This document shows, one piece after another, positions 1 to 64,000 of a stretch of DNA of 64,000 bases. The translations under genes were made by a program, and so were the position numbers. The DNA is taken from contig CAYVVI010000001.1 of the NCBI GenBank assembly GCA_964455265.1, positions 4,593 through 68,592 on the forward strand, given 5' to 3'. The notes below the pieces were generated by a model. It saw only the letters and a program-made list of their open reading frames with translations. It ran no database searches and was not told where the DNA came from. How positions within the stretch are numbered: position 1 is the stretch's first letter; each line of letters begins with the position of its first letter. Source of the stretch: an uncultured Flavobacteriales bacterium. GTDB taxonomy: Bacteria > Bacteroidota > Bacteroidia > Flavobacteriales_D > Parvicellaceae.

Positions 1-546
1 GAATCAAGTGTTGCAAGTTTATTGTTCATGCCAGGCGGATATGCAATTGCTTTAGAAACATTGTCTGACTTAGTAATTGGTGAAAGGAAATTGAAACTAG
101 CTCCGATAAAAGAAAAATCAGTAAGTCGAAACATACGGAAAGAAATTCTTGAAGTGTTGAGAAAAAACAGTTCAACAATTTCGCCTGATGATTTAGCCAC
201 ACTTCACAAGAGAGTTGACCAGTTAAATCAAACAACAAACAAAGCACGATTGAAAGCTCCATTTGATTTGTTGACGATTACCATTAACAATGAAGATTTG
301 AGAATACTCGAAACTAGAAATGATTTTCTGCATGGACGAGCTCCTGATTTAACAAATGCAGGAGCAAAGCGTTCAGTAGATAGGATTAATAAAGACCTTT
401 ACTATTGCTCAATGAGATTCTATACTTTATTAAACATGATAATTCTAAAGTGGATTGGTTACGATAACAGAGTGGTGAACTACCCGAAAATCCATGAAGG
501 GTTTACTCAAATTCATTTGGAAGAAGAACCGTTTAGACAGGTTTAA
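1..546 (+). CDS. HEPN-like protein (RNxxxH motif), 5'-truncated by the window edge
   Basis: Frame 1 is open from base 1 with no stop before the ATG at 22, so the CDS probably starts outside the window. It contains ETRNDFLHG, which matches the HEPN R-x4-H (RNxxxH) catalytic motif. No other family was recognised. Confidence 0.45.
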   Translation, partial: ESSVASLLFMPGGYAIALETLSDLVIGERKLKLAPIKEKSVSRNIRKEILEVLRKNSSTISPDDLATLHKRVDQLNQTTNKARLKAPFDLLTITINNEDLRILETRNDFLHGRAPDLTNAGAKRSVDRINKDLYYCSMRFYTLLNMIILKWIGYDNRVVNYPKIHEGFTQIHLEEEPFRQV

Positions 547-619
547 TTAGGCGTATTATATTAGATATACTTTTAAAAAATTAAAGTACCTACTAACTGT
601 GCTCTACAATATCATACAA

Positions 620-1216
620 TTAATGTATTTTGAATGCTTTGTTTAATCCTAAAATATTCATCCTATAAGTCACCATATCGGTACTTGCACTAAAGTGTTC
701 TGATATTTCTTCTTTGCTCATTTCTCTTTTTTTTGCCCAAAGTAAGCATGGTTTGGAGAGCTGTAAAGTAGAGCCGAGACATTTCGCTTCCTCTTCAAAT
801 GTGTCATTAAAATCTCTCATACCAATTGGTATCTCTAAATCAGAATATTTATTAATGTTGTGTTTGTGTTCACATATAATATGAGCAAGCTCGTGCATAA
901 TATCGCTTTGCTGACGTTTGTGAGAGTTAAATGAATTGTAAATAATAATGATTAATTTGGATTTGGTTTGCATTGTAAGAGCACTCCACTCAGGAGACTT
1001 TCCGTCTTTAGAATTAAATATTTTAGAGTCATTAGCAAGAAAATACTCTGCCGTGAAAACTGGTATATTTAGATGTTCAGCAAGCTTAAAAGCGCAAAGT
1101 GGTGCGCATGGGTGAATTCCAAGTTTTTCACGGTACATCGTTGCCAATCTTTCCGAGTGAGCCTTAAAACCCCTTTTAAGGAGATTTTTATTACCCTTTC
1201 TGATGTTCGTAGGCAA
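620..1216 (-). CDS. ImmA/IrrE-family zinc metallopeptidase
   Basis: 198-aa ORF with the zincin HEXXH motif (MHELAHIICEH). It overlaps the upstream XRE gene by 26 nt, the classic ImmA/ImmR-type pair of mobile elements. Confidence 0.85.
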   Translation of the reverse strand: MPTNIRKGNKNLLKRGFKAHSERLATMYREKLGIHPCAPLCAFKLAEHLNIPVFTAEYFLANDSKIFNSKDGKSPEWSALTMQTKSKLIIIIYNSFNSHKRQQSDIMHELAHIICEHKHNINKYSDLEIPIGMRDFNDTFEEEAKCLGSTLQLSKPCLLWAKKREMSKEEISEHFSASTDMVTYRMNILGLNKAFKIH

Positions 1217-1541
1217 TGTTAATCATTTTAATTAAGGCATCAGAGGTATCTTGACTAAGGGTTCTGTCTGCTCTTAAATGAGCAACAACTTCTTCTCTCA
1301 CTGAGAGTTCATCTTTAAGTTTTTTATTGCTGTCTTTATTAATAAACGTATCTGTAGAGACATTTAGCCAACTGCAAAGGCGAATGTAAGTATCAACATC
1401 TGGTAATTTCCCTTGCTCAATTCTTGAAAGTGTTACAAAACTTACATTGCCTATCTCATCAGCAACAGCACGAAGACCACGCTCACCTCTTTTATCTTTA
1501 ATCATTCCGGCAAGTAGTTCAGTATTAAGTGTTGGTTCCAT
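1191..1541 (-). CDS. XRE (Cro/C1) family helix-turn-helix transcriptional regulator
   Basis: 116-aa ORF with an HTH-like segment (LRAVADEIGNVSFVTLSRIEQGK). It is translationally coupled to the ImmA-like peptidase. Confidence 0.85.
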   Translation of the reverse strand: MEPTLNTELLAGMIKDKRGERGLRAVADEIGNVSFVTLSRIEQGKLPDVDTYIRLCSWLNVSTDTFINKDSNKKLKDELSVREEVVAHLRADRTLSQDTSDALIKMINIAYEHQKG

Positions 1542-1767
1542 GTTGAAAACTTTTTATTTGAATATACAGTGTATCTTTTGTGAAACAGAGTTTATTTGTA
1601 TCTTTGCTGCAACAAATTTAATTACGTGTTACAAATGTACACGTTTGAATATTAATAATGAACTTTTTAGTAAAGAATTATTAACAAAAAGAGAGAAATA
1701 TCATTGAATAGAATGAACCTAAACTGCACGGGAGGTTGCGGAATTGTCTAATTAAAATTATTTGTCT

Positions 1768-1983
1768 ATGATAAGATATAAAGTTAATAAATCAACAATT
1801 ACTAATCCAAATGGCAATAATGAAGTACATAGTCAAAACTGTGTGTTCTATAATACTTTATTGAGTTTTGAAGATTTGGGTTATCACTTTTCTTGTGGTA
1901 GTGCTGTTTCTAAAGCCAAAAGTTTAGGATACTCTAAAGCCGATGGTTGTAGAATATGCTCATCACCTTGTCATAATGGGTAA
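1768..1983 (+). CDS. small Cys-rich hypothetical protein
   Basis: The first ATG is at 1768; the track start at 1762 is TTG. The C-terminus is Cys/His-rich (CGS...CRICSSPCH). It is divergent from the XRE gene. No family was recognised. Confidence 0.35.
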   Translation: MIRYKVNKSTITNPNGNNEVHSQNCVFYNTLLSFEDLGYHFSCGSAVSKAKSLGYSKADGCRICSSPCHNG

Positions 1984-2064
1984 ACCTAAGAGAAGACGTC
2001 ACAGCTATAGTGTGACCCCAAGCTGTAAGGGAGCTACAGAATACATAACTTTAAATTGACAAAT

Positions 2065-2526
2065 ATGTTAAATATTTACAATTTGAAAATAGGTGATTTA
2101 ATCGTCCGATCCAAAGGGCTAATAAGTACGCACTATATGGTATACGTTGGTATGCAAAATGGTGTTAGAATGGTGGCCGAAAACCAAATAGGAGAAGGTG
2201 TAAGATACAAAACACTTTCTGAAGCAATTAGAGGGCAAGGAATTGTTCGTTTCGAAAAATTTGGTGGTAAAGACTATGAAAGAACCTTAGTGATACCAAG
2301 AATAAACAAATTGCTTGGAAAAAGCTATAACCTAATTGCATTTAATTGTGAGCACTTCTCCCGTTGGATTGCAACAGGTAAGCTAGAAAGCAAGCAGGTT
2401 GAAAAAGCAAGTAACGTTGCTTTAACAACTGGCACACTAATGTTAACAAGCAGAAACAAAACTCTGCAAACATTGGGTGTGGTATCTTTACTTCTTGGTA
2501 TAATTGGACATGTTTCACAGTCCTAA
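2065..2526 (+). CDS. LRAT / H-rev107-type NlpC/P60 'NC domain' protein with C-terminal TM helix
   Basis: Has a His box (THYMVYVG) and the diagnostic NCEHF Cys motif (LIAFNCEHFSRW) of the LRAT/NC-domain papain-fold family. The hydrophobic C-terminus is LGVVSLLLGIIGHV. The first ATG is at 2065; the track start at 2056 is TTG. Confidence 0.75.
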   Translation: MLNIYNLKIGDLIVRSKGLISTHYMVYVGMQNGVRMVAENQIGEGVRYKTLSEAIRGQGIVRFEKFGGKDYERTLVIPRINKLLGKSYNLIAFNCEHFSRWIATGKLESKQVEKASNVALTTGTLMLTSRNKTLQTLGVVSLLLGIIGHVSQS

Positions 2527-2536
2527 GTACTATTAT

Positions 2537-2565
2537 AAAACGAGCCATAAATTATGGCTCGTTTT
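2537..2565. terminator. bidirectional hairpin terminator between convergent genes
   Basis: AAAACGAGCCATA-AAT-TATGGCTCGTTTT: a 13-bp stem flanked by an A-run and a T-run. It lies between the ends of 2065-2526(+) and 2588-4102(-). Confidence 0.6.
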
Positions 2566-2587
2566 ATTTAGTTTAAATTAATCGAAT

Positions 2588-4102
2588 CTAAAGCATAAGT
2601 AGCCCCATATTCTCTGTTAAAAATTGTTCTATTAAAGGCACTATTTGCGTTTCAAAGTCATGTTTGTTCACGTATTCGTCTGCGAAGTATATGGGGATGT
2701 TGCGTTGTGAATTTTCATCCGAGCGAACTATTATGGCTTCGTCTCCATAAAGTTTCCAACCATAATATTGCTGTATGGCACGGGCAAAACATTCTTGTGT
2801 GGCATTTATATAGTCCGTTTGTTGTTTCTTTGGCTTGTTCATTAAATCACGGAAGGTAAACGCAATTATACCTGCTGTATCTTCGTAATTAAATGAAGCG
2901 AAGTGTTTCCCTTTTGCTTGACCAGCCAAATAGTCTATAAAGTGTCCTATTTCGTGCGCAAATATACTCTCGAACTGCATATTGCCACTTTTATTTGATA
3001 CGCCAATGGTTTGCATAGATGGCACAAAAGCGCCTATAGCTCTACTTGCAAATATCTTGGTATTGGCACAATGCGAAATTTTTAGGTTGTGCTTATCAGC
3101 AATATGTTTTAGGTTCCCAAACGCTTGGTTCATTTTTATCCAAGCGCTTTCTATTTGCATTATATCTATAGGTGTAATCACTTTTCCGTCTTGACGTTTT
3201 ACTAAAATGCCGTGCTTTTCTTTTAAGGAAATATTAGTATTACTTTCACCAAAACTTGTTTCTACACCTTTTATATAAGCTTCGTAATAATTCTGACGTT
3301 GAATTTTTATGTCCTTAGTCATAAAACCAATCATTTCTCTAAACTTACGCCAATATTTAAATACTTCAGGGTTGGATGTTCTAGGCCTTGGCATTGTAGC
3401 TGAAGGGTTTATAAATTGTTCGTACATGTGGTGAAATGATGTCCACATCGTATTTTCAGATAACGATCTAAGGTGTTTGGACCTGTATCGTTTATAAAAC
3501 TTATATATTTTTTCTTTTTCTTGCCATGTAAGCGCTTCGTATTCTTCTTCTGTAATAGTTTTTTGTATTTTAACTGGTAAACTATGAAAAAGCCCCTTTT
3601 TATTAAAAAAACGTTCAAGTTGTTCTTCAGATAAATTATCCCAATATTGTTCTTGGCGTTTAGTTTTTTCTTGTGCTTTTATATTAGCTTTTGCTTTGGC
3701 TTTAGCAAGATAGTAGTCTTGCGTAAGTATAAGCTGTTCTAAAGACAGTATTACAAATGTGTTGTTTTGCAGGGAATCGTACCCTTTTGTGGCAAGTATA
3801 TACCCATCTTCTTCAATGCGAATGGCATCAAATAAATAACTTTTATTGGCAAAAACCTCTTCATCTATAATCGGAACGTTTGGAGGTATTTGAACATCTA
3901 AAATGCTTTCTTTATCAATAACAAAAGTGTTTGTAGTTACTTTTCTAAAGTCAGGAACATTAGTATACTTAACTCCTTTAGCATCGATAATATCTGTAAC
4001 CGCACCCCCATTAGTTAGTGCCTTTATTATATTTTCTTGTTCGCCTTGACACACATCATCTAGTTGTGTGTTGATCATTGATTGTTGTGTATTAATTTTC
4101 AT
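2588..4102 (-). CDS. large zincin-like metallopeptidase-domain protein (polyvalent-protein / anti-restriction-like, tentative)
   Basis: 504-aa ORF with HEXXH in IFAHEIGHFIDYLAG and a downstream ECFARA segment. The context (methylase, ParB, recombinase) resembles the cargo of conjugative or mobile elements. The family assignment is tentative. Confidence 0.45.
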   Translation of the reverse strand: MKINTQQSMINTQLDDVCQGEQENIIKALTNGGAVTDIIDAKGVKYTNVPDFRKVTTNTFVIDKESILDVQIPPNVPIIDEEVFANKSYLFDAIRIEEDGYILATKGYDSLQNNTFVILSLEQLILTQDYYLAKAKAKANIKAQEKTKRQEQYWDNLSEEQLERFFNKKGLFHSLPVKIQKTITEEEYEALTWQEKEKIYKFYKRYRSKHLRSLSENTMWTSFHHMYEQFINPSATMPRPRTSNPEVFKYWRKFREMIGFMTKDIKIQRQNYYEAYIKGVETSFGESNTNISLKEKHGILVKRQDGKVITPIDIMQIESAWIKMNQAFGNLKHIADKHNLKISHCANTKIFASRAIGAFVPSMQTIGVSNKSGNMQFESIFAHEIGHFIDYLAGQAKGKHFASFNYEDTAGIIAFTFRDLMNKPKKQQTDYINATQECFARAIQQYYGWKLYGDEAIIVRSDENSQRNIPIYFADEYVNKHDFETQIVPLIEQFLTENMGLLML

Positions 4103-4238
4103 AATATTAAATTTTATAAGTTTATTGTTTCTGTTTTTGATGTTTTACATTTCTTGTGTTTCATTTATTCTGTCTGCTATAGCTTCTGCAATCTTTTGTA
4201 TTGTTCTTTTCATAATTAGCCCCTCATTTTACTTGATT

Positions 4239-5246
4239 TTAGGCAGCTTTTGAGATAGGATTTTTCTCGTTTAAAGCATTCATCACATTTGGTGTAAGGA
4301 TGTTTTGCTTTATGTGTAATCCAATTGCTTTAGTAATCATTGGTGGAACTGCATTACCGATTCTTGCAAATTGTTGGTTATAAGAACCAATTAGTTTAAA
4401 GTCACTAGGAAAAGACGATAATACTTTCAGTTCTTCAATAGTAGGTTTTCTTCTAAAACCATCGAATTCATAAACCCACATTGAACTCGTTTTAGTAATT
4501 GTACATGAAGGTCTATCTGAGCTAATAATTCTGTCTTTAAACTGGCCAGCTGAAAACCCAACTATGTGTGGAAAGTGCGCCTTCACAGACATATCACTTG
4601 CTTTTGTAGATGGTGTTGGAAATAAAGACGGTACATCAATTAGTTGGTTTATATCGTTTCTAACTCCAATCACAATTACTCTTCTACGTTCTTGAGGAAC
4701 ACCGTACTGTTCTGCTTTCAATACTTTGAACTCAACTCTGTAGTTCATCTTCTTAAACTCTCGTACAAAGCTATTCCAAACCGTTTTCATCTTCCCCTTT
4801 CGCATTCCTTCAACGTTCTCTATGACAAAAACTTTTGGTTGAATTTCTAATATCAACTTTATAGTTTTCAAGTAGAGGTCATTTCTTATGTCGTAAACAT
4901 CCCTCTTGGTGTTACTTGATGAAAACGATTGGCATGGTGGTGAAGCATCTAATACATCAAGCTCACCTCTTTTAAGCCCCATCATTTGTAGAAGCTTTTT
5001 GCCAGTTAACTTTGAAATGTCTTCATTATATACTGGCGTTTTAGAAAAATTAAGTTTAAATACTTCTCTTGCATTTTTATCCCACTCAATGGCGAGTAGT
5101 TCTTTTAGCCCAGCAAGCACATAGCCTAAACTAGAACCGCCACAACCAGCAAATAAAGAGATAAACTTAATGATTTGGGTTTTAAGGGGGATAACCTTTT
5201 TATCCCCCTGATTTGATTTGTTTGTTTCTACTTTTTTTAACGTCAT
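4239..5246 (-). CDS. DNA (cytosine-5)-methyltransferase
   Basis: All canonical C5-MTase motifs are present: I FAGCGG, IV PPCQSFS, VI ENV, VIII QERRRV, X GNAVPP. Confidence 0.95.
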   Translation of the reverse strand: MTLKKVETNKSNQGDKKVIPLKTQIIKFISLFAGCGGSSLGYVLAGLKELLAIEWDKNAREVFKLNFSKTPVYNEDISKLTGKKLLQMMGLKRGELDVLDASPPCQSFSSSNTKRDVYDIRNDLYLKTIKLILEIQPKVFVIENVEGMRKGKMKTVWNSFVREFKKMNYRVEFKVLKAEQYGVPQERRRVIVIGVRNDINQLIDVPSLFPTPSTKASDMSVKAHFPHIVGFSAGQFKDRIISSDRPSCTITKTSSMWVYEFDGFRRKPTIEELKVLSSFPSDFKLIGSYNQQFARIGNAVPPMITKAIGLHIKQNILTPNVMNALNEKNPISKAA

Positions 5247-5260
5247 ATATTTAGTTTTAG

Positions 5261-5914
5261 TTAATACTTATGACCACAATGTGGGCACACATGATTTGAG
5301 ATTTCTGAAACTTCTTCGCTGTTAGGCTCAGTTTCTTTTGCACTTTTTGGTTTTTTCTCTTTCACTTCCTCATAAGCTTGATGAATAGATAATTCACCTG
5401 TACTTATTAAATTAAGTAGATGGGGTGCCTTTTCATCTATTTTCTCAAGCTTATAAACATTGCCTTCGGAAATGTTGCAGTGAAGTGAAATCAACTGTCT
5501 TGAAGATAATCTACTGTTTTCATCAGTGTTCTCTTCAAGATCGGTTCGCTTACCTTGACGTTTTTTGAAAACTTTTCTGAGATACTTTATCTCATTTAAG
5601 CGTTCAATGATGTTTTTGTCGCGGTGGCGATTAAACGAGATGAGATAAAGCGTCTTATCTACATCTATACTATTCAAATTGTCAAAGATCGTTGCTGGTA
5701 TTTTATCCCAGCCCAGCCGCTGGTAGGCCAGCCACCTTTGTACCCCATGTACAATAGTGTTATCTGGCTCAATGACAATTGGCTCTAATAGTCCTTTATG
5801 CTCTTTAATGGACTCAATTAGAAGTTCTAATTGTCTGTTCTCAACTTGATAAATTTGAGCATAGTTTTTGCTCGGGCGTAGTTCGTTAACATCCGCCATG
5901 ATTGCTTTTTTCAT
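5261..5914 (-). CDS. ParB-like nuclease (ParB/Srx N-terminal) domain protein with C-terminal zinc ribbon
   Basis: ParB-N-like core (EPIVIEPDNTIVHGVQRWLAYQRLGW) and a C-terminal CPHCGH. It lies 14 nt upstream of the methyltransferase in the same orientation. Confidence 0.65.
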   Translation of the reverse strand: MKKAIMADVNELRPSKNYAQIYQVENRQLELLIESIKEHKGLLEPIVIEPDNTIVHGVQRWLAYQRLGWDKIPATIFDNLNSIDVDKTLYLISFNRHRDKNIIERLNEIKYLRKVFKKRQGKRTDLEENTDENSRLSSRQLISLHCNISEGNVYKLEKIDEKAPHLLNLISTGELSIHQAYEEVKEKKPKSAKETEPNSEEVSEISNHVCPHCGHKY

Positions 5915-6022
5915 TGTTTTATGAATTTTAGTTAAACATTATTTGACTAAAATCCAAGCGCTCGGACTTAAATACGATGTGATCAGCATCGCAGTATTTT
6001 TATTAAAAAAAGAAGGTAAAAA

Positions 6023-6045
6023 ATGGGCAGACAGAATCTGCCCAT
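6023..6045 (-). terminator. hairpin terminator downstream of 6054-6374
   Basis: ATGGGCAGA-CAGAA-TCTGCCCAT, a 9-bp stem. On the minus strand it is followed by a T-rich run (TTTTTTACCTTCTTTTTTT). Confidence 0.5.
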
Positions 6046-6053
6046 TGAAAAGT

Positions 6054-6374
6054 TTACTTAATAGTATTTAGGTAAATACGATAAGTTTTAAGGGCTGAAA
6101 TGGTATTATTTTGAGAATTAGAATTTCTATTTTGAAATGATTTACATTTTTTTAATTTTTCAATATAATCATTGATAAATCCTGGTGTATTAAGTTTATA
6201 AAAATCTAATTCTATCATACCCATGTCATCGATTGAATTAGAGATGTCATTAGTATAACAAGAGGCACTATTTTTTTTGAATTTCACCAAAATAGATTCT
6301 CCAGATTTAATTGCTTCTAAATAAAAATAATGGTTAGAAAGCCATTTTTTGTAGTTGTTTAAATTGTTTTTCAT
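6054..6374 (-). CDS. hypothetical protein
   Basis: 106-aa ORF with a terminator hairpin just downstream. No motif was recognised. Confidence 0.45.
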   Translation of the reverse strand: MKNNLNNYKKWLSNHYFYLEAIKSGESILVKFKKNSASCYTNDISNSIDDMGMIELDFYKLNTPGFINDYIEKLKKCKSFQNRNSNSQNNTISALKTYRIYLNTIK

Positions 6375-6548
6375 ATTTTTTTATTTTTTGTTTATGAGGG
6401 GTTAAACGGCATCATAATCAATAAAAATATTATGGTTAGGGAATAATAAAGGGATGCTTTCGGGAGTGTGGAAGGGAGAAAACAGAAGCTATCCCAATAA
6501 CAATGGGGAGGGCTTAAAATGAAAAAAAAAAATTAATAAAATTTAACC

Positions 6549-7121
6549 CTAAGATTTAGGGCTTTTATGGAATGCACCCTCTATTAAAGAAATAAAGTGT
6601 TTATCCTTATCGGAAACTTCTGATTTCTTAAAATTTTTACTCAGTTTGGAATAAGAAATAGGGTCATAATCAAAAGAAAAATAGCATGAAGCCACTTTAT
6701 ATTTATAGTCATAATATTTACAGTAACTAGTTAACTGAATAATAAAATACCAAAAAGAGGACATACTTCGCAACCAAGGAATTTTATATTTTATGGTATT
6801 AGGTTCAAATAGACAACCTATTTCTTCTGACGTAATTGTTGAATCGATATAACCAAATTCAACAAGTCTTTTTCTTAATTCTTTTATTATTTTACTTTTA
6901 TCCTTTAGATATTCATCTTTAAGAATATAAAATTCATATTTTGAATCTTTCGTTTTCTCAAACTTAAGTCTTTTTGGATCATATTTTTTATTATTATGTA
7001 TGCCAGCTACAGAGTTATCTACCACCTGAAAAACAATATCCAAAACACCTTTGCTAAAATTTTGCTCTTTAAGTTGTTTGCTTAAAAGGTCTCTATCAAT
7101 ATTTATAATATTACTTTTCAA
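6549..7121 (-). CDS. hypothetical protein
   Basis: 190-aa ORF that overlaps the upstream ORF by 11 nt (operon-like). No motif was recognised. Confidence 0.5.
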   Translation of the reverse strand: MKSNIINIDRDLLSKQLKEQNFSKGVLDIVFQVVDNSVAGIHNNKKYDPKRLKFEKTKDSKYEFYILKDEYLKDKSKIIKELRKRLVEFGYIDSTITSEEIGCLFEPNTIKYKIPWLRSMSSFWYFIIQLTSYCKYYDYKYKVASCYFSFDYDPISYSKLSKNFKKSEVSDKDKHFISLIEGAFHKSPKS

Positions 7122-7761
7122 TAAATTTAGATAAATAATTTGCGTGAGCTTGAATCGCCAAAAATTTTGATACTTCTTTTGGCTGTTTTAATGAAAAATA
7201 AATAATGGTACTCTTATCCTTTGTAAAATTTCTTGAAATAATTTTTATTTTTTTTAAGCTAGACTGGCTTTTAACTCCTGAATATAGAAGTAGCCACTTA
7301 GGCCATTCAAAAGTTGATGTTTTAGTCTCTAATAAAATATTATATTCTTTAATTATTACAGGTATTCTTTTTTCTTTGCCTTGTTCTACTATGCTTATTA
7401 AAGATGAATTGAGAAAATTAAGGTGTTCGACAGATTGAGATTTAATTTCTTCAATATCCTTTAATAATCTAATATAGTTATTAAAAGATGTTTTTATACC
7501 ACTTTGGACTCCTTTGGTAAGTTTATTAAACTCATCATTATTAATTAACTTATCAAGAATTTTAATAACGAGCTTTGAAGAACTTATACTATAGAATTTC
7601 TCTCTATCTTGATTGATAATACGTAGCCCTCTGTTTAGTCTACTAATATAATCTGAGATAGCTCTTTTAGATTTGGTTTCTTCTTCTAATAAGTATTTTC
7701 TAAATTCTTTACTCATTGCTAATTCCAAATCTAATAATGTAATTGTTTGTATAGAAAACAT
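7111..7761 (-). CDS. hypothetical protein
   Basis: 216-aa ORF, divergent from the serine recombinase. No motif was recognised. Confidence 0.5.
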   Translation of the reverse strand: MFSIQTITLLDLELAMSKEFRKYLLEEETKSKRAISDYISRLNRGLRIINQDREKFYSISSSKLVIKILDKLINNDEFNKLTKGVQSGIKTSFNNYIRLLKDIEEIKSQSVEHLNFLNSSLISIVEQGKEKRIPVIIKEYNILLETKTSTFEWPKWLLLYSGVKSQSSLKKIKIISRNFTKDKSTIIYFSLKQPKEVSKFLAIQAHANYLSKFIEK

Positions 7762-7789
7762 TTTATCTTAAGTTTTCAACACTTTCCTA

Positions 7790-7803
7790 CGTGCGCGCGC
7801 ACG
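7790..7803. promoter_or_regulatory. perfect 14-bp all-G/C-core palindrome CGTGCGCGCGCACG
   Basis: A perfect palindrome that is extremely GC-rich against an AT-rich background. It lies in the divergent intergenic region between 7111-7761(-) and the recombinase gene. Confidence 0.35.
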
Positions 7804-7874
7804 CGATTATTAATAGTATAACACTTCATTATAATTTGACTAAAGTTGACTTCTATTTCCAATTTTTGGCCAAT

Positions 7875-7910
7875 TTGGCACTCTTTAAACATTAGTATAA
7901 AGAGTGCCAA
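7875..7910. promoter_or_regulatory. 13-bp perfect inverted repeat TTGGCACTCTTTA-N10-TAAAGAGTGCCAA upstream of the serine recombinase
   Basis: Perfect 13-bp arms with a 10-bp spacer, 31 nt upstream of the recombinase ATG. An extra TTGGC half-site (TTTTTGGCCAATTTGGCA) precedes it. Candidate operator or recombination (res/hix-like) site. Confidence 0.4.
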
Positions 7911-7940
7911 AACTCAATAAAAACGGCTATACTCGCCCTT

Positions 7941-8585
7941 ATGAACTACATCGCATATTATCGTGTCAGCACCAAGAAACAGGGCGAATCCACACTCGGA
8001 CTAAAAGCACAACAAGAATCTGTTAAGAGGTTTTTGAATGGTAAAACCATACTACATGAGTTTGTAGAAATAGAAACAGGCACGAACAAACGGGTTCGAC
8101 CTATTTTATTAGAGGCAATTGAGCTATGTAAAAAACATGATGCGACCTTGATTATTGCCAAGCTTGATCGACTCGCTCGTAATGTTGCATTCGTGTCATC
8201 ACTGATGGATGCTCACGTAAAGTTTGTTGCGGTGGATATGCCTCAAGCGAATGAATTGACTATTCACATTATGAGTGCAATCGCACAACACGAGGCGAAG
8301 ATTATTTCTACTCGTATTAAAGAGGCATTGGCGCAAAGCAAAAAGAAGCTGGGCAACCCTCATAACCTTACGGCCGAAGCAAGAGAGCTCGGTAGAGCTA
8401 GAATTAAAGAAAAACGCCTAAGTAATGAGAATACTATTAGAGCACTTGCTTTTATAAAAGGACTTGATTATAATAACATGAGTTTAGTTGAAATTGCGAG
8501 ATTATTAAATGATAATCGATTTTCTACACCTATGGGTAAAAAATATAGCGCTTGTCAAGTGAGACGATTGATTATAAGGATTTGA
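7941..8585 (+). CDS. serine recombinase (resolvase/invertase family)
   Basis: The N-terminal catalytic signature is MNYIAYYRVSTKKQ (nucleophile Ser), followed by LIIAKLDRLARN. The C-terminal region is HTH-like. Confidence 0.9.
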   Translation: MNYIAYYRVSTKKQGESTLGLKAQQESVKRFLNGKTILHEFVEIETGTNKRVRPILLEAIELCKKHDATLIIAKLDRLARNVAFVSSLMDAHVKFVAVDMPQANELTIHIMSAIAQHEAKIISTRIKEALAQSKKKLGNPHNLTAEARELGRARIKEKRLSNENTIRALAFIKGLDYNNMSLVEIARLLNDNRFSTPMGKKYSACQVRRLIIRI

Positions 8586-8634
8586 CAACAATTATAGCGC
8601 CTTAATTAATAAACTGATATTATAAACATAAATG

Positions 8635-8949
8635 TTACTCAAAACCACACAAGTCTTTTTTGCCTAAAGCAATGGCTTCGCTTTTGGGTAGTTGCTTTAC
8701 TTCTGCTTTGCATGAGTTAAGCCCTCTGCAATTTTTATTGTAGTGGTATTTGGTTGAGCCCTTACTATTGCAGATATAGACTTTTTCAGTGTTGATGGTA
8801 TCAACTACTGTCGCGTATGCACCCAATGGAGATATGGAGGTTGAATCTATTGTTAAACTATCGGTGTTTACAACGGGTAGTTCTGTTTGTGCATTACCAC
8901 AAAAGGTAAATGCAAAAAGGGTGAGTGTTAAAATGAGTAAGTGTTTCAT
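8635..8949 (-). CDS. small secreted Cys-containing protein
   Basis: The signal peptide is MKHLLILTLTLFAFTFCGNAQ. The C-terminal module is Cys-rich (ICNSKGSTKYHYNKNCRGLNSC). Confidence 0.55.
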   Translation of the reverse strand: MKHLLILTLTLFAFTFCGNAQTELPVVNTDSLTIDSTSISPLGAYATVVDTINTEKVYICNSKGSTKYHYNKNCRGLNSCKAEVKQLPKSEAIALGKKDLCGFE

Positions 8950-9040
8950 ATTTTTTTGTTAAAACGCTAATTTAGACATTGAATCTAATTAAGATTCATT
9001 TTTAAACCTATTTTACAACAATACGCATTACATATTCTGT

Positions 9041-9334
9041 TTATTTATATTTATTAATCCAATCCCACGCTTCCTTTGGTAGCCAACCATTATGATTTTT
9101 TAAATTTAGCTCTGCAACAAGAAAATGCTTATTTGGCATGTGCTGAATTACGAAATCTGATACATTGGTTGCTGTTGTAGTATTATTTGTTATAATAATG
9201 TATGAACTTTCAAGATAATGCCACCAATTGACTACACCTTTAGCCGTTGTTATAGAATCGTGAAACTTTTTATAATCAAAGCTATCTAGAATCCCTCCCT
9301 TGTCAAAATTTATTATATATGCTTTATTATACAT
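9041..9334 (-). CDS. hypothetical protein
   Basis: 97-aa ORF whose start overlaps the stop of the upstream ORF by 1 nt (coupled pair). Confidence 0.45.
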   Translation of the reverse strand: MYNKAYIINFDKGGILDSFDYKKFHDSITTAKGVVNWWHYLESSYIIITNNTTTATNVSDFVIQHMPNKHFLVAELNLKNHNGWLPKEAWDWINKYK

Positions 9335-9714
9335 TATTCACCTAATTTATGACTTTCATCACCATCACCTAATTCTTTAGAATAGGGGCTTGCAATAAAA
9401 ACTATACTTTTTATATTTGGATTTAACTGATTATCCTTGTCTCCTAACATTTCAATAGATTTTTTACTTATTTGGAATTTCTCTGAACGCAAATAATCGG
9501 GATTTTTGAATGAAAAATAACAATAGAATATTAGTCCCACCAATTCAAAAAGCACCCCTAAGCAAAATATTATAATTGTTACCCAAATTGAAGTTGAAAA
9601 TATCGCGGAAATTGTACCGAGAGCAAGTAGATATAGTCCATAGCGAAATAGAGAGTCTGTTATACTCTTTACCTGTATTTTATTAATTTGCTCTAATACC
9701 TTTGTCCAATTCAC
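9334..9714 (-). CDS. hypothetical membrane protein (2 TM)
   Basis: 126-aa ORF with two clear hydrophobic helices (LYLLALGTISAIFSTSIWVTIIIFCLGVLFELVGLIFYCYF). Confidence 0.5.
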   Translation of the reverse strand: MNWTKVLEQINKIQVKSITDSLFRYGLYLLALGTISAIFSTSIWVTIIIFCLGVLFELVGLIFYCYFSFKNPDYLRSEKFQISKKSIEMLGDKDNQLNPNIKSIVFIASPYSKELGDGDESHKLGE

Positions 9715-9819
9715 TTTGCAAATAATTTAATAGTTTATATTCTATTATCACTTAACATTACTATCAGTTTGCCACTATATCAAGATTATAATTTTTAGAT
9801 AATCTAATTTCATCAAAAC

Positions 9820-11658
9820 TTACCATATTAACAAAATATCATTCGCCAAAATTGTCGTTCTATCGCTAATTTTCTTTTCATCCCAAACTTTGTCTCCACT
9901 GTCATAAATATCCAATATATCAAAGCGCGTAATGCCTAAATCAGCATAATGTCTTATCCCTCTTTTTCTTCCTTCTCCTTCAATTTTTCTGCTGAACTCA
10001 TAATTTCTAAGAGATGTATTCAATGAACTATTTAGTAAAGTCATATTACCAATTGAGTAAATTTTTGAGTAGCGTTCTTTTTTTGCCAATTCCTTATCTG
10101 TAATAACATTTGATACGCTATCAACGATATCAATATTACTCCAATACTCCTCCCACTTTTGAGGCATAACGTGTTCAAGAGAGTAATTGTATTTAAGTTC
10201 TTTTACTGATTGTTTGCTGTCGTTTGCTCGCCTGTAAAGTTCTACCCAAAATAATAACAATGTAGCATTTTTATTGACAATTGCAGTCAAACCGTTTTTC
10301 ACTTCGTCATTGGTTTGTTCAGCGAGTTTAGTGTCAATCGATGAATTGTCTTTGATGAATTCTTTACACATCTTGTTGTAACTTTTCGTTTCAGACTTTG
10401 TAATCATTCGTCTTACAACTAATGTTTCAATTTTATGTAATTCCTCTAAAAGTTTTGTTTCGTTACTATCGTATTTGAAGAAAAGCGATAAAATGTATGG
10501 GTGAAAAGTTGATATTTCACACACACTTAGTATATGAAAAAGTCTTGCGTAATTATCCTGATAATTAAATAGTGTGCTACCATTAAATACCAAAATTTTC
10601 TCTCTGAAAAGTTTAGCATATTTTGAAATTTCTTCAATGAATTTTTTTAGGTCGTCTTTTGAAACTTTGGAAATATAAGTTTTGTAAAGGCTAGACAAGT
10701 CGGATAAGGTATGCTTATCTGGGTCGAAGAAACCCTTGATTACCGAGATTGAGTGTAGCAAAATTTCAATGTTATCACGCATTAACCTGCCTGTTGCTCT
10801 TGGTGTGTCCCAAAAGTTGATTGCATCTTCGTCTATTGAAAATACATCTTCCCACTTTTCATTGTATAGTGTTTCTACTTCATCTGCATTGTCAAACAAG
10901 TCTAGTGCTTTTTGAAACAAAGCATTTTTAATGATATCTGCACTACTAAGTCTTACCCCAGCACTATTAATTGTATCGAAAATCGCTTGTTCGTCTTCTT
11001 TTTCTGACAAGTCAATAATTACAAGGATTTTGTTTTCTTGGTCTAATAAACGATTAAATAATTCAAGTCTGCTGTCAATATTGATGTCTTTGAGCTTTTC
11101 AGAAAAATATTTGAAGCATTGTAATACTTTATTGTTTTTTGATAGAGTTTTTGTCGCAGGGTTCTCAATAATTACAGCATTGTATTCATCTTCTTCAATT
11201 TCGTTATTTATTATCCTCTGGAAATACTTTTTGTCAATTTTTGAATGTTCAATCTTCACAAAGTAATTTTTGTCGGTCTGGTTCTTTTTAAAAAACAAAT
11301 AATTTCTGAGAGAAGATTCGCAGTTTTTTTGAGTTTCCTCGTCAAAGCTATTGTAGATTGCTCTTAACAACACACTTAGGGTTGTAAGTCTTTGCTGTCC
11401 GTCAATTACTAAAACCTCCTTTGGTTTTCCTGATTGTTTTTCTTGTTGCTTGAGAATTAAAGAACCTAAGAAATGACTTTTTTCAAAGTCTAATAAGTCT
11501 GTCAAAATATCTTCCCAATTTGTTATGTCCCAAACATAGCCACGTTGAAAAAAAGGAATTCTTACAAGTCCTTCGTTACCTAAAAATGTCAATGACATTG
11601 CTTCTGCTTTCATAAATATTATATCTTTTAATTTAGTTAATTTGTAAAAATGTTTCAA
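9820..11658 (-). CDS. GmrSD-like type IV (modification-dependent) restriction endonuclease, DUF262 + DUF1524
   Basis: DUF262 signatures are IPFFQRGYVW and DGQQRLTT in the N-terminal half. The C-terminal half has a His-Me/HNH-like LEHVMPQ motif followed by NMTLL..SLN. The true start may be the internal MKAEAMS. Confidence 0.8.
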   Translation of the reverse strand: MKHFYKLTKLKDIIFMKAEAMSLTFLGNEGLVRIPFFQRGYVWDITNWEDILTDLLDFEKSHFLGSLILKQQEKQSGKPKEVLVIDGQQRLTTLSVLLRAIYNSFDEETQKNCESSLRNYLFFKKNQTDKNYFVKIEHSKIDKKYFQRIINNEIEEDEYNAVIIENPATKTLSKNNKVLQCFKYFSEKLKDINIDSRLELFNRLLDQENKILVIIDLSEKEDEQAIFDTINSAGVRLSSADIIKNALFQKALDLFDNADEVETLYNEKWEDVFSIDEDAINFWDTPRATGRLMRDNIEILLHSISVIKGFFDPDKHTLSDLSSLYKTYISKVSKDDLKKFIEEISKYAKLFREKILVFNGSTLFNYQDNYARLFHILSVCEISTFHPYILSLFFKYDSNETKLLEELHKIETLVVRRMITKSETKSYNKMCKEFIKDNSSIDTKLAEQTNDEVKNGLTAIVNKNATLLLFWVELYRRANDSKQSVKELKYNYSLEHVMPQKWEEYWSNIDIVDSVSNVITDKELAKKERYSKIYSIGNMTLLNSSLNTSLRNYEFSRKIEGEGRKRGIRHYADLGITRFDILDIYDSGDKVWDEKKISDRTTILANDILLIW

Positions 11659-11804
11659 TATTCTTTCCCAAAACGATTTATAGCTAATTGAAAGTGGTAA
11701 TTTAGACGAAATTCACTGTAAACCAAACAAGTGTTGAGGGCACTGCGCTTGATTTAACCACGTTAACCCCCATTGCGACAAACGGCTTTTGGCTGCTGTG
11801 CTTC

Positions 11805-12191
11805 TCATTTGTCAGTTTTGATTATAATATTTTCAGTCGACCCACTTAAATGAATTAATTTATTCAAATAGTCAACTTGACCTTTTATAGACTTTTGTTC
11901 AAGTGATTCCAAAATTTCTTGTCGTTCTTTCTCTTCTAACTTTGCTAATAGAACTTTTAAAGTTTCCTGAACCTTTACAAACTCTTCAAATGTCAATACT
12001 CGATTAGTATGAGCAATTTCGTTTCTAATTGTCCCAATACTTTTGATTGTTTCTAGTTGGTTTTTGTGTTCTTTTAGAAGTGTTTCAAAATTTTGTTCAG
12101 CCTTTTTCTTTCTGTAAAAAGTCAAAACAGACAGAATTACTCCAAGAAGTCCTGTCGCCATTGCTATGTATGTTAATATTTCTGATTTCAT
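11805..12191 (-). CDS. membrane-anchored mini-HEPN-like protein
   Basis: 128 aa with one N-terminal TM helix (ILTYIAMATGLLGVILSVLTF), then a helical domain carrying IRNEIAH, which matches the HEPN RNxxxH motif. It overlaps the upstream ORF by 4 nt. Confidence 0.45.
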   Translation of the reverse strand: MKSEILTYIAMATGLLGVILSVLTFYRKKKAEQNFETLLKEHKNQLETIKSIGTIRNEIAHTNRVLTFEEFVKVQETLKVLLAKLEEKERQEILESLEQKSIKGQVDYLNKLIHLSGSTENIIIKTDK

Positions 12192-12580
12192 TTTGTCGTG
12201 TTTGAAAGGTTAAACAAGAAGAAAGGTTCTTTACCGTTTATGTGTCTGCCCCAACGCTCAAAAAAGTGCATTATGAATATTAATAACAAACAATATGACA
12301 CTCCACTGTCTAGAAATGGCAAGGCACTTTTTGAATCTATTACCTGTCCTTTATATGAACCGGCAATTAGAATTCCAATTAAAAAGCAAATAGCAAGCAT
12401 CCACTCTTTTTTTGAGCTAAAACCTGTTGCAAAAGCATACATTGAAACACATAAAATGTATGAGTCCATACTTATGTCTTTGGTATGCATATATTCAAAC
12501 CAAAGTGGTATTAAAGGCAGTATTTGAAAAAAAACTACTGCGGAAATAAAATGTCCAATATTTTTATTGTCATCTGTCAT
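12188..12580 (-). CDS. hypothetical polytopic membrane protein
   Basis: 130 aa with about 4 hydrophobic helices. It is translationally coupled to the mini-HEPN ORF. Confidence 0.5.
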   Translation of the reverse strand: MTDDNKNIGHFISAVVFFQILPLIPLWFEYMHTKDISMDSYILCVSMYAFATGFSSKKEWMLAICFLIGILIAGSYKGQVIDSKSALPFLDSGVSYCLLLIFIMHFFERWGRHINGKEPFFLFNLSNTTK

Positions 12581-12764
12581 AGTGTCTACGTTTTTTCATT
12601 TTCATTGTCGTTTTAGCATTGCAGCCAACGTTTTTCAACTATACGCAGGCAGGGATTTTTACCACTGAACTTCCTACGAAGAACTGAACTTTAAATCTAC
12701 CACTTTCCTCTCCTACGAAGCACGAAACCCCTGCTTGCGTATAGGTGATGTTAGCCTACGTTTA

Positions 12765-13340
12765 TTACCAATGAACAAATAACGTTAATCTTCTAGGTCC
12801 ACCAGTGTCAACATACGTATATGAAGGAATAATTCGATAATTACCCTTTTCTACAAGTTTACTGGAACCACCTAGTCTTGTAACTTCTTGTCCTGTAAAT
12901 GTATAATTTCTGCCGCCACTAGTGTTTTTTATTTCAACATGGTTCACACGGACACCGTCAGGTATTGCTTCCACCGAAACTCGAACTCCGTCCCTTCCAG
13001 CTGTAAATGAGTCAACACCACGATGAAACATACACCCATTTCTATCACAGTTAGCATGTGTACTTCCATGTCTATGTTCATTTTCTAGATTTAGACTTTT
13101 ATTGTTGTCATCTTCTTCTTTAACTCCAGAATCATTATGACTTTCAGATGGGAATAGTTTGATATGGGCGTCAAGGTCAAGTTGAGCTTCTGCTTGAGTT
13201 TCTCTTCTCATTCCTTCACAGTCATGATTCTTACAAAATGAAATGTATTTTTTCATGGGTCGATATTTAAGGGTATGGACATAATTTAATTGCTGCTGCA
13301 AGGGCTTTATCACAAGCCCTTTTCTTTGTTTCGTCATCAC
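12765..13340 (-). CDS. hypothetical protein (probable true start at 13256, MKKYISF)
   Basis: Long ORF. The first 28 codons overlap a better-looking small Cys-rich ORF in another frame, so the ATG at 13256 is the more likely start. No family was recognised. Confidence 0.45.
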   Translation of the reverse strand: MMTKQRKGLVIKPLQQQLNYVHTLKYRPMKKYISFCKNHDCEGMRRETQAEAQLDLDAHIKLFPSESHNDSGVKEEDDNNKSLNLENEHRHGSTHANCDRNGCMFHRGVDSFTAGRDGVRVSVEAIPDGVRVNHVEIKNTSGGRNYTFTGQEVTRLGGSSKLVEKGNYRIIPSYTYVDTGGPRRLTLFVHW

Positions 13341-13398
13341 CAGCTGCTGCTACATAGCAAGCAATTAGTTCAGCTTGAGCTTTTTTGAGACACTTCAT
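13267..13398 (-). CDS. possible 43-aa Cys-rich helical peptide (MKCLKKAQAELIACYVAAAGDDETKKRACDKALAAAIKLCPYP)
   Basis: Translated by hand; it is too short for the ORF track. It stops 10 nt before the ATG at 13256. Cys spacing resembles the neighbouring Cys-rich protein at 13673-13957. Weak support. Confidence 0.25.
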   Translation of the reverse strand: MKCLKKAQAELIACYVAAAGDDETKKRACDKALAAAIKLCPYP

Positions 13399-13672
13399 AC
13401 AAGGTGTTTCATTTGCTTCTTCAATGGATTTTTGGATGTTGTTCTATTCCATATTATTTATTTACAGTTTTTATTCAATGTAGGCTAACTTGCAGCTTGG
13501 CGCTATAAAGTTGCGCATATACACCCAATTTCGGGTAGATTGGCGCTACTATTGTTCATTTTTGCTTTCTCATATCTACTTAATAACTTAACATTTATTT
13601 AATTGCATAAATGAAAATTAGCTTGAAGCAAAAAGGGATGTTCTATGATTAATAGAACATCCCTTAAAAGCT

Positions 13673-13957
13673 TTATTTTTCAACACCCAAGCACGATCTC
13701 AAACCAGCATCGCATTTATCTTCACATGTGCCACATTCTTTCAAACACTTATGAAAGGGTTCCCACGCAATTTTGTCTTCAAATGGAGTTCCAGCTGGTG
13801 GCATTAGGGCTTTACATCCTTCCAAGCAATTATCATAGTTTGCTTTACATTCTTTCTTGCATTCATTCCACGTTGAAACACATTCTTTGAACTCGGGTTT
13901 ACATGCGTTAAATGTTAAGATTAACATTCCAATTAGTACTGTTTTTAATGTTGACAT
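13673..13957 (-). CDS. small Cys-rich lipoprotein/secreted protein
   Basis: The signal peptide with lipobox-like end is MSTLKTVLIGMLILTFNAC. The mature part has 11 Cys in repeated CxxxC/CxxC-like spacing. The start was moved to the internal ATG at 13957. Confidence 0.55.
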   Translation of the reverse strand: MSTLKTVLIGMLILTFNACKPEFKECVSTWNECKKECKANYDNCLEGCKALMPPAGTPFEDKIAWEPFHKCLKECGTCEDKCDAGLRSCLGVEK

Positions 13958-14180
13958 AGTTATTTGATTTTTGGTTAATACACTTTTTAAATTAATGCAC
14001 CCAACCCTCAAAATTTAAAACTGCAAAGTAGAATGAGGGCTGGGGCGCAAGAATTTTGGGTTAACATAGTATGGTAATTCTAATTATACATGGCAAAGTT
14101 GAGCCAAAGAAATGACATGACACCCCCCAAAATCTATAGTTTTTCACCTATAGATTTATATAGGTAAGAGTGGGAAATCT

Positions 14181-15938
14181 TTATGATATTAATGGAAAAA
14201 TAGCGCTAATAGTACTGCCATTATTAGGAAATGACTGAATGGTGAGCTTTCCATTAAAGCGTTTAACTCTAGAATTGATGCTTTGTAGACCTACGCCTTT
14301 TTTAACTTCATTCGGATTAAACCCAACACCATTGTCTTGGTAAATTACAGAAAAGTGTTTGCTGGTTTGAGTAACGGCTAAATGAATTGAGGATGCTGAA
14401 GAATACTTAATACCATTATTTAAAAGTTCTTGAACAACTCTATAAATGTTAAGTTGTAGGGAATCATTTAACTTACTTTGAATAGTATATACAAATGTAA
14501 TCTTTGATTTTTGTTTTGTAGATTGTGATGTGTTAACTAGTTCTTCAAGGGCTTTTTCTAAACCATAGGACTTAAGAACAGGAGAAAAAAGCTCGTGAGA
14601 AATTGACCTAGAACGTGCATTAGCATGAACCAGTAAATTGTCAACCCTACTATAAAGCTCTTCACTATTATTACTTAACAATACTGATTTTGAATGCGTA
14701 AATAGCATTCGCGCCATACCCAATGTTGCACCCAAATCATCATGTAACTCTTGAGAGATGCGTTCTCTTTCATTTTCTTGAGCATCAATGGTAGCAGATA
14801 TTACGGCTATGTCTTTTTCATTACGCGATTTGATTATTCTCCACAGAGCTATTCCAAGAAGGATGATAAGTATGATAAAACCTATTAGAAAATACGTTCT
14901 GATTGTTAAATTTTCTGCTTCTTCTTGCTTTTTAGATAGTTTCAAATCGGAGATTTGGCGGTCACGTTCAGATGCTTCATACTTCTCTTGCATTTCTGCT
15001 ATTGCCCTTGCTTTCTCCTTGTCATAAATTTGGTCTTTAACTTCTACAAATTGTTTGAGGTATTTTAGAGACAATGCGCTATTACCCGTTTTTTCATATG
15101 CCTCGCTAAGGTTAAAAAGTATTTTCTTTTTGTAATCGGGGTAGTTAAGCGTATCTGTATAGTGTAATGCTTGCCTAAAATAATTTATCGCTTCTTCAAA
15201 TTTGTTTGACGTTAATTTTAAGTAAGCCAAATTATTGAGATTTATGAGTATTCCTTCTTTGTCATTAATTTCTCTACTAATTGCCATAGATTTATTAATG
15301 TAATATTCTGAAGAATCTTTATTATTTAATCCTTGGTATGCACTAGCAATATTGCCAAGTACTATGCTTCTGCTAAGCTTATTTTTATTGGGAATAAATT
15401 TTAGGTTGTTTTTGTAATATCTTAATGCATCATCAAATTTTTGTGTTTCTATATATAATGAAGCTATGTCACCAGCAGATTTTGCTTTAAATAGGGAGTC
15501 TGTACTCAATAAACTTTTATTATAAACATCTACTAGTAGTTTTTCAGCTGAATCAAAGTTTCTTAATAAAACATGAGTTAACCCAAGTGTTGATTTAATC
15601 TTAGAATTTAAATCTTCGTTTACTGAATTCAATTTTAGAGCAGCTGACAAGTAAAATACTGTAGAATCAAATTGCGCAAGATTTTTATACCCAAACCCTA
15701 CTAAATATAACAAAGCAGACTTTTCTTCATTGCCATTAAGTAATTGAATCGTTTTTTTATAAAATGGGATGCCAAATTCAAAGTTCTTAGACTCATAAAG
15801 AGAGTCCCCGTTTTTAATTAAATATTGAATATCCCTATTCGTAATTTTATATAAAAAAGAAGCAGCTTTATCTTGCGCATTTGCTGATAAAACTGCTAAA
15901 AGAATTAAGAGAGTTAAATATGATTTGGCTATATTCAT
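14181..15938 (-). CDS. sensor histidine kinase (signal peptide + TPR repeats + TM + HisKA_3 + HATPase_c)
   Basis: Signal peptide, multiple TPR-like repeats, a TM segment (YFLIGFIILIILLGIALW), a HisKA_3 H-box (ERERISQELHDDLG), and a C-terminal ATPase with NGIKYS / DNGVGF / GVGL boxes. Confidence 0.85.
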   Translation of the reverse strand: MNIAKSYLTLLILLAVLSANAQDKAASFLYKITNRDIQYLIKNGDSLYESKNFEFGIPFYKKTIQLLNGNEEKSALLYLVGFGYKNLAQFDSTVFYLSAALKLNSVNEDLNSKIKSTLGLTHVLLRNFDSAEKLLVDVYNKSLLSTDSLFKAKSAGDIASLYIETQKFDDALRYYKNNLKFIPNKNKLSRSIVLGNIASAYQGLNNKDSSEYYINKSMAISREINDKEGILINLNNLAYLKLTSNKFEEAINYFRQALHYTDTLNYPDYKKKILFNLSEAYEKTGNSALSLKYLKQFVEVKDQIYDKEKARAIAEMQEKYEASERDRQISDLKLSKKQEEAENLTIRTYFLIGFIILIILLGIALWRIIKSRNEKDIAVISATIDAQENERERISQELHDDLGATLGMARMLFTHSKSVLLSNNSEELYSRVDNLLVHANARSRSISHELFSPVLKSYGLEKALEELVNTSQSTKQKSKITFVYTIQSKLNDSLQLNIYRVVQELLNNGIKYSSASSIHLAVTQTSKHFSVIYQDNGVGFNPNEVKKGVGLQSINSRVKRFNGKLTIQSFPNNGSTISAIFPLIS

Positions 15939-15965
15939 TAACCAAATATACTTTAAATATTATTG

Positions 15966-16286
15966 CTATCCATGTCTAACAATAACTCCGCCATTACCAT
16001 TACTACCCCCACCATTAACCACAACTTCTAGGTATGGCTTGGTGTTGTCTAATACAAGGTTAGTGTCAATGTTTACGCTACCATCAAAAGAAAATGGATT
16101 ACCGTTGCCCACTTCCTCAAGCTCAATAGTAACTTTTATGCCTGGTAATGCCGTAGTACTATAATCGTTAATCTGTTCTTGAACAACGGATTTTTGGCTG
16201 TAACGTTTCCCCGGACTAAGAACGGTGTATTCAAGGGTTTTGCTTCCGTTTGAGTTTGCAATTAATTTAGCTAATACTGAATTCAT
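15966..16286 (-). CDS. hypothetical small protein with Gly/Asn-rich C-terminus
   Basis: 106-aa ORF immediately upstream of, and co-oriented with, the kinase. It ends in VVVNGGGSNGNGGVIVRHG. No family was recognised. Confidence 0.45.
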   Translation of the reverse strand: MNSVLAKLIANSNGSKTLEYTVLSPGKRYSQKSVVQEQINDYSTTALPGIKVTIELEEVGNGNPFSFDGSVNIDTNLVLDNTKPYLEVVVNGGGSNGNGGVIVRHG

Positions 16287-16477
16287 AATGTTTGTGGGTT
16301 TTAAGATTAATAATAATTACAAATAAATATACAATTATATAGTTACACAACCCCTTTTTATATAGTTTAAGCACTATATAATTCTATGAAAAAACTAAAA
16401 TAAACTATATAAAAATATAGTAAAAAACTATGTGTTTTGGGGTTAACTGTTTAAAAGTAAAATGGTTAATTTGCATT

Positions 16478-16837
16478 ATGAAATCTCTATATCTTACTAT
16501 TGTTAATTTTATATTAATACTTGCTATTGTTGTAGCATGTTCTGAAAATGAGTCTAAAAAAAAGAGTATAGCAAAGGAACTTTTATTAGAACAATGTGAG
16601 GTAATAATATCTAAGGTTGATGTAATGTATTTAAGCGACATGCCTGAAGATTCGTATGCTGCTTCTTGCGATTGTATTTCTGAAATTATTGCTGCCGATT
16701 TAGCAGAAAATTACTCATCCGAAAAAATAAATCGAATGAAAGAAATACCTTATGAACTAGTTCGAGAAATTGAATCTAAGTTAATTAAGCACAGAGATGA
16801 GATAGGAGATAATTGCCTTTCAAGAACTAGTCAATAA
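16478..16837 (+). CDS. small lipoprotein
   Basis: The internal ATG at 16478 gives MKSLYLTIVNFILILAIVVAC (signal peptide + lipobox Cys). The 3' end overlaps the convergent response regulator gene by 11 nt. Confidence 0.5.
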   Translation: MKSLYLTIVNFILILAIVVACSENESKKKSIAKELLLEQCEVIISKVDVMYLSDMPEDSYAASCDCISEIIAADLAENYSSEKINRMKEIPYELVREIESKLIKHRDEIGDNCLSRTSQ

Positions 16838-17450
16838 TACCCATTTTAAAAGCAATTCTAGCTAAGTCTGTAGTAGAAGTAACGCCCAATTTTAAGCGTA
16901 GATTTTTTTTGTGATAATCTACTGTTGCTATGTGAATGTTTAACCTATCAGCAATTTTTTTTCCTTTTACTCCTTCAGCTATAAGTTTTAAAATTTCTAA
17001 TTCTCTTTCGCTTAACTCTGTGTTTGGCTCAAATTTGGCCAGTGCCATCATCTGAGAAGATTCTCTACACAAATATTGCTTGCCATTAAGAACAGCACTA
17101 ATGGCTTTAAGTAAATCATTAACTCCTGTGCTTTTAATCAAATAACCATCTATACCATTTTTTAAACCATTGCTTACATACTCTTTATTTGAATACTGAG
17201 ACAGCAATATTACCTTTATATTAGGTCTTAATCTTTTCACCTCTTTAGCTAAATCCAAACCACTTTTTTCGGGAAGTTTAATGTCAGAAATCACCAAATC
17301 AATATTTCTGTAATTATTATTCAAATACTCTATGGCTGATTCTGCATTATTCTGCTTGGATATAACTAAATGGGTACTTTGATTTTCGATTAAGAATTTA
17401 AGCGAATCGGTAACAATTTCGTGGTCGTCAACTAAAACTATATTAGCCAT
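16827..17450 (-). CDS. LuxR/NarL-family response regulator (REC + LuxR HTH)
   Basis: The receiver domain has LVDDHEIV and LVISDIKLPEKSG (phospho-Asp context). The C-terminal HTH is LSERELEILKLIAEGVKGKKIADRLNIHIATVDYHKKNLRLKLGV. Confidence 0.9.
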   Translation of the reverse strand: MANIVLVDDHEIVTDSLKFLIENQSTHLVISKQNNAESAIEYLNNNYRNIDLVISDIKLPEKSGLDLAKEVKRLRPNIKVILLSQYSNKEYVSNGLKNGIDGYLIKSTGVNDLLKAISAVLNGKQYLCRESSQMMALAKFEPNTELSERELEILKLIAEGVKGKKIADRLNIHIATVDYHKKNLRLKLGVTSTTDLARIAFKMGIID

Positions 17451-17520
17451 AAATAGGTTTGTATATGAGGTTATAAATTTACAAAAATTCTGCTTTTATC
17501 GAATCATTAACCCTATAAAA

Positions 17521-17559
17521 ACCAAAATGGTCATTCCTCGTTCGGATGACCATTTTGGT
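17521..17559 (-). terminator. Rho-independent terminator of the 20333-17714 operon
   Basis: ACCAAAATGGTCAT-N11-ATGACCATTTTGGT, a 14-bp perfect stem. On the minus strand it is followed by TTTTAT. Confidence 0.7.
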
Positions 17560-17713
17560 ACTTTGCCTATGAAAAAACTAATTGTTAACCTTAGCGCTAA
17601 GGTAATAATTTTTGTAAATATGAAAAACATTGGGTGTTATTTTTTTTTGACTTTAGGGTTTTATTCTCTATACGAAATTTCAAGAGCCCTAGAAATCTCA
17701 TTGGCAAGGTTAG

Positions 17714-18187
17714 TTAGTTTTTAAGAGAGGCATTTTTTTTATATAATGTTGGTAATAGCTTTCTTCCTACCATTAATTGATTGTAATAAATCCCTATTAT
17801 TACAATAATCATTTCTGGAGTTACATACTTCATTTCATAAAAAAAACTATGCCACCAGTCAAAATCATCTATAGATTCAGGGAAACGCCAAAGAAAGCCT
17901 ATTCTGATTATTTGATGAGCAAACATAAATAGAATTTGAAACACCAATAGTATTCGCCAATGATAATGTATTTTTTTTGTAATTTTTATAAGAAAGGGGC
18001 TAAATGGAGCAGTAATTAAACCATTAATAAGAAATAGATTACTTTCCAAATCAGCACCAGATGTGTAATATATATAGTCAAAAGAATAAATTATTTTATA
18101 AGATAAATGGCCAATTCCGATTACTATTAATTCATTTATGGCAAGGCATATTAAAATGAATTTTATCCAGTTATTAAATATTATCAT
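17714..18187 (-). CDS. hypothetical polytopic membrane protein (immunity-like position)
   Basis: 157 aa with about 4-5 TM helices. It overlaps the upstream papain-fold ORF by 4 nt. Confidence 0.5.
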   Translation of the reverse strand: MIIFNNWIKFILICLAINELIVIGIGHLSYKIIYSFDYIYYTSGADLESNLFLINGLITAPFSPFLIKITKKIHYHWRILLVFQILFMFAHQIIRIGFLWRFPESIDDFDWWHSFFYEMKYVTPEMIIVIIGIYYNQLMVGRKLLPTLYKKNASLKN

Positions 18188-18873
18188 AAGTAATGGAATG
18201 AATTTTTCTTATTTTCTAGTTCTCTATCTTCATTACCTGTAAATATATTATTTGAATCACATTTTTCTGTTCCGATATCGCTTTGAAATGGTCTTCCTGC
18301 TCCCCGAGAACAAAATCCCTTATCGAAAATTTTATACTCTATAATTTTAGTGACAATTTCTACGTGACGATCACCAAGCATAACCACAATATCCCCAATT
18401 TTAACCTCATCTATTGTTTTTCTTGTTTTAAATCCATTACCTGATTTAATTTGTCTTGGATCATAATAATGCCTATTACTAGCCATAATATTTTTGCCTG
18501 CATAAAATAGAGCATCACCCACAAAGATATTACAGGTCCATATACCTGTGCGGTCATTGCCCCAAAATACACTCCATAAATCACTTCTCCATTTTGAATA
18601 AGCCGTTTTTAATTTAGAAAGATCCGTGTTATTCATTATAACAGTAGTTGTATCTTCTTTAAAACCAGCTATAACAGCTAATGTCCTTCGTTGATTGGGA
18701 GCCAAACCCTTCCAATCATCCCAAGTGTTAAATTTCTTTGGCTTTGATGTGGCTGATTTTAGTTTTCCATTTGGAGAAAAGAACCAACCTTGTTTTTTCG
18801 TTTGAAAGTTCCAGTAAGAATCCATTATTGTCTTGTCACTACCAAGTTTTTTTGCTGCATCTGCTAAATTCAT
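18184..18873 (-). CDS. papain-fold (NlpC/P60 / CHAP-like) putative amidase/peptidase
   Basis: 229 aa with a candidate catalytic Cys in GIWTCNIFVGDALFYAG and a His in IGDIVVMLGDRHVEIV, the usual order and context of NlpC/P60-type hydrolases. No signal peptide. Tentative. Confidence 0.45.
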   Translation of the reverse strand: MNLADAAKKLGSDKTIMDSYWNFQTKKQGWFFSPNGKLKSATSKPKKFNTWDDWKGLAPNQRRTLAVIAGFKEDTTTVIMNNTDLSKLKTAYSKWRSDLWSVFWGNDRTGIWTCNIFVGDALFYAGKNIMASNRHYYDPRQIKSGNGFKTRKTIDEVKIGDIVVMLGDRHVEIVTKIIEYKIFDKGFCSRGAGRPFQSDIGTEKCDSNNIFTGNEDRELENKKNSFHYL

Positions 18874-18893
18874 ATCTAATAAGTTGTTTCCGC

Positions 18894-19133
18894 CTACTTT
18901 AATTTCTTATCGGGAAAATAATGTCTGTAAACCAAAAAAATGGTGCCGCCTAAAATGGTGTCAAAACAACCATAAATTATTCTTTCTGTATTGTTATTTG
19001 CTGTTATCAAAAAATATAGAACAATAAAAAATGCGACTAGTCCGGCTATGACTAAAAGTAGTTTGATGAACATAGTAAAAATAATTTCATATACCTGAAC
19101 TCTTTCTTTTGTCAATTCCTTATTATTACTCAT
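18894..19133 (-). CDS. small 2-TM membrane protein
   Basis: 79 aa with two hydrophobic helices. It overlaps the upstream ORF by 4 nt. Confidence 0.45.
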   Translation of the reverse strand: MSNNKELTKERVQVYEIIFTMFIKLLLVIAGLVAFFIVLYFLITANNNTERIIYGCFDTILGGTIFLVYRHYFPDKKLK

Positions 19134-19522
19134 ACGACTGCCTTATTAAGTTGATAAAATTCAATTTTTAAAATCTCGGACTTTTTAAACTCGTGTTTGC
19201 CGATCTCAAGCATTAAGCAAGTGTCGCATACAATTTTTTCAGGAATTTCTTTTTCTGAATTGTAATGATTTATGAGTTTACCACAGTCAGGACACTCAAC
19301 ACCAACTCTCCTTTTAAAGAGATTTTCTTTAACTGCCATTTCGCATAAAGTCTTAGCAGTTGGCGTATTTAGGTTGTAAAAACTCCGAATGTTTTCAACA
19401 TAAATCCTATCAGGATTAGTTGCACTAATAACGTCAAGTCGCTTATCTATAAAACGACCTAAGAAGGATTTATCAATTATTTGAAAGAATTTCTCTAACC
19501 ACATTTTTATTTTGATTTGCAT
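19130..19522 (-). CDS. hypothetical protein with zinc-ribbon (CPDCG...CDTC)
   Basis: 130-aa ORF; the probable start is the internal MWLEKF at 19504. It has a four-Cys ribbon. Confidence 0.45.
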   Translation of the reverse strand: MQIKIKMWLEKFFQIIDKSFLGRFIDKRLDVISATNPDRIYVENIRSFYNLNTPTAKTLCEMAVKENLFKRRVGVECPDCGKLINHYNSEKEIPEKIVCDTCLMLEIGKHEFKKSEILKIEFYQLNKAVV

Positions 19523-20333
19523 TTTTTGAAAATAAAGGTATGCTTATTTGTCCACTAGCAGGATCAACCGTAAAATGATCGGGAAGAATTTCATCATCCC
19601 TAAGATATTTAAAAATCATTTTCCTTAGAGGGGCATTTACTAGGTTTTGATAAACATCTGGATACTGGCTCTTTAGGGTATAATTTTCATCCATTGTTTC
19701 AGTTGTAGTTGACCTGTCTTTTTTCCATTTAGCATATTTGGAATCAATTGAGTCATTAGCCCAAAGTTGCTTTATACCCCTGTTTAGGTCACATATAGTT
19801 GGTCTTAAATGTGCAAAATGTGTACACACTTGTTCTATAATTTTCAACTCGTCAATTACCTTTTCAGCATTTATCACTTTTCTGTTTTGGTCAAAATAAT
19901 TGCTCATATTTTTTTCCAAAATAGTTGCATAGAATGTAAGGTGTGAGTTGGAAAGTACAATCTGAATTGGTTGGTGAAAACTTAAAGTTGTTTCTTCAAA
20001 CGGGTTTGTCAAAATTACTCTAAAATCTATAATTGGAGAAATTGTTATTAATGTAACCCCATTGAGATTTGTTTGGTGTACAATGTCAATAGGGAATAGA
20101 TTTAGATTTAGATTGTTAGGCGTTAGAGCTTGCTCAAGATTATAAATGTAAACATGTTGTTTTGTATGCTCTAAGTTGACATAGCAAAAGGAATCTATAA
20201 TTGCTTTTGCATTTCCGTTTAATATTTCGTTGTAGAGTTCGTCTGAAACCTTTGTAGAATTGAAATGTTCTTTCAGAACTTTCACAGGAAAAAGTCTAAG
20301 AAGTCTTTTTAAAATGTCACGTTGTGTATTCAT
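19473..20333 (-). CDS. hypothetical protein (first gene of a five-gene operon)
   Basis: 286-aa ORF. No motif was recognised. Confidence 0.5.
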   Translation of the reverse strand: MNTQRDILKRLLRLFPVKVLKEHFNSTKVSDELYNEILNGNAKAIIDSFCYVNLEHTKQHVYIYNLEQALTPNNLNLNLFPIDIVHQTNLNGVTLITISPIIDFRVILTNPFEETTLSFHQPIQIVLSNSHLTFYATILEKNMSNYFDQNRKVINAEKVIDELKIIEQVCTHFAHLRPTICDLNRGIKQLWANDSIDSKYAKWKKDRSTTTETMDENYTLKSQYPDVYQNLVNAPLRKMIFKYLRDDEILPDHFTVDPASGQISIPLFSKNANQNKNVVREILSNN

Positions 20334-20377
20334 TTGTTGTAGTTAACTTGTTCATTTATTTTACTATAAACTTGATC

Positions 20378-20411
20378 CTCTCAGAAGTTGTTGAGTAAAA
20401 ACTTCTGAGAG
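20378..20411 (-). terminator. hairpin at the end of the M15-patatin operon
   Basis: CTCTCAGAAGTT-N10-AACTTCTGAGAG, a perfect 12-bp stem about 115 nt downstream of the stop of 20525-20830(-). No strong T-run follows. Confidence 0.45.
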
Positions 20412-20524
20412 ACAACTTGTATTGGGTAGATTCTCACTATTAGTGTTCACTTTGATTTTCTCAAGTTTATCACAATAGTTTAATAGTGTTTCAATTATAG
20501 ATGTAGAAATTAATTCTACACGTT

Positions 20525-20830
20525 TCATTTCTTTTCTAAACTTTGATTCTCTATTTCCGATAAAATTTCCATTTTAATTTCATCCATATGTTTTTCAATC
20601 CATTTGTTGTGTAGCCGCTTAAAAATAAACCAAAACAGTAAAGAAATAGGGATACTTAAAGCGACAAACAGCAGAAATTCTATGTTCTCATCTTTATCGT
20701 TTTGTATTTTATACTTTAAGTAAAAAAGGAAGCCCAAAACGAATCCTAAACAAAGAAAAAAGATAAGCTCGAACGCTTTCTTAAAAAAGTAAAATACTCC
20801 TCTTATTCCTTTATTTACATACTTAATCAT
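20525..20830 (-). CDS. small 2-TM membrane protein
   Basis: 101 aa with two TM helices and a charged C-terminal helix. It lies 1 nt after the upstream ORF. Confidence 0.5.
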   Translation of the reverse strand: MIKYVNKGIRGVFYFFKKAFELIFFLCLGFVLGFLFYLKYKIQNDKDENIEFLLFVALSIPISLLFWFIFKRLHNKWIEKHMDEIKMEILSEIENQSLEKK

Positions 20831-20831
20831 C

Positions 20832-21512
20832 TTATTGCTCTCCTATTAAAACCATAAAAAAGAGAAGAAATAACACTGCAAAAAAGACTAGTGTTGAAAG
20901 TAAGTAGTATTTAAAAGATAGTATCCACGATTCTTTGTCGCTTAAATTCAAGATGTTTTTTATCACACTTTTGGTGCGCCAAATAATCCAAGCAACAGGA
21001 ACAGCAGAAAGCGACTCTGTATATTCTACATTGTTATGTATTAAGTAAAATGATAATAGTGTTAGTATGTGTGGAGGGATAAAGACATAGCATAAAGAAT
21101 ATAATGTGGTTTTCAGCTTTGTTTTACAAACTAATATATCTCCTTTACGGTGAATAAAAATTGCTATAAGTAAAGGGATGGATAAGTAATAAATGGCAGC
21201 ACTTAACAATCTAATTTCATCAGATGACTCTAAAAAATCTGTAATTCTTATAGAAGCATACGATAACCATTGAAATGGCGAGTATTCTAAGTAAGCAAAT
21301 GGAAAAACAACCAAAACAACAAACAATAGAAGAGGCGAAACATAATCGTCAAAGCGAATTTTTGTGTCTTTGTTCATCTCTTCCGAAACGTAGCCATAAA
21401 TCCACGATGGATTAAATGTGATTTTAACAAATGTTTTAGGAACGAAATAAATGGCTAAAAGAAGTTCATATAGAAACTCTTCTAGTGACAAGAGTAGTCT
21501 AAAAATGTTCAT
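20832..21512 (-). CDS. polytopic membrane protein
   Basis: 226 aa with about 6 TM helices. It lies 2 nt after the patatin gene. Confidence 0.55.
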   Translation of the reverse strand: MNIFRLLLSLEEFLYELLLAIYFVPKTFVKITFNPSWIYGYVSEEMNKDTKIRFDDYVSPLLLFVVLVVFPFAYLEYSPFQWLSYASIRITDFLESSDEIRLLSAAIYYLSIPLLIAIFIHRKGDILVCKTKLKTTLYSLCYVFIPPHILTLLSFYLIHNNVEYTESLSAVPVAWIIWRTKSVIKNILNLSDKESWILSFKYYLLSTLVFFAVLFLLFFMVLIGEQ

Positions 21513-21514
21513 AG

Positions 21515-22525
21515 CTATTGTATTATCAATTCTATAAATTTATCTAGTTGCTGACTATGATTTTGTGCTGTTTCAGTCCCCAGTGCTTTAAGCCCTAGAA
21601 GGTTTTTTTCAGAAGCATCATCCATTGATGAGTTTACATCACTTGGCATTTCGGTATTAACCCGTAAATATTGAGATGGTTTCTCAACGGCATCATACAT
21701 CTGCTTTAACTGATAGTCTACAGCATCAGCCACGCCAGACATCATTATATCAATAATTGGCTTAATCCACTGAGCAGCACCCCAATCTTTTGCTTTTTTG
21801 TATTCATAAGGGTCTCTTACAAAACCAGTTCCTATTGACAAAATAGCCATGTCTTTTGCCGTTACTTTAAACTTTGATACAGCTTCAGCATATGCGCATA
21901 GTGTTGGGTTATTGACAAAAACACCTCCATCAATTAATGGATATTGAACCCCAGTTTCAGACTTAATGTTTGAACATTCAAAATATGTAGGTGCAGCAGA
22001 AGTGGCTCTAGCAACATCTCTCACTAAATAGTCCCATGCTTTGTCTTTTTTAGCATCGTGTTGTGTGAAAAATTGACCTTTTCTTCTTTTAATATCATAT
22101 GCAGTAACAAGGCAGGGTTTAAGTAACTGACTTAATTTTGTTTCACCAAAATATGCCTTTACTGCTTTTTCAAAGTTGTCAGCAGGATATTTTTCATCAA
22201 ATATCCCCGCCCCACTTTTAATTTTATGTTTGAGAGGAATACTAAAAATTTCTCCCCCTTTTTCAAGATATAGATTAACAACTTCTTCTGCATTAAACTT
22301 AGGTCTGGTTTGATCGTTTAAGTGCGGACATAAATAAGCTATTGAAAGTATTCCTCCAGTGCTTGTTCCAGCAATTAAATCAAAATAATCAGCAATTCTT
22401 GCATTAGGATTTTTTGTCTTTTTTTGGATTTTCTTTTCTAAGGACACCAATACTTGCCCGGGTATTATTCCTCTTATACCACCCCCATCAATCGATAGAA
22501 TTCTAAATAGTTTTTTGTTTTCCAT
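21515..22525 (-). CDS. patatin-like phospholipase
   Basis: Has the oxyanion hole DGGGIRG, the nucleophile elbow GTSTGG (GxSxG), and the catalytic Asp in IDGGVFVNNP. Confidence 0.9.
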   Translation of the reverse strand: MENKKLFRILSIDGGGIRGIIPGQVLVSLEKKIQKKTKNPNARIADYFDLIAGTSTGGILSIAYLCPHLNDQTRPKFNAEEVVNLYLEKGGEIFSIPLKHKIKSGAGIFDEKYPADNFEKAVKAYFGETKLSQLLKPCLVTAYDIKRRKGQFFTQHDAKKDKAWDYLVRDVARATSAAPTYFECSNIKSETGVQYPLIDGGVFVNNPTLCAYAEAVSKFKVTAKDMAILSIGTGFVRDPYEYKKAKDWGAAQWIKPIIDIMMSGVADAVDYQLKQMYDAVEKPSQYLRVNTEMPSDVNSSMDDASEKNLLGLKALGTETAQNHSQQLDKFIELIIQ

Positions 22526-22550
22526 AGTTTATTAATTTTAATTAAATGTT

Positions 22551-23282
22551 CTAATTTCTATTAAATTGTTTCGCAGTTAAAACTTGATTTATGGACAAAG
22601 CGGGTGCATCGTCAGGAACGTCAATAGATGCACCAATATCAATAATATTAGCTTTGTAATTGGGATTTGGATTTTCGAAAGGTCTAATCGATCTGATTTG
22701 AATTCCTGCTCTTATTAAAGCAAGAGCAACTATTTTCACATCTTCAATATTCACATTTTTCCCATACCAAATACAGTCTGAAACATAATTTTCCATTAAG
22801 CTAGAAGCTGGCCTTTTTTCATACCTGTATCCAAGTTCATGTAATGAGAATAATAGTTTTTCATCGTCTATTGACTTAACATAATACCTTACTGTTATAT
22901 TAGAATTAGGGATATGACTTTTAGACAATTTTTGAATTTGTTTATGGGCTTTTATGCTATTGTTAATGATAATATCTTTGTTAGAAAGCTGCATGATACT
23001 GTCTATCGGTAAACCAAACGTACTCATCAATTCACCTTCAAGCTCTTGCTTTTTTGTAATAAGCGATTTAAATTCATTTTCTTTTTGTTCAACCTGTTGA
23101 TTGACTACAGAAAGTTGCTCTTTTACTTTTGAAAGCTCATTAAGCTTAGTGTTAAGTTCGTGACCAAAGTACAATAGGCAAACGACAACAATGCCTATTG
23201 GTATAATAGCATACAAAAACGCTGAGTTTCTTTGTTTTCTTTGGATATCAGTAATTACTTTGTCATATTCGGATTGTTCCAT
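22551..23282 (-). CDS. type-II membrane protein with coiled coil and C-terminal globular domain
   Basis: 243 aa with an N-terminal TM (AFLYAIIPIGIVVVCLLYF), a coiled-coil stretch of about 60 aa, and an unknown domain of about 130 aa. Confidence 0.5.
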   Translation of the reverse strand: MEQSEYDKVITDIQRKQRNSAFLYAIIPIGIVVVCLLYFGHELNTKLNELSKVKEQLSVVNQQVEQKENEFKSLITKKQELEGELMSTFGLPIDSIMQLSNKDIIINNSIKAHKQIQKLSKSHIPNSNITVRYYVKSIDDEKLLFSLHELGYRYEKRPASSLMENYVSDCIWYGKNVNIEDVKIVALALIRAGIQIRSIRPFENPNPNYKANIIDIGASIDVPDDAPALSINQVLTAKQFNRN

Positions 23283-23285
23283 ATC

Positions 23286-23636
23286 TCAAAATGATTTTAA
23301 AATTATTTCGTCAATCTTCTGCTTGATGATTATTTTGTCTTCATCCGAAGGCATTGGTGGCCCACAATATCGTCCTCTAAAAAGATGTAATGCCTCAATT
23401 CTATTATTAATATTATAAATCTCTCTTAAGGGCCACGCAACACCTATAGAAGTTAAAGCAATTCCACCTAGAGTAGTTAATGTTTTAGCGATTTCTTCAT
23501 CGGTTAGCAATAGAATTCCTATTGAAATAGCTCCCACTCCTAGTGTTGAAGCTACTATAGCCCATATCTTAGCTCTTTGAATCATTCTCTTATGAAAAAT
23601 CAAAGCATCATCGCAGTTTTTAACAATAATATCCAT
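23286..23636 (-). CDS. small 2-TM protein (holin-like or SLATT-like topology)
   Basis: 116 aa with two TM helices (IWAIVASTLGVGAISIGILLL and LGGIALTSIGVAWPL). It lies 16 nt downstream of the M15 peptidase gene. Confidence 0.5.
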   Translation of the reverse strand: MDIIVKNCDDALIFHKRMIQRAKIWAIVASTLGVGAISIGILLLTDEEIAKTLTTLGGIALTSIGVAWPLREIYNINNRIEALHLFRGRYCGPPMPSDEDKIIIKQKIDEIILKSF

Positions 23637-23652
23637 AGAGGGGTATAGTTTA

Positions 23653-24420
23653 TTATAACAGTTTGGCTAATTCAAAGTGCATTCCGTCTTTTCTGGAAAA
23701 ATGACCCCCCCAATAAAATCCCAGCTTGTTTGCAATAGAAACAAGTTCTCTTAAGCTTCCTTTTTCTCCTACAAGCGCGGGGTTTACCCCCAAAGCATTC
23801 CATTTGGCGTTTAAATCTATGGCAATGCCATAAGCATGTGAGCTTAGAGTTTTAGAACTTCCTCGAATTAATCTTGCATTAAGTGCCCCATCGTAGGTTA
23901 ATATTTTATCCGTTAATCCTGCTTTTTTCCAATCTGTAAAAAGTTGTTGAAATTGGGGAGCTGCTTTTTTGTGAACAGAAATCCTATTAGTGTTATAAGG
24001 AGGAAGTTTTTTAATCTGTGGCAGTTCTATAGTAATGATGTTATCTTTTCTAAAACCATTAGTTATGTTAACACTACTTCCATTTGCAAGAACGTTAAAT
24101 TCAATTTTACCAAATATGCTTTGCATTTGTGGGGCTGTGAGTGGTTTAAAGTTTGGTGCTAGTGGCCAATTTGAACCTAGTTTTTCTTTGTCTTTCGGGT
24201 CTTCTACCAAGAAAAAACCTAACTGCATGGCCTTGGCATAGCTTTGATTACCCACTACACCATCTACAAATAGTTTGTGTTTTTTTTGAAAATCTTTAGT
24301 GGCGAGTTCTGTTCTATTTCCAAAATCCCCATCAGCAATAAGCTTATAGCCCTGACCAATCAGGAAGTATTGCCAATTTATTACTTGTTTACCTTTGTCT
24401 CCTTTACGTAGTGCTTTCAT
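23653..24420 (-). CDS. peptidoglycan-binding (PG_binding_1) + M15 (VanY-like) D-Ala-D-Ala peptidase
   Basis: The PG_binding_1 repeat is GDKGKQVINWQYFL...DGDFGNRTELATKDFQKKHKLFVDGVVG. The M15 metal ligands are SSHAYGIAIDLN and WGGHF..DGMHFE. There is no signal peptide. The start is set at ATG 24420 because the track start (GTG 24456) lies inside the promoter box. Confidence 0.8.
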   Translation of the reverse strand: MKALRKGDKGKQVINWQYFLIGQGYKLIADGDFGNRTELATKDFQKKHKLFVDGVVGNQSYAKAMQLGFFLVEDPKDKEKLGSNWPLAPNFKPLTAPQMQSIFGKIEFNVLANGSSVNITNGFRKDNIITIELPQIKKLPPYNTNRISVHKKAAPQFQQLFTDWKKAGLTDKILTYDGALNARLIRGSSKTLSSHAYGIAIDLNAKWNALGVNPALVGEKGSLRELVSIANKLGFYWGGHFSRKDGMHFELAKLL

Positions 24421-24458
24421 AGTTTTATGAAGTTTGATTTCACAAATAAAAAACACGC

Positions 24459-24478
24459 CACTGTCATTTTATGACCGT
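24459..24478 (-). promoter_or_regulatory. conserved palindromic promoter-proximal motif (copy 1), sense ACGGTCATAAAATGACAGTG
   Basis: One of five near-identical 20-bp copies in the window. On the sense strand it is followed by GCGTGTTTTTTATTTG (a TTTG-type -7-like box) and then the M15 peptidase gene. Confidence 0.7.
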
Positions 24479-24743
24479 AAAGAAAATTGTTAAAAAGTTT
24501 TTTTAGCACTCAGAATTTTTTGGTATCAAAAAATTAATCGATACTACTAAAATAGTACCTGAGAATTTACTAGGTGAGCTTTTTAGTTATAGCTAATGCT
24601 TGGTTTTATATGATAAAATTCTACTTTCATTCAATTCTTTTACCATTTTTCCCCGAATTACAAGAAACCATATTTATCAATATTACAAAAAGTGAATGAA
24701 TACTTAGCTTTTAGAGGCAGAATAGATTAAAAAGTGTTTAACT

Positions 24744-24881
24744 TTAGATAAAATGTAAAGAAGTTAGTTGTAATTTTTTTACTTGCTTCATACCCCAAGG
24801 GTCATCATCATAGCCATCATCGAACCAACCTTTTGGGCTGCGTTCTTCTTGTCTTTTTGGCCTATGTAGGCGTTCGCGCAT
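24744..24881 (-). pseudogene. leader-only mini-ORF (45 aa: MRERLHRPKRQEERSPKGWFDDGYDDDPWGMKQVKKLQLTSLHFI)
   Basis: Translated by hand. The first 13 residues and their DNA match the shared cargo leader (MRERLHRPxRQEE), and similarity then ends. It is either a remnant of a cargo gene or a very small cargo. Confidence 0.4.
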
Positions 24882-24893
24882 CTTGTTACGACA

Positions 24894-25361
24894 TTAAAAA
24901 TAAAGGGCGTCAATAATTAGTATTAAAATAATGGTGGAGAGTGTAAATATGTTTGTTTTACGTTCAATAGTTTTTTTATATCTTTTGTAGAATAAAAGAC
25001 CTAAGACTGCTGAAATAATAAAGGACAGAACCAATTGCCACTCTAAGTAGATTTGTAGAGGAAATTCTTCTTTTTTATTAGGAAATAACAGATAGAATAT
25101 ACGCATCAATGCATTTGTAAAAGAAAAAATAGCAGTCACATTTACAATAAAGAAAACAACATTTACAAACCATTTTTTTTCAATAATAAGGTGTGTGACC
25201 AATACCAATACATAGAAAGGGATTAAAATGTAACTGACTTCTTTTTTTATAAATCCCAAAGTAAAAAATAGAGAAGCATAAGATAATAAGATGTATGCTA
25301 AAAATAATGTTCGTGACATAGGTTTATATTTAAAAATATTAATGTGTTTATTTAACAACAA
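24894..25361 (-). CDS. polytopic membrane protein (candidate immunity protein)
   Basis: 155 aa with 4-5 TM helices. It overlaps the stop of the upstream leader-bearing protein by 14 nt. Confidence 0.55.
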   Translation of the reverse strand: MLLNKHINIFKYKPMSRTLFLAYILLSYASLFFTLGFIKKEVSYILIPFYVLVLVTHLIIEKKWFVNVVFFIVNVTAIFSFTNALMRIFYLLFPNKKEEFPLQIYLEWQLVLSFIISAVLGLLFYKRYKKTIERKTNIFTLSTIILILIIDALYF

Positions 25362-26529
25362 ACGAATCTTTTACCGCATAGTTAAATTTATTTTTTTCAA
25401 TTGATACTGTTTCCTCACTACCCCAAGTCCAAACAGTAAAGACAGCCCTTCCATCCTCTATTGTAATTTTTGATTTTACAATTATGTAATGATTTCCTAG
25501 AACCGAATTAATATAACTATCTGGTTTGTCCGATTTTTTCGATCCCCCTTTTCCTTTTTTATCCGTACCATCTAATTGATTCCAATCTACTAGCAAAACA
25601 ATAGTATTTCCTTTATTAAATTCATTGTTAATTGATTCTATACTTGGTGAAGATGTACGGTTTTCAGTAACGTTATCAATATTTTCTAACCAATAACTCA
25701 TCTCCCAATGGGTTGTAAATGCAGTTACCCCAGCATCCTCCGATGGATCATAGTCATAAATGGCATTTTCACTGTGTCTAATAGCAGAGAATAACATCCA
25801 GTCAACGCTTGCCATTCCCTCAGTAACTGTTTGGTTAAAAGTGTCAGGATTAGCCTTAACTATAAGATTATTGTAAGTAAATTGTCCCATTTGATATAAA
25901 TCAATAACAGATCGCACATAGTCAATCGGGTCATAACTAGACCAAATAACAGAGTATGCTGCAGGACCACAAAGATTTAAACTTTTTTGTTTGTGAGATT
26001 CTGGATTATTTACTCTTTCAATTAACTCTTCGGCCAGCTGTGAAGCAGAGATATTTTTATACGTTGGAGTTATTTCATATGTTTTATCAAGAAAAGCAAT
26101 ATATCTTTTATTCGGATTTTCCTTAAAAAAGTTAATTTTTTTAAACGCTTTTTGTTTATCACTCTTGTCCTGTTCTGGTAAATTGTTTTGAGTTATCAAA
26201 CTCTTTTCCTCTTGTTGAGAAGCACTTGTGGTTTTTGTATCACTAGTTTCAGCTAGTTCTTCTTCTTGCTTAGGTGTATCCACATTGTTGCCTCTAAGCA
26301 TTCCATTAGGAAAGTCATCAGGGTTAATGGTATGTCCTTTAAGTCGTGTAAAGACATTATCAACTTTTTTTCTATCTCCAAATACTCCGTTAGGGAAGGC
26401 ATCAAGAAAGTTGTAGCCACTTAAATCGGACTGAGTTGATTCCGTTTCGTTTTCCTGCATAGCACTATCGTTCTCGCTTCTTCTGGCGGGTTCTTCTTGT
26501 CTTGTGGGTTTATGTAGGCGTTCGCGCAT
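25348..26529 (-). CDS. leader-bearing cargo candidate with papain-like Cys-protease-type C-terminal domain
   Basis: The long-form N-terminal leader spans about 95 aa (MRERLHKPTRQEEPARRSEN...FPNGVFGD...FPNGMLRG...DTPKQEEE). The C-terminal domain has a candidate nucleophile in SLNLCGPAAYS and a His in LGNHYIIVKS. The domain family call is tentative. Confidence 0.6.
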   Translation of the reverse strand: MRERLHKPTRQEEPARRSENDSAMQENETESTQSDLSGYNFLDAFPNGVFGDRKKVDNVFTRLKGHTINPDDFPNGMLRGNNVDTPKQEEELAETSDTKTTSASQQEEKSLITQNNLPEQDKSDKQKAFKKINFFKENPNKRYIAFLDKTYEITPTYKNISASQLAEELIERVNNPESHKQKSLNLCGPAAYSVIWSSYDPIDYVRSVIDLYQMGQFTYNNLIVKANPDTFNQTVTEGMASVDWMLFSAIRHSENAIYDYDPSEDAGVTAFTTHWEMSYWLENIDNVTENRTSSPSIESINNEFNKGNTIVLLVDWNQLDGTDKKGKGGSKKSDKPDSYINSVLGNHYIIVKSKITIEDGRAVFTVWTWGSEETVSIEKNKFNYAVKDSFVVK

Positions 26530-26570
26530 GGTAGAGTAAATTTAGTGGTTTTTGCAAATAAAAACAATCC

Positions 26571-26590
26571 CACTGTCATTTTATGACCGT
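26571..26590 (-). promoter_or_regulatory. conserved palindromic promoter-proximal motif (copy 2)
   Basis: The sense strand reads ACGGTCATAAAATGACAGTG, then GGATTGTTTTTATTTGCAAAAACCACTAAATTTACTCTACC ATG of 25348-26529. Confidence 0.7.
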
Positions 26591-26612
26591 AACGAAAATT
26601 GTAGGGAAAAAT

Positions 26613-34733: not shown

Positions 34734-35330
34734 TTGCTCCAACAAAATGATTACGCTGTGATAGATAAAGCAATAAAATTTTTAGGCGAACAAGTAAACG
34801 ACTACGTAAAGTTAAAGACTGGTGCCACTACCGATAAGGTGGTTATGTCAAATGTGGTTACACAGTCTGGCTCAATTGCTATAGCAGATAACAATGTAGC
34901 GCTTACCTTAGTTAATATAGAAGAAGAAAGAATTACAAAAGTACAAACGCCCTATGTTGTTACATCAGAAGGAGAGAGTATAAAAGTAAACCCTGAAATT
35001 AAGCTTAATTTCTATATACTTTTCTCTTCTTACTCTTCAAATAACTACGAAGACTCACTGCGACTACTATCTCACGTAATCACATTTTTTCAATCGAAAT
35101 ATGTGTTTAATCAACAAAACTCTCCTTTGCTTGATAACCGCATTGAAAAATTAATAGTAGACATGTTTTCCATACCGATAGAGCAGCAAAATTATTTATG
35201 GACATATGTTGGTGCTAAGTACTTGCCTTCGGTAGTTTATAAGGTGCGTTTAGTGGCAATTCAAGAACTACAAGCTCTTGAATCGCTCACAGAAGTTGAA
35301 TCATTTGGGTTGGATATTTCAAACAGTTAA
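34734..35330 (+). CDS. DUF4255 (Afp16/Pvc16 N-terminal-like) tail cap/terminator protein
   Basis: First gene of the structural operon. Size and the N-terminal pattern (IDKAIKFLGEQVNDYVK) are typical of DUF4255. TTG 34734 overlaps the -7-like box, so GTG 34758 is the more likely start. Confidence 0.65.
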   Translation: MLQQNDYAVIDKAIKFLGEQVNDYVKLKTGATTDKVVMSNVVTQSGSIAIADNNVALTLVNIEEERITKVQTPYVVTSEGESIKVNPEIKLNFYILFSSYSSNNYEDSLRLLSHVITFFQSKYVFNQQNSPLLDNRIEKLIVDMFSIPIEQQNYLWTYVGAKYLPSVVYKVRLVAIQELQALESLTEVESFGLDISNS

Positions 35331-35334
35331 TTAA

Positions 35335-36384
35335 ATGATAACTAATTATAAAAAATTAATAACATTGACTATTCTGCACAACTATTATGTGAGCGGAATA
35401 TGTAAAGACTTTTCTATTATACCTACAGAAGAAACCATTAGTTTACTAAACGGATATAGGTTAAAGCTAAAAGCAACTCCAACAGGATTTTTTATTTTGT
35501 ACCAATCTAGAGACGGCAGTCCTGTAGTTCCTGTAGATACGGACATTAAGCTGACGTTTATGCTAGTTAGTAATAACACAGCACTTTTTAACTTTACAGA
35601 ATTGCCCTTGCTAAGCAACTCTAACTCCATCTACTTACTTGAGAATAACAGCATGAGCGAACCTCTTGTTCTATCTAACAATCAAGTAGAATTGTTTGGA
35701 AGCACCATCAATTATGCTTTTGCTCTTGGGCAAAACACATCTAGAATAAAACTGATAAATTTTAATAATGAAACTATTATAGATCAATTAATTTCTCCAA
35801 TCTCAGAAGATCCAACTGGCACGTTCAATTTTAATTATCAATTTATGCTTAATGGATTTGCTAATGGAAAATATACCATTGAGCATTATGCAGGTATTGA
35901 TAACAATACCCTTCAGCAACAATCAGTAGTATATGTAAGCCCAAGTGTGGTTAAGCAAAAACCATTTGCCGTTATTGAGTTATTACAAAGCCAAGCATCT
36001 ATAGATTCTGCATATTCAACCGCAATAGATTATACTATTGAATACGATAGAAAACTAATAGAACTATCGTATGATTTAAAAATTGAAGAAGATTATTCGG
36101 GTAAAATATTTTTTATAGAAGACGCAGCAGTGTCTCAACCAGACACCCCTTACTCAACGATAAACAGATTAAAAGGAGATGTTGACTTAGCAAACTCAAA
36201 GATTATCCATTTTAATGTAGATGTAGATGACAACCCTGTTGACTTTCCTTTATTTGAAAAACCAAGACTAGGGTTAGAGTTGGTTAGATACAATGAAGAC
36301 GAAACCGGAAGAGAAGTTGTGCTTCAGAACCTGCCAAATCCATCGGCAAAAAGCCCTAACCCAAAAGTATTTATAAGTAAATAA
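35335..36384 (+). CDS. conserved-position CIS protein of unknown function
   Basis: 349-aa ORF between the cap-like gene and the sheath genes. No motif was recognised. Confidence 0.55.
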   Translation: MITNYKKLITLTILHNYYVSGICKDFSIIPTEETISLLNGYRLKLKATPTGFFILYQSRDGSPVVPVDTDIKLTFMLVSNNTALFNFTELPLLSNSNSIYLLENNSMSEPLVLSNNQVELFGSTINYAFALGQNTSRIKLINFNNETIIDQLISPISEDPTGTFNFNYQFMLNGFANGKYTIEHYAGIDNNTLQQQSVVYVSPSVVKQKPFAVIELLQSQASIDSAYSTAIDYTIEYDRKLIELSYDLKIEEDYSGKIFFIEDAAVSQPDTPYSTINRLKGDVDLANSKIIHFNVDVDDNPVDFPLFEKPRLGLELVRYNEDETGREVVLQNLPNPSAKSPNPKVFISK

Positions 36385-36424
36385 TTTAAACTAAGAATAA
36401 TAAAAAACAAAAAAACAAAAAACT

Positions 36425-37744
36425 ATGGCAACATTAAAAACACCGGGAGTTTATGTACAAGAGATCACAAAATTCCCGCCTTCGGTAGCGCAGGTAGAAA
36501 CTGCAATACCAGCATTTATGGGTTATACAGAAAATGCTGTAACAGAACCCAAACGCATTAAATCAATGGTAGAGTTTGAGCAAATTTTTGGAGGTGCTGC
36601 TCCTGCAGGGTTATCACTTTCAATAACTTTGACAGACGGAGTATTAACCAGTGCTACACCAACCCAAGACGATTCTTTTTATCTTTATTATTCCTTACAG
36701 TTGTATTTTGCAAATGGAGGCGGTCCTTGTTATGTAGTTTCTACAGGCACTTACTCATCTACTCCTGCTGCTGCTGACTTTACAGGTGCTATTGCTAAAC
36801 TTAAAAAGGAAGATGAGCCAACCTTGCTTGTACCTGTTGATGCGGTTAATTTAGCTACTTATTATGATATTGCCATAGCATGTCTTAACCAGTGTAACAA
36901 TTTACAAGATCGATTTACGATTATTGATGTTGTTGATTCTGGTATTATTGCTACTGATTCAAGTAGTTTTAGAACAGCGATTGGCATTAATCACCTTAAA
37001 TATGGTGCCGCTTATTATCCATACTTAAACACAAGTCTAACATATCCAGATTCTTCCATCGAATTAAGTGGAGCTATATCAGGTGTTTTGGAAGATTTAA
37101 TTAATGATGGTAGTGTAAATGGAATTTTAGCAGATTTGAGAGCCGCTATTTCAAAGGTAGTTATTACCCTCCCTCCAAGTGCTGCTATTGCTGGTATTTA
37201 TGCATCGGTAGATAGAGACAGAGGAGTTTGGAAAGCCCCTGCAAACGTAAGTTTAAATGCAGTAATAGCTCCTACCATTAAAATAGATGATGCAGACCAA
37301 GAATTATTGAATGTTGATACAACTGCAGGTAAATCAATCAATGCTATTCGTGCTTTTATAGGCAAAGGCACATTGGTATGGGGTTCTAGAACACTAGCAG
37401 GCAATGACAACGAGTGGAGATATGTTCCTGTAAGAAGATTGTTCATTACAGTAGAAGAATCTGTAAAGAAATCTACTTCATGGGCAGTATTCGAACCAAA
37501 CGATGCCAACACATGGGTAAGAATAAAAGCACAAATAGAAAACTACCTTACTGGATTATGGAAAAATGGAGCATTAGCTGGTGCAACACCAGATGAAGCA
37601 TTTTTTGTAGCCGTAGGATTAGGAAGTACCATGACGGCTGATGATATACTAAACGGCTATATGAATATAGAAATAGGTATGGCAGCAGTTCGTCCAGCAG
37701 AATTTATCGTACTTAAATTCTCGCATAAATTACAAACATCATAA
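36425..37744 (+). CDS. contractile sheath protein, paralog 1 (Afp2-4 / phage tail sheath family)
   Basis: The N-terminus is LKTPGVYVQEI..PPS....TAIPAFMGYTE. The C-terminal sheath domain is INAIRAFIGKGTLVWGSRTL...EWRYVPVRRL. Confidence 0.9.
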   Translation: MATLKTPGVYVQEITKFPPSVAQVETAIPAFMGYTENAVTEPKRIKSMVEFEQIFGGAAPAGLSLSITLTDGVLTSATPTQDDSFYLYYSLQLYFANGGGPCYVVSTGTYSSTPAAADFTGAIAKLKKEDEPTLLVPVDAVNLATYYDIAIACLNQCNNLQDRFTIIDVVDSGIIATDSSSFRTAIGINHLKYGAAYYPYLNTSLTYPDSSIELSGAISGVLEDLINDGSVNGILADLRAAISKVVITLPPSAAIAGIYASVDRDRGVWKAPANVSLNAVIAPTIKIDDADQELLNVDTTAGKSINAIRAFIGKGTLVWGSRTLAGNDNEWRYVPVRRLFITVEESVKKSTSWAVFEPNDANTWVRIKAQIENYLTGLWKNGALAGATPDEAFFVAVGLGSTMTADDILNGYMNIEIGMAAVRPAEFIVLKFSHKLQTS

Positions 37745-37745
37745 T
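37310..37745 (+). repeat. 436-bp block identical to 38765-39200 (3' ends of the two sheath genes)
   Basis: Offset of 1455 bp. The sequence reads identical by eye from AATGTTGATACAACTGCAGG through the stop codon, and the antisense track ORFs in the two copies are identical. A further 120 bp or so upstream is highly similar. Confidence 0.85.
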
Positions 37746-37762
37746 AGCTATTTATTTTATTC

Positions 37763-39199
37763 ATGGCATTAGCATTTAAAACACCAGGAGTTTATGTACA
37801 AGAGATAGCAAAGCTACCTCCTTCAATTGCCGAAGTTGCAACAGCGGTACCTGTTTTTATAGGATATACAGAAAAAGCAGTTGGGGCAAATGGAGGAAGC
37901 ATATCTCTAGTGCCTACAAAAATAAGTTCCTTGTTGGAGTATGAACAACTGTTTGGAGGATCGAATGCTTCAATAACTGTTGAGTTAGATAGCGAAAATG
38001 TTATTTCAGATATTTCGGTTTCTGATGGATCATTAAAGTATGTAATGTATTATAGTGTACAGATGTACTTTAAAAATGGTGGAGCACCATGCTATATAGT
38101 TTCTGTTTCTGAATATAAAGATTCTGCTCCTTATGTTAAAAAGAATGAACTAAAGACGGGACTGGAAAGTATATTTAAGGAAGACGAAATTACATTAATT
38201 GTGTTTCCAGACATTACATGTATATCTGGTACCACCACCACATGTGTTGCAAATATGTGTGAGGTTTATAAAGAAGCATTAATTCAATGCAATAAACTTC
38301 AGGATAGATTTGTCATCATGGATGTAATTCATTCTCTTTCGTCTAATTCAATTGCAGATTTTAGAACCAACATCGGAACCCAACATTTAAAGTATGGTGC
38401 AGCGTATTATCCTCGCTTAGTTAGTACACTAAAGTATCAGTATACTGATGATAAAGTAGTCTTTAGTCAATCGTCAGGGTCAACTGATATTAATACTAAA
38501 ACACTTGCCGAAGTATTAGAAGCCATTGAAGACGGCTTAGGAACGGCTTACGAACCATTCGTAACGAATGAGTTTGTAACCATCATTCGAGACAGCATAC
38601 TCGATCAAACGGGTAATTTAATGCTGCCTACGTCTCCTATTATGGCTGGTATTTATGCATCGGTAGATAGAGATAGAGGAGTTTGGAAGGCACCTGCTAA
38701 TGTGAGTATCTCAAATGTTATTGGTCCTGAAATAAAACTTACAGACGAGGACCAAGAGTTGCTTAATGTTGATACAACTGCAGGTAAATCAATCAATGCT
38801 ATTCGTGCTTTTATAGGCAAAGGCACATTGGTATGGGGTTCTAGAACACTAGCAGGCAATGACAACGAGTGGAGATATGTTCCTGTAAGAAGATTGTTCA
38901 TTACAGTAGAAGAATCTGTAAAGAAATCTACTTCATGGGCAGTATTCGAACCAAACGATGCCAACACATGGGTAAGAATAAAAGCACAAATAGAAAACTA
39001 CCTTACTGGATTATGGAAAAATGGAGCATTAGCTGGTGCAACACCAGATGAAGCATTTTTTGTAGCCGTAGGATTAGGAAGTACCATGACGGCTGATGAT
39101 ATACTAAACGGCTATATGAATATAGAAATAGGTATGGCAGCAGTTCGTCCAGCAGAATTTATCGTACTTAAATTCTCGCATAAATTACAAACATCATAA
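37763..39199 (+). CDS. contractile sheath protein, paralog 2
   Basis: Same signatures as paralog 1. The last 145 codons or so are identical at DNA level to paralog 1. Confidence 0.9.
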   Translation: MALAFKTPGVYVQEIAKLPPSIAEVATAVPVFIGYTEKAVGANGGSISLVPTKISSLLEYEQLFGGSNASITVELDSENVISDISVSDGSLKYVMYYSVQMYFKNGGAPCYIVSVSEYKDSAPYVKKNELKTGLESIFKEDEITLIVFPDITCISGTTTTCVANMCEVYKEALIQCNKLQDRFVIMDVIHSLSSNSIADFRTNIGTQHLKYGAAYYPRLVSTLKYQYTDDKVVFSQSSGSTDINTKTLAEVLEAIEDGLGTAYEPFVTNEFVTIIRDSILDQTGNLMLPTSPIMAGIYASVDRDRGVWKAPANVSISNVIGPEIKLTDEDQELLNVDTTAGKSINAIRAFIGKGTLVWGSRTLAGNDNEWRYVPVRRLFITVEESVKKSTSWAVFEPNDANTWVRIKAQIENYLTGLWKNGALAGATPDEAFFVAVGLGSTMTADDILNGYMNIEIGMAAVRPAEFIVLKFSHKLQTS

Positions 39200-39200
39200 A
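38765..39200 (+). repeat. 436-bp block identical to 37310-37745
   Basis: See the partner copy. Confidence 0.85.
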
Positions 39201-39246
39201 ATAGTAATAACAAAACAATTAATAACAACTAAAAAAACAAAAAATT

Positions 39247-39675
39247 ATGGCTTATCCGTTACCAGTGTTTCACTTTACAGTAGATTGGGGTGGCACAAAA
39301 CTAGGGTTTACAGAAGTTTCCGGTTTAGATGCTTCAAAAGAAGTAATTGAATACCGCGATGGTGTTGACCCAGAATTTACAAAACTTAAAATGCCGGGGC
39401 TAAATAACTTCGGAAACCTAACCTTTAAAAGAGGTATAGCGGCAGCAGATAATGAATTTTTTGACTGGTATAATGCTACAAAAATGAATGTGCCAGAAAG
39501 AAGAGACATTACGGTTAGCTTACTCAATGAAGATCATGCTCCTGTTATGACATGGAAGGTTAAAAGTTGTTGGGTGACTAAAATTACCTCTCCATCACTT
39601 AATTCTACAGGAAATGAAGTGGCAATTGAAACTATGGAAATTGCGCATGAAGGATTAAATATTGAAAATAACTAG
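39247..39675 (+). CDS. CIS inner tube protein, paralog 1 (T4 gp19 / Afp1-like)
   Basis: YPLPVFHFTVDWGG...GFTEVSGL, the characteristic FHF...F.EVSGL tube signature. Confidence 0.85.
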   Translation: MAYPLPVFHFTVDWGGTKLGFTEVSGLDASKEVIEYRDGVDPEFTKLKMPGLNNFGNLTFKRGIAAADNEFFDWYNATKMNVPERRDITVSLLNEDHAPVMTWKVKSCWVTKITSPSLNSTGNEVAIETMEIAHEGLNIENN

Positions 39676-39677
39676 TA

Positions 39678-40121
39678 ATGGCTTATTACCCACCAACAGG
39701 CTTTCATTTTGTGGTTCATTTTGAGCTTCCTGGACTTCTTGGTACTGGCAATGATGTTAGGTTTCAGGAAGTTTCAGGATTATCAGCTTCAATAGAAACA
39801 GAACCATTGAAAGAAGGAGGAGAAAATCGTTTCACACACACCTTGCCTTTAAGAACCAGTTATGAAAAACTGGTTCTTAAAAGAGGTATGCTAACCGATT
39901 CGAAGTTGATTGCGTGGATGAAAGATGCCATTGACAACTTTAAATTTTCTCCTATCACAATTAACGTAATGTTATTGGATGAGAACCATCTGCCCGTTAC
40001 AAATTGGTCCTTTGTAAACGCATGGCCAGAAAAATGGTCCGTGAGCAATCTAAATGCCCAAGAAAATTCTTTGGTTATAGAAACAATAGAGTTATCATAT
40101 AATTACTTTAAAAAGAATTAG
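39678..40121 (+). CDS. CIS inner tube protein, paralog 2 (Afp5-like)
   Basis: PPTGFHFVVHF...VRFQEVSGLSA, the same family signature. Confidence 0.85.
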   Translation: MAYYPPTGFHFVVHFELPGLLGTGNDVRFQEVSGLSASIETEPLKEGGENRFTHTLPLRTSYEKLVLKRGMLTDSKLIAWMKDAIDNFKFSPITINVMLLDENHLPVTNWSFVNAWPEKWSVSNLNAQENSLVIETIELSYNYFKKN

Positions 40122-40123
40122 TT

Positions 40124-40300
40124 ATGCCCGTAGAAATAAAAGAATTAATAATTAAAGCTTTTATTGGTAGTGATGAAGACAAAAGTTCTGACCCAAAAAA
40201 AAAGAAGAATGATTCTTGTGGTAAAACACCCAAAAACGAATCCGTTGATGAAAGCATAAATCAAATGCTGTATTTAATAAAAAATAAGAACGAAAGATAA
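40124..40300 (+). CDS. small conserved eCIS protein (Afp6/DUF5908-like)
   Basis: Translated by hand; it is below the track cut-off. The 58-aa product is MPVEIKELIIKAFIGSDEDKSS...NQMLYLIKNKNER. The MP.EI.EL.IKA N-terminus and the position between the tube and LysM genes are typical. Its stop overlaps the next ATG (TAATG). Confidence 0.55.
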   Translation: MPVEIKELIIKAFIGSDEDKSSDPKKKKNDSCGKTPKNESVDESINQMLYLIKNKNER

Positions 40301-40974
40301 TGCCAACATTAGAAAAACTTAAAATACTTGCTTTTAGAGACGATAAGTTTCTTGTTCCATTACCAATTGGGGCTTTTGTGGCAATGTTTAATCCTGAATC
40401 CTATAGCACAACACATTCTGTTGATTACTGCGAAACGAAAGACATAGGAGGAAATGGAGGAACCATAACGTATAAGAGAGTTAGATCTAAAGATTTTAGT
40501 TTTGATCTTACGTTTGATGGCACTGGTGTTGGCGGACTTAAAGTGCCTGTTCCTATTCAGGTTGCTAATTTTTTAATGCTTTCTAAAATTAACGGGACTA
40601 TCCATCGACCTCCATATTTGATATTAAACTGGGGTACATTGGTTTTGAAATGTGTTTTGGAAAAAGCAACAGTGAGTTACACTTTATTTGACTCATTTGG
40701 GGTGCCATTGAGGGCAAAAGTAACAGCATCCTTTAAAGAAGCGCTATCTGGTGAAAAGAGAGCGAAAGATGCCAATAAAAACTCCCCCGATTTAACACAT
40801 GAAGTGATAGTGAAGGCAGGAGATACTTTACCCATGCTTTGTTATGAAAAGTATGGTGACATCTCTTTTTATAAAGATGTGGCTCGAATAAACAATATTA
40901 CGAATTTCAGAAAATTAAAAGAAGGCACCACATTGTACTTCCCTCCTATTGTAAATGAATCTATTAGCGAATAA
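40300..40974 (+). CDS. tube-initiator-like protein with C-terminal LysM (Afp7-like)
   Basis: Has a tube-like N-terminal domain plus LysM (HEVIVKAGDTLPMLCYEKYGDISFYKDVARINNITNFRKLKEGTTLYFP). Confidence 0.75.
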   Translation: MPTLEKLKILAFRDDKFLVPLPIGAFVAMFNPESYSTTHSVDYCETKDIGGNGGTITYKRVRSKDFSFDLTFDGTGVGGLKVPVPIQVANFLMLSKINGTIHRPPYLILNWGTLVLKCVLEKATVSYTLFDSFGVPLRAKVTASFKEALSGEKRAKDANKNSPDLTHEVIVKAGDTLPMLCYEKYGDISFYKDVARINNITNFRKLKEGTTLYFPPIVNESISE

Positions 40975-40976
40975 TT

Positions 40977-42725
40977 ATGGCAGTTCGACAATTAATACCA
41001 ATAAAAGGTGCTACAGATATCGCTACGTTTAAAATCTTCTCTGAAGATCTTGAGATAAAGGGATTTTATGAAGTTGTTGGAATTCACGTAAAAAAATCGA
41101 TTAATAAAATATCATCGGCTATTATAATTATTAACGATGGAAAAGTTGAAGATGGAAAATTTTTAATAAGTGATTCCAAAGACTTTATTCCTGGTAAAAA
41201 AATCAAAGTTCAATTAGGATATGAATCCAAGAACGAAGTCGTTTTTGAAGGAATTGTTGTTAAACACAATATCAATATTAAATCAGATAGCCCTTCTCTT
41301 CTTGTTATTGAAGCAAAACACGAAGCCGTTAAAATGACGGTAGGAAGAAAAAATGCTTTTTTCATCAAAGAATTAGACTCTGAAATTATATCAGATATAG
41401 TAGAGGCAAATGGACTTACCGTTTCGGTAGATGCTACGAAAGTAAAACATCAGAAAATGGTTCAGTATAATGTCACAGATTGGGATTTTATATCTATGCG
41501 TGCAGATGCTAATGGTCTATTAGTATATACAAATGAAAAAAAACTAGAGATTAAAGCTCCCAAACTCTCTGCAACTCCTGATTTGACACTAAGCTATGGT
41601 GACAACATTATGGAATTTGAGGCAGAAATTGATGCTAGACATCAAGTAGAGAATGTTATAGCTACATCTTGGGATTTCTCAAAACAAGAACTAGTTGAAG
41701 TAGAAGCCAAAGACCCTAAAGTTAAAGAGCAAGGGAATGTTAAAACATCAGACATTGCTAAAACATTAGAGGTAAAGGATTATACAATGTATCACTCAGG
41801 ACAGCTATCCGACCCCGAACTTCAGGATTGGGCAAATGCTCGTGTGCTTAGAAATGCACTTTCCAAAATAAGAGGAAGAGTTAAGTTTCAGGGATATTCT
41901 GAAATAAATCCAGGAGACACAATTAAGTTTGACGGTGTTGGAGATAGATTTAATGGAAACTCATTCATCTCAGGAGTATTTCAAGATTTTGACAAAGGAA
42001 TTTGGACCACTCATGTAGAGTTTGGATTATCAAATGACATATTCTCAAAAAACTATGATGACATAGTTGATTTACCTGTCTCTGGTTTGTTGGGTCCAAT
42101 ATATGGGTTACAAGTTGGTATAGTTACAAGTCTTGAAGACGAAGACTCACTAAATAGGATTAAAGTTAAAATTCCAATCATCAGTGCTGAAGATGAAGGC
42201 ATTTGGGCAAGGATTGTAAGTTTAGATTCTGGAGCTGATAAAGGGGTTTTCTTTAGACCTGATGTTGGTGATGAGGTTATTGTAGGATTTATAAATGACG
42301 ACCCAAGAAATGCAATCATTATCGGTGCTGTTCATAGTACAGATAAGGCCGCTCCATTTGAGTTAAATGATGACAACTTTGAAAAAGGGATCGTTACCAA
42401 AGAAAAACTCAAATTGGTTTTTAACGATGAAACAAAAAGTATTCTCATTGAAACTCCCGAAGGAAACAAAATAACTATAAGTGAAGAAGAGGAAGGAATT
42501 ATTATTGAGGATCAGAATAAAAACAAAATAGAAATGAATGCCGATGGAATAACCATTGAGAGTGCTAAAGATTTTACCATAAAAGCAAGTGGAGATGTAA
42601 AAATTGAGGGGGTTAACATTGAACAAAATGCAAACTCAGAAGTAGCTATTGATGGTAAAGGAGGATTGTCCCTCACAACCTCGGCTATAGCGGAAGTAAA
42701 AGGATCTTTAGTCAAAATAAACTAA
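40977..42725 (+). CDS. VgrG-like spike (gp27/gp5; Afp8-like)
   Basis: 582 aa with gpD/gp27-like N-terminal two-thirds, an OB-fold gp5 segment (GDEVIVGFINDDPRNAIIIGAVHS), and a C-terminal beta-helix-like repeat region. Confidence 0.85.
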   Translation: MAVRQLIPIKGATDIATFKIFSEDLEIKGFYEVVGIHVKKSINKISSAIIIINDGKVEDGKFLISDSKDFIPGKKIKVQLGYESKNEVVFEGIVVKHNINIKSDSPSLLVIEAKHEAVKMTVGRKNAFFIKELDSEIISDIVEANGLTVSVDATKVKHQKMVQYNVTDWDFISMRADANGLLVYTNEKKLEIKAPKLSATPDLTLSYGDNIMEFEAEIDARHQVENVIATSWDFSKQELVEVEAKDPKVKEQGNVKTSDIAKTLEVKDYTMYHSGQLSDPELQDWANARVLRNALSKIRGRVKFQGYSEINPGDTIKFDGVGDRFNGNSFISGVFQDFDKGIWTTHVEFGLSNDIFSKNYDDIVDLPVSGLLGPIYGLQVGIVTSLEDEDSLNRIKVKIPIISAEDEGIWARIVSLDSGADKGVFFRPDVGDEVIVGFINDDPRNAIIIGAVHSTDKAAPFELNDDNFEKGIVTKEKLKLVFNDETKSILIETPEGNKITISEEEEGIIIEDQNKNKIEMNADGITIESAKDFTIKASGDVKIEGVNIEQNANSEVAIDGKGGLSLTTSAIAEVKGSLVKIN

Positions 42726-42736
42726 AGTTAAAAACC

Positions 42737-43015
42737 ATGCCAGCAGCAGCAAGATTAGGAGATACAACAAATCATGGAGGTACAATTACAGGGCCAGGCG
42801 AAGCAACCGTATTGATTGGCGGAGCTCCTGCAGCAGTTGTTTCTGATATGCATTTGTGCGCATTACCTCCAAATACACATCCATTAACCTCTAGTCCTTT
42901 TCCAACAGGAAGTACAAAGGTTTTAATTGGAGGAAAACCGGCAATACGGGTTGGCGATGCTTGTGTGTGTGGTGCATCAGCGGTTGTGGGAGAACCTACA
43001 GTAATGATTGGATAA
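42737..43015 (+). CDS. PAAR-domain spike tip protein
   Basis: AARLGDTTNHGGTITGPGEATVLIGGAPAA ... VLIGGKPAIRVGD, the typical PAAR repeats. Confidence 0.9.
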   Translation: MPAAARLGDTTNHGGTITGPGEATVLIGGAPAAVVSDMHLCALPPNTHPLTSSPFPTGSTKVLIGGKPAIRVGDACVCGASAVVGEPTVMIG

Positions 43016-43028
43016 AAAACAAAGAGTT

Positions 43029-43442
43029 ATGGCAGAAAAAAGAAAAACATTTTTAGGAACGGGATGGGGCTTCCCACCCACATTTGACAGACACAACAAA
43101 AGTGTAGAAATGGTTTCTAATGAGGATGATATTTATCAAAGTCTTGAAATTTTGCTTTCTACTGGACTAGGAGAAAGAGTTATGCAGCCAGAATATGGTA
43201 GCGATCTTTCTAAATTAATTTTTGAACCTATTGATGTAACGTTTGAGTCATTGATAAAAGACCGTATTTCGGATGCCATATTGTATCATGAACCAAGAAT
43301 TACGGTAGATAACATTGAATTAGAAAGAAAAGAAACCGAAGGACTAATTAATATAAGTATTGATTTTACAGTAAGAACAACAAACTCAAGAAGCAATATT
43401 GTATTTCCTTTTTATTTAAACGAAGCAACAAACATTATATAG
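43029..43442 (+). CDS. baseplate wedge protein gp25/GPW-like (Afp9-like)
   Basis: FLGTGWGFPPTFD...LSTGLGERVMQPEYGSDLSKLIFEP, the gp25 lysozyme-like fold signature. ATG 43029 is preferred to the TTG at 43008. Confidence 0.85.
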   Translation: MAEKRKTFLGTGWGFPPTFDRHNKSVEMVSNEDDIYQSLEILLSTGLGERVMQPEYGSDLSKLIFEPIDVTFESLIKDRISDAILYHEPRITVDNIELERKETEGLINISIDFTVRTTNSRSNIVFPFYLNEATNII

Positions 43443-43449
43443 TTTAGTT

Positions 43450-46400
43450 ATGGCAAATCCATGTTCAATATATAAAAATCCAATCCGTAGAGATGGAACA
43501 AGTCAAAATCAACGCTTATTAGCCACGTTTGATACAAACTATGCACTAATTGATGAGCGAAACATATTTGACATTTTAAATTATGCATACCGATATGCAC
43601 AGTACATTAAATATTATAACAACAATAATGAAAGTAATGACTGGAATTGGCAACCTTTTTTCGATAATGACTTTGTAAAACTTTCGTTTTTATTAGGTAG
43701 AAATAATATTAATGCAGAATATAAAAAATTAAAAGACCAACTAACGAGTTCTTCAGCGGTAGAAGACCTAAGAGAATTGGTAGATTTTGTTCTTTTATTA
43801 TTGAATGATTTTGATAAACTTCAAAATAATTCTGTAATTGGCAGTGAAAAGAACAATGCAGTTAAAGGCACAATAAAGGCATCTTTAGCCAATTTACTAA
43901 AAACGCTCATAGCATACGAAAAGGGTGCTGAATTTGTTTTCAACTCATCACCTAATGAATATGAAGTAAATAAACAATTATATTATACCCTTAGCTTTGA
44001 TTGGATAACCGATTCTCCTGCTATATCATGGGATGATTATATTGACAATATCGCAAAGGATGAAACAATCTTTAGCGGTTCTACTATTAATAAAAGCACA
44101 ATAAATGCTTTAGATGCCCTTATAAATGGAGGTTTCCTATTAGTTATTTTACCTTTTCTACAAGAAATAGAAGAGCAGTTTGATATTGAAGCGTCTGTAA
44201 AAGACAAACAAAATGTAGAACCATATTTTGCACTATTTCTATCTTTTTTGCAAATATTTAAACATGCGCAAAATCATATAAATACGTTTACTAAAAAACA
44301 CCTAGATTTTTATTATAGAGAGGTTTTGCAATTGGAACAAAAACCAGCTAACCCCGATACAGCACATATACTTTTTGAACTTGCTAAAGGAATTAACCAA
44401 CATCTTATAGAAGAAGGCACTTTACTAAATGCAGGTAAGGATGAATTGGGACAAGATGTGCTATTTAAAACAGATAAAGAAATAGTGGTGAATACCACAA
44501 AAGTTGCATCGCTTAAAACGGTGACGCTAAATAATAATCGAATTTATAGAACAGAAGTGGCCAATTCGTCTGATGGATTGGGTAGTGATGTAGATGCCTC
44601 TCCATGGAAGTTGTTTGGAGAAAGCGGCAAAAACGAAACGGAAATTGGTTTTGCTATAGCTTCTCCACAATTGCTAATGCGTGAAGGAACAAGGACGGCT
44701 ACCATAAGCATAACTTGTAATCAAACTATACCATCCGTTTCTTCAGATAAATTTAGCATACTATTAAGTGGTGAAGAAAATTGGATAAGTCCTGCTTCAC
44801 TACCATCTATTACTCGCTCTGGAAATACTATTACATTTGAGATAATCTTAGATAGAGATAAGCCAGCAGTGGTTCCTTATAATTCTGAAATTTTAGGCGG
44901 AAATTTTACTACAAAATGGCCTATTGTAAAAATACTTATAAAAGAATCAAGTACTATATATAATAGTTTTAAAACACTTAAATTAAATTCGTTTTCTATT
45001 AATGTCGATGTAAAAGAGGTTACTAATCTAATAGTACAAAACGATGAGGGGCAATTAGATCCTTCAAAGCCGTTTTTCCCTTTTACCAATAACCCAAAAA
45101 AAAATTCAGCATTTTATATTGGTAGTGCAGAAATTTTTAGAAAAAAACTAACCAGTCTTGATGTTAATATTGTTTGGCAAGGGGCTCCCACAGAGAGAAC
45201 TTCTACGGAAGACAATTTTAGATTACATTACAAAGAGTATAAAAGGGGAAGCGCACAAATAGTTTCGGGTAATCATTATTTTACAGCAAGAGCATCTCTT
45301 TTGGATGATTACAAGTGGATAGATCTTTCAACAACAGTCCCTATTAATTATAATGCAAATATTTTATCTGCTGAGGCGGTATCTGTTTCGCAAGGAGTAT
45401 CGGGAGTCTCCAATGTTATTTTACTTTTAATAGGATTGTTCTTAATGTTTATAGATCAGTTTAGAATTATAGATGGTCTTGCACTAGCTGCTACTTATGC
45501 TTTTTTCTATGGTCGGGCTGTAAATAAAAAATTACCCTTATTCGTGCACAATAAAACAAATGACTCTAGTATAATTTTAACTCCTGAAGGAAATATTGAA
45601 GGTCAAACTTTTGGAGATGCTACTGTACCAAGAAAAATACTAGTGAAGAACGCAGCGGCTGACGACTTAACTTTTAGTAAAGTAACAGGTTATAATAGGG
45701 ACATTACTTCAACAGAACTTTCGCCTTATAGTGCTTCGACCAAGCGAGGTTTTATTAAATTTGAATTAGACAACGACTTTCTACATAATTTATATCCAAA
45801 CCTTCTGACTAATACTGTGATATTAAAAGGGCAGTCCAACGATCCAGACTCCATTACTTTACCCAAGCAACCCTATACGCCCATTATAAAAGCGCTGTCT
45901 TTAGATTATACCTCTAGTCATACAGTAGAATTTGCTTCACAAACATTTGGTGATAGAGTGGAGCAGGTTTTCCATATAGGGCCTTTTGGCGAGACGGAAA
46001 TTTTTCATGAGAATTCAAATAATAAAATTAATGAGCCCAATGTTCTTAACACTCCATTCATCTTCCCTCAATTTGATGAACTAGGTTCTTTATACATTGG
46101 CTTAAGCGGTTTAAATGCACCTCAAAACCTTTCCCTCTTGTTCCAGTTTGCAGAAGGTACCGAAAACCCAGATGCAAGGGCTCCGAGGGTAATATGGAGT
46201 TATTTATCCAATAATCAATGGAAGCAATTTGAAAATGCAGCCATTGACGATGCCACACAGGGTTTGCTTACAAAAGGCATCGTAACGCTATCTATACCCA
46301 AAGATATTACACCCAATAATACTTACTTACCTAATGAATTATACTGGATAAAGGCATCCGCATTAAGAGAGTCTCAAATGCATAGTATTAATGCATTTAG

Positions 46401-47229
46401 TGATGTTTTAACTGTCAAGTCACAGGCGATAACCGCTTCTTTTTCTGATAATGAAAACGATTCAAACAGGTTACTTGATCCATTGCCTTCAGAAACTATT
46501 TCAAAGCTTCAAGAAAGAAGGTCTTCGGTAAAAACAGTTACTCAGCCATATCCGTCTTTCAATGGTAAAATAAGTGAAACGGGTATAAGTTTTTATAGAA
46601 GAGTTAGTGAGCGTTTAAGACACAAACACAGAGCGTTAACTATTCACGATATTGAACACCTAATTTTAGAACGCTATCCAGATATTTTTAAGGTAAAGTG
46701 CATTAATCATTTTAAAGACATAGACAATACTAAACATGCTGAATTAGCGCCAGGTAATTTATGTGTAGCATTAATTCCTAATGTAAAGCAATACACTAAT
46801 GCGCAAAACCCTTTTGAATTAAAATTAAGCCCAGCTAAAAGACAAGAAATTAAAACCTATTTAGAAAGCATAGCAACTCCTCTTGCAAACATTGAGGTTA
46901 GAAATCCTGATTATGATGCAATAGAAGTTACTGCTAAAGTAACATTTAGAAAAGGTTTTGATGAAACGTTCTATTCAAAGCAGCTTAGTCAAGATATAAA
47001 ACGATTTATTGCTCCATGGAGTTTTGGAGAGATTGAAAAAATAGCATTTGGAGGAAAATTGGATTCATCTGTGTTGGTTAATTTCATTGAGGAATTAAGC
47101 TATGTAAATTATATTACAAGTTTTACTATGAAACAATCATCTGCTATAGTACAGGAGGCAAATGCTATAAATCCTACAACCATCTTAACATCCAGTAATA
47201 CACATAAAATAAATGAAATTACAAGCTAA
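43450..47229 (+). CDS. large baseplate protein (gp6 / baseplate-J-like; Afp11-like)
   Basis: 1259 aa. The call rests on its size and its position after the gp25-like gene in the conserved eCIS gene order. No short motif is diagnostic by eye. Confidence 0.6.
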   Translation: MANPCSIYKNPIRRDGTSQNQRLLATFDTNYALIDERNIFDILNYAYRYAQYIKYYNNNNESNDWNWQPFFDNDFVKLSFLLGRNNINAEYKKLKDQLTSSSAVEDLRELVDFVLLLLNDFDKLQNNSVIGSEKNNAVKGTIKASLANLLKTLIAYEKGAEFVFNSSPNEYEVNKQLYYTLSFDWITDSPAISWDDYIDNIAKDETIFSGSTINKSTINALDALINGGFLLVILPFLQEIEEQFDIEASVKDKQNVEPYFALFLSFLQIFKHAQNHINTFTKKHLDFYYREVLQLEQKPANPDTAHILFELAKGINQHLIEEGTLLNAGKDELGQDVLFKTDKEIVVNTTKVASLKTVTLNNNRIYRTEVANSSDGLGSDVDASPWKLFGESGKNETEIGFAIASPQLLMREGTRTATISITCNQTIPSVSSDKFSILLSGEENWISPASLPSITRSGNTITFEIILDRDKPAVVPYNSEILGGNFTTKWPIVKILIKESSTIYNSFKTLKLNSFSINVDVKEVTNLIVQNDEGQLDPSKPFFPFTNNPKKNSAFYIGSAEIFRKKLTSLDVNIVWQGAPTERTSTEDNFRLHYKEYKRGSAQIVSGNHYFTARASLLDDYKWIDLSTTVPINYNANILSAEAVSVSQGVSGVSNVILLLIGLFLMFIDQFRIIDGLALAATYAFFYGRAVNKKLPLFVHNKTNDSSIILTPEGNIEGQTFGDATVPRKILVKNAAADDLTFSKVTGYNRDITSTELSPYSASTKRGFIKFELDNDFLHNLYPNLLTNTVILKGQSNDPDSITLPKQPYTPIIKALSLDYTSSHTVEFASQTFGDRVEQVFHIGPFGETEIFHENSNNKINEPNVLNTPFIFPQFDELGSLYIGLSGLNAPQNLSLLFQFAEGTENPDARAPRVIWSYLSNNQWKQFENAAIDDATQGLLTKGIVTLSIPKDITPNNTYLPNELYWIKASALRESQMHSINAFSDVLTVKSQAITASFSDNENDSNRLLDPLPSETISKLQERRSSVKTVTQPYPSFNGKISETGISFYRRVSERLRHKHRALTIHDIEHLILERYPDIFKVKCINHFKDIDNTKHAELAPGNLCVALIPNVKQYTNAQNPFELKLSPAKRQEIKTYLESIATPLANIEVRNPDYDAIEVTAKVTFRKGFDETFYSKQLSQDIKRFIAPWSFGEIEKIAFGGKLDSSVLVNFIEELSYVNYITSFTMKQSSAIVQEANAINPTTILTSSNTHKINEITS

Positions 47230-50200
47230 TGGAAGAGATACTTACAATAAACAAAAACAGAACACTTCTTCCTTCAGAAGATTATGAGCTTCTTAGAGAG
47301 GAAGGGCTGACACATATACAAAACCTAGCTGGAAAAGTATGGACAGACTATAATACGCATGATCCGGGTATTACGCTGTTAGAGTTGTTAAGTTATGCTA
47401 TTACAGATTTAGGATACAGAACAAGTAGAGATGTTAAAGATTTGATACAAGAAGAGGTTACCACGCCTCTAGCGTCCGATAGCTTTCATACCGCATTAAA
47501 TATTTTAACAACAAATCCTGTAAGTAGTATAGACATCCGTAAAATTTTAATAGACCGTGTACCTAGACTAAGAAATGCATGGATATTAAAATCAAAAAAA
47601 ACAGAAGTTTCTTATGGTCTAGATTATGCTAATAGTCAATTAATTTCAGGAAGTACTATAGAATCATTAAATGGTCTATATAAAATAATTTTAGAACCTA
47701 GAGCTAATGTAATAGATGTTGATAGTCTGGCTGATGAAGTTAAAGCCATATTGCATCAGTACAGAGGTCTATGTGAAGATTTTTTCGAAATAATAGTGAG
47801 TGAGAAAGAAGAAGTCTTTATAGAATCATCTATTGAAATTGAAAAAGAAGCGGATCCCGAAGCTGTTTTGGCAGAAATATATTTTCGCATAGGAAAACTC
47901 ATTGCTCCTACTGTTAAGTTTTACTCTTTTGATGAAATGAAGAAAAGGGGCAACACTACAGAAGATATTTTTGAAGGTCCCATTTTACAAAATGGGTTTA
48001 TTGATACAAATGAATTATCTCAAATAGAACCAAAAGTGGAGATATACACTTCTGATATTATTAATGAAATAATGGATATAGAAGGAGTGCTTGAGGTAAA
48101 CAATATAGATGTGTTTAGTTTTGTTGATAGTCGAGTTCCTAAAATTTCTGATGCGGATGCGAATAGTGAAGGATGGATTTTGACTTTAAGAAAAAACATA
48201 ACTAATGATTCAGAAAATTACAACCCTGTTTTTAGTAACCTGCTAGAAGAGAATCATACAAAAATTCTTTTATATAAAGGGACTTCTCCAATAAAAGAAG
48301 AGGACATAGACGAAGGTACTGTTATTAAAAGATTTGAGAATCTTCTTTTATCAGACCAAAAAACAGCAGGAGTAAATGATTTAGAAATTCCTGAAGGAAG
48401 ATTTGAAAACATACAAGAATACTCTGCCATCCAAGATGAATTACCACTTTCTTACGGAACAGGACAATTTGGTTTGCCTGAAAGCGCTTCTCCGAAAAGA
48501 AAAGGACAAGCCAAGCAACTTAAAGCATATCTGATTTTCTTTGAACAATTATTAGCAAATTACTTATCTCAGCTTGAAAATTCAAAAGATTTGCTTTCAT
48601 GGAAAACCCTAGATAAGACCTACTACTCACAAAAAATAAACGATGCTATTAAAGATGGGGATGATTTGCTTGATGGTGATTTAACCGAAACCAAACTAGA
48701 CGATTTGGCGGAAAATGAACTTACATTTTTCGACAGACGAAATCGTTTTCTAGAACATCAAATAGCCCGGTTTAATGAGGAAATGGTAGAGTACAGCATT
48801 ATGATGTATGGAATTTTATCCTTTCAGGAAGCCAATACAGACCTAATAGAAGACCGCACCAAATTCTTAGAAGAATATCCCATTCTCAGTGCCGACAGAG
48901 GTAAAGGATTCAATTATAAAAATGATGGTAACGTTTGGAATACAGATAACGTGCCTGGTTATCAAAAACGCGTAGCAAGATTATTAGGTATAGATGACTA
49001 CGATAGGAGGTTTTTAAATGTAGTGGATTTGACAGAATATCCAGAATTACCAGAAGAGACAGAAGTTGCAACAGAATTATCGGAAGGATTACATGTACTT
49101 GAACACATTTTATTCAGACCAAAGGTTACAGCAGATGCTTTCTTAAAAGTTAATTTAGGTTCTGACAAGCCCAATACGTGCTCTTTTGATGAAGATCCTT
49201 ATTCGTTTAGAATGACGGTTATTTTACCTGCGTTTTTATTAGATGAAAACAATAATAAGATAGGACGCGCTACTGAATTTAATTTCAGAAAACATGCCGA
49301 AAAAATAATGCGTATGGAAGCTCCAGCGCATATTGCCGTTGACATTATATGGGTTGACCCAACAAGTGTTGAATTTGCTCTATTTGAAAATTGCTATAAG
49401 GCATGGCTTATGGAAAATGCAAAAGCCAGCCCTAACCAAACAATACTAACAGAAAAGTTGAATTGTTTACTTGGCAATCTCAATCAGCTTGAAGACGTTT
49501 ATGAAGCGTTTTATACTGTCAATACTCCAAGAAATGAGGATACCTATACAACTAAACATGAAATTTTAGCAACTGTATTTGATCCTGTTGCTCCTATTGT
49601 AGAGGCACGAATAGAAAAAATTGAAAACATTGAAAATAGGGTTGGCAGTAATCCTTCAACAATAAGAGACATGCCTCTGCATTTTGTCGGAAATGATAAT
49701 ACAGTACTAGACAACCCTAAATCAGGTCTTAATTATAGCTCTACAAATCCTTTGATTCGCTTTTTGAACTATAAACCAGCGGGCTATACAGATATATCAG
49801 GACCGGGTATAGATCCAAGGGTAAATGATGTAGGAACATTTTCAATTTTAGATGAAACGATACAAAACAAAGCCGGGAAATGGCGTTTAGATATTATCAC
49901 CACAAATGAACTTGGTGGGCAAACACTTCATAAAATAATCATAGAAATTATTGATGACCATGAAGCCGTTTATGTTGTAGAAGATCCTTTTAATGAAGAT
50001 ACTTATGAAAAATGGGATATACTGGCCCGTGTAAGTGATAACGATGATGAGGATGCACAGAAAATAATTAGTGCTATTATTGAAGGAATTACCCCATCAA
50101 ATTCGGCAGGAAGTTCTAACCCAACAGACCCAACATACTTAAAAGAAACTATAGGCATTGTTATCTCGAAAGGAGTTAGTCCCATAGTTAGGGATATATA

Positions 50201-51086
50201 CGATATAAGTGGCTCTGATATTCTTGTTGATACTACAGATAATTTAAACGTAGGCGATATAGTAGTTTTGGATGAAACTAAACTTAAAAACTTTCCAAAA
50301 TCTTCTGGTCACTATACTTTTAGTCTTCAAATAAAAACAGTAGATGAAGATGGAGGTATTACTAATCATAGTAATGCAAATAACAAACAAGTACTTATTA
50401 AAATTCTTGCAGATATTGAAGCTGTTTACACGGTAACCCCTGCTAAGTCTGTATATGCCTATACTCAAGGTGAGATACTTGCAACAGTAAGCGATGGAAA
50501 TGGAAATGTAAACTCTGCACAACAAATCGGTGGTAGTCTTCCGCCTAGCACAACTTTAAATCTAAATAATGGAACAATAGCAATTAGTAATAGAGATGCA
50601 TTTATAGAAGGTGTAAATTCAGATTTAGGTTATCCAGCAGAATTTAGTAAATATATCAATTGTGATTATAAAGATGCTGCACCTCTCTCAAGCGTATCGT
50701 ATACATCAACCATTAAAACGGTTGATAATACAGGCGGAATTACGGTGCAAGATGTTACTATAACCATTAATAGAGACGAACCAGCTGTTTATACTTTCAG
50801 CAACAAAGCAATTATATCCTCAGATAGAATTATTATTTATGAGGGAGAATTTGAACAAGGTGAAGTGATAGCCACAGTTAAAGACCCAGATGGCCCTAGC
50901 CCAAATAATCCTGTTAATTCGGCCATACGTTGCGGCAATTTTATAGATGGTGCCGTTCTTAATCCTAATAACGGAGCTATTACTGTAAGTCTTACACGAA
51001 TTATACTTGCAGATACTACAGCGGTGTTAAACGAAGACACCAATACACAAACATCAACTCCTAATAGTACTAATCAAGTTAACTAA
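47229..51086 (+). CDS. large baseplate protein (gp7 / Afp12-like) with C-terminal Ig/cadherin-like repeats
   Basis: 1285 aa. Its start overlaps the previous stop (ATAATGG). The C-terminal 520 aa or so contain about four copies of the (E/P)A(V/F)YTV...LATVSD..G...SA...G.LP...LN..NG.I.. repeat also found in 57206-61084. Confidence 0.6.
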   Translation: MEEILTINKNRTLLPSEDYELLREEGLTHIQNLAGKVWTDYNTHDPGITLLELLSYAITDLGYRTSRDVKDLIQEEVTTPLASDSFHTALNILTTNPVSSIDIRKILIDRVPRLRNAWILKSKKTEVSYGLDYANSQLISGSTIESLNGLYKIILEPRANVIDVDSLADEVKAILHQYRGLCEDFFEIIVSEKEEVFIESSIEIEKEADPEAVLAEIYFRIGKLIAPTVKFYSFDEMKKRGNTTEDIFEGPILQNGFIDTNELSQIEPKVEIYTSDIINEIMDIEGVLEVNNIDVFSFVDSRVPKISDADANSEGWILTLRKNITNDSENYNPVFSNLLEENHTKILLYKGTSPIKEEDIDEGTVIKRFENLLLSDQKTAGVNDLEIPEGRFENIQEYSAIQDELPLSYGTGQFGLPESASPKRKGQAKQLKAYLIFFEQLLANYLSQLENSKDLLSWKTLDKTYYSQKINDAIKDGDDLLDGDLTETKLDDLAENELTFFDRRNRFLEHQIARFNEEMVEYSIMMYGILSFQEANTDLIEDRTKFLEEYPILSADRGKGFNYKNDGNVWNTDNVPGYQKRVARLLGIDDYDRRFLNVVDLTEYPELPEETEVATELSEGLHVLEHILFRPKVTADAFLKVNLGSDKPNTCSFDEDPYSFRMTVILPAFLLDENNNKIGRATEFNFRKHAEKIMRMEAPAHIAVDIIWVDPTSVEFALFENCYKAWLMENAKASPNQTILTEKLNCLLGNLNQLEDVYEAFYTVNTPRNEDTYTTKHEILATVFDPVAPIVEARIEKIENIENRVGSNPSTIRDMPLHFVGNDNTVLDNPKSGLNYSSTNPLIRFLNYKPAGYTDISGPGIDPRVNDVGTFSILDETIQNKAGKWRLDIITTNELGGQTLHKIIIEIIDDHEAVYVVEDPFNEDTYEKWDILARVSDNDDEDAQKIISAIIEGITPSNSAGSSNPTDPTYLKETIGIVISKGVSPIVRDIYDISGSDILVDTTDNLNVGDIVVLDETKLKNFPKSSGHYTFSLQIKTVDEDGGITNHSNANNKQVLIKILADIEAVYTVTPAKSVYAYTQGEILATVSDGNGNVNSAQQIGGSLPPSTTLNLNNGTIAISNRDAFIEGVNSDLGYPAEFSKYINCDYKDAAPLSSVSYTSTIKTVDNTGGITVQDVTITINRDEPAVYTFSNKAIISSDRIIIYEGEFEQGEVIATVKDPDGPSPNNPVNSAIRCGNFIDGAVLNPNNGAITVSLTRIILADTTAVLNEDTNTQTSTPNSTNQVN

Positions 51087-51094
51087 GTTTTACT

Positions 51095-51499
51095 ATGGCA
51101 CAAGAGACAAGATACACAAGCGAAGCAACAGCAACAGCAGAAGGGACAACAAGAGATGCTGGAGGAACTACTACGGTAACAAAAATAGATACTACTCGTC
51201 CTATTTATCAAGAACCTATCAGAGAAGTTCCTGTAAAACCTATATCACCAGTTACTCCTCCAACAACTGGACTTAAGGCCGGTGTTTATGATTTTGTAAT
51301 TACTACGGTAGATCAATTTGGGGGACCAACTTATCATAAGTTTAAAGTAGAAGTGAGACCAGGAAAAAGAGGGAGTACAACACCAAATGTTCAACAAGAG
51401 TTTGCTTTTACGGAGCAAAACTTTGATAAATATACTGAAATATACCAACCCACTTTAGATAATTCTACCCTTGAAAGACAAACAATAAAGTTAGCGTAA
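51095..51499 (+). CDS. small Thr/Pro-rich protein ending in a partial Ig-like repeat
   Basis: 134 aa with a T/P-rich N-terminal half. The segment GVYDFVITTVDQFGGPTYHKFKVEV matches the distal part of the Ig-like repeat. Confidence 0.5.
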   Translation: MAQETRYTSEATATAEGTTRDAGGTTTVTKIDTTRPIYQEPIREVPVKPISPVTPPTTGLKAGVYDFVITTVDQFGGPTYHKFKVEVRPGKRGSTTPNVQQEFAFTEQNFDKYTEIYQPTLDNSTLERQTIKLA

Positions 51500-51521
51500 A
51501 AATCACTAAATTTACTTTACC

Positions 51522-52661
51522 ATGCGCGAACGCCTACATAGACCCATAAGACAAGAAGAACCCGCTATAAGAAGCGAGAACGATAATGCTATGCAGGCAA
51601 ACGAAACGGAATCAACGCAATCCGATTTAAATTCGTCTAACGATTACAGCCTTCTTGATGCCTTCCCTAACGGGGTATTTGGAGATAGAAATAAAGTCGA
51701 TAATATCTTTACGCAACTTAGAGGACATACCATTAACCCCGATGACTTCCCTAATGGAATGCTTGGAGGCAACAATGTGGATACACCTAAGCAAGAAGAA
51801 GATTTAGCTGAAAATAAAAACACTCATCACCAAGAAGTAGCACAAAATAAAGATGCTTTACTCAGCAGTACAATTCCACCGCACAATTTAAAAGTACAAA
51901 AACACACCATACAACAGGGCGAAACCCTTACATCTATAGCCAAAAAATATGGAGTTAGTGTGCAAAGCTTGGCTAAATGGAACAACATTGCTGATATAAA
52001 CAAAATTATAGCAGGTGATAGCTTAATTGTTTCTGACCCTAACCGACCTACCGATTGGGCTAAATTTACGGTCTACCCTACCGTTAAAGAATCATCTGGG
52101 TGGCTATTTGGTGCTGAGGGTACGCAATCCATCAGTGTAACAAGTGGTATAGAACTGGCCTCGGCATCTATTTTAAATTACGATGTTGTATATTTAAAGG
52201 GTAATTTGCTTGACCAAATAAAAAAAGACCCTGATATGCTAGCTAAAGAAAATATCCTAATTAATAAATTAAAAAATGACCTTCGGTTTGGTAAGGAAAG
52301 TTTCTACTATACAAACCAATTTGGTGTTGAGTTTGGTGGCAAACGTTGGTCTGCACCCAACGAAGAATGGAGTTCTACAGATGCTAACAACCCCTTGCTG
52401 CATAAAGAAACGCTTAACGTAGCCACGAATGAGTTAACTTGGGTACTGCGCCATGCAACCGTAAAATATTGGGCAGAAGTGAGTGCCGATGGCAGTATTA
52501 CAATTCAGTATAGACTATGGGATAGACTGGACTTGAGTGGCTCTAAAGGCCGCTCAGAAGCTTACAACACCATATCCGATGTGTTGGGCTTTATGTATCA
52601 CGATATGGCAGGAGGAAATATAAACCTACAAACCCGAGCAGAATGGAGCGTAAGCAAATAA
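51522..52661 (+). CDS. leader-bearing cargo candidate: leader + LysM + unknown C-terminal domain
   Basis: Has the long-form leader. The LysM domain is HTIQQGETLTSIAKKYGVSVQSLAKWNNIADINKIIAGDSLIV. The C-terminal domain of about 200 aa was not recognised. Confidence 0.7.
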   Translation: MRERLHRPIRQEEPAIRSENDNAMQANETESTQSDLNSSNDYSLLDAFPNGVFGDRNKVDNIFTQLRGHTINPDDFPNGMLGGNNVDTPKQEEDLAENKNTHHQEVAQNKDALLSSTIPPHNLKVQKHTIQQGETLTSIAKKYGVSVQSLAKWNNIADINKIIAGDSLIVSDPNRPTDWAKFTVYPTVKESSGWLFGAEGTQSISVTSGIELASASILNYDVVYLKGNLLDQIKKDPDMLAKENILINKLKNDLRFGKESFYYTNQFGVEFGGKRWSAPNEEWSSTDANNPLLHKETLNVATNELTWVLRHATVKYWAEVSADGSITIQYRLWDRLDLSGSKGRSEAYNTISDVLGFMYHDMAGGNINLQTRAEWSVSK

Positions 52662-53500
52662 TACACTATGGTAGGCTACTGCTAATGGCAGTAGCTTTAC
52701 AAGCATGTTTTAACAATAACGACAAAAAGATGAATTCCAGAAACAATACTAATGAGTTTAATAAAAAAGGATTTTACACAACATTTTCAAAGGACTGGGA
52801 CTTGGATATTATACCACTGATTGAACCATTTCGTTTAGAATCAACAGATCGTGGACAATCTTGGTATTTAGTCCATGACAGTTTAATTTCTTACTCAACT
52901 GAGCATGGAAAAGGAATTGAAAATGTGAAAAGGTTTGGAATTTCGAAAAATTATTTCTTTGGAAAAGATGAAAATAGCTGGTTTTTCTATGATACAAAGT
53001 CAAGTCTATATGCAAGTTATAAAAGTGAAGAAGAACTTATTAAATGCCTTAATTCATTTAATATTCCTGTTACAATAATTAAAAGTTGTAAAGAGTACCA
53101 AGAAGACATCAGCAAAAGTGGAAAATGCTATTGGTTTCCAAATCAAGGACAAAGATACAATGAAGAACATGAACTTAACCCCAAGAATATTGTTAATCTT
53201 AATGCTTTTGGTGATGATATTACAAACGCAGGATTTAATTCTCCATCCTCAATAAAGAAGCAAAGTAACAATATTTATTTTTTTAGATTAAGTATAGATA
53301 ATAAAGAAAACGACCTCCTGTATTTTGGCATAAACTGGAAATCTTTCATTCTAATTAGGGACGGTATTATTGTTCCAGTTTTTATTGACTCAGATAACTT
53401 CAATATCACTTTATATACTCCGTTTCCCATAGCCCAAAAAAAGGGAATTGCTGAGAATAAACGAATTTACATAGTAAAAATGATAACGATAAAAGAATAA
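52643..53500 (+). CDS. lipoprotein (candidate immunity protein, paralog 1)
   Basis: Signal/lipobox LLLMAVALQAC. It overlaps the stop of the upstream cargo gene by 19 nt. Confidence 0.6.
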   Translation: MERKQIIHYGRLLLMAVALQACFNNNDKKMNSRNNTNEFNKKGFYTTFSKDWDLDIIPLIEPFRLESTDRGQSWYLVHDSLISYSTEHGKGIENVKRFGISKNYFFGKDENSWFFYDTKSSLYASYKSEEELIKCLNSFNIPVTIIKSCKEYQEDISKSGKCYWFPNQGQRYNEEHELNPKNIVNLNAFGDDITNAGFNSPSSIKKQSNNIYFFRLSIDNKENDLLYFGINWKSFILIRDGIIVPVFIDSDNFNITLYTPFPIAQKKGIAENKRIYIVKMITIKE

Positions 53501-53520
53501 ATGCTTTTAAGAGAGACATA

Positions 53521-53555
53521 AATTTGACGAAAAAAGAACTTTACCTTGGTTAAAG
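53521..53555 (+). pseudogene. remnant of the 3' end of a lipoprotein-immunity paralog
   Basis: AATTTGACGAAAAAAGAACTTTACCTTGGTTAAAG matches the 3' end of 53591-54112 (CAATTTGACGAAAAAAGAACTTTGCCTTGGCTAAAA, encoding FDEKRTLPWLK) but has no ORF body upstream of it. Confidence 0.55.
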
Positions 53556-53590
53556 TAAAGCGTGCTATATTATTTATAAACTCGAGCAGA

Positions 53591-54112
53591 ATGGACAATA
53601 AACAAATAATATATTATGGCAAGCTACTGCTATTGGCAGTAGCTTTACAAGCATGTTTTAACAATAACAACAAAAAGATGAACACACAAAACAATGTAGA
53701 TGAATTTTATATTTACACACGCTATGAAGACCTCTACAGACTTCCTTTAATAAAACCATTGGAATTAACTTCTGTAGGAGGAGAAGGATATGGATGGACG
53801 CTAAAATTTCCTTATCAAAAAATTGACGATAATGTAGAAACAGGAATATTGGACAAGATTGCTGTTGAAGACTCGCTTATTATTGTCTATATAGAAAGAA
53901 CTTATTTGTATCATAATATGACCGAAGCTTGGTTTACTATAGACCTAAAAGAAAAAAAGGAATATGCCTTTACAAAAGAAGCAGATTACAATGCGTTTTT
54001 GAAAGCGAAACACATAGATAGCGTTACGTTCTACTCTCCCGATGAACTTTTTAAACAATTTGACGAAAAAAGAACTTTGCCTTGGCTAAAACAACCTTAT
54101 AAACCTGAGTAG
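53591..54112 (+). CDS. lipoprotein (candidate immunity protein, paralog 2)
   Basis: The internal ATG at 53591 gives MDNKQIIYYGKLLLLAVALQAC. The first 100 nt or so, plus 8 nt upstream, duplicate the start of 52643-53500. Confidence 0.6.
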   Translation: MDNKQIIYYGKLLLLAVALQACFNNNNKKMNTQNNVDEFYIYTRYEDLYRLPLIKPLELTSVGGEGYGWTLKFPYQKIDDNVETGILDKIAVEDSLIIVYIERTYLYHNMTEAWFTIDLKEKKEYAFTKEADYNAFLKAKHIDSVTFYSPDELFKQFDEKRTLPWLKQPYKPE

Positions 54113-54147
54113 AATGGGTTGTAAACAAGCAAAATTACATTAATAAT

Positions 54148-54840
54148 ATGCGCGAATACCTACATAGACCAAAAAGACAAGAAGAACCCGCTAGAAGAAG
54201 CGAGAACGATAATGCTATGCAGGAAAACGATTTAATCTCACGCTTCCCTAATGGAATATTTGGGGACAATAATGTAGATACACCTAAACAAGAAGATTCT
54301 TTTACAACGGATAAAACTGAAACAATTGAAAGTGAAAAAAAATCTGTAAATGACTTAACCACTAGCGAAAAAGGAGTTGACTTTATTAAGAGTTTTGAAG
54401 GGAAAAGATTAGAGCTTTATAATGATGATGCAGGATATGCTACCATTGGATATGGACACCTTGTTCACTACGGAAAAGTCGGGACAAATACAGAGAAAGA
54501 AAAGGAGTTTAAATCTGGTATTACAGATGAAAAAGCAATAGAGCTACTAAAACAAGATGTAAAAGACAAAGGTGAAAAATATGTTAAATCATATGTTTCA
54601 GTAAAATTGACACAGGAACAGTTTGATGCGCTAGTGTCATTTACGTTCAATGTTGGTAGTGGAAATTTTAAAAGCTCTAGTTTGTTAAAGGAAGTAAATA
54701 AAGAGACAGCAACTTTAGAAACGATTAAAGAAAAATTTATGTTGTGGAATAAAGCAGGAGGGAAAGAACTTTCTGGTTTAACAAAGCGAAGAGAAAGAGA
54801 AGCTAAAATCTATAATGAAGGTATATATGAAAACAATTAA
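54148..54840 (+). CDS. leader-bearing cargo candidate: short leader + GH24 (T4-type) lysozyme
   Basis: Has the short-form leader (MREYLHRPKRQEEPARRSENDNAMQENDLISRFPNGIFGDNNVDTPKQE). The lysozyme signature is FIKSFEGKRLELYNDDAGYATIGYGH. Confidence 0.85.
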   Translation: MREYLHRPKRQEEPARRSENDNAMQENDLISRFPNGIFGDNNVDTPKQEDSFTTDKTETIESEKKSVNDLTTSEKGVDFIKSFEGKRLELYNDDAGYATIGYGHLVHYGKVGTNTEKEKEFKSGITDEKAIELLKQDVKDKGEKYVKSYVSVKLTQEQFDALVSFTFNVGSGNFKSSSLLKEVNKETATLETIKEKFMLWNKAGGKELSGLTKRREREAKIYNEGIYENN

Positions 54841-55291
54841 TTCTATAAAAAAAATAGTGTATCTACTACTCCCATTTGTTTCTTGGTCTTGTGTAGAAAT
54901 TAAAGATAATCAAAGCCCTAGTAAATATATTATGAAGGAGTGGCAAATTTCTGATTATAAATTTTCAGGAATTTCCGCTTTAACAACAGAAGAAGCTGAT
55001 AAATACATTGGGCAGAAAATTAAATTAGATAGCAACTATGTTATTTACTTTAACGATAGCATTAGCTATCCTAAATATGAATTTAAAAGAGTAGAGTCCA
55101 ATTCATTTTTCCATGAAGGATACAAAACCAATAAAGATGTTTTTTCAGTTAATGTGGACAGTCTTTTGGTTTTTGATATTATTTGTGAAAATGAAGGCTA
55201 TTATAATATTGTTTTTGTAGAAGAACAAAACATTCTGATTCAGAATATAGATGGTGTGTTTTTTATTTTAACCCCCTTAATAAAAAAATAG
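54815..55291 (+). CDS. lipoprotein (candidate lysozyme immunity protein)
   Basis: Signal/lipobox IVYLLLPFVSWSC. It overlaps the end of the lysozyme gene. The alternative start is ATG 54827. Confidence 0.6.
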   Translation: MKVYMKTINSIKKIVYLLLPFVSWSCVEIKDNQSPSKYIMKEWQISDYKFSGISALTTEEADKYIGQKIKLDSNYVIYFNDSISYPKYEFKRVESNSFFHEGYKTNKDVFSVNVDSLLVFDIICENEGYYNIVFVEEQNILIQNIDGVFFILTPLIKK

Positions 55292-55349
55292 CGTAATAAG
55301 AAAAGACAAACAATAAAGTTAGCGTAAAAACCATTAAATTTACTTTACC

Positions 55350-56288
55350 ATGCGCGAACGCCTACATAGACCCATAAGACAAGAAGAACCCGCTATAAGA
55401 AGCGAGAACGATAATGCTATGCAGGAAAACGATTTAATCTCACGCTTCCCTAATGGAATATTTGGGAACAATGATGTAGATACACCTAAGCAACAAGAAG
55501 AGCTAGCTGAAACTAGTGATACAAAAACCGCAAACGCTCCCCAACAAAAAAAAGAAGTAGAAAAACAAATAAAGCCTAGAGATAAGTATGAGGAAGCAAT
55601 CTTAAAAGATAAAATTGTTTATACTAAAAACTATGGTTGGATTGATAAAACACATGCTTTCCCTATTGATAAAAAAACTCCAACAGGAGCTAAAAAATTA
55701 TGGAATACAATAGAAAAGGAACTAGGGATTAAATCAAATTCACCAGGAGATAATAATGGATTTAGAGTTGCTTATAGACAAGATGCAAAGGTTGCAAGTT
55801 TTTTACCTAGAATAGGAGTAACAAAAGAATATTTTGTTAAATATAATCTAACAACTAAACAGAAAGAAAGTGTTGCATTATCAATATTTCAAGAAGTTTC
55901 TAAAGAATTTGAAGAATTTCAAGGATGGGCTTTTTGGAGTGGGTCATCCTTCGAGCCAGCTGACCTACCCTCAAATATGCTCAGCTTCTATTCTGCGATA
56001 AGACCTAGACTTACGGAAGAAAAAATTATGTTACTAGTAGAACCCTTAACAAAAGAGCAATCTATAGAGGTTTACAGAGAGTATCCAGGAACATTTACAG
56101 ATAGTAAGCACAAAAATAAAACATTTACCCCAAAATTCTTTCCAAATAAATATAGCCCTAAAAATCCTGTTGTTCCAAAAGAGTTACAGGAGGTAATTCC
56201 AGCAACAAAAGGCACTAATTTTAGAGACTGGCTTCCTTTACTTGACATTCATGGAGGTGTTCCCCCAATAACAGGTCCAAAATATTGA
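55350..56288 (+). CDS. leader-bearing cargo candidate: short leader + unknown C-terminal domain
   Basis: Has the short-form leader. The 124 bp spanning 46 nt upstream of the ATG and the first 26 codons duplicate 51474-51597. The C-terminal domain of about 230 aa was not recognised. Confidence 0.65.
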   Translation: MRERLHRPIRQEEPAIRSENDNAMQENDLISRFPNGIFGNNDVDTPKQQEELAETSDTKTANAPQQKKEVEKQIKPRDKYEEAILKDKIVYTKNYGWIDKTHAFPIDKKTPTGAKKLWNTIEKELGIKSNSPGDNNGFRVAYRQDAKVASFLPRIGVTKEYFVKYNLTTKQKESVALSIFQEVSKEFEEFQGWAFWSGSSFEPADLPSNMLSFYSAIRPRLTEEKIMLLVEPLTKEQSIEVYREYPGTFTDSKHKNKTFTPKFFPNKYSPKNPVVPKELQEVIPATKGTNFRDWLPLLDIHGGVPPITGPKY

Positions 56289-56722
56289 TGAAAATATCTT
56301 TTATATATCGAAACTCCTGGAAAATATCTATTGTGATTATATATTTTCTGATATTCATTATGAAACAACTAGGAATAAATATCGGTTATAATCAGTATCT
56401 CATTGATTACATATCCTCTAGTAGCGGATATAATTCTAAAACAAGAGACATTGTGCTTTTTGCTAACCTAGCATTTCTTTCAACTATTACTGTGATTACT
56501 TTTACAATATTGAAGAGAATAAAAAGTCTGCTCCTTTCTTTATTTTTATTGTTATTAATTCATTTTTTTCTTTTTAGCTTCTTAATTGATGTTATTGAAA
56601 AAACTAGAAATTATGAATATAATTCAGATAGCGGAGCGATTTGGATAGTTGTGTACCCAATTACTGTTTGTGTATTGCTTTTAATAGCAGCATTGTTAGA
56701 CTATATTAAAAATAAGAAATGA
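56285..56722 (+). CDS. polytopic membrane protein (candidate immunity protein)
   Basis: 145 aa with 4 TM helices. It overlaps the upstream stop by 4 nt. Confidence 0.55.
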   Translation: MMKISFIYRNSWKISIVIIYFLIFIMKQLGINIGYNQYLIDYISSSSGYNSKTRDIVLFANLAFLSTITVITFTILKRIKSLLLSLFLLLLIHFFLFSFLIDVIEKTRNYEYNSDSGAIWIVVYPITVCVLLLIAALLDYIKNKK

Positions 56723-57180
56723 AAAACACAATTATCTACTATATATCTGGCTGTTTGATATTTCCATTAGAGATTTATTCTTCAATGAAAGCTGAGTTCA
56801 CTTTAAGTGAAAACATAAGTCTGTACTTTATATTGCTATCAGTGTTTTCGACAATCATTTATTTTGTTTGTGTTATAAGAAAAAAAAATAACTCAGCAGC
56901 AGCAATATTGTGTATTAGTTTTTTACTTGTTATTCCTTTTAACTTATTTTTAGCAGATAAACTTTATAGGTTAAAGAATGATGCTGATAATAAAATAGCA
57001 TGGATATATCAGCAAAAAAAAATAACTGGTGAATATCCAAATAAATTGATAGAACCATTTGATAAAAAATTCTATTATAAAAAAAACACAGAGGGTTTCG
57101 AATTATCGTTTACTGTTTTTATAGACCAAACAAGATATTATTACTCCTCCGAGGAGGGATGGATTTATTACTCTGATTAA
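56719..57180 (+). CDS. membrane protein with C-terminal soluble domain (candidate immunity/accessory)
   Basis: 153 aa with 3 TM helices. It overlaps the upstream stop by 4 nt. Confidence 0.5.
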   Translation: MKNTIIYYISGCLIFPLEIYSSMKAEFTLSENISLYFILLSVFSTIIYFVCVIRKKNNSAAAILCISFLLVIPFNLFLADKLYRLKNDADNKIAWIYQQKKITGEYPNKLIEPFDKKFYYKKNTEGFELSFTVFIDQTRYYYSSEEGWIYYSD

Positions 57181-57205
57181 AATAATTTAAAAAAATTAAA
57201 CAACC

Positions 57206-60200
57206 ATGATAGTTTACAACGTATTTGCCGACAAAGTATTAGATTCTATTAAAGTTCTTTTTTTAGAAATAAAAGAAGAATTGCTAAATGAGGACACCCT
57301 AACTCTGTATAAAAATGGACAAAAAGACGAATTCATTAAAGAACAGTTTACTCCATTACTTGAGGACGTTTCTTCCAAACTAAAAGAGCAGTATGCTATT
57401 GCAACTTCGCTTAACGATAATAACGATGATGTATGGAACAGCGTATATTTCTTCTCTGATATGTATTATGAATTGGTAACAGGAGTTATCAAATTAATTT
57501 CTATAAGAAATGAAGACATTGATGGTAGTATACCCTTGTTAGAAACATTAGCAACCATTAGACAGCAACTAGATCAAAATAGAAATGTAGAAGCCCTTTC
57601 TGTAGTAAGAGATTATATAAAAAACAGACCTGCTACTTATTCCGACAAACCCTTTTTTCAAAGCCAAATAAATGCACTTCTAAATTCTCGTCAAGGTATT
57701 TATTTAGTAATTCCTCCAAAAACTTTACAAGAATATTCTAATGGTACCTTATTGGCGTATGTTGATGGTTTAAGTATTGAGAGTGCAAGCACAACAACAT
57801 TACCTCCAGGCACAGAACTTGATCAGGTTACGGGTGAATTGAAGGTCTCAGACACATCTCAACTTGTGTCGGGGCTATACATTTTAGGTATTAGCACTAC
57901 CATTGAAAACAGTATAGAATCTTCAGAAACGCTTTTCTTACAAATAGGTCAGGAAATAACGGCAACTTATACCGTTGCAGAAGCAAAAAACAAATCAGAA
58001 TATGAAGACAATTTTGAATTGGCAACCGTTGCTACTATTGATGGGGCAGCAATTACAGAAGCGTTTTTAATCAATAGCGTACTTCCATTAGGAATGGATA
58101 TAAACCCTCAAACTGGTGAAATATTTGTTTTTAACAAAGAAAATCTATCAGAAGGTACTTACATTTTTGAAGTAAGAACAGTAGATTCTCTTAGCAGAAT
58201 TATTGACCATACAATTACCATTATTATTCTTTCAGACAAAATCACAAGCTATGTTATTAACCCTACAAAATCGATTGAAGATTATAGCATTGGTGATGTG
58301 TTGGCAGAACCACTAGACAAAGACGTTGTATATACAAGTATAGAAGTAAGAGGATTGCCTAATGGAATTGGTATTAACACAACAACTGGAGATATATTTG
58401 TTGAAGACGAAAGTTTAATAAAACCCGGTACTTATGAGGTGTCTATTAAAACCATAGAAGATAACGGGCTTGAAAATCTTACACAAATAACGATAGTAAT
58501 AGGAGAGCTTGCCGATACCGAAGCGATATATACTGTTAACCCTCCAAAAGCGACATTATCTGACTATAAAAATTTTGATGTGTTAGCATTCGCATCAGAC
58601 AATAATGGAAATATAGTTCAAGCAAGTTTTATTAAAGGAGCTCTCCCTCCTGGAACATCTTTAAATAAATTTACAGGTGAAATTATTGTTACAGAGTCTG
58701 ATAATCTAATTAGCGGAAAATATACATTTACCATTTCTACAGTTGATTCTCGTGGTGGATATAGTGAAACAACCCTTACTATTCCTATAAGCACGGAAGT
58801 TCGTTATAAAATTTCAAGAGCAAGAATAGTTGATGATTATTCTATAAATGAACTTGTTGCCATTGCTTTTGATCCTATTGCGCCCATAGTGTCTGCAGCT
58901 GTTGTAAGTGGAACATTACCTTCGGGCTTAGAACTGCTTGATAATGGAAATATTAGAGTGAGTGACGATAGTTTGTTGCAAGCTGGAACGTACACATTTA
59001 CGGTAGAAACAACGAATGATAATGATGATACTTCATCACACGAAATTACACTCTCATTTTTAGAAGACCAAGAAGCCGAGTACATAATAAAATCTCCAAG
59101 AATTGTTGACACATATGTAGATGGAGAAATTCTAGCAGAAGCCATAGATGCTGATGGAAAAATTATTGAAGCGAAAATATTGAAAGGAAACTTACCAGGA
59201 GGGGTTGAACTTAATGCCGATAATGGAAATATATATGTGAAAAACGCACAAGAACTTTCTGCAGGGTCTTTTACGAATATACAAATTGAAACCAAGGATA
59301 GTAGAGGGGGAAGAACACAACATAATATCACCTTAGAAATATTTCCAGATATTGAGGCGGTATATGTGGTTTTACCGCCTTTGGCCATAAACCAGTACGT
59401 TAACGGACAAAATTTAGCATTGGTAACAGATGGAAATGCACCCATAGTATCAGCAAAAATAATTACAGGGAGTTTGCCTACGGGAGTTGCTATGGACACA
59501 TCTACAGGTATTATAAGTGTTATAAATGCTGCTAAATTAAGGGCAGGCACTTATCCATTAACTATTGAAACTAAAGATGAGTTAGGCGGAATATCGCAAA
59601 ACTCCATTCAATTAATTTTAAATCCCGTAGATCAAGAAGCTTTTTATGTTATTGCTCCTGCAAAGAATATTGATAGTTATATCAATGGTTTTGTTTTGGC
59701 CTCTCCAGTTGATCCAGATGGACAAGTGGTTAGTGCCGTAATTATTAGCGGAGTTTTGCCTTCAGGAACATCTCTAAATTCAATATCTGGCGTTATAGCA
59801 GTAACCGATATTAATGCTCTTATGCCTGGAACGTATATTGTTGGTATAATTACAACCGATGAGAATAGTCAGACAACAACGCATTCTGTACAACTTACAA
59901 TCAATCCTGATAACGAAGCAGACTATACTCTACTTCCACAAAAAAAATATGACTTGTATGATGACGGAGAATATATTGCTACTGTTACAGATGCAGATGG
60001 AGACATAGAATCAGCAGAATTATTAAGTGGGGTTTTACCTAGCGGCATCACTTTAATTACAGATGCTGAAATGGGTGCAGATGTGGCTTCTGACCTTAAT
60101 TTATCTGACCCAATACCAGTTGGATATATTTTAGTTACAAATAAAACAGTTTTGCAATCGTCAAATGTTGTTGTAAGTATAAAAACAGTTGATATTACTG

Positions 60201-61084
60201 GAGGAAAAACTACTAGTGAATTGAATATTGTTCTTCCTGATGATAGTGCGGCTGTATATACCGTTCTTGACGCTAGAATGAAGTTCTCTTATCGTAATGG
60301 AGATATACTTGCTTTTGTAGAAGATGCCGATGGGCCAATTGTCTCTGCCCAAATAACATTGGGGGCTTTGCCCTCTGGTGCTTCACTTAACTCTACCAAT
60401 GGTAGCATTACTGTATCTGACAGAACACAACTACAAGGAGGCGACTATACCTTAAGTATTCTTACAGAGGATAGTCTTGGTGGGCAAACAGGTAATGTAA
60501 TTACTATTTCTATTAGAGACATCCCTGTAATTAAAGATTTTGTTGGAAGTATATGTGAGCGCCTTCACAACCTAGAAGAGAGATTTAAAACAATATTAAC
60601 TACTAATGATGTTATAAATAGAACAATATTAGATTTTACTAAAGTGATAGAAGGAAAGGTGTGCTCTGACTTTAAAAACCCTGGAGGAGAAATACCTTGG
60701 ACTCAACCACAAAAAGAAAGTGTAATTAAAAATGATACGCTATCGATAACTAATCCTATAAAAGCAGCTATTTTAGAGAAGCATCAAGAGATTGGGAACC
60801 TTCCAAATGGACCAGAAAAAGATAGGGCACAACAGGACTTAAACTACCTTACCGATTTGTATAACGAAGTTATTATAAACTTTATACAGCTTACAGGGAT
60901 GAGGGTTTCGGACGTGCCAGTAAATTCTAACCATGATATTCGTGTAACATATAATACACTAAAAACTCAAATGCAAAGTTTAGCTAACGTAACAGAATTA
61001 ACACACCTAAGACAAAACATCGCAGGATTTAGTTATACCGGTAGAACACAGTTAAATATGTTAATTCAGGCATTGTTGAGTTAA
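57206..61084 (+). CDS. 1292-aa protein with about 10 tandem Ig/cadherin-like repeats flanked by helical end modules (fibre/adhesin-like)
   Basis: A repeat of about 90 aa (consensus EA.Y.V.P......Y.NG..LA.V.D.DG.IVSA....G.LP.G..LN...G.I.V.....L..G.Y...I.T.D..GG) begins near residues 240, 340, 437, 527, 617, 707, 797, 887 and 1000, plus a partial copy near residue 175. The N- and C-terminal regions are non-repeat and helical. Confidence 0.6.
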   Translation: MIVYNVFADKVLDSIKVLFLEIKEELLNEDTLTLYKNGQKDEFIKEQFTPLLEDVSSKLKEQYAIATSLNDNNDDVWNSVYFFSDMYYELVTGVIKLISIRNEDIDGSIPLLETLATIRQQLDQNRNVEALSVVRDYIKNRPATYSDKPFFQSQINALLNSRQGIYLVIPPKTLQEYSNGTLLAYVDGLSIESASTTTLPPGTELDQVTGELKVSDTSQLVSGLYILGISTTIENSIESSETLFLQIGQEITATYTVAEAKNKSEYEDNFELATVATIDGAAITEAFLINSVLPLGMDINPQTGEIFVFNKENLSEGTYIFEVRTVDSLSRIIDHTITIIILSDKITSYVINPTKSIEDYSIGDVLAEPLDKDVVYTSIEVRGLPNGIGINTTTGDIFVEDESLIKPGTYEVSIKTIEDNGLENLTQITIVIGELADTEAIYTVNPPKATLSDYKNFDVLAFASDNNGNIVQASFIKGALPPGTSLNKFTGEIIVTESDNLISGKYTFTISTVDSRGGYSETTLTIPISTEVRYKISRARIVDDYSINELVAIAFDPIAPIVSAAVVSGTLPSGLELLDNGNIRVSDDSLLQAGTYTFTVETTNDNDDTSSHEITLSFLEDQEAEYIIKSPRIVDTYVDGEILAEAIDADGKIIEAKILKGNLPGGVELNADNGNIYVKNAQELSAGSFTNIQIETKDSRGGRTQHNITLEIFPDIEAVYVVLPPLAINQYVNGQNLALVTDGNAPIVSAKIITGSLPTGVAMDTSTGIISVINAAKLRAGTYPLTIETKDELGGISQNSIQLILNPVDQEAFYVIAPAKNIDSYINGFVLASPVDPDGQVVSAVIISGVLPSGTSLNSISGVIAVTDINALMPGTYIVGIITTDENSQTTTHSVQLTINPDNEADYTLLPQKKYDLYDDGEYIATVTDADGDIESAELLSGVLPSGITLITDAEMGADVASDLNLSDPIPVGYILVTNKTVLQSSNVVVSIKTVDITGGKTTSELNIVLPDDSAAVYTVLDARMKFSYRNGDILAFVEDADGPIVSAQITLGALPSGASLNSTNGSITVSDRTQLQGGDYTLSILTEDSLGGQTGNVITISIRDIPVIKDFVGSICERLHNLEERFKTILTTNDVINRTILDFTKVIEGKVCSDFKNPGGEIPWTQPQKESVIKNDTLSITNPIKAAILEKHQEIGNLPNGPEKDRAQQDLNYLTDLYNEVIINFIQLTGMRVSDVPVNSNHDIRVTYNTLKTQMQSLANVTELTHLRQNIAGFSYTGRTQLNMLIQALLS

Positions 61085-61103
61085 AACTTTAAGTTCACTA
61101 TAA

Positions 61104-62588
61104 ATGCGCGAACGCCTACATAAACCCATAAGACAAGAAGAACCCGCTATAAGAAGAGAGAACGAGAGTGCTATGCAGGAAAATGAAACGGAATCAACGC
61201 AATCCGATTTAACCTCCTCTAACGATTACAGCCTTCTTGATGCCTTCCCTAATGGAGTATTTGGAGATAGAAAAAAAGTTGATAATGTCTTTACCCGACT
61301 TAGAGGACATACCATTAACCCCGATGACTTCCCTAATGGAATATTTGGCGATAATGGTGTAGATACACCTAAGCAACAAGAAGAGATAGCTGAAACGACT
61401 AACCTGAATGATACAAAAACCATAAATGCTTCTCAACAAAAAAAAGACATAGAAAAGCAACTAACATCTTCTTTGTTTAAAGGTAATGACCAACTTTACT
61501 GGACACTAAACAGAGGAACAAAATTTGATAACGACAAAGGACATTATCTTGGAGAAGGTTCTACGGGTGAGTATGTTATTCTTATACAAAAAGCACTGAA
61601 CCTTATTTACAAAGGCGACCCTACTTACAAACCCTTAGTAGAAGAAAAAGATTTTGGGACAAAAACCAAAGCAGCCGTATCCAAATTTCAGAAAGATTAT
61701 GGTTTAAAAGGAGGTGCTAATGGTGTGGTGGGACCAGAAACGATTGAACGATTGGATAAGGAGGTGTTTAATTTGGAAAGTAAAAAACAAGAGGAGAGTA
61801 AAAAAGAAGATATTTTAAACTTAAAGGTTAAATCAAAAGGATTTAAAGGTCGCTTGATTATTAATAATTCTATTGATGACTATAAAGAAGAAATTCATGT
61901 TGTTACAGGTGAAGAAATCAAAAAAGCTGGTCAGTTCTATAGTTTTGCAATACTCATGAATGATATTGGCCTTCTTGATAGCGATGCAGATTTACACTTT
62001 AAGCATACTGGTATTAGTGACGCTTTTGACGGTTCAGATATTGAATATTATGCAGACTATGAAGCTGTGTGGGAGTTTAAAAGTGAAATTGTTAGAATGG
62101 ATATGTCTGTTCCAGTTGGATCTGTTCATATAACAGGATCAAGTCTAATAGATTATCCTTTAGCATTAATAGGGTCGGGCATATTCAGCCAAATATTTAA
62201 AGCCTCTTTGCGACCTTTATACAACCAAGCTGCTAAAAACATAAAATCAACAGCTCTAGGATTAGTTAATAGTAATAAAGTGTCTTTAACTAATGCCGCT
62301 AAATGGGCTAATGAGGCCCGTAATAATTTAAAAATTAACTTTCTCAGATCAACTCCCGAAGACTTAAGAAACTTAATTTTTAAGTACAATGAAAAGAGAA
62401 GTTTTAACAAATGGGGTACAAAAACATATGATCAGCTAATACAATCAGGTAAAACAGATATGGATATTATTAACTCAGCGGCAAATCCTCAACTATCCTT
62501 GGAAGCAGTAGGAAAGGATATATATAAATACTTGGGCGATGAAGCTCTGCCTGTTTTGAAAAAATATGGAATTTCACCTAAAAAATAA
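61104..62588 (+). CDS. leader-bearing cargo candidate: leader + PG_binding_1 + unknown C-terminal domain
   Basis: Has the long-form leader. The PG_binding_1 domain is GSTGEYVILIQKALNLIY...FGTKTKAAVSKFQKDYGLKGGANGVVGPETIERL. The C-terminal domain of about 270 aa was not recognised. Confidence 0.7.
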   Translation: MRERLHKPIRQEEPAIRRENESAMQENETESTQSDLTSSNDYSLLDAFPNGVFGDRKKVDNVFTRLRGHTINPDDFPNGIFGDNGVDTPKQQEEIAETTNLNDTKTINASQQKKDIEKQLTSSLFKGNDQLYWTLNRGTKFDNDKGHYLGEGSTGEYVILIQKALNLIYKGDPTYKPLVEEKDFGTKTKAAVSKFQKDYGLKGGANGVVGPETIERLDKEVFNLESKKQEESKKEDILNLKVKSKGFKGRLIINNSIDDYKEEIHVVTGEEIKKAGQFYSFAILMNDIGLLDSDADLHFKHTGISDAFDGSDIEYYADYEAVWEFKSEIVRMDMSVPVGSVHITGSSLIDYPLALIGSGIFSQIFKASLRPLYNQAAKNIKSTALGLVNSNKVSLTNAAKWANEARNNLKINFLRSTPEDLRNLIFKYNEKRSFNKWGTKTYDQLIQSGKTDMDIINSAANPQLSLEAVGKDIYKYLGDEALPVLKKYGISPKK

Positions 62589-62592
62589 GAAG

Positions 62593-63081
62593 ATGAATAC
62601 AATAAAATTACTGTTATTCGGAAGAGCCAACAAAATAATGGAGTTAGATATTAACACAGGGAAAATAAAATTTACCGATGTATATTCCAGTGAAGAAGAA
62701 GAGTTGGAATATCACACTAAATCTTTCAAAGAAAATAAAGAAAATAAGTTCAAAAGTACAAATGGTTTTTACTCCATAGGGGTAAATGGCGATTATCTCG
62801 GTTTTTATATTGATATTGAAAATAATAACCCAAAAATATTATACCAAAATACGACAATTGACTTTTTAGATGGAGAATTTAAATGTTATCAACTTAACGA
62901 AAAAGAAGGGGTATTTGAATGTGTTAGACCCTACAACTTTAAGTGGGTATATGAGTCATTTTTTCGTGGCCCATTCGATGATGCAGATGAAGATGTCAAT
63001 TTTGGATTATGGATAATGTTGCTTTACAAAGATAAAGATATACTGGCGAGGGTCATAAAGCATCATAGTCGAAAGCTTTGA
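62593..63081 (+). CDS. small cytosolic protein (candidate immunity protein)
   Basis: 162 aa from ATG 62593, 2 nt after the upstream stop. No signal peptide. Confidence 0.5.
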   Translation: MNTIKLLLFGRANKIMELDINTGKIKFTDVYSSEEEELEYHTKSFKENKENKFKSTNGFYSIGVNGDYLGFYIDIENNNPKILYQNTTIDFLDGEFKCYQLNEKEGVFECVRPYNFKWVYESFFRGPFDDADEDVNFGLWIMLLYKDKDILARVIKHHSRKL

Positions 63082-63104
63082 TTATTACAATAAAAACAAA
63101 AAAT

Positions 63105-63212
63105 TATGAATATAATTCAGATAGCGGAGCAATTTGGATAATTGCTTATCCTATTACTGCTTTTGTATTATTTTTAACAGCAACATTATTAGACTATATT
63201 AAAAACAAGTAA
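63105..63212 (+). pseudogene. 3' fragment of a membrane immunity gene (paralog of the end of 56285-56722)
   Basis: Encodes YEYNSDSGAIWIIAYPITAFVLFLTATLLDYIKNK-stop, compared with YEYNSDSGAIWIVVYPITVCVLLLIAALLDYIKNKK-stop at 56611-56722. It has no start codon and no N-terminal part. Confidence 0.65.
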
Positions 63213-63219
63213 TATATCA

Positions 63220-64000
63220 ATGTTCGAGCGCCTACATAGACCCATAAAAAAAGAAGAACCCGCTAGAAGAAGCGAGAACGAGAGTGCTATGCAGGAAAAT
63301 GAAACGGAATCAACGCAATCCGATTTAACCTCCTCTAACGATTACAGCCTTCTTGATGCCTTCCCTAATGGAGTATTTGGAGATAGAAAAAAAGTTGATA
63401 ATGTCTTTACCCGACTTAGAGGACATACCATTAACCCCGATGACTTCCCTAATGGAATGCTTACAAGAAATAATGTAGATACACCTAAGCAACAGGAAGA
63501 TTTAACAGAAACCTCAGAGCAAGCCATTGTTAACAACACAGGCAGCAGCACAAAACTAGAGCTAGAGTTTAATGCCTTTATACCTAACAACTTAAATACT
63601 CAAGCTTCTCCACCACTTCACCATAAATTTTTAACAGAAATCGCTATTGATATCTTTGATTTTATAAAAACAAAAGGAGGATCTGCAACTGGCGCACTAT
63701 TGGTAATAGCCCAAGCAAGTTTAGAGTCAGGTTATGGACAAGCTGCTATTAAGTTTAATGACTATAATTTGTTTGGAGTAATGACACTTGGATCTGACTA
63801 TAAACGAACTACTTCTCACGGCAAGGTTAAGGATTACTCAAATGCAGGAAAGTATAAAGGGGCTATAGAAGACTTTTATAATAAAATTGTTAAAACATGG
63901 CCGAATTATGCTGAGCTACTAAAGAAAACATCATTTACAGCAGACGATATTGATAAAGCTCTTTATACTGGGAAGTATATTGAATGGAAAGAGGAAAGAA
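63220..64000 (+). CDS. leader-bearing cargo candidate: leader + GH73 N-acetylglucosaminidase (3'-truncated by window edge)
   Basis: Translated by hand; it is not in the track because it runs off the window. The product begins MFERLHRPIKKEEPARRSENESAMQENETESTQSDL...FPNGVFGD...FPNGMLT. The glucosaminidase core is ALLVIAQASLESGYGQAAIKFNDYNLFGV. Confidence 0.75.
   Translation, partial: MFERLHRPIKKEEPARRSENESAMQENETESTQSDLTSSNDYSLLDAFPNGVFGDRKKVDNVFTRLRGHTINPDDFPNGMLTRNNVDTPKQQEDLTETSEQAIVNNTGSSTKLELEFNAFIPNNLNTQASPPLHHKFLTEIAIDIFDFIKTKGGSATGALLVIAQASLESGYGQAAIKFNDYNLFGVMTLGSDYKRTTSHGKVKDYSNAGKYKGAIEDFYNKIVKTWPNYAELLKKTSFTADDIDKALYTGKYIEWKEER

Follow-up and report, generated by a model that had tools for sequence, protein, structure and literature searches.

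The window (the whole 64,000-nucleotide stretch of DNA from an uncultured Flavobacteriales bacterium analysed here) carries six tightly packed genes on its minus strand (20525-24420), downstream of one copy of a palindromic promoter motif. Re-mapping of the ORFs reproduced the gaps of 16, 3, 25, 2 and 1 nt given by the first-pass annotation, and the start of gene 1 (ATG) agrees with that of the public record. The hairpin said to end the operon is real (20378-20411, minus strand, -18.7 kcal/mol, z = -3.4), with a computed stem of 13 bp instead of the claimed 12 bp. It has no T-run and encloses position 20396, the limit of DNA homology with the related locus L114. A 54-aa ORF overlapping the hairpin (20364-20528) shows poor conservation and is probably non-coding.

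Gene 1 (23653-24420, minus strand) encodes a 255-aa peptidase with an N-terminal PG_binding_1 domain (Pfam, 2.1e-9) and a C-terminal LAS/M15_4 domain (Peptidase_M15_4, 2.9e-16), in which the LAS signature is intact (H195-x6-D202 and D245-x-x-H248). As claimed earlier, it has neither a signal peptide nor a cargo leader: hydropathy detected no hydrophobic segment, transmembrane helix (TM) or signal, and the leader was absent when the protein was compared with the leader-bearing proteins of the neighbouring locus. The peptidase matches PHROG endolysin families. Some of its full-length relatives (41-61% identity) are in phage-like lysis regions, those of 42-46% identity being flanked there by small TM proteins and by a second endolysin. 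Gene 1 is thereby predicted to encode a cytoplasmic endolysin-type peptidoglycan (PG) peptidase.

Genes 2 and 3 form a pair. Gene 2 (g2, 23286-23636, minus strand) encodes a 116-aa membrane protein with a charged C-terminal tail. There is one strong TM (residues 26-44), and the second hydrophobic segment (about 53-68) is weaker, so the proposed 2-TM topology is plausible, not firm. Sub-threshold matches to SLATT-like 2-TM domains were found (CyanoTRADDas_TM, E 3e-4, below the cut-off, and RTasSLATT, E 0.008). Gene 3 (g3, 22551-23282, minus strand) encodes a type-II membrane protein of 243 aa, with a TM at residues 21-39, a long helix/coiled coil that extends to around residue 123 and, at the C-terminus, an alpha/beta domain of unassigned fold. 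The single-sequence AlphaFold model, in which a continuous helix at 3-89 (pLDDT >80 as far as residue ~80) is followed by another at 93-123, fits a TM plus coiled coil. Homologs of g3 are always directly 3' of g2 homologs, and g3 matches the partners of 241 aa (L145) and 250 aa (L148) with E values of 1e-18 and 2e-15. Elsewhere this conserved pair precedes papain-like (Peptidase_C1) and S8 (Peptidase_S8) proteases and an alpha/beta hydrolase (DUF900), and no endolysin lies beside it in those loci. Neither protein matches a holin or spanin family or was found in viral contigs (IMG/VR), and no ORF for an o-spanin-like lipoprotein is present on the operon strand. As family assignments the earlier labels are not supported, holin-like for g2 and i-spanin for g3 being descriptions of topology; the TM/coiled-coil type-II organization of g3 itself stands.

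Gene 4 (21515-22525, minus strand, 336 aa) encodes a patatin-like lipid acyl hydrolase/phospholipase (Pfam Patatin, 6.2e-24) with a Ser55/Asp199 dyad. The three canonical motifs reported for it were all located (G14GGxRG, G53-T-S55-T-G and D199GG), and hydropathy showed no hydrophobic segment or signal peptide. It has matches in eight GenBank phage records, of which six are from Wolbachia phage WO (33-35% identity across some 90% of the length) and the remaining two are unannotated uncultured metagenomic phages. Patatin relatives have no conserved partner gene in 28 genomes. The family is often stand-alone, with unconserved and frequently housekeeping-looking neighbours, and its expression therefore need not be lethal. 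The last two genes encode membrane proteins. Gene 5 (g5, 20832-21512, minus strand, 226 aa), described as 6-TM, is indeed polytopic, with five clear TMs and possibly a sixth; its only family match is a weak one to Yip1 (E 0.0085). Gene 6 (g6, 20525-20830, minus strand, 101 aa) has the two TMs expected from the annotation. The g5 gene accompanies the patatin gene in a 94%-identical block common to the window and L114, of which g6 is also part.

The neighbouring phage-tail-like contractile injection system (CIS) was identified by Pvc16_N, sheath, gp19 tube, CIS_tube, VgrG, gp25 and AAA genes. Six proteins of the locus, one of them lysozyme-like, share an N-terminal leader of ~100 aa. A GerE-type response regulator and a TPR histidine kinase are encoded nearby. 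The palindrome GTCATnnnATGAC has five exact occurrences in the window (24463, 26575, 28047, 34560 and 34704) and seven matches when up to one mismatch is allowed, against 1.5 expected (at least seven in 0 of 100 shuffles). All five copies have the oriented flanks ACAnTTTTCnTTnACGGTCATAAAATGACnGTG-(spacer)-TTTG, and each points towards its downstream gene. The copy that precedes the operon lies in a promoter block on the minus strand (24443-24495; palindrome ACGGTCATAAAATGACAGTG, core 24463-24475; conserved upstream ACAATTTTC), with the TTTG box (24443-24446) ~23 nt 5' of the peptidase ATG. The other copies are found 5' of a gene for a 393-aa leader-bearing cargo protein (26575-26587, minus strand), of the CIS AAA ATPase gene at 26613-27920 (28047-28059, minus strand), of a gene for a 1071-aa leader-bearing cargo protein with its PoNi immunity operon (34560-34572, minus strand) and of the CIS structural operon, which encodes the Pvc16_N cap, sheaths, tubes, VgrG, gp25 and others (34704-34716, plus strand). 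The proposed co-regulation with the CIS is borne out: the oriented promoter block of the six-gene operon recurs in front of the CIS structural operon, the ATPase gene and two cargo operons. Since this promoter is common to the operon and the injection system, the operon may well be the producer's route to bursting and thereby to the release of particles.

The palindromic motif has no copy in any of 115 comparison loci, and was not found in the closest relative (L001/L114, near-identical). The cassette had also been expected to travel with CIS loci, and this was contradicted: no CIS lies within 10 kb in any of the 28 genome loci that contain patatin relatives or of the 80 metagenome loci that contain peptidase relatives. 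The only hints of a CIS elsewhere are eCIS_core toxin genes, which adjoin the patatin gene of L027 and lie at a distance of 8 kb from the g2-g3 pair of L145. The closest relative has four of the six genes (peptidase, patatin, g5 and g6) behind an unrelated giant-protein operon. In L114 the peptidase gene begins 3 nt past the last gene of that operon (1146, 944, 2036 and 601 aa), whose proteins have no signal peptides. In L001 the gene behind that of an 87%-identical peptidase encodes an unrelated protein of 529 aa. L002 has a second giant pair, after which come the peptidase and the patatin, in this order, with no membrane genes adjoining either. The nearest relatives are from Bacteroidota, and in other members of this phylum the same modules are appended 3' to operons encoding other very large proteins that lack signals. 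The peptidase family adjoins three patatin lineages: that of the window, L001 and L002, a 33%-identical one (L039) and one of 599 aa (L051/L052). Judging from the sequences of these loci, the six genes are not a single evolutionary unit, and the operon is a mosaic of three separately mobile parts, namely the peptidase, the g2-g3 pair and the patatin-g5-g6 block. Because of this mosaic structure, the idea of a dedicated CIS cassette is only partly supported.

The explanation that we put foremost, tentatively and with slightly less than even confidence, is that the operon is an envelope-demolition module for producer lysis and release that was recruited into the regulon of the neighbouring CIS. 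A palindrome-acting factor, for which the GerE-type response regulator with its TPR histidine kinase is a candidate, would switch the regulon on. Particles and leader-tagged cargo would build up in the cytoplasm, while the g2-g3 membrane pair would open or weaken the inner membrane in a holin-like manner, g2 possibly being a SLATT-like pore former. The peptidase would next reach the peptidoglycan and cleave its cross-links, and the patatin would hydrolyse phospholipids, those of the inner membrane first and those of the outer membrane once it is in the periplasm, where its attack would fill the role of spanins in phage lysis. The g5 and g6 proteins may recruit, time or restrain the patatin. 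Finally, the cell would burst and the particles would be freed. On this best reading, the module would be similar to tailocin or T10SS lysis cassettes, yet patatin-based and without spanins.

R-type tailocins have holin-endolysin-spanin lysis cassettes, and a lysis cassette is found upstream of the Serratia Afp cluster (PMC10598620, PMC12961389). Like these, the window operon adjoins a phage-tail-like particle locus with which, judging from the promoters, it is co-regulated; it encodes a cytoplasmic endolysin-type PG hydrolase and then small membrane proteins, and producer lysis would be the expected outcome. However, it has no recognisable holin family or spanin pair, it adds a patatin lipase and two further membrane proteins, and its parts are not phage-derived as a block and serve non-CIS giant operons elsewhere. 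The T10SS of Serratia (ChiWXYZ) combines a holin with a signal-less LAS endopeptidase (PMC4259817, PMC5778951), and the Tc-toxin-releasing lysis cassette of Yersinia entomophaga is another holin-peptidoglycan-hydrolase system (PMC10847046, PMC10847048). The window operon resembles them as a chromosomal, non-prophage module in which a signal-less LAS-family Zn endopeptidase would rely on a membrane partner, and which would serve for the exit of very large or signal-less proteins. In contrast, g2 has no sequence relationship to ChiW or HolA, Rz/Rz1 equivalents are absent, the window operon has a patatin, and the host phylum differs. The patatin of phage WO has been proposed as a lytic enzyme that lyses the host via its membranes (PMC9203015). 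Its gene lies directly after the contractile-tail module, together with one for a small TM/coiled-coil protein, and the patatins are homologous. This putatively lytic cassette has ankyrin and PLD genes instead of an endolysin, because Wolbachia lacks detectable peptidoglycan, whereas the window patatin is paired with a PG peptidase.

A programmed-suicide (abortive-infection or conflict) effector module, whose patatin, PG peptidase and SLATT-like pore former would bring about the death of an infected or stressed cell and in which the CIS link would be positional or regulatory piggy-backing, seems unlikely. The patatin has the same fold and catalytic dyad as CapV and matches PADLOC CBASS-effector models (2e-74), as well as NCBIfam CBASS_lipase at 201.6 bits, barely above the 200-bit cut-off. 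The weak g2 matches to SLATT and to the TRADD-N-associated 2-TM domain are consistent with such a role, as are several neighbours: patatin relatives lie beside a caspase-like protein (L004), AAA_23 and RelA_SpoT (L151) and ABC-3C-type genes (CTD9, MC5 and AAA_23, directly downstream in L114), a TPR-S sensor protein adjoins a peptidase relative (L037), and GmrSD and HEPN genes are located 8-10 kb from the operon within the window. However, neither the operon nor the scanned flanking ORFs yielded a cyclase, CD-NTase, other NTPase or other sensor gene, and no nucleotidyltransferase family is among the best 25 of 125 neighbour families of patatin relatives. The window protein scores 155 bits against potato patatin, which is constitutively active, and 94-102 bits against CapV-type structures. 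By these comparisons it is nearer to potato patatin and the 'lytic' patatin of phage WO than to CapV, and a CapV/CBASS identity, with no cyclase found in the ORFs scanned, was considered weak. Moreover, the operon promoter is that of the CIS regulon, and the module in L114 is translationally packed behind a giant-protein operon, not behind defence genes.

We also assign a low probability to the operon being a signal-less exo-enzyme cocktail (PG peptidase and lipase) directed at target cells, which would be the payload of lysis and not its cause, and would leave by co-release with the particles or by T10SS-like export through g2-g3. Related loci mix the peptidase, g2-g3 and the patatin with papain-like/S8 proteases, DUF900 and other alpha/beta hydrolases, and lysis does not need those proteases and hydrolases. 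The CIS carries antibacterial cargo, namely a lysozyme-like protein, a nuclease and a PoNi-protected toxin, and in Yersinia entomophaga Tc toxin leaves the lysing cell in a mixture with other factors (PMC10847046, PMC10847048). Yet the only enzymes of the window operon are two envelope-directed ones, accompanied by membrane proteins, and the peptidase retains the architecture of endolysins acting from within. Cell opening would still be needed, and no other lysis genes were recognised among the ~40 window ORFs scanned.

It is quite improbable that the two enzymes are leaderless CIS effectors in the manner of the Tae/Tle-type pairs of T6SS and eCIS, with g2-g3 giving immunity to the peptidase and g5-g6 to the patatin. 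Classic antibacterial effectors do include PG hydrolases and phospholipases, membrane-protein genes are found 3' of each enzyme gene, and the operon lies in the effector-rich arm of the CIS locus, immediately behind an effector-immunity unit and a remnant ORF that encodes only the leader (24744-24881). But neither enzyme has the leader that all six recognisable cargo proteins carry, which argues against this alternative. Nor do the membrane genes co-vary with the enzymes, as seen in L001, in L002 and in the g2-g3 pairs found without the peptidase, and this is not the pattern of cognate immunity.

Most doubtful of all is local envelope remodelling, by which a cell-anchored (T6SS-iv-like) CIS would assemble or fire through the producer's own wall, a role with a parallel in TagX, the L,D-endopeptidase of the Acinetobacter T6SS: co-regulation with the CIS, a LAS-type endopeptidase and immunity genes suggestive of sister-cell contact would agree with it, but the peptidase has no membrane anchor or signal, the patatin lipase has no obvious part in it, the locus has eCIS hallmarks (Pvc16_N cap and AAA ATPase), and the same modules stand behind non-CIS giant operons. 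One such giant operon, that of L114, is also present in L115, where it is followed by genes for a membrane protein and a Glyco_hydro_46 enzyme.

A complete contractile injection system (CIS) is encoded in the window, which has a GC content of about 33% and its nearest relatives in the Bacteroidota. The structural operon starts at 34734 on the plus strand and contains a Pvc16_N cap, two sheath paralogues, two gp19-type tubes and a CIS_tube protein, with further genes for VgrG, gp25 and very large proteins of baseplate size. The divergent arm (minus strand) includes an AAA ATPase, an Endonuclea_NS_2 nuclease (28627-29265), a TPR protein and a PoNi immunity protein (30607-31344), the latter encoded downstream of a 1071-aa leader-bearing protein (31335-34550). 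The six-gene operon under study (20525-24420, minus strand) forms the far end of this arm. The two sheath paralogues (36425-37744 and 37763-39199, plus strand) have a 300-nt stretch in common with 94% identity, the rest being more diverged, and gene conversion may have taken place between them.

Co-regulation of the operon with the CIS genes, proposed in the first-pass annotation, is supported by a promoter block predicted in front of both. The motif GTCATnnnATGAC is present in five exact copies in the window; when up to one mismatch is allowed there are 7 matches against 1.5 expected, a number reached in none of 100 shuffles. Aligned toward the downstream gene, the five copies (24443-24495, 26575-26587, 28047-28059, 34560-34572 and 34704-34716) have in common ACAnTTTTCnTTnACGGTCATAAAATGACnGTG, a short spacer and an invariant TTTG, which would fit the TTTG present in the -7 promoter elements of Bacteroidota. 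The five units driven by the motif are the peptidase operon, a gene for a 393-aa cargo protein, the AAA ATPase gene, the 1071-aa cargo/PoNi operon and the structural operon. Since the block is common to the operon and four CIS transcription units, the operon can be considered, as far as its sequence goes, a member of the CIS regulon. A search of the first 115 related loci retrieved gave no copy of the palindromic motif. Possible regulators working through the palindrome are a TPR-HisKA_3 histidine kinase (14181-15938) and a GerE/LuxR-type response regulator (16827-17450), found together on the minus strand 3-6 kb past the operon. GerE regulators have been reported as enriched beside eCIS loci (PMC8213781). 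Pairs of kinase and response regulator of like kind were also seen near patatin relatives in three of the fetched loci (L004, L016 and L039).

The six ORFs are separated by gaps of 16, 3, 25, 2 and 1 nt, exactly as first described, and the stem-loop at 20378-20411 is real, with -18.7 kcal/mol (z = -3.4). A consensus scan for sigma-70 promoters and terminators gave counts close to the shuffled expectation. The first gene (23653-24420) encodes a PG_binding_1 + Peptidase_M15_4 protein with the LAS zinc-peptidase signature H195-x6-D202 ... D245-x-x-H248. With its LAS residues intact, no hydrophobic segment in the hydropathy profile and no signal peptide, it is predicted to be the kind of cytoplasmic peptidoglycan hydrolase expected in a lysis cassette. 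The protein matches PHROG endolysin families and, among endolysins of known structure such as phiKZ gp144, the PG-binding domains, and partial matches to annotated endolysins and carboxypeptidases were found in GenBank phages. A metagenome scan gave 80 full-length relatives with 41-61% identity. Phage-like regions harbor the peptidase relatives of L064, L097, L098, L107, L108 and L113, where the gene has ~110-aa TM proteins on one side and another endolysin-type gene on the other; these regions also encode a transcriptional regulator of the XRE family and carry a gene for replication initiation. A patatin gene is nearby in about 6 of the 80 peptidase loci, roughly 45 of which exceed 5 kb. Besides the window and its relatives L001 and L002, the patatin lineages adjoining the peptidase are a 599-aa patatin directly upstream (L051/L052) and a 33%-identical one (L039). 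As a rough judgement, this co-occurrence looks well above expectation for a family found once or twice per genome. A membrane-protein family that we call C13 (N-terminus MFxSxxLDVxIGLxFIxLLYSLL, no Pfam family match) recurs immediately beside peptidoglycan hydrolases, either M15 peptidase or GH46 (L044 5162-7600, L050 3520-5163, L079, L115 18438-20039 and L148 9138-10400), and is a possible holin-like partner.

The second and third genes, g2 (23286-23636) and g3 (22551-23282), had been likened to a holin and an i-spanin. Their topologies fit this idea. Hydropathy shows one strong and one weaker hydrophobic segment in g2, whose size, topology and charged tail are compatible with a holin, and g3 has a single N-terminal TM followed by a long helix, as in i-spanins. 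In a single-sequence AlphaFold model of g3 (mean pLDDT 64), a helix spans residues 3-89, with pLDDT above 80 to about residue 80, and a second one residues 93-123; the C-terminal domain is below 70, with no confident model. However, neither protein matches a PHROG family, and relatives of g2 are linked to g3 and to protease or lipase genes, not to endolysins. The only family resemblance of g2 is sub-threshold and points to SLATT-like 2-TM domains (CyanoTRADDas_TM, 21.2 bits, under the 24.3 cut-off; PADLOC RTasSLATT, E 0.008). A HMMER search of 1.84 billion representatives gave only three small g2 homologues and a word-indexed search gave none of g3, whose partner proteins were found only by way of the neighbours of the g2 homologues. 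Wherever the context of a g2 homologue was recovered, the next gene begins only a few bases further on and encodes a protein of 240-250 aa, which aligns to g3 over its full length where DNA was available (E 1e-18 and 2e-15). Elsewhere such pairs precede Peptidase_C1, DUF900 and Peptidase_S8 genes, with no endolysin in their operons, and alignments of g2 and g3 found nothing in IMG/VR contigs. By these comparisons g2-g3 is a conserved pair and not a recognisable holin-spanin pair. A spanin role for g3 was rejected because the lipoprotein partner is absent: positions 20300-24500 of the operon strand contain no ORF with a lipobox, as expected of an o-spanin.

The fourth gene (21515-22525) encodes a patatin with the motifs G14GGxRG, G-T-S55-T-G and D199GG, and is followed by genes for g5 (20832-21512), with five or six TMs, and g6 (20525-20830), with two. 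Relatives of the patatin number in the thousands. It matches the PADLOC CBASS-effector models (2e-74) and barely passes the NCBIfam CBASS_lipase cut-off (201.6 bits against 200). Among solved structures, the best match is potato patatin Pat17 (155 bits), and CapV-type chains score 94-102 bits. The annotation had noted that no cyclase or sensor gene is present, and its cyclase part was borne out: no CD-NTase (SMODS) cyclase was found by Pfam or PADLOC in the operon or the flanking ORFs scanned. Nor was a cyclase seen in the best 25 of 125 families neighbouring patatin relatives. A CBASS system was therefore rejected, because no cyclase was found in the ORFs and families covered and the patatin is by these scores nearer to the potato protein. 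In GenBank phage records, 6 of 8 matches are to Wolbachia phage WO (33-35% identity over ~90% of the length), the other two being unannotated uncultured metagenomic phages. The WO patatin gene lies directly after a P2-like contractile-tail module, and an untested proposal places it at the centre of a 'patatin-based lytic cassette' (PMC9203015). Viral contigs gave no match when scanned with the single patatin sequence, 27 loci (28-44% identity) with a patatin alignment, and just two short contigs with the sheath. The neighbours of the patatin relatives in 28 genome loci (30-66% identity, 22 of them at 48-66%) are not conserved. The only CIS-flavoured signal among them is in L027 (7135-15654), from Mangrovivirga halotolerans, where eCIS_core (DUF4157) toxin genes, one also carrying a Het-C domain, stand on both sides of a 48%-identical patatin; no CIS structural genes were found there within 10 kb.

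Six proteins of the window with differing C-terminal domains carry a highly conserved N-terminal leader of ~100 aa, which probably marks them for loading into this CIS as cargo. Its pattern is MRERLHRPIRQEEPA...FPNG[V/I]FGD...VDTPKQ, the opening being written MRERLHRP in one consensus, and the genes start at 51522, 54148, 55350 and 61104 (plus strand) and at 26529 and ~34550 (minus strand). Downstream of each gene lie small ORFs that resemble immunity genes and have either a signal peptide or TM segments. A T4-lysozyme-like motif was read by eye past the leader of one of the six proteins, so a wall-degrading enzyme meant as cargo appears to be leader-tagged. Together with the PoNi protein and the nuclease, this lysozyme-like cargo suggests an antibacterial CIS with self-protection. 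A seventh leader copy, from 63215 onward, is interrupted by stop codons. A leader-only remnant ORF of 45 aa (24744-24881, minus strand, MRERLHRPKRQEE...) separates the peptidase-operon promoter from the effector-immunity unit before it, which suggests past turnover of effector cassettes at that junction. The leader is absent from the M15 peptidase and the patatin, both of which begin directly at catalytic or binding domains. By the locus's own rule these two proteins would not be cargo, which speaks against the alternative that they are leaderless effectors.

The best explanation of the operon, which we hold tentatively and at somewhat less than an even chance, is a module that breaks the envelope of the producer so that machines assembled in the cytoplasm can exit. 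In the window this is suggested by the CIS promoter, by an endolysin-type peptidase that lacks an export signal, by the absence of the cargo leader from both enzymes and by the membrane partners. The g2-g3 pair would open the inner membrane, the patatin would destroy membranes in place of spanins, and g5-g6 would control the patatin. Outside the window, operons for very large proteins without signal peptides have these modules attached to them, patatins are repeatedly found with the peptidase, and phage WO offers a parallel.

Judging by its relatives, the operon is a composite in which three modules are joined, namely the peptidase, g2-g3 and patatin-g5-g6. The nearest relative, a near-identical one in a Logan assembly (L001, the same locus as L114), has the patatin (99% aa identity), g5 (95%), g6 (96%) and the peptidase (87%), with one unrelated 529-aa gene where the window has g2 and g3. 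At the DNA level, a first block begins a little upstream of the patatin and ends within the hairpin (22655-20396 of the window, 94%), and a second corresponds to the peptidase (24428-23652, 81%). In L114 the peptidase begins 3 nt past the last gene of a co-directional operon encoding giant proteins of 1146 (DUF6603), 944, 2036 and 601 aa, in front of which are genes of 120, 225 and 622 aa; neither CIS genes nor the palindromic motif were found in this locus. The nearest relative of the operon thus follows a giant operon that is not a CIS. Downstream of it lies a defence trio of the ABC-3C type (CTD9, MC5, AAA_23). In the window, a GmrSD restriction enzyme (9820-11658) and a HEPN-like gene (11805-12191) are found on the minus strand on the far side of the cassette, and this flank therefore resembles a defence island. 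Because conflict-system genes are such frequent neighbours, a suicide or defence effector module is a main rival to release.

The four-gene giant cluster is widespread, with sizes of ~1150 (DUF6603), ~1000, 1650-2100 and ~610 aa and a variable accessory tail of PG hydrolases, membrane proteins and patatin. It was found at L114 3701-17928, L115 3231-18199 and L150 3182-16817, with 39-48% identity between the first two, and the 2036-aa protein has more than 250 homologues. In L115 the core is followed by a C13-family membrane protein, a Glyco_hydro_46 enzyme and a DUF5675 protein. A second giant pair, unrelated to the first cluster, consists of proteins of ~2010 and ~1700 aa with 44% identity between loci (L002 1-9217, L148 1-7987 and L038). 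Behind this pair, L002 and L036 have the peptidase (60% identity) with the patatin (72%) right after it and lack membrane genes, whereas L147-L149 have g2-like, g3-like, C13-like, PHP-like, Peptidase_S8 and Peptidase_C1 genes. None of the giant proteins has a signal peptide, and in both families no significant Pfam match except DUF6603, no NCBIfam match and no significant PDB sequence match was found. A literature search on DUF6603 returned nothing. If the role of the modules in release is confirmed, these two widespread families of signal-less proteins, which use the same accessory modules, may be undiscovered released machines.

Proteases and lipases are mixed into related arrays, and for this reason a co-released cocktail of degradative enzymes is also a main rival. 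In L039, for example, the array behind a 601-aa gene remnant consists of the peptidase, genes of 273 and 86 aa, a Peptidase_C1 gene, a 90-aa gene, a 440-aa hydrolase-like protein, the 33%-identical patatin and more genes. Remodelling of the envelope for a cell-anchored CIS is a further one. Unloaded effectors with membrane immunity proteins, as suggested in the first-pass annotation, are contradicted by missing co-variation, since the gene next to the peptidase is the unrelated 529-aa gene in L001, at 87% identity of the enzyme, and the enzymes of L002 stand without adjacent membrane genes.

Release of the particle, as proposed by the annotation, is therefore partly supported: the CIS promoter and the signal-less endolysin-type enzyme agree with it, but CIS-dedicated synteny does not. 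The parts are found mostly away from CIS loci, with CIS genes within 10 kb in none of the 28 patatin and none of the 80 peptidase loci. Our confidence remains tentative because the annotation itself had counted this outcome against its proposal. The module is evidently not a conserved, dedicated CIS component.

Close analogues of the operon are the lysis cassettes of tailocins and Afp (PMC10598620, PMC12961389), the type 10 secretion system, in which the signal-less LAS endopeptidase ChiX depends on a holin (PMC4259817, PMC5778951), and the release of Tc toxins by a lysis cassette together with other factors (PMC10847046, PMC10847048). In the case of type 10 secretion, enzyme class and genomic context appear to fit (PMC5778951). 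A lysis cassette beside the locus of a phage-tail-like particle is of a known kind, whereas here it would be based on a patatin and without spanins. On present sequence comparisons, the membrane partners of the operon belong to no described family, and its modules are shared with two uncharacterised giant-protein systems.

How extracellular injection systems of the Afp/PVC type exit from the producer is poorly known outside tailocins and Serratia Afp. Reviews describe some eCIS loci without any lysis cassette (PMC10598620), and the AlgoCIS paper, on a Bacteroidota eCIS, names no lysis gene. The operon offers a concrete genetic handle on particle exit, combining the promoter of the particle genes with an endolysin-type peptidase and a patatin lipase. 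If its role in release is confirmed, it would be the first patatin-plus-endolysin release module, would give experimental footing to the idea of patatin lysis in phage WO, and could serve to control the yield of engineered injection particles.

A broader generalization, which we consider unlikely as a whole, is that the Bacteroidota possess a modular, non-phage 'envelope-demolition toolkit' placed at the 3' end, or in the regulon, of any very large machine assembled in the cytoplasm and released by sacrificial lysis. Its parts would be a LAS endolysin, g2-g3, the C13 protein, a Pat17/WO-like patatin with g5-g6 and, optionally, proteases and lipases. The machines served would be the CIS of the window, the DUF6603 four-gene cluster and the ~2010/~1700-aa giant pair. 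Were this true, the two giant-protein families, so far uncharacterised, would stand out as new nanomachines or toxin complexes that are released, and the patatin would be established as a substitute for spanin or holin in programmed lysis.

Directly 3' of the hairpin, four co-directional minus-strand genes (19473-20333, 19130-19522, 18184-18873 and 17714-18187) encode proteins of 286, 130, 229 and 157 aa, which have no significant match in any library scanned and are not shared with L114. The first two genes overlap by 50 nt. Two CxxC pairs are present in the 130-aa protein, which resembles a PHROG family weakly (E 0.0033, Lar-like). A short repeat, GAGAAAnCAAAAATGnACAATAnTnGCGCCAATCTACC, is present close to the module ends, at 13534-13578 in the window and 22509-22553 in L114, and in degenerate form at 20430-20470 of the window.

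Follow-up and report, generated by a model that had tools for sequence, protein, structure and literature searches.

A clade-Ib contractile injection locus of the AlgoCIS type with candidate interbacterial toxins and adjacent putative immunity genes

The window analyzed here, a stretch of 64,000 nucleotides of probable Bacteroidota origin, carries a contractile injection system (CIS) locus organized in two divergent arms (Table 1). The structural operon, on the + strand, is tightly packed and extends for about 29 kb from 34734 to beyond 64000, with intergenic gaps of at most 58 nt as far as 63081; it contains genes for the cap, cap adaptor, sheaths, tubes, plug, initiator, spike, PAAR, gp25, Cis11, Cis12 and an Ig-repeat fibre candidate, besides five cargo genes. 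The right end of the window does not bound the cluster, as genes continue beyond it. The arm on the - strand comprises two leader-bearing cargo genes, a leaderless nuclease toxin, an AAA+ ATPase and an endolysin. All functions discussed below are putative ones, assigned from homology and gene order.

Table 1. Features of the locus, in order of position in the window.
Feature	Position	Strand	Evidence
TPR-HisKA_3 histidine kinase	14181-15938	-	Pfam
GerE/LuxR response regulator	16827-17450	-	Pfam
Leaderless endolysin, PG_binding_1 + Peptidase_M15_4	23653-24420	-	Pfam; PHROG endolysin families, best 3e-23
Palindromic operator, endolysin gene	24461-24478	.	upstream of gene
45-codon ORF, opens with leader MRERLHRPKRQEE, then diverges	24744-24881	-	repeats D13, I15-I20; translation
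155-aa membrane protein, candidate cargo-7 immunity	24894-25361	-	hydropathy: 5 hydrophobic segments
Cargo 7: long leader + papain-like cysteine-protease toxin	25348-26529	-	AF2 pLDDT 76
Palindromic operator, cargo 7	26573-26590	.	upstream of gene
Cis15/Afp15-type AAA+ ATPase	26613-27920	-	single AAA domain 6e-29; p97 D1-like 3e-35
Palindromic operator, ATPase gene	28045-28062	.	upstream of gene
115-aa acidic cytosolic protein, candidate nuclease immunity	28274-28621	-	weak YezG-like 0.0096, below family cut-off
Endonuclease_NS_2 toxin	28627-29265	-	Endonuclea_NS_2 2.9e-34
Acidic TPR-type proteins x2, 166 and 138 aa	29389-30309	-	TPR matches (138-aa protein); similarity by eye
PoNi immunity protein	30607-31344	-	PoNi_C 4e-33, PoNi_N 6e-17; PDB 9waq_A 2e-12
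Cargo 6: ~1060 aa, degenerate leader, C-terminal PoNe DNase	31335-34520	-	PDB 9waq_B 1e-15, residues 938-1066
Palindromic operator, PoNe cargo operon	34558-34575	.	upstream of operon
Palindromic operator, structural operon	34701-34718	.	exact match; oriented alignment
Cap protein Cis16A/Alg16A	34734-35330	+	Pvc16_N/DUF4255 7e-32
Cis16B-like cap adaptor, 349 aa	35335-36384	+	PDB All3326 5e-5, SalCis16b 4e-4, Alg cap adaptor 0.08
Sheath paralogues x2	36425-37744, 37763-39199	+	Phage_sheath_1C ~1e-13, Phage_sheath_1
gp19-type tubes x2	39247-39675, 39678-40121	+	Phage_T4_gp19 8e-46, 1e-41
Cis6/Afp6 'plug', 58 aa	40124-40300	+	DUF5908 1.5e-12
Tube initiator Cis7	40300-40974	+	CIS_tube 3e-40
VgrG-like spike, GPD + Phage_base_V	40977-42725	+	Phage_base_V 4e-21
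PAAR	42737-43015	+	PAAR 3e-21
gp25 sheath initiator	43008-43442	+	GPW_gp25 1e-23
Cis11, gp6-like baseplate, 1259 aa, long N-terminal extension	43450-47229	+	PDB 7b5h All3317 2e-144, 7aeb Alg11 2e-139
Cis12, gp7-like baseplate, 1285 aa	47229-51086	+	PDB 7b5h All3315 7e-118, 7aeb Alg12 7e-101
134-aa protein, apparent Ig-like segment	51095-51499	+	sequence inspection only
Cargo 1: long leader, LysM, polymorphic-toxin CTD	51522-52661	+	LysM 1e-13
Lipoprotein paralogues x2, candidate periplasmic immunity for cargo 1	52643-53500, 53546-54112	+	signal sequence + Cys (..AVALQAC)
Cargo 2: short leader + GH24 lysozyme	54148-54840	+	Phage_lysozyme 1.6e-39; leader alignment
158-aa lipoprotein, candidate lysozyme immunity	54815-55291	+	signal sequence + Cys (..FVSWSC); overlaps cargo 2 by 26 nt
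Cargo 3: short leader + Rhs-type toxin CTD	55350-56288	+	homologues at Rhs C-termini (P0027, P0028)
Small polytopic membrane proteins x2, candidate cargo-3 immunity	56285-56722, 56719-57180	+	hydropathy: 4 and 2 hydrophobic segments
1292-aa acidic protein, Ig-like repeats	57206-61084	+	He_PIG 1e-28, 4 stretches
Cargo 4: long leader, PG_binding_1, CTD	61104-62588	+	PG_binding_1 1.7e-9; leader
171-aa cytosolic protein, candidate cargo-4 immunity	62566-63081	+	weak SUKH_6 0.006, below family cut-off; overlaps cargo 4 by 23 nt
Orphan immunity remnant fragment	63092-63213	+	86% identical to 3' end of 145-aa membrane-protein gene (repeat D7); translation
Cargo 5: long leader + GH73, truncated by window end	63220-64000	+	Glucosaminidase 1.6e-7, above family cut-off; leader

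A complete clade-Ib CIS core lies at 34734-51086 on the + strand, with the AAA+ ATPase on the divergent arm. Each core gene named in a first-pass annotation was found in the position and order given there (ORF list and Pfam search of the ORFs), including the single-AAA+ ATPase of Afp15 type; of 80 related loci, 28 have a homologue of this ATPase no farther than 10 kb from Cis12, with identity up to 53%. Its description as a full core was a slight overstatement, since no tape-measure gene was recognised among the window ORFs, and the LysM that it placed in the tube initiator gave no Pfam match at E ≤ 0.01. The 349-aa protein, left there without a function, can now be identified as a cap adaptor from its matches to solved chains. 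Pfam returned nothing for the 1259-aa and 1285-aa baseplate proteins, whose gp6-like and gp7-like assignment is instead borne out by the solved Cis11/Alg11 and Cis12/Alg12 structures. For Cis12, the conserved match covers residues ~1-598, the C-terminal half is lineage-specific, and the nearest genomic relative has 44% identity. The sheaths are ~54% identical to those at Bacteroidota loci and their genes contain the internal DNA repeats D3, D8 and D9, while the plug role of the 58-aa DUF5908 protein is transferred from AlgoCIS. The start codon of Cis16A is uncertain, the called TTG being overlapped by a conserved promoter element. None of the window ORFs that were scanned matched a family of capsid, portal, terminase, TssB/C/K/JLM or ClpV proteins, in agreement with the first reading. 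The 1292-aa protein, with ~9 Ig-like repeats of roughly 93 aa each flanked by apparently helical ends, is a candidate tail fibre or target binder; it has no PDB sequence match and no detectable relative among solved CIS structures. The 134-aa protein had no match in a family search and is possibly fibre-associated.

Seven cargo proteins have in common one acidic, disorder-type N-terminal leader of 58-100 aa, which had only been hinted at before and is both real and striking. Its copies are 83-94% identical in DNA; the five long ones have a mean column identity of 78% over ~100 aa, and a short form is present in two (cargo 2 and cargo 3). The leader has a pI of 4.5-4.9 and ~72% disorder-promoting residues, and is devoid of Sec, T9SS, PAAR, Rhs or LXG carrier features. 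It is fused to GH24, GH73, LysM plus CTD, PG_binding_1 plus CTD, a PoNe DNase, a papain-like protease and an Rhs-type CTD. The 45-codon ORF that opens with the same leader is probably a cargo remnant. The Endonuclease_NS_2 toxin goes without the shared leader and has a K/D-rich, apparently disordered N-terminus.

The lysozyme, glucosaminidase, LysM, PG_binding_1 and Endonuclease_NS_2 domains reported earlier were all recovered by Pfam, and the PD-(D/E)xK toxin proved to be a PoNe domain with a PoNi_N + PoNi_C gene next to it, so that toxin and neighbour match both chains of one solved complex (PDB 9waq). This large protein, which probably starts at the GTG at 34520, also contains an apparently helical region, SH3-like and LysM-like modules (weak LysM-type matches) and a hydrophobic region at residues ~770-890. 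The two acidic TPR-type proteins encoded nearby have possible roles as extra immunity proteins or chaperones. For cargo 7, the best PDB folds are weak, none reaching E ≤ 0.001 (staphopain with probability 0.97, E 7e-3 and TM 0.27-0.38; also 9l5u, a papain-like toxin/immunity entry), and Cys74 and His234 are invariant. The CTD family of cargo 1 has 216 cluster representatives and, among the matches listed, stands at or near the C-terminus of proteins of 71-1550 aa, whose carriers include Rhs, PAAR, DUF4157 and S8 domains and PG-binding modules. Cargo 3 gave an AF2 model with a pLDDT of 88.8 and no fold match in the PDB (best E 0.5); the CTD of cargo 4 has no PDB match either.

Downstream of every complete cargo gene lies a partner gene, as had been described, whose product is a lipoprotein, a cytosolic protein or a polytopic membrane protein; five of the partners overlap the toxin gene by 4-26 nt. 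The predicted location of each partner fits the likely site of action of the toxin: lipoproteins go with the PG-directed enzymes, cytosolic proteins with the two nucleases, and polytopic membrane proteins with two other toxins. Three pairs are corroborated elsewhere: PoNe/PoNi by 9waq, and two by their recurrence beside CIS ATPases on other contigs. At one of these loci (L081), a cargo-7 homologue is followed by a partner 59% identical to the 155-aa protein; at two more (L086 and L087), the papain-like toxin likewise has a polytopic membrane partner. The cargo-1 homologues of L084 and L085 precede a homologue of the 188-aa lipoprotein (31% identity, 1e-13), and the L084 pair adjoins a CIS ATPase. 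The two lipoprotein genes next to cargo 1 have paralogous 5' ends (DNA repeat D6). Small polytopic membrane proteins also lie downstream of cargo-3 homologues at other loci. Two immunity assignments correspond to sub-threshold matches (SUKH_6 0.006, YezG-like 0.0096), and cytosolic immunity to a nuclease is needed regardless of the target.

Three of the cargo CTDs belong to polymorphic-toxin families, known also from Rhs, PAAR or DUF4157 carriers. None of the toxins has a Sec signal, while the lipoprotein partners carry a signal sequence and Cys; as the periplasm of the producer never meets its own toxin, such partners are sensible only against an incoming one. The antibacterial, immunity-paired cargo proposed in the first-pass annotation is well supported by the PoNe/PoNi structure match, the recurring pairs and the polymorphic-toxin CTDs, and so, on sequence, are the periplasm-acting toxins implied by the lipoproteins. 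Its term 'extracellular' went beyond the sequence evidence, because members of this clade are released, thylakoid-anchored or inner-membrane-associated.

An 18-bp palindrome is present upstream of the structural operon, two cargo genes, the ATPase gene and the gene for the leaderless endolysin, with six matches in the window against 0.08 expected. The endolysin gene, called as an ORF at 23653-24456, has its real start at the ATG at 24420, as placed by start and promoter element. It had been counted among the cargo, but it lacks the leader and its matches are to phage endolysin families, so it is more likely a lysis gene and a candidate particle-release enzyme; no holin or spanin was recognised adjoining it. 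The palindrome common to core, cargo, ATPase and endolysin suggests that particles are released by lysis. The histidine kinase and the GerE/LuxR regulator are candidate regulators of this operator, a link that we infer; eCIS 'shell' features include GerE regulators, at times with an adjacent kinase.

We think it reasonably probable that the cluster is a clade-Ib CIS of the AlgoCIS/tCIS lineage with an interbacterial toxin set, the particles of which are freed via lysis. It would hold at least eight bacteria-killing toxins, each with a likely antidote gene beside it, and is one of the clearest candidates for an AlgoCIS-type machine aimed at other bacteria. A regulator acting on the common palindrome, perhaps the GerE protein, would bring about joint expression of structural genes, cargo, ATPase and endolysin. 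The ATPase would recognise the leader and thread cargo in unfolded form into the lumen of the tube, in the way that Pvc15 handles PVC signal peptides, and particles would be released through lysis of some cells in the population. The Ig-repeat fibre would then attach to a bacterial surface, the sheath would contract, and spike and tube would pierce the outer membrane. The lysozyme, glucosaminidase and PG-binding toxins would act in the periplasm, and the hydrophobic region of the large PoNe protein may carry its DNase through the inner membrane. Kin would survive incoming shots by means of periplasmic, membrane and cytosolic immunity proteins. The release of particles is the least certain step, and firing while attached to the inner membrane could take its place.

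That alternative, a type VI secretion system of subtype iv with the same machine and antibacterial cargo, attached to the inner membrane via the baseplate cage and firing into touching bacteria, is in our opinion possible but rather unlikely. The endolysin would then have no part in the system, or would serve to remodel the cell wall of the producer. The anchored T6SSiv of Aureispira, also of clade Ib, kills Vibrio by contact and touches the membrane with involvement of a Cis11 cage, and Aureispira carries homologues of the papain-like toxin; SalCIS, of the same clade, is associated with the inner membrane, and in haloarchaea an eCIS-like cluster that includes toxin-immunity pairs acts as a membrane-bound T6SS. 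Moreover, Cis11 has here a lineage-specific hydrophobic stretch (residues ~649-690, hydropathy 2.46 over 19 aa), with no equivalent in the Cis11 homologues of 80 related loci, which could be a membrane anchor. However, the window ORFs include neither a SalCis20-type integral-membrane hydrolase nor a TM-helix-bearing fibre or Cis13-like protein, and the TssJLM and TssK families are unmatched. The closest solved relatives are AlgoCIS, which is released, and the cyanobacterial tCIS, the Cis11 match to SalCIS (4.5e-67) being far behind those to AlgoCIS (2e-139) and tCIS (2e-144). The operator of the structural operon on the endolysin gene, the long Ig-repeat fibre candidate, and an N-terminal cargo leader with a dedicated ATPase in the style of lumen-loaded eCISs argue in the same direction.

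It is very improbable that the PG hydrolases, with the small genes adjoining them, make up lysis cassettes of endolysin, holin and spanin lipoprotein for the release of an eCIS with eukaryotic targets, the nuclease/immunity pairs merely shielding the producer until lysis. Phage endolysin families are matched by the GH24 and M15 proteins, some phage spanins are lipoproteins, holins are small proteins of the membrane, eukaryotic cells are killed by Pne1, the nuclease of MAC, and cytosolic nuclease immunity is uninformative on the target. Nevertheless, the GH24, GH73, LysM-CTD and PG_binding_1-CTD proteins bear the leader of the PoNe DNase and the Rhs-type toxin, whereas the sole hydrolase resembling a true endolysin has none; none of the neighbours gave a match to a holin or spanin family, the LysM-CTD/lipoprotein pair is kept beside another CIS ATPase with its CTD on Rhs, PAAR and DUF4157 carriers, eukaryote-directed domains were found nowhere in the window, and we know of no operon that contains as many as five separate lysis cassettes. 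A self-directed device that stays in the cytoplasm, as the Streptomyces CIS does, is hardly credible, and so is a degenerate prophage tail or R-type tailocin, the toxin genes being in each case co-located polymorphic toxin cassettes delivered by some other means: cytoplasmic CISs are known, the left 23 kb of the window form a mobile and defence island (resolvase, ParB_N, methylase, GmrSD) and the remnants show cassette shuffling, but the toxins lie within the structural operon under common operators, their leader has none of the other carrier features, capsid, portal and terminase genes are absent from the window, the eCIS-specific DUF4255 cap, DUF5908 plug, AAA+ ATPase, Cis11 and Cis12 are present, and periplasmic immunity would be pointless in such a device.

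Compared with known systems, the interbacterial reading that we prefer finds parallels in loading and in cargo. The Pvc15 ATPase of PVC loads cargo through signal peptides, and in AlgoCIS a disordered N-terminal domain is common to the cargo, which fills the tube lumen; leader and dedicated ATPase, known here from their genes, correspond to both. The CIS of Streptomyces is cytoplasmic and self-directed. The earlier premise that eCIS cargo is mainly eukaryote-directed or of no known function is out of date, since Geller et al. reported in 2021 antibacterial eCIS toxins, a PG hydrolase active in the periplasm (EAT10), and toxin-immunity pairs at eCIS loci (PMC8213781). Given that proposal and the bacteria-killing relatives within the clade, the locus is a variant of the antibacterial eCIS already proposed and not a new category.

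The locus can be described as a clade-Ib contractile injection system (CIS) in which the DUF4157-type payload appears to have been replaced by an arsenal of polymorphic toxins with a private leader and matched immunity. The ORF map and the family scans agree with the first-pass annotation on the named core genes and their order, and also on the AAA+ ATPase of the opposite arm, in which one AAA domain is recognized (6e-29). In the core operon, Pfam identifies sheath, tube, tube initiator, spike, PAAR and gp25, together with the cap (Pvc16_N, 7e-32) and the plug (DUF5908, 1.5e-12); the DUF5908 protein is the Afp6-type 'plug' in AlgoCIS (PMC8894135). The 349-aa protein weakly matches the cap-adaptor chains of solved CISs (All3326, 5e-5; SalCis16b, 4e-4). 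The Cis11 and Cis12 homologues, both without Pfam match, are recognized through PDB entries 7b5h and 7aeb, with values of 2e-144 and 2e-139 for Cis11 (Alg11 in 7aeb) and of 7e-118 and 7e-101 for Cis12 (Alg12 in 7aeb). From its length and homology, the long extension of Cis11 is predicted to form a cage. No window ORF matched a tape-measure family (Afp14/Cis14) in the family scans, tape measures being poorly conserved.

Features of the window discussed in the text
Feature	Positions	Strand	Content
Structural core	34734-51086	+	DUF4255/Pvc16_N cap, 349-aa protein, two sheaths, two gp19 tubes, DUF5908 protein, CIS_tube initiator, VgrG-like spike, PAAR, gp25, Cis11, Cis12 (in this order)
Cargo 1	51522-52661	+	LysM and C-terminal toxin domain (CTD) of ~200 aa
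Cargo 2	54148-54840	+	GH24 lysozyme, 1.6e-39
Cargo 3	55350-56288	+	312 aa; CTD as found at Rhs C-termini
Cargo 4	61104-62588	+	PG_binding_1 and CTD without assigned family
Cargo 5	63220-64000	+	GH73 glucosaminidase, 1.6e-7; gene runs off the window end
Cargo 6	31335-34520	-	SH3-like, LysM-like, hydrophobic region, PoNe DNase
Cargo 7	25348-26529	-	papain-like fold; weak fold matches; invariant Cys and His
Operator of structural operon	34701-34718		18-bp palindrome
Operator of PoNe operon	34558-34575		18-bp palindrome
Operator of ATPase	28045-28062		18-bp palindrome
Operator of cargo 7	26573-26590		18-bp palindrome
Operator of endolysin	24461-24478		18-bp palindrome
Leader-bearing fragment	24744-24881	-	45-codon ORF
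Duplicate before ATPase gene	28134-28236		copy of 29222-29323
Duplicate after partner of cargo 4	63092-63213		copy of 56599-56720
TPR-type genes	29389-30309	-	two acidic proteins
Genes downstream of endolysin	20525-23636	-	membrane proteins and patatin-like phospholipase
Left end of window	1-13400		resembles mobile/defence island
Plasmid-like segment	12626-12753		128 bp

Against 185,579 species genomes, the best relative of Cis12 reaches only 44% identity and belongs to a Melioribacteraceae MAG, followed by Cyanobacteria and Bacteroidota at ~35%; taken together, Cis11 and Cis12 are about 33-44% identical to their nearest genomic relatives. The sheath, tube and ATPase have counterparts at 53-64% identity in Bacteroidota loci among 80 related loci, and in 28 of these 80 an ATPase homologue lies within 10 kb of Cis12. 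None of the cargo, partner or leader sequences was found in any of the 80. An ORF with a DUF4157-like motif (regular-expression search) occurs in 56 of the 80 loci and in none of the 64-kb window, where PF13699 (DUF4157, the 'eCIS core domain') did not match any ORF either. DUF4157 near the cargo is a common marker and not a strict requirement. On these comparisons the chassis is an ordinary one for clade Ib, unlike the payload module.

The payload carries an N-terminal leader. Seven proteins have a common start, MRERLHRPIRQEEPAIRSENDNAMQEN..FPNG(V/I)FGD..NVDTPKQEE, built round the motif FPNG(V/I/M)(F/L)G, which is present in a long form of ~100 aa with the FPNGxxG motif doubled (five proteins) and in a short form of ~58 aa (two proteins); in the copy of the PoNe protein the first module is degenerate. 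The five long copies have a mean column identity of 78%, and in their DNA the copies agree at 83-94% of positions over up to 300 nt, the parts downstream being unrelated. With a pI of 4.5-4.9 the leader is acidic; it is also strongly hydrophilic and rich in disorder-promoting residues (~72%), and, lacking a hydrophobic core, it does not qualify as a Sec signal. Searches of IMG/VR and the JGI metagenomes, as of the 80 related loci, gave no relatives; a search of 5.8 billion proteins gave no match, which is a weak negative, as the window's own paralogues were also not recovered. In a related CIS fragment from another dataset (L081), two proteins carry a different common N-terminal motif, DDDYWGxDDY, and this suggests that leaders are lineage-specific. 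The ATPase gene and a cargo gene are each preceded by a copy of the same operator, and loading of the cargo through its leader, as in PVC, is predicted.

Behind the leader, the toxins are diverse. The CTD of cargo 1 belongs to a family of 216 cluster representatives and, among the matches listed, lies at the C-terminus or close to it in proteins of 71-1550 aa; its carriers include Rhs, PAAR, DUF4280, DUF4157 and subtilase proteins, often with LysM, SH3 or PG_binding modules. A profile search with this family picked up only the Rhs boundary region contributed by its own members. For the CTD of cargo 3 (residues 68-312, window 55551-56285) a confident AlphaFold model was obtained (pLDDT 88.8), and the search of its fold against the PDB gave no structural match (best E 0.5). 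The same domain is found in one other genome (L083) inside a gene module resembling a phage tail, and a small polytopic membrane protein follows it in each of three contexts examined. The CTD of cargo 4 and the papain-like cargo 7 had no sequence match in the PDB, and the PoNe domain of cargo 6 resembles PDB 9waq_B (1e-15). A TTG start at 34550 was rejected for cargo 6 because the conserved promoter element overlaps it. An eighth toxin, Endonuclease_NS_2 (2.9e-34), has another N-terminus, which is rich in lysine and aspartate. Several of the 80 related loci encode, downstream of Cis12 (~12600-19200 in those loci), proteins of 900-1500 aa with a strongly hydrophobic internal segment similar to the hydrophobic region of the PoNe cargo; such proteins may mark a recurrent class of large CIS cargo.

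The arrangement has the layout of polymorphic toxins, with a conserved N-terminal part, unrelated C-terminal toxins, a downstream partner and orphan fragments. One 45-codon ORF opens with the leader MRERLHRPKRQEE and then diverges to ..GWFDDGYDDDPWGM.., a sequence that resembles the leader motif of L081. The 5' end of the endonuclease gene and its upstream region are copied before the ATPase gene (93-95% identity), and a fragment of the gene of a 145-aa membrane protein is repeated after the partner of cargo 4 (86% identity). Both truncated duplicates look like scars of cassette shuffling. The gene remnants, together with the conservation of the leader DNA, give the pattern that is known from polymorphic toxin loci.

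Behind every complete cargo gene there is a small ORF, which in five cases overlaps the cargo gene by 4-26 nt. The partners, which are candidate immunity proteins, are lipoproteins for cargos 1 and 2, polytopic membrane proteins for cargos 3 and 7, and cytosolic proteins for the PoNe protein, Endonuclease_NS_2 and cargo 4. The protein after PoNe has PoNi_N (6e-17) and PoNi_C (4e-33) domains and a gene overlap of 10 nt; it resembles 9waq_A (2e-12), the partner chain in the same PDB entry as the match of the toxin domain. For cargo 7, the fragment L081 (Logan SRR14492192, 17.9 kb, 33% GC) has the order Cis12 homologue, cargo-7 homologue, membrane partner and CIS ATPase, with 72% identity to the window for the toxin and 59% for the partner; a polytopic membrane protein also follows the cargo-7 homologue in an Aureispira MAG and in a Crocinitomicaceae MAG. 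For cargo 1, two contigs (L084 and L085) encode a CIS ATPase, then a cargo-1 homologue and then a homologue of the 188-aa lipoprotein. PoNe/PoNi, cargo 7 and cargo 1 are the three predicted toxin-partner pairs with support from outside the window.

The location of the partners bears on the target. The toxins have no export signal, so that the periplasm of the producer would never be exposed to its own peptidoglycan (PG) hydrolases, and periplasmic lipoprotein partners are then sensible only against an incoming toxin. We think that the lipoprotein partners are the strongest sequence-level argument for bacteria, kin included, as the probable targets. The antibacterial, immunity-paired cargo proposed in the first-pass annotation is well supported at that same level by the toxin families, the partners and the recurrence of pairs elsewhere. 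A reading of the GH24/lipoprotein pair as a lysis cassette was rejected, as the GH24 protein bears the shared leader; PHROG scans recognized no holin or spanin families beside either hydrolase.

L081, a second related CIS fragment, also encodes two AAA ATPases and an LRR protein. In the Aureispira MAG (L086, 10001-11414) the papain-like toxin homologue and its 137-aa polytopic membrane protein are located in the dcw (cell-division/cell-wall) cluster, between a Mur ligase gene and ftsA/ftsZ; this position may reflect an envelope-synthesis target or a mere insertion site. In the window, two acidic TPR-type proteins, seemingly paralogous and one of them with an N-terminal VSHDNDDDWQFF motif, are encoded between PoNi and the endonuclease toxin, and they could be spare immunity proteins or cargo chaperones.

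Machine and cargo appear to be under common control. The palindrome ACGGTCATAAAATGAC(A/C)GT is present at five sites, the scan giving 6 matches (one site on both strands) versus 0.08 expected by chance. Around it is a conserved promoter-like element, ~60 nt long and with a Bacteroidetes-like TTTG box at its end, and all five sites are oriented with transcription of the gene or operon that they precede. On the + strand, the gaps between genes from the cap to position 63081 do not exceed 58 nt, which indicates one long operon. A GerE response regulator (16827-17450, - strand) and a HisKA_3 kinase, both identified with Pfam, lie ~6 kb further left, and we infer a link between this pair and the palindrome; GerE regulators with kinases are a known accessory adjoining eCIS loci (PMC8213781). 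Among the genes under the operator is one for a leaderless protein with PG_binding_1 and Peptidase_M15_4 domains, similar to phage endolysin families, for which a GTG start at 24456 was rejected because the conserved promoter element overlaps it. An endolysin co-regulated with the machine would fit release by lysis.

Downstream of the endolysin there are two proteins with one hydrophobic segment each, one of them with a weak TRADD-N-associated 2TM match, then a patatin-like phospholipase (Pfam, 6e-24; phrog_25573, 2e-57) and two polytopic membrane proteins; possible roles for this group are help in lysis, another lipase toxin with its immunity, or a conflict module with no connection to the CIS. 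The left end of the window resembles a mobile or defence island, with an IrrE-type peptidase and its HTH partner, an LRAT/NlpC-like protein, a C5 cytosine methylase, a ParB_N protein, a resolvase, GmrSD and a weak HEPN match, and the contig may itself be plasmid or genomic-island DNA. The plasmid-like segment is 88-94% identical to unannotated plasmid sequence of Bacteroides, Riemerella, Myroides, Sphingobacterium and others, and probably marks one end of a small mobile element. This kinship with Bacteroidota plasmids, the best matches of sheath, tube and ATPase, and the TTTG box all point to a probable origin of the window in Bacteroidota.

The first-pass annotation also took the system to be extracellular. 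This part is likely, about twice as likely as an anchored mode, but a gene list alone cannot settle the mode, because clade Ib holds several known modes. Released particles acting outside the cell are the likely case: the nearest solved relatives are AlgoCIS and tCIS, not SalCIS, the endolysin shares the regulation of the machine, and a fibre candidate with Ig repeats, without sequence match in the PDB, is present. No anchor gene was recognized in the window, nor any ORF that, like SalCis20, would combine a signal sequence with three transmembrane helices and a large hydrolase domain; none of ten queries against PDB sequences matched SalCis20. The less likely alternative is a machine anchored in the membrane. 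It draws on a strongly hydrophobic stretch in the N-terminal extension of Cis11 (residues ~649-690, VSNVILLLIGLFLMFIDQF, mean hydropathy 2.46), which could be a membrane anchor and has no aligned counterpart in any Cis11 homologue of the 80 related loci, and on the published anchored systems of the clade. The clade-Ib T6SSiv of Aureispira carries out contact killing of Vibrio (bioRxiv 10.1101/2024.01.29.577165), and SalCIS associates with the inner membrane, with no immunity protein found for its effectors (PMC13266070). A haloarchaeal eCIS-like cluster with toxin-immunity pairs is membrane-bound.

Other classes of machine were rejected. For a canonical T6SS (subtypes i-iii), the TssB/TssC sheath, TssK and ClpV, already noted as lacking in the first-pass annotation, have no Pfam match in any window ORF, and neither has TssJLM or an equivalent. 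An R-type tailocin does not agree with the presence of eCIS-specific cap, plug and ATPase genes. A prophage is dismissed because the defining head and packaging genes are missing within the 64-kb window, where the Pfam scan of every ORF bears out the reported lack of capsid, portal and terminase families.

The preferred reading is still a released clade-Ib particle directed at bacteria. Its most specific form, to which we give slightly less than an even chance, is a cargo-loaded 'tailocin' that would inject at least eight T6SS-/Rhs-type toxins into bacteria, with a private leader code and toxin-immunity cassettes swapped by recombination. If this were true, no earlier clade-Ib system would have had a complete antibacterial arsenal with matched immunity; the locus would also solve the 'missing immunity' puzzle of antibacterial eCIS toxins, it would provide a ready-made pair of leader and ATPase for loading antibacterial payloads, and the domain of cargo 3 would be a toxin fold without solved relative. 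The targets of environmental eCISs are largely unknown, and the evidence for antibacterial eCIS toxins comes solely from heterologous expression, mostly without immunity genes (PMC8213781). In our opinion, the locus is a concrete bench system in this respect, with at least seven leader-tagged toxins of recognizable antibacterial families, partners whose predicted compartment predicts the site of action of the toxin, a dedicated ATPase, a candidate fibre, a co-regulated endolysin and a defined operator. It may teach whether a released particle is able to bring toxins of the periplasm and the cytoplasm into Gram-negative bacteria, by what means cargo is selected, and whether the clade switches between released and anchored modes. 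For engineered antibacterial injection particles, a compact pair of leader and ATPase able to load PG hydrolases and nucleases would be useful as well.

Among the known systems, AlgoCIS of Algoriphagus machipongonensis (clade Ib; PDB 7aeb, 7adz; Xu et al. 2022, PMC8894135) has the gene order of the window and shares with it a short DUF4255 cap with its adaptor as a separate protein, the Afp6-type plug, a Cis11 that is extended at length, Cis12 and an Ig-type fibre candidate. The window's fibre candidate has no detectable kinship to anything in solved structures. In both, the cargo has a common disordered N-terminal region; in AlgoCIS the cargo is located in the tube lumen, and Cgo1 is toxic in, and inhibits, E. 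coli (PMC8894135). The leader of the window differs from that region in sequence and in being highly conserved. AlgoCIS has two cargo genes, with DUF4157 and no reported immunity, whereas the window has seven or more, without DUF4157 and each complete one with its partner.

The idea of antibacterial eCIS cargo with immunity is already published. Geller et al. 2021 (PMC8213781) reported antibacterial eCIS-associated toxins (EATs), among them the periplasm-active PG hydrolase EAT10 and the toxin-immunity pair EAT5; most of the antibacterial ones had no recognizable immunity genes, which was termed a mystery. The window agrees with these EATs in that some eCIS loci carry antibacterial toxins, and differs from them in that every complete cargo is partnered and several toxin families are classical T6SS or Rhs ones. 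The T6SSiv of Aureispira (bioRxiv 10.1101/2024.01.29.577165) and SalCIS (PMC13266070) share with the window the clade and a Cis11 cage, a predicted one in the window, and homologues of the papain-like toxin also occur in Aureispira genomes, the one examined (L086) not being beside CIS genes. Both systems are located at the inner membrane, by anchoring or by association, and have a trans-envelope complex or the membrane hydrolase SalCis20, neither of which was found in the window. The window has predicted effector-immunity pairs, which are not described for SalCIS or for the Aureispira system, immunity being unmentioned in the ixotrophy preprint.

As for loading, the PVC signal is an N-terminal region of ~50 aa that brings payloads of diverse kinds into the tube (Jiang et al. 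2022, PMC9054023), and loading depends on the Pvc15 ATPase, which has a single annotated AAA domain like the ATPase of the window. PVC signals have 'rare conserved residues' and lead eukaryote-directed toxins, in contrast to the column-wise conserved leader on antibacterial enzymes that is found here. Finally, the PoNe/PoNi pairs of T6SS and the Rhs and other polymorphic systems have in common with the window the order PoNe then PoNi, the conserved N-terminus, the variable toxin and the downstream immunity, and orphan fragments and recombination scars are found in the window as in Rhs/polymorphic toxin systems. The difference is in the carrier, which in the window, instead of a PAAR, VgrG, MIX or Rhs module, is a private leader in a phage-tail-like operon with its own ATPase.

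Follow-up and report, generated by a model that had tools for sequence, protein, structure and literature searches.

The loading of cargo into eCIS particles has been shown to depend on an AAA+ protein and on N-terminal signals that are both necessary and sufficient for it (PMC9054023; bioRxiv 10.64898/2026.05.27.728243). In Afp, the loading signal and the packing of the lumen have been demonstrated (bioRxiv 10.1101/2023.11.13.566157), while in AlgoCIS, from Algoriphagus machipongonensis, the N-terminal domains of the cargos are alike within one system and unlike between systems, and that of the Cgo proteins is read by Alg15 (bioRxiv 10.64898/2026.05.27.728243). As published descriptors, such signals have an aromatic residue among their first 8 aa and a slightly positive charge over residues 6-21 (PMC11297309), to which the Afp preprint adds a polar share of >60% over the first 20 aa (bioRxiv 10.1101/2023.11.13.566157).

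The locus considered here lies in a 64,000-nt stretch of DNA, analysed as a whole and referred to as the window, and encodes seven cargo proteins (A to G) with a common N-terminal leader. Compared by description, it is similar to that of the AlgoCIS cargos Cgo1 and Cgo2: a Bacteroidota-type eCIS, an N-terminal domain that is system-specific and disordered (predicted to be so in the leader), a variable C-terminal effector and a non-structural AAA+ protein encoded in the cluster (Alg15 in AlgoCIS). It differs in that Cgo1 and Cgo2 carry DUF4157 after the N-terminal domain, whereas DUF4157 is absent from the window, in that there are two cargos in AlgoCIS as against seven here, and in the strong conservation of the leader, with a repeated FPNGxFG motif, and the presence of an immunity-like gene per cargo. 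A hydrophilic N-terminus devoid of a hydrophobic core, unrelated toxins beside an eCIS and an AAA+ protein of the same locus are also features of PVC N50 (Pdp1 and Pnf, with Pvc15) and Afp18 NT20; however, those signals have 20-50 aa, no consensus and tolerance to point mutations, as opposed to 54-97 aa with invariant residues in the leader, and the toxins of PVC and Afp are aimed at insect cells and are not accompanied by immunity genes.

The place of the leader, N-terminal to variable toxins beside the eCIS AAA+ gene, is the one occupied elsewhere by DUF4157 (PF13699, "eCIS_core"), the domain that serves as marker of eCIS-associated toxins (PMC8213781, PMC11297309), although the latter is a folded HExxH domain and the leader has neither HExxH nor a Pfam match nor a predicted fold. 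Finally, a constant N-terminus, a variable toxin, downstream immunity, orphan cassettes and recombination scars are shared with the trafficking domains of polymorphic toxins and the T6SS, such as MIX, RIX, PAAR, RHS and LXG (PMC3482391, PMC10673891), but these are folded domains of other secretion machines and none was detected in the leader. Toxin-immunity pairs beside eCIS operons have been reported to be uncommon (Geller et al. 2021, PMC8213781). With a probability of about two in three, the leader is the cargo-loading sequence proper to this eCIS, marking proteins for packaging into the particle.

Copies and boundaries of the leader

The leader copies were located by tblastn using leader B as query against the whole window. 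All those described in the sequence-only reading, namely the same N-terminal module on seven toxin ORFs and its first 13 residues on a mini-ORF (H), were recovered, with nothing else above noise across the window, 1-24 kb being devoid of copies. The eight leader starts are all ORF starts, and they span 24.7-64 kb, within or beside the eCIS genes.

Three forms of the leader exist. The long form (94-97 aa) is carried by B (51522-51812, + strand, 97 aa, E 3e-65; gene 51522-52661), E (61104-61394, +, 97 aa, E 5e-56; gene 61104-62588), F (63220-63510, +, 97 aa, E 7e-55; gene running from 63220 past the window end) and A (26248-26529, - strand, 94 aa, E 6e-52; gene 25348-26529). The short form, of 54 aa, is found in D (55350-55511, +, E 1e-19; gene 55350-56288) and C (54148-54309, +, tblastn span 54148-54306, E 3e-16; gene 54148-54840) and lacks two blocks of 15 and 28 codons, both deleted in frame, so that one FPNGxFG is left in place of two. 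The third is the diverged long form of G (34248-34520, -, tblastn span 34508-34293, E 1e-30; gene 31335-34520), whose N-terminal 25 aa and junction have diverged while the middle, with both FPNGxFG copies, is conserved. The remnant H keeps the first 13 codons (24843-24881, -, tblastn span 24881-24813, E 0.002; mini-ORF 24744-24881). The single module of about 95 aa proposed earlier is therefore right for A, B, E and F but not for C and D. As regards G, its start had been placed at 34550; this TTG overlaps the promoter/operator region, and the most likely start is the GTG at 34520 (MFASKQHKPDK...).

The leader DNA is 83-93% identical between copies and, in 30-nt windows, identity stays at 66-100% from the ATG to about +300 nt, whereas outside the block it falls with sharp edges on either side to ~16-36%, the random level. 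At the protein level, identity among the seven copies is 41-85%. FPNGxFG is the sole multi-residue motif invariant in 7/7 leaders, the diverged G included, whereas N(N/D/G)VDTPKQ, the motif at the junction, is kept by all except G. The proteins had been considered unrelated past DTPKQEE, which is correct for the toxin domains; A, D and E, on the other hand, have in common some 20 further linker residues (ETSDTKT..A.QQKK..EKQ) beyond the junction.

Cargo proteins, immunity-like genes and the eCIS cluster

Outside the leader, the seven cargos (230-1061 aa) are unrelated to one another, with homology stopping sharply at the junction. Pfam matches bore out the earlier assignments for four of them: B has LysM plus a domain of no family, the C-terminal domain having no PDB match; C has Phage_lysozyme, that is, a GH24 phage-type lysozyme; E has PG_binding_1 plus a domain of no family; and F has Glucosaminidase, of the GH73 type. 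In contrast, the papain-like assignment of A found no support, since its downstream domain had no Pfam, NCBIfam or PDB sequence match. For G, taken earlier as an SH3/LysM/nuclease protein, the nuclease at the C-terminus was upheld and is of the PoNe type (PDB 9waq_B, 9e-16, and a PoNi gene downstream), LysM is reduced to a weak NCBIfam match (0.002) and SH3 was not confirmed. On account of its long helical middle, G was also considered as the missing tape measure, and rejected for lack of similarity between it and the CIS_TMP proteins from four relatives.

The toxin domain of D is widespread in polymorphic toxins, including RHS C-termini, and its fold was modelled with confidence, yet a Foldseek search against the PDB gave no match. 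Its closest homologue, the protein P0014 (67% identity), has a disordered N-terminal region and DUF4157 at the place of the leader in D, a module swap that counts in favour of the loading reading. HExxH is absent from all seven leader proteins, and DUF4157 (PF13699) was matched nowhere in the window, either by Pfam or by an ad hoc profile derived from three cargos that carry this domain, in accordance with the earlier statement that the leader is not DUF4157. Overall, the cargo domains look mostly antibacterial and include peptidoglycan-targeting ones and a DNase.

Each cargo gene from A to E, and G, is followed by a putative immunity gene, the end of F lying beyond the window. After B there are two paralogous candidates (52643-53500 and 53546-54112, +) with signal peptides ending in ...LQAC, and after C another one (54815-55291, +) with a signal peptide ending in ...SWSC. 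The candidates after D are two multi-pass membrane proteins (56285-56722 and 56719-57180, +), that after E (62566-63081, +) has a weak SUKH_6 match (E 0.006), and that after A (24894-25361, -) is again a multi-pass membrane protein. Directly after G lies a PoNi immunity protein (30607-31344, -; PoNi_N 6e-17, PoNi_C 4e-33). The layout is that of polymorphic toxins (Zhang et al. 2012, PMC3482391): the N-terminal module is constant and the C-terminal toxin variable, a putative immunity gene lies directly downstream, and toxin domains occur with other delivery architectures as well.

The eCIS structural operon (34734-51086, +) encodes a Pvc16_N cap, two sheaths, two gp19 tubes, CIS_tube, a VgrG-like spike, a stand-alone PAAR, gp25 and two baseplate proteins of ~1260-1285 aa. 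The window yielded no tape-measure gene, so that the otherwise full set of eCIS genes may not be complete. The cargo cassettes flank, on both sides, a gene for a 1292-aa He_PIG/Ig-repeat protein (57206-61084, +), which corresponds to a fibre-like gene placed after the Afp12-like one in related loci. An AAA+ ATPase of the classical unfoldase clade (26613-27920, -; PF00004 at 5.7e-29) stands in the Afp15/Pvc15/Alg15 position; its top PDB matches are p97/Cdc48-type ATPases and its AAA domain shares 61-65% identity with the ATPase encoded at three related eCIS loci, while its N-domain reaches only 36-37%. From these comparisons it is the orthologue of the eCIS ATPase. In the related loci this ATPase gene is directly followed by DUF4157 toxins and here by the gene for cargo A, which has its own operator copy.

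The operator in question is a 20-nt sequence, ACGGTCATAAAATGACAGTG, present in five copies against zero expected by chance. Two of them are situated in the divergent promoter region (34556-34720), one facing G and the other facing the structural operon, and the others are at 24459-24478, 26571-26590 and 28043-28062. Cargos B-F lie inside the structural operon, and A and G sit behind the operator that the ATPase gene and the operon have in common. Also under this 20-nt operator are an M15 peptidase that bears no leader and a small membrane protein with two passes. In a promoter and terminator scan of 51-64 kb, the counts equalled the shuffled expectation.

Composition, constraint and relatives of the leader

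The leader is very hydrophilic and is predicted to be intrinsically disordered. Kyte-Doolittle hydropathy averages -1.05 to -1.56 over the seven copies, and in none of them does a 15-aa window exceed +0.47, which leaves no h-region of the Sec or lipoprotein type. A T9SS C-terminal sorting domain (Por_Secre_tail type) was not found by Pfam in A-G, the C-terminus of F being beyond the window, and the earlier view that the leader proteins bear neither a Sec or lipoprotein signal nor a T9SS one was thus sustained. On the Uversky plot, 7/7 leaders fall in the disordered region. AlphaFold2 gave the leader alone a pLDDT of 54 and no secondary structure, from shallow covering alignments; in full-length D, where the leader alignments were shallow as well, residues 1-64 were mostly <50 and the toxin domain >90 over most of its length.

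The published eCIS descriptors are matched only partly, a point against the loading reading. The leader agrees with them in hydrophilicity and disorder; an aromatic residue within the first 8 aa is present in only 3/7 leaders, the charge over residues 6-21 is -1 to +1, about 0, and polar residues make up 50-65% of the first 20 aa on the residue set of the Afp preprint, or 65-75% with N and Q added. Other traits of eCIS signals are seen in the leader, such as its location at the extreme N-terminus of proteins encoded at an eCIS cluster, the variable effectors, the AAA+ protein of the locus and a similarity that is confined to one system.

Constraint on the leader acts at the protein level, as indicated by the in-frame deletions and by the low dN/dS of most pairs: 0.26-0.71 in 20/21, with dS 0.2-0.6 among the six close copies. 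The exception is E-F (~1.25), a pair with just 4 synonymous differences. As for antisense ORFs within the copies of the leader, they are explained by the repeated DNA, and the sense-frame dN/dS <1 speaks against them.

Relatives of the leader were sought in several collections. Pfam and NCBIfam yielded zero matches, so that no known enzymatic or secretion domain was recognised in it by either set of profiles. A word-index search of 5.8 billion clusters retrieved no relative outside its own contig; a profile search of 1.84 billion representative proteins likewise returned the own contig only, its four non-self matches being tandem-repeat false positives; and GTDB species genomes, metagenome contigs and viral contigs contained no relative beyond that contig. 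A six-frame profile search of 22 fetched or related loci gave none either. When the N-termini of the ORFs of 16 related eCIS loci, with ±10 kb flanks that stop short of the cargo regions, were compared all against all, only sheath/tube paralogues were found, plus one pair of ~210-aa ORFs in one locus (L013). The leader is therefore an orphan sequence family, restricted to the eCIS locus among all known copies, and the question raised earlier of whether it is common in genomes lacking a CIS is answered in the negative for all the collections searched. Neither this outcome nor the absence of a known domain refutes the packaging interpretation.

Cargo loading and alternative explanations

According to the loading reading, the seven leader-toxin fusions would be produced together with the particle, given that B-F are in the structural operon and A and G behind a common operator. 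The unstructured leader would serve as recognition element and as initiation region for the AAA+ unfoldase at 26613-27920, which would unfold the toxin and thread it into the tube lumen. Contraction would then deliver it, most likely into other bacteria, in view of the peptidoglycan-targeting domains, the DNase and the immunity-like genes. That the leader drives loading, that the ATPase reads it and that the cargo resides in the lumen we infer from the experiments on PVC, Afp and AlgoCIS; as for FPNGxFG, its conservation suggests that it may be the recognition motif. The mechanism could differ from that of PVC and Afp, because the leader is longer and far more conserved.

The packaging-signal interpretation of the sequence-only reading fits every contextual test that was run (the eCIS locus, ATPase orthology, hydrophilicity and disorder, the lack of a Sec core, of DUF4157 and of Pfam or NCBIfam matches, and the domain swaps of D), while its "new tag" was overstated: the sequence is new, but a tag of this kind has already been shown for PVC, Afp and AlgoCIS. 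The leader is thus best read as a new sequence family of a known kind, probably a system-specific, disordered eCIS loading sequence. A bolder version, possible but tentative, is that the leader is a sequence-specific loading code, as opposed to one of composition only, with FPNGxFG being recognised by the eCIS AAA+ protein through its divergent N-domain. Such a leader would have originated de novo in a single lineage, taking the place of the usual module of N-terminal domain plus DUF4157, and would equip a free, released particle with seven effector-immunity pairs for warfare between bacteria.

Among the rival explanations, an unlikely one considers the leader as a docking or adaptor module that binds a structural part (the VgrG-like spike, PAAR, the baseplate or a tape measure), in the manner of the N-terminal delivery domains of T6SS effectors, instead of a lumen signal read by the ATPase. 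The presence of a VgrG-like spike and a stand-alone PAAR at the locus agrees with docking, as do the resemblance of the cargo set to T6SS effector-immunity pairs and the strictly conserved, repeated FPNGxFG, which has more the look of a binding motif than of a composition-only signal such as those of PVC and Afp. Nevertheless, one spike tip cannot hold seven cargos of 230-1061 aa, no MIX, RIX, PAAR or other delivery domain was found in the leader, which is predicted to be disordered and foldless, and in the studied eCIS it is the lumen that holds cargo with disordered N-termini (PMC9054023; bioRxiv 10.64898/2026.05.27.728243).

It is improbable that the shared 5' block is mainly a product, at the DNA level, of cassette duplication or gene conversion, acting as a recombination handle for toxin-immunity cassettes with no specific role for the peptide. 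The traces of such exchange are several: the 83-93% DNA identity with its sharp edges, the ~50 nt upstream of the ATG common to B and D, which take in the final codons and the stop of the gene preceding B, the 3'-end remnant of an immunity-like gene just before F, the 13-codon remnant H and the E-F dN/dS ratio. Against a mere handle stand the dN/dS <1 of all other pairs in spite of the dS reached among the six close copies, the maintenance of start codon and reading frame in 7/7 leaders with indels in frame, and the invariance of FPNGxFG even in the diverged G. Recombination is moreover compatible with a function of the peptide, this architecture being normal for polymorphic-toxin trafficking domains (PMC3482391). 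The least probable explanation, that of an inhibitory or solubilising pro-peptide cut at VDTPKQ(E/Q)E or a tag for particle-independent release by vesicles or lysis, could draw on the junction motif kept in 6/7 copies as a processing site and on the M15 peptidase and two-pass membrane protein under the same operator as suggestive of lysis, but no gene for the processing protease was found at the locus, G keeps the rest of the leader without the junction motif, a Sec core and a T9SS C-terminal domain are lacking, and the location inside the structural operon argues for a link with the particle.

On the loading reading, the significance of the locus lies in its bearing on what the eCIS ATPase recognises in its cargo, the PVC and Afp signals being mutation-tolerant and without consensus. 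The seven copies constitute a natural experiment, since they have diverged under selection into long and short versions and the diverged G while keeping one invariant motif; they narrow the search for the recognition element, and the 54-aa form is a candidate tag for engineering. Furthermore, eCIS cargo would be recognisable without DUF4157, through N-termini common to genes around the cluster, and such leaders can be lineage-specific orphans that are missed by cross-genome profile searches. With its antibacterial-looking cargo and immunity-like genes, the locus represents an unusually rich eCIS case.

The shared leader and its cargo genes

Seven open reading frames of the window (cargo genes A to G) start with a common N-terminal leader, and the mini-ORF H (24744-24881, minus strand) retains its first 13 codons only. 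A tblastn search with leader B (51522-51812, plus strand; E 3e-65 for this query copy) against all 64 kb recovered the leaders of E (61104-61394, plus, 5e-56), F (63220-63510, plus, 7e-55), A (26529-26248, minus, 6e-52), G (34508-34293, minus, 1e-30), D (55350-55511, plus, 1e-19) and C (54148-54306, plus, 3e-16), as well as the H remnant (24881-24813, minus, 0.002), with no further copy above noise. The copies are 83-93% identical to each other in DNA. Scored in 30-nt windows, identity stays at 66-100% between the ATG and about +300 nt and falls to about 16-36% on either side of the block, which gives the module sharp edges.

The sequence-only reading had described a single module of about 95 residues on these proteins. 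The seven shared starts bear this out, but the module is not uniform, the form in C and D being only 54 aa long as a result of two in-frame deletions of 15 and 28 codons. The motif FPNGxFG occurs once in C and D and twice in A, B, E, F and G, and the columns P14, Q25 and F48-P49-N50-G51-x-F53-G54 are invariant in all seven leaders. The end of homology, formerly placed at a DTPKQEE junction, has to be moved for A, D and E, which have about 20 further linker residues in common. Cargo gene G (31335-34520, minus) most likely starts at GTG 34520 (MFASKQHKPDK...), from which it aligns with the other leaders over the full length, with diverged ends; TTG 34550, the start first assigned to it, falls in the promoter/operator region.

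Behind the leader, Pfam supports the domains originally read in B (51522-52661; LysM, 1e-13, plus an unknown domain), C (54148-54840; Phage_lysozyme, GH24, 2e-39), E (61104-62588; PG_binding_1, 2e-9, plus an unknown domain) and F (from 63220 past the window end; Glucosaminidase, GH73, 2e-7). The nuclease C-terminus of G was likewise recovered, residues 928-1056 matching a PoNe-type DNase (PDB 9waq_B, 9e-16). A papain-like domain had been suggested for A (25348-26529, minus), which has no family match in Pfam, NCBIfam or PDB sequences.

Cargo D (55350-56288) carries a widespread toxin domain (residues 70-312, 55557-56288) with 52 homologues in other organisms. In the closest of them (P0014, 67% identity), a disordered N-terminus and DUF4157 replace the leader, and others are found at RHS C-termini or behind different N-terminal domains. 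Near-invariant residues include W97, D99, H102, E124, D145, E188 and D205. AlphaFold2 models residues 70-300 with confidence (mostly pLDDT >90), and Foldseek found no match to the modelled fold in the PDB at E ≤ 0.001. One homologue with a short unrelated N-terminus (P0017) lies in a different phage-tail-like cluster (L018, GCA_947500545.1 contig, 7619-20900; DUF2586, DUF6046 and a 1144-aa protein), which may be another toxin-carrying tail-like system.

Each cargo gene readable to its end (A-E and G) is directly followed by a small immunity-type gene. Cargo A has one multi-pass membrane protein as its candidate partner and D has two; B is followed by two paralogues whose signal peptides end in ...LQAC, and the lysozyme C by a protein whose signal peptide ends in ...SWSC. 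After E comes a SUKH-like protein (weak match), and after G a PoNi immunity protein (PoNi_N 6e-17, PoNi_C 4e-33). Polymorphic toxin systems are built in this way (PMC3482391), and the arrangement, together with the peptidoglycan-directed domains, points to bacteria as the targets; the membrane proteins after D hint at an envelope or membrane target for its toxin. Antibacterial toxins and toxin-immunity pairs linked to eCIS, the phage-tail-like injection machines, have already been reported (PMC8213781).

The eCIS cluster and its possible regulation

The leader genes lie around and in between the genes of a complete eCIS set (34734-51086, plus). This set encodes a Pvc16_N cap, two sheaths, three tube proteins (two of gp19 type and one CIS_tube), a VgrG-like spike, PAAR, gp25 and two baseplate proteins, each of about 1260-1285 aa; at 57206-61084 (plus), Pfam recognises a fibre-like protein with He_PIG/Ig repeats. 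Related loci were collected through their VgrG-like and Afp12-like proteins, at only 33-45% identity to the window. Three of them (L019, L020, L022) have the order gp25, Afp11-like, Afp12-like, He_PIG, CIS_TMP, AAA and DUF4157 (PF13699) toxins; in L021, CIS_TMP also follows He_PIG, with neither an AAA gene nor a DUF4157 toxin in the stretch read. CIS_TMP, the tape measure, thus stands directly after the He_PIG gene in all four related loci read downstream, a position taken by cargo cassettes in the window, where no CIS_TMP homologue was found; the gene may lie beyond 64000, as the source contig runs to 75,011 bp.

The AAA+ ATPase (26613-27920, minus; PF00004, 5.7e-29) has p97/Cdc48-type unfoldases as its best PDB matches. 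Judged by an AAA domain 61-65% identical to those of the L019, L020 and L022 ATPases (36-37% in the N-domain), it is an orthologue of the eCIS ATPase. Its gene lies on the other side of the cluster compared with the relatives. The next gene is cargo A in the window and a DUF4157 toxin in the relatives. DUF4157 is absent throughout the window and HExxH from all seven leader proteins, which agrees with the initial statement that the leader is not this domain.

The 20-nt palindrome ACGGTCATAAAATGACAGTG is present in five copies (24459-24478, 26571-26590, 28043-28062 and 34556-34575, all minus; 34701-34720, plus), against none expected by chance. The copies precede the genes for the M15 peptidase, cargo A, the ATPase and cargo G, and the structural operon, which makes the palindrome a candidate for the operator of an eCIS regulon. 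Cargo genes B-F have no copy and lie inside the plus-strand operon; from this and the copies at A and G, we infer that the seven leader genes are positioned for expression together with the particle. Two regulatory genes lie nearby, one for a LuxR-type response regulator (16827-17450) and one for a TPR histidine kinase (14181-15938).

Other genes of the region lack the leader. Under the shared operator, a PG_binding_1 and Peptidase_M15_4 protein followed by a 116-aa protein with a match for two TM passes (23286-24456, minus) form a possible endolysin/holin-like pair for lytic particle release; beyond them comes a patatin-like phospholipase (21515-22525). An Endonuclea_NS_2 toxin (28627-29265, minus; Pfam 3e-34) is followed by a YezG-like immunity gene (28274-28621, weak match). 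Its 5' junction (29222-29323) is repeated at 28134-28236 with 93-95% identity, and the stretch 28134-29323 (minus) looks like an orphan toxin cassette with its scar. Two genes (29389-29805, 29809-30309) separate this cassette from PoNi, one for a TPR protein and one without Pfam match. Finally, mobile-element and defence-type genes in 1-13000 (C-5 cytosine methylase, 4239-5246; ParB-like protein, 5261-5914; resolvase, 7941-8585; GmrSD restriction enzyme, 9820-11658) suggest that the eCIS may sit beside or within a genomic island.

Distribution of the leader

A word-index search returned no relatives of the leader. When a profile built from all seven leaders was compared with 1.84 billion representative proteins, it matched the proteins B, C, D and E of its own contig; the only other matches, four tandem-repeat proteins, were discarded as false positives. 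No relative turned up in GTDB species genomes, metagenome contigs or viral contigs, and the profile matched none of the 22 fetched loci. Pfam gave no leader match even at E ≤ 10 and NCBIfam none in the leader region. Thus, the leader corresponds to no domain in these profile collections and has no relative in any collection searched. It is therefore not common in genomes lacking CIS genes, the outcome that would have spoken against the initial reading; by these searches the family is an orphan, apparently confined to one lineage. Leader protein counts from the representative search are lower bounds, as A, F and G are absent from its matches. Cargo A is invisible to such a search because its 90%-identity cluster is represented by a GC-rich peptide of 53 aa that is unrelated to it, and a few more copies elsewhere in the same genome could have escaped likewise.

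Possible function of the leader

The best-supported reading, with a probability of roughly two in three, is that the leader is the cargo-loading sequence of its own eCIS. A disordered N-terminus would direct otherwise unrelated proteins to the AAA+ unfoldase, which would pass leader-bearing cargo into the tube lumen; on this reading the leader would bring about loading, the ATPase would read it, and FPNGxFG would serve as the recognition element. Loading depends on an N-terminal 50-aa signal and Pvc15 in PVC (PMC9054023) and on 20 aa of Afp18 in Afp, where cargo is visible in the tube (bioRxiv 10.1101/2023.11.13.566157). AlgoCIS requires the disordered Cgo1/2 N-terminal domain and Alg15 with its ATP hydrolysis, and N-terminal domains are alike within one system, not between systems (bioRxiv 10.64898/2026.05.27.728243). 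The tag had been put forward as new: its kind is known, having been experimentally demonstrated in 2022-2026, and its sequence family is new.

The leader has every tested sequence and context feature of these loading sequences except some published descriptors, which are partly present (an aromatic in the first 8 aa, positive charge at residues 6-21, >60% polar residues in the first 20 aa). It differs in being longer and strongly conserved, with a repeated invariant motif, in the lack of DUF4157 and in being attached to seven toxins, each with an immunity-like partner. All copies have a net charge of -3 to -10 and are classed as disordered by the Uversky plot. AlphaFold2 gave pLDDT 54, pTM 0.13 and zero secondary structure for the seven-leader alignment and, for full-length D, mostly <50 over residues 1-64 with the toxin domain mostly >90 as an internal control, which is supportive of disorder and not decisive, both alignments being shallow over the leader. 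An adaptor docking the cargo to the spike or baseplate, both encoded in the cluster, is an unlikely alternative.

A recombination handle without peptide function would account for the recombination scars, which are plentiful: about 50 nt before the ATG are common to B and D (D: 55301-55349), including the last codons and stop of the gene preceding B (51095-51499); a 3'-end remnant of the immunity-like gene 56285-56722 (63092-63213, 86% identity) directly precedes leader F; and H keeps a remnant of 13 leader codons. Every leader indel is frame-preserving, however, and for 20 of 21 pairs dN/dS (Nei-Gojobori) lies between 0.26 and 0.71, dS being 0.2-0.6 among A-F; the exception, E-F (1.25), is based on four synonymous differences. 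Constraint therefore acts at a moderate level on the peptide and not on the DNA alone, and such a handle is improbable. Least probable of all is that the leader is a pro-region or directs release by some other route. The leaders are strongly hydrophilic (mean Kyte-Doolittle -1.05 to -1.56; first-35-aa sum -51 to -76) and, as noticed at the outset, without a hydrophobic core, no hydrophobic window appearing in any Kyte-Doolittle scan.

If the leader is indeed a loading sequence, its copies would form a natural variation series for finding what an eCIS ATPase recognises, and cargo sets would be discoverable by their shared N-termini, without DUF4157. The locus is, moreover, a rich example of an eCIS with antibacterial-looking cargo.
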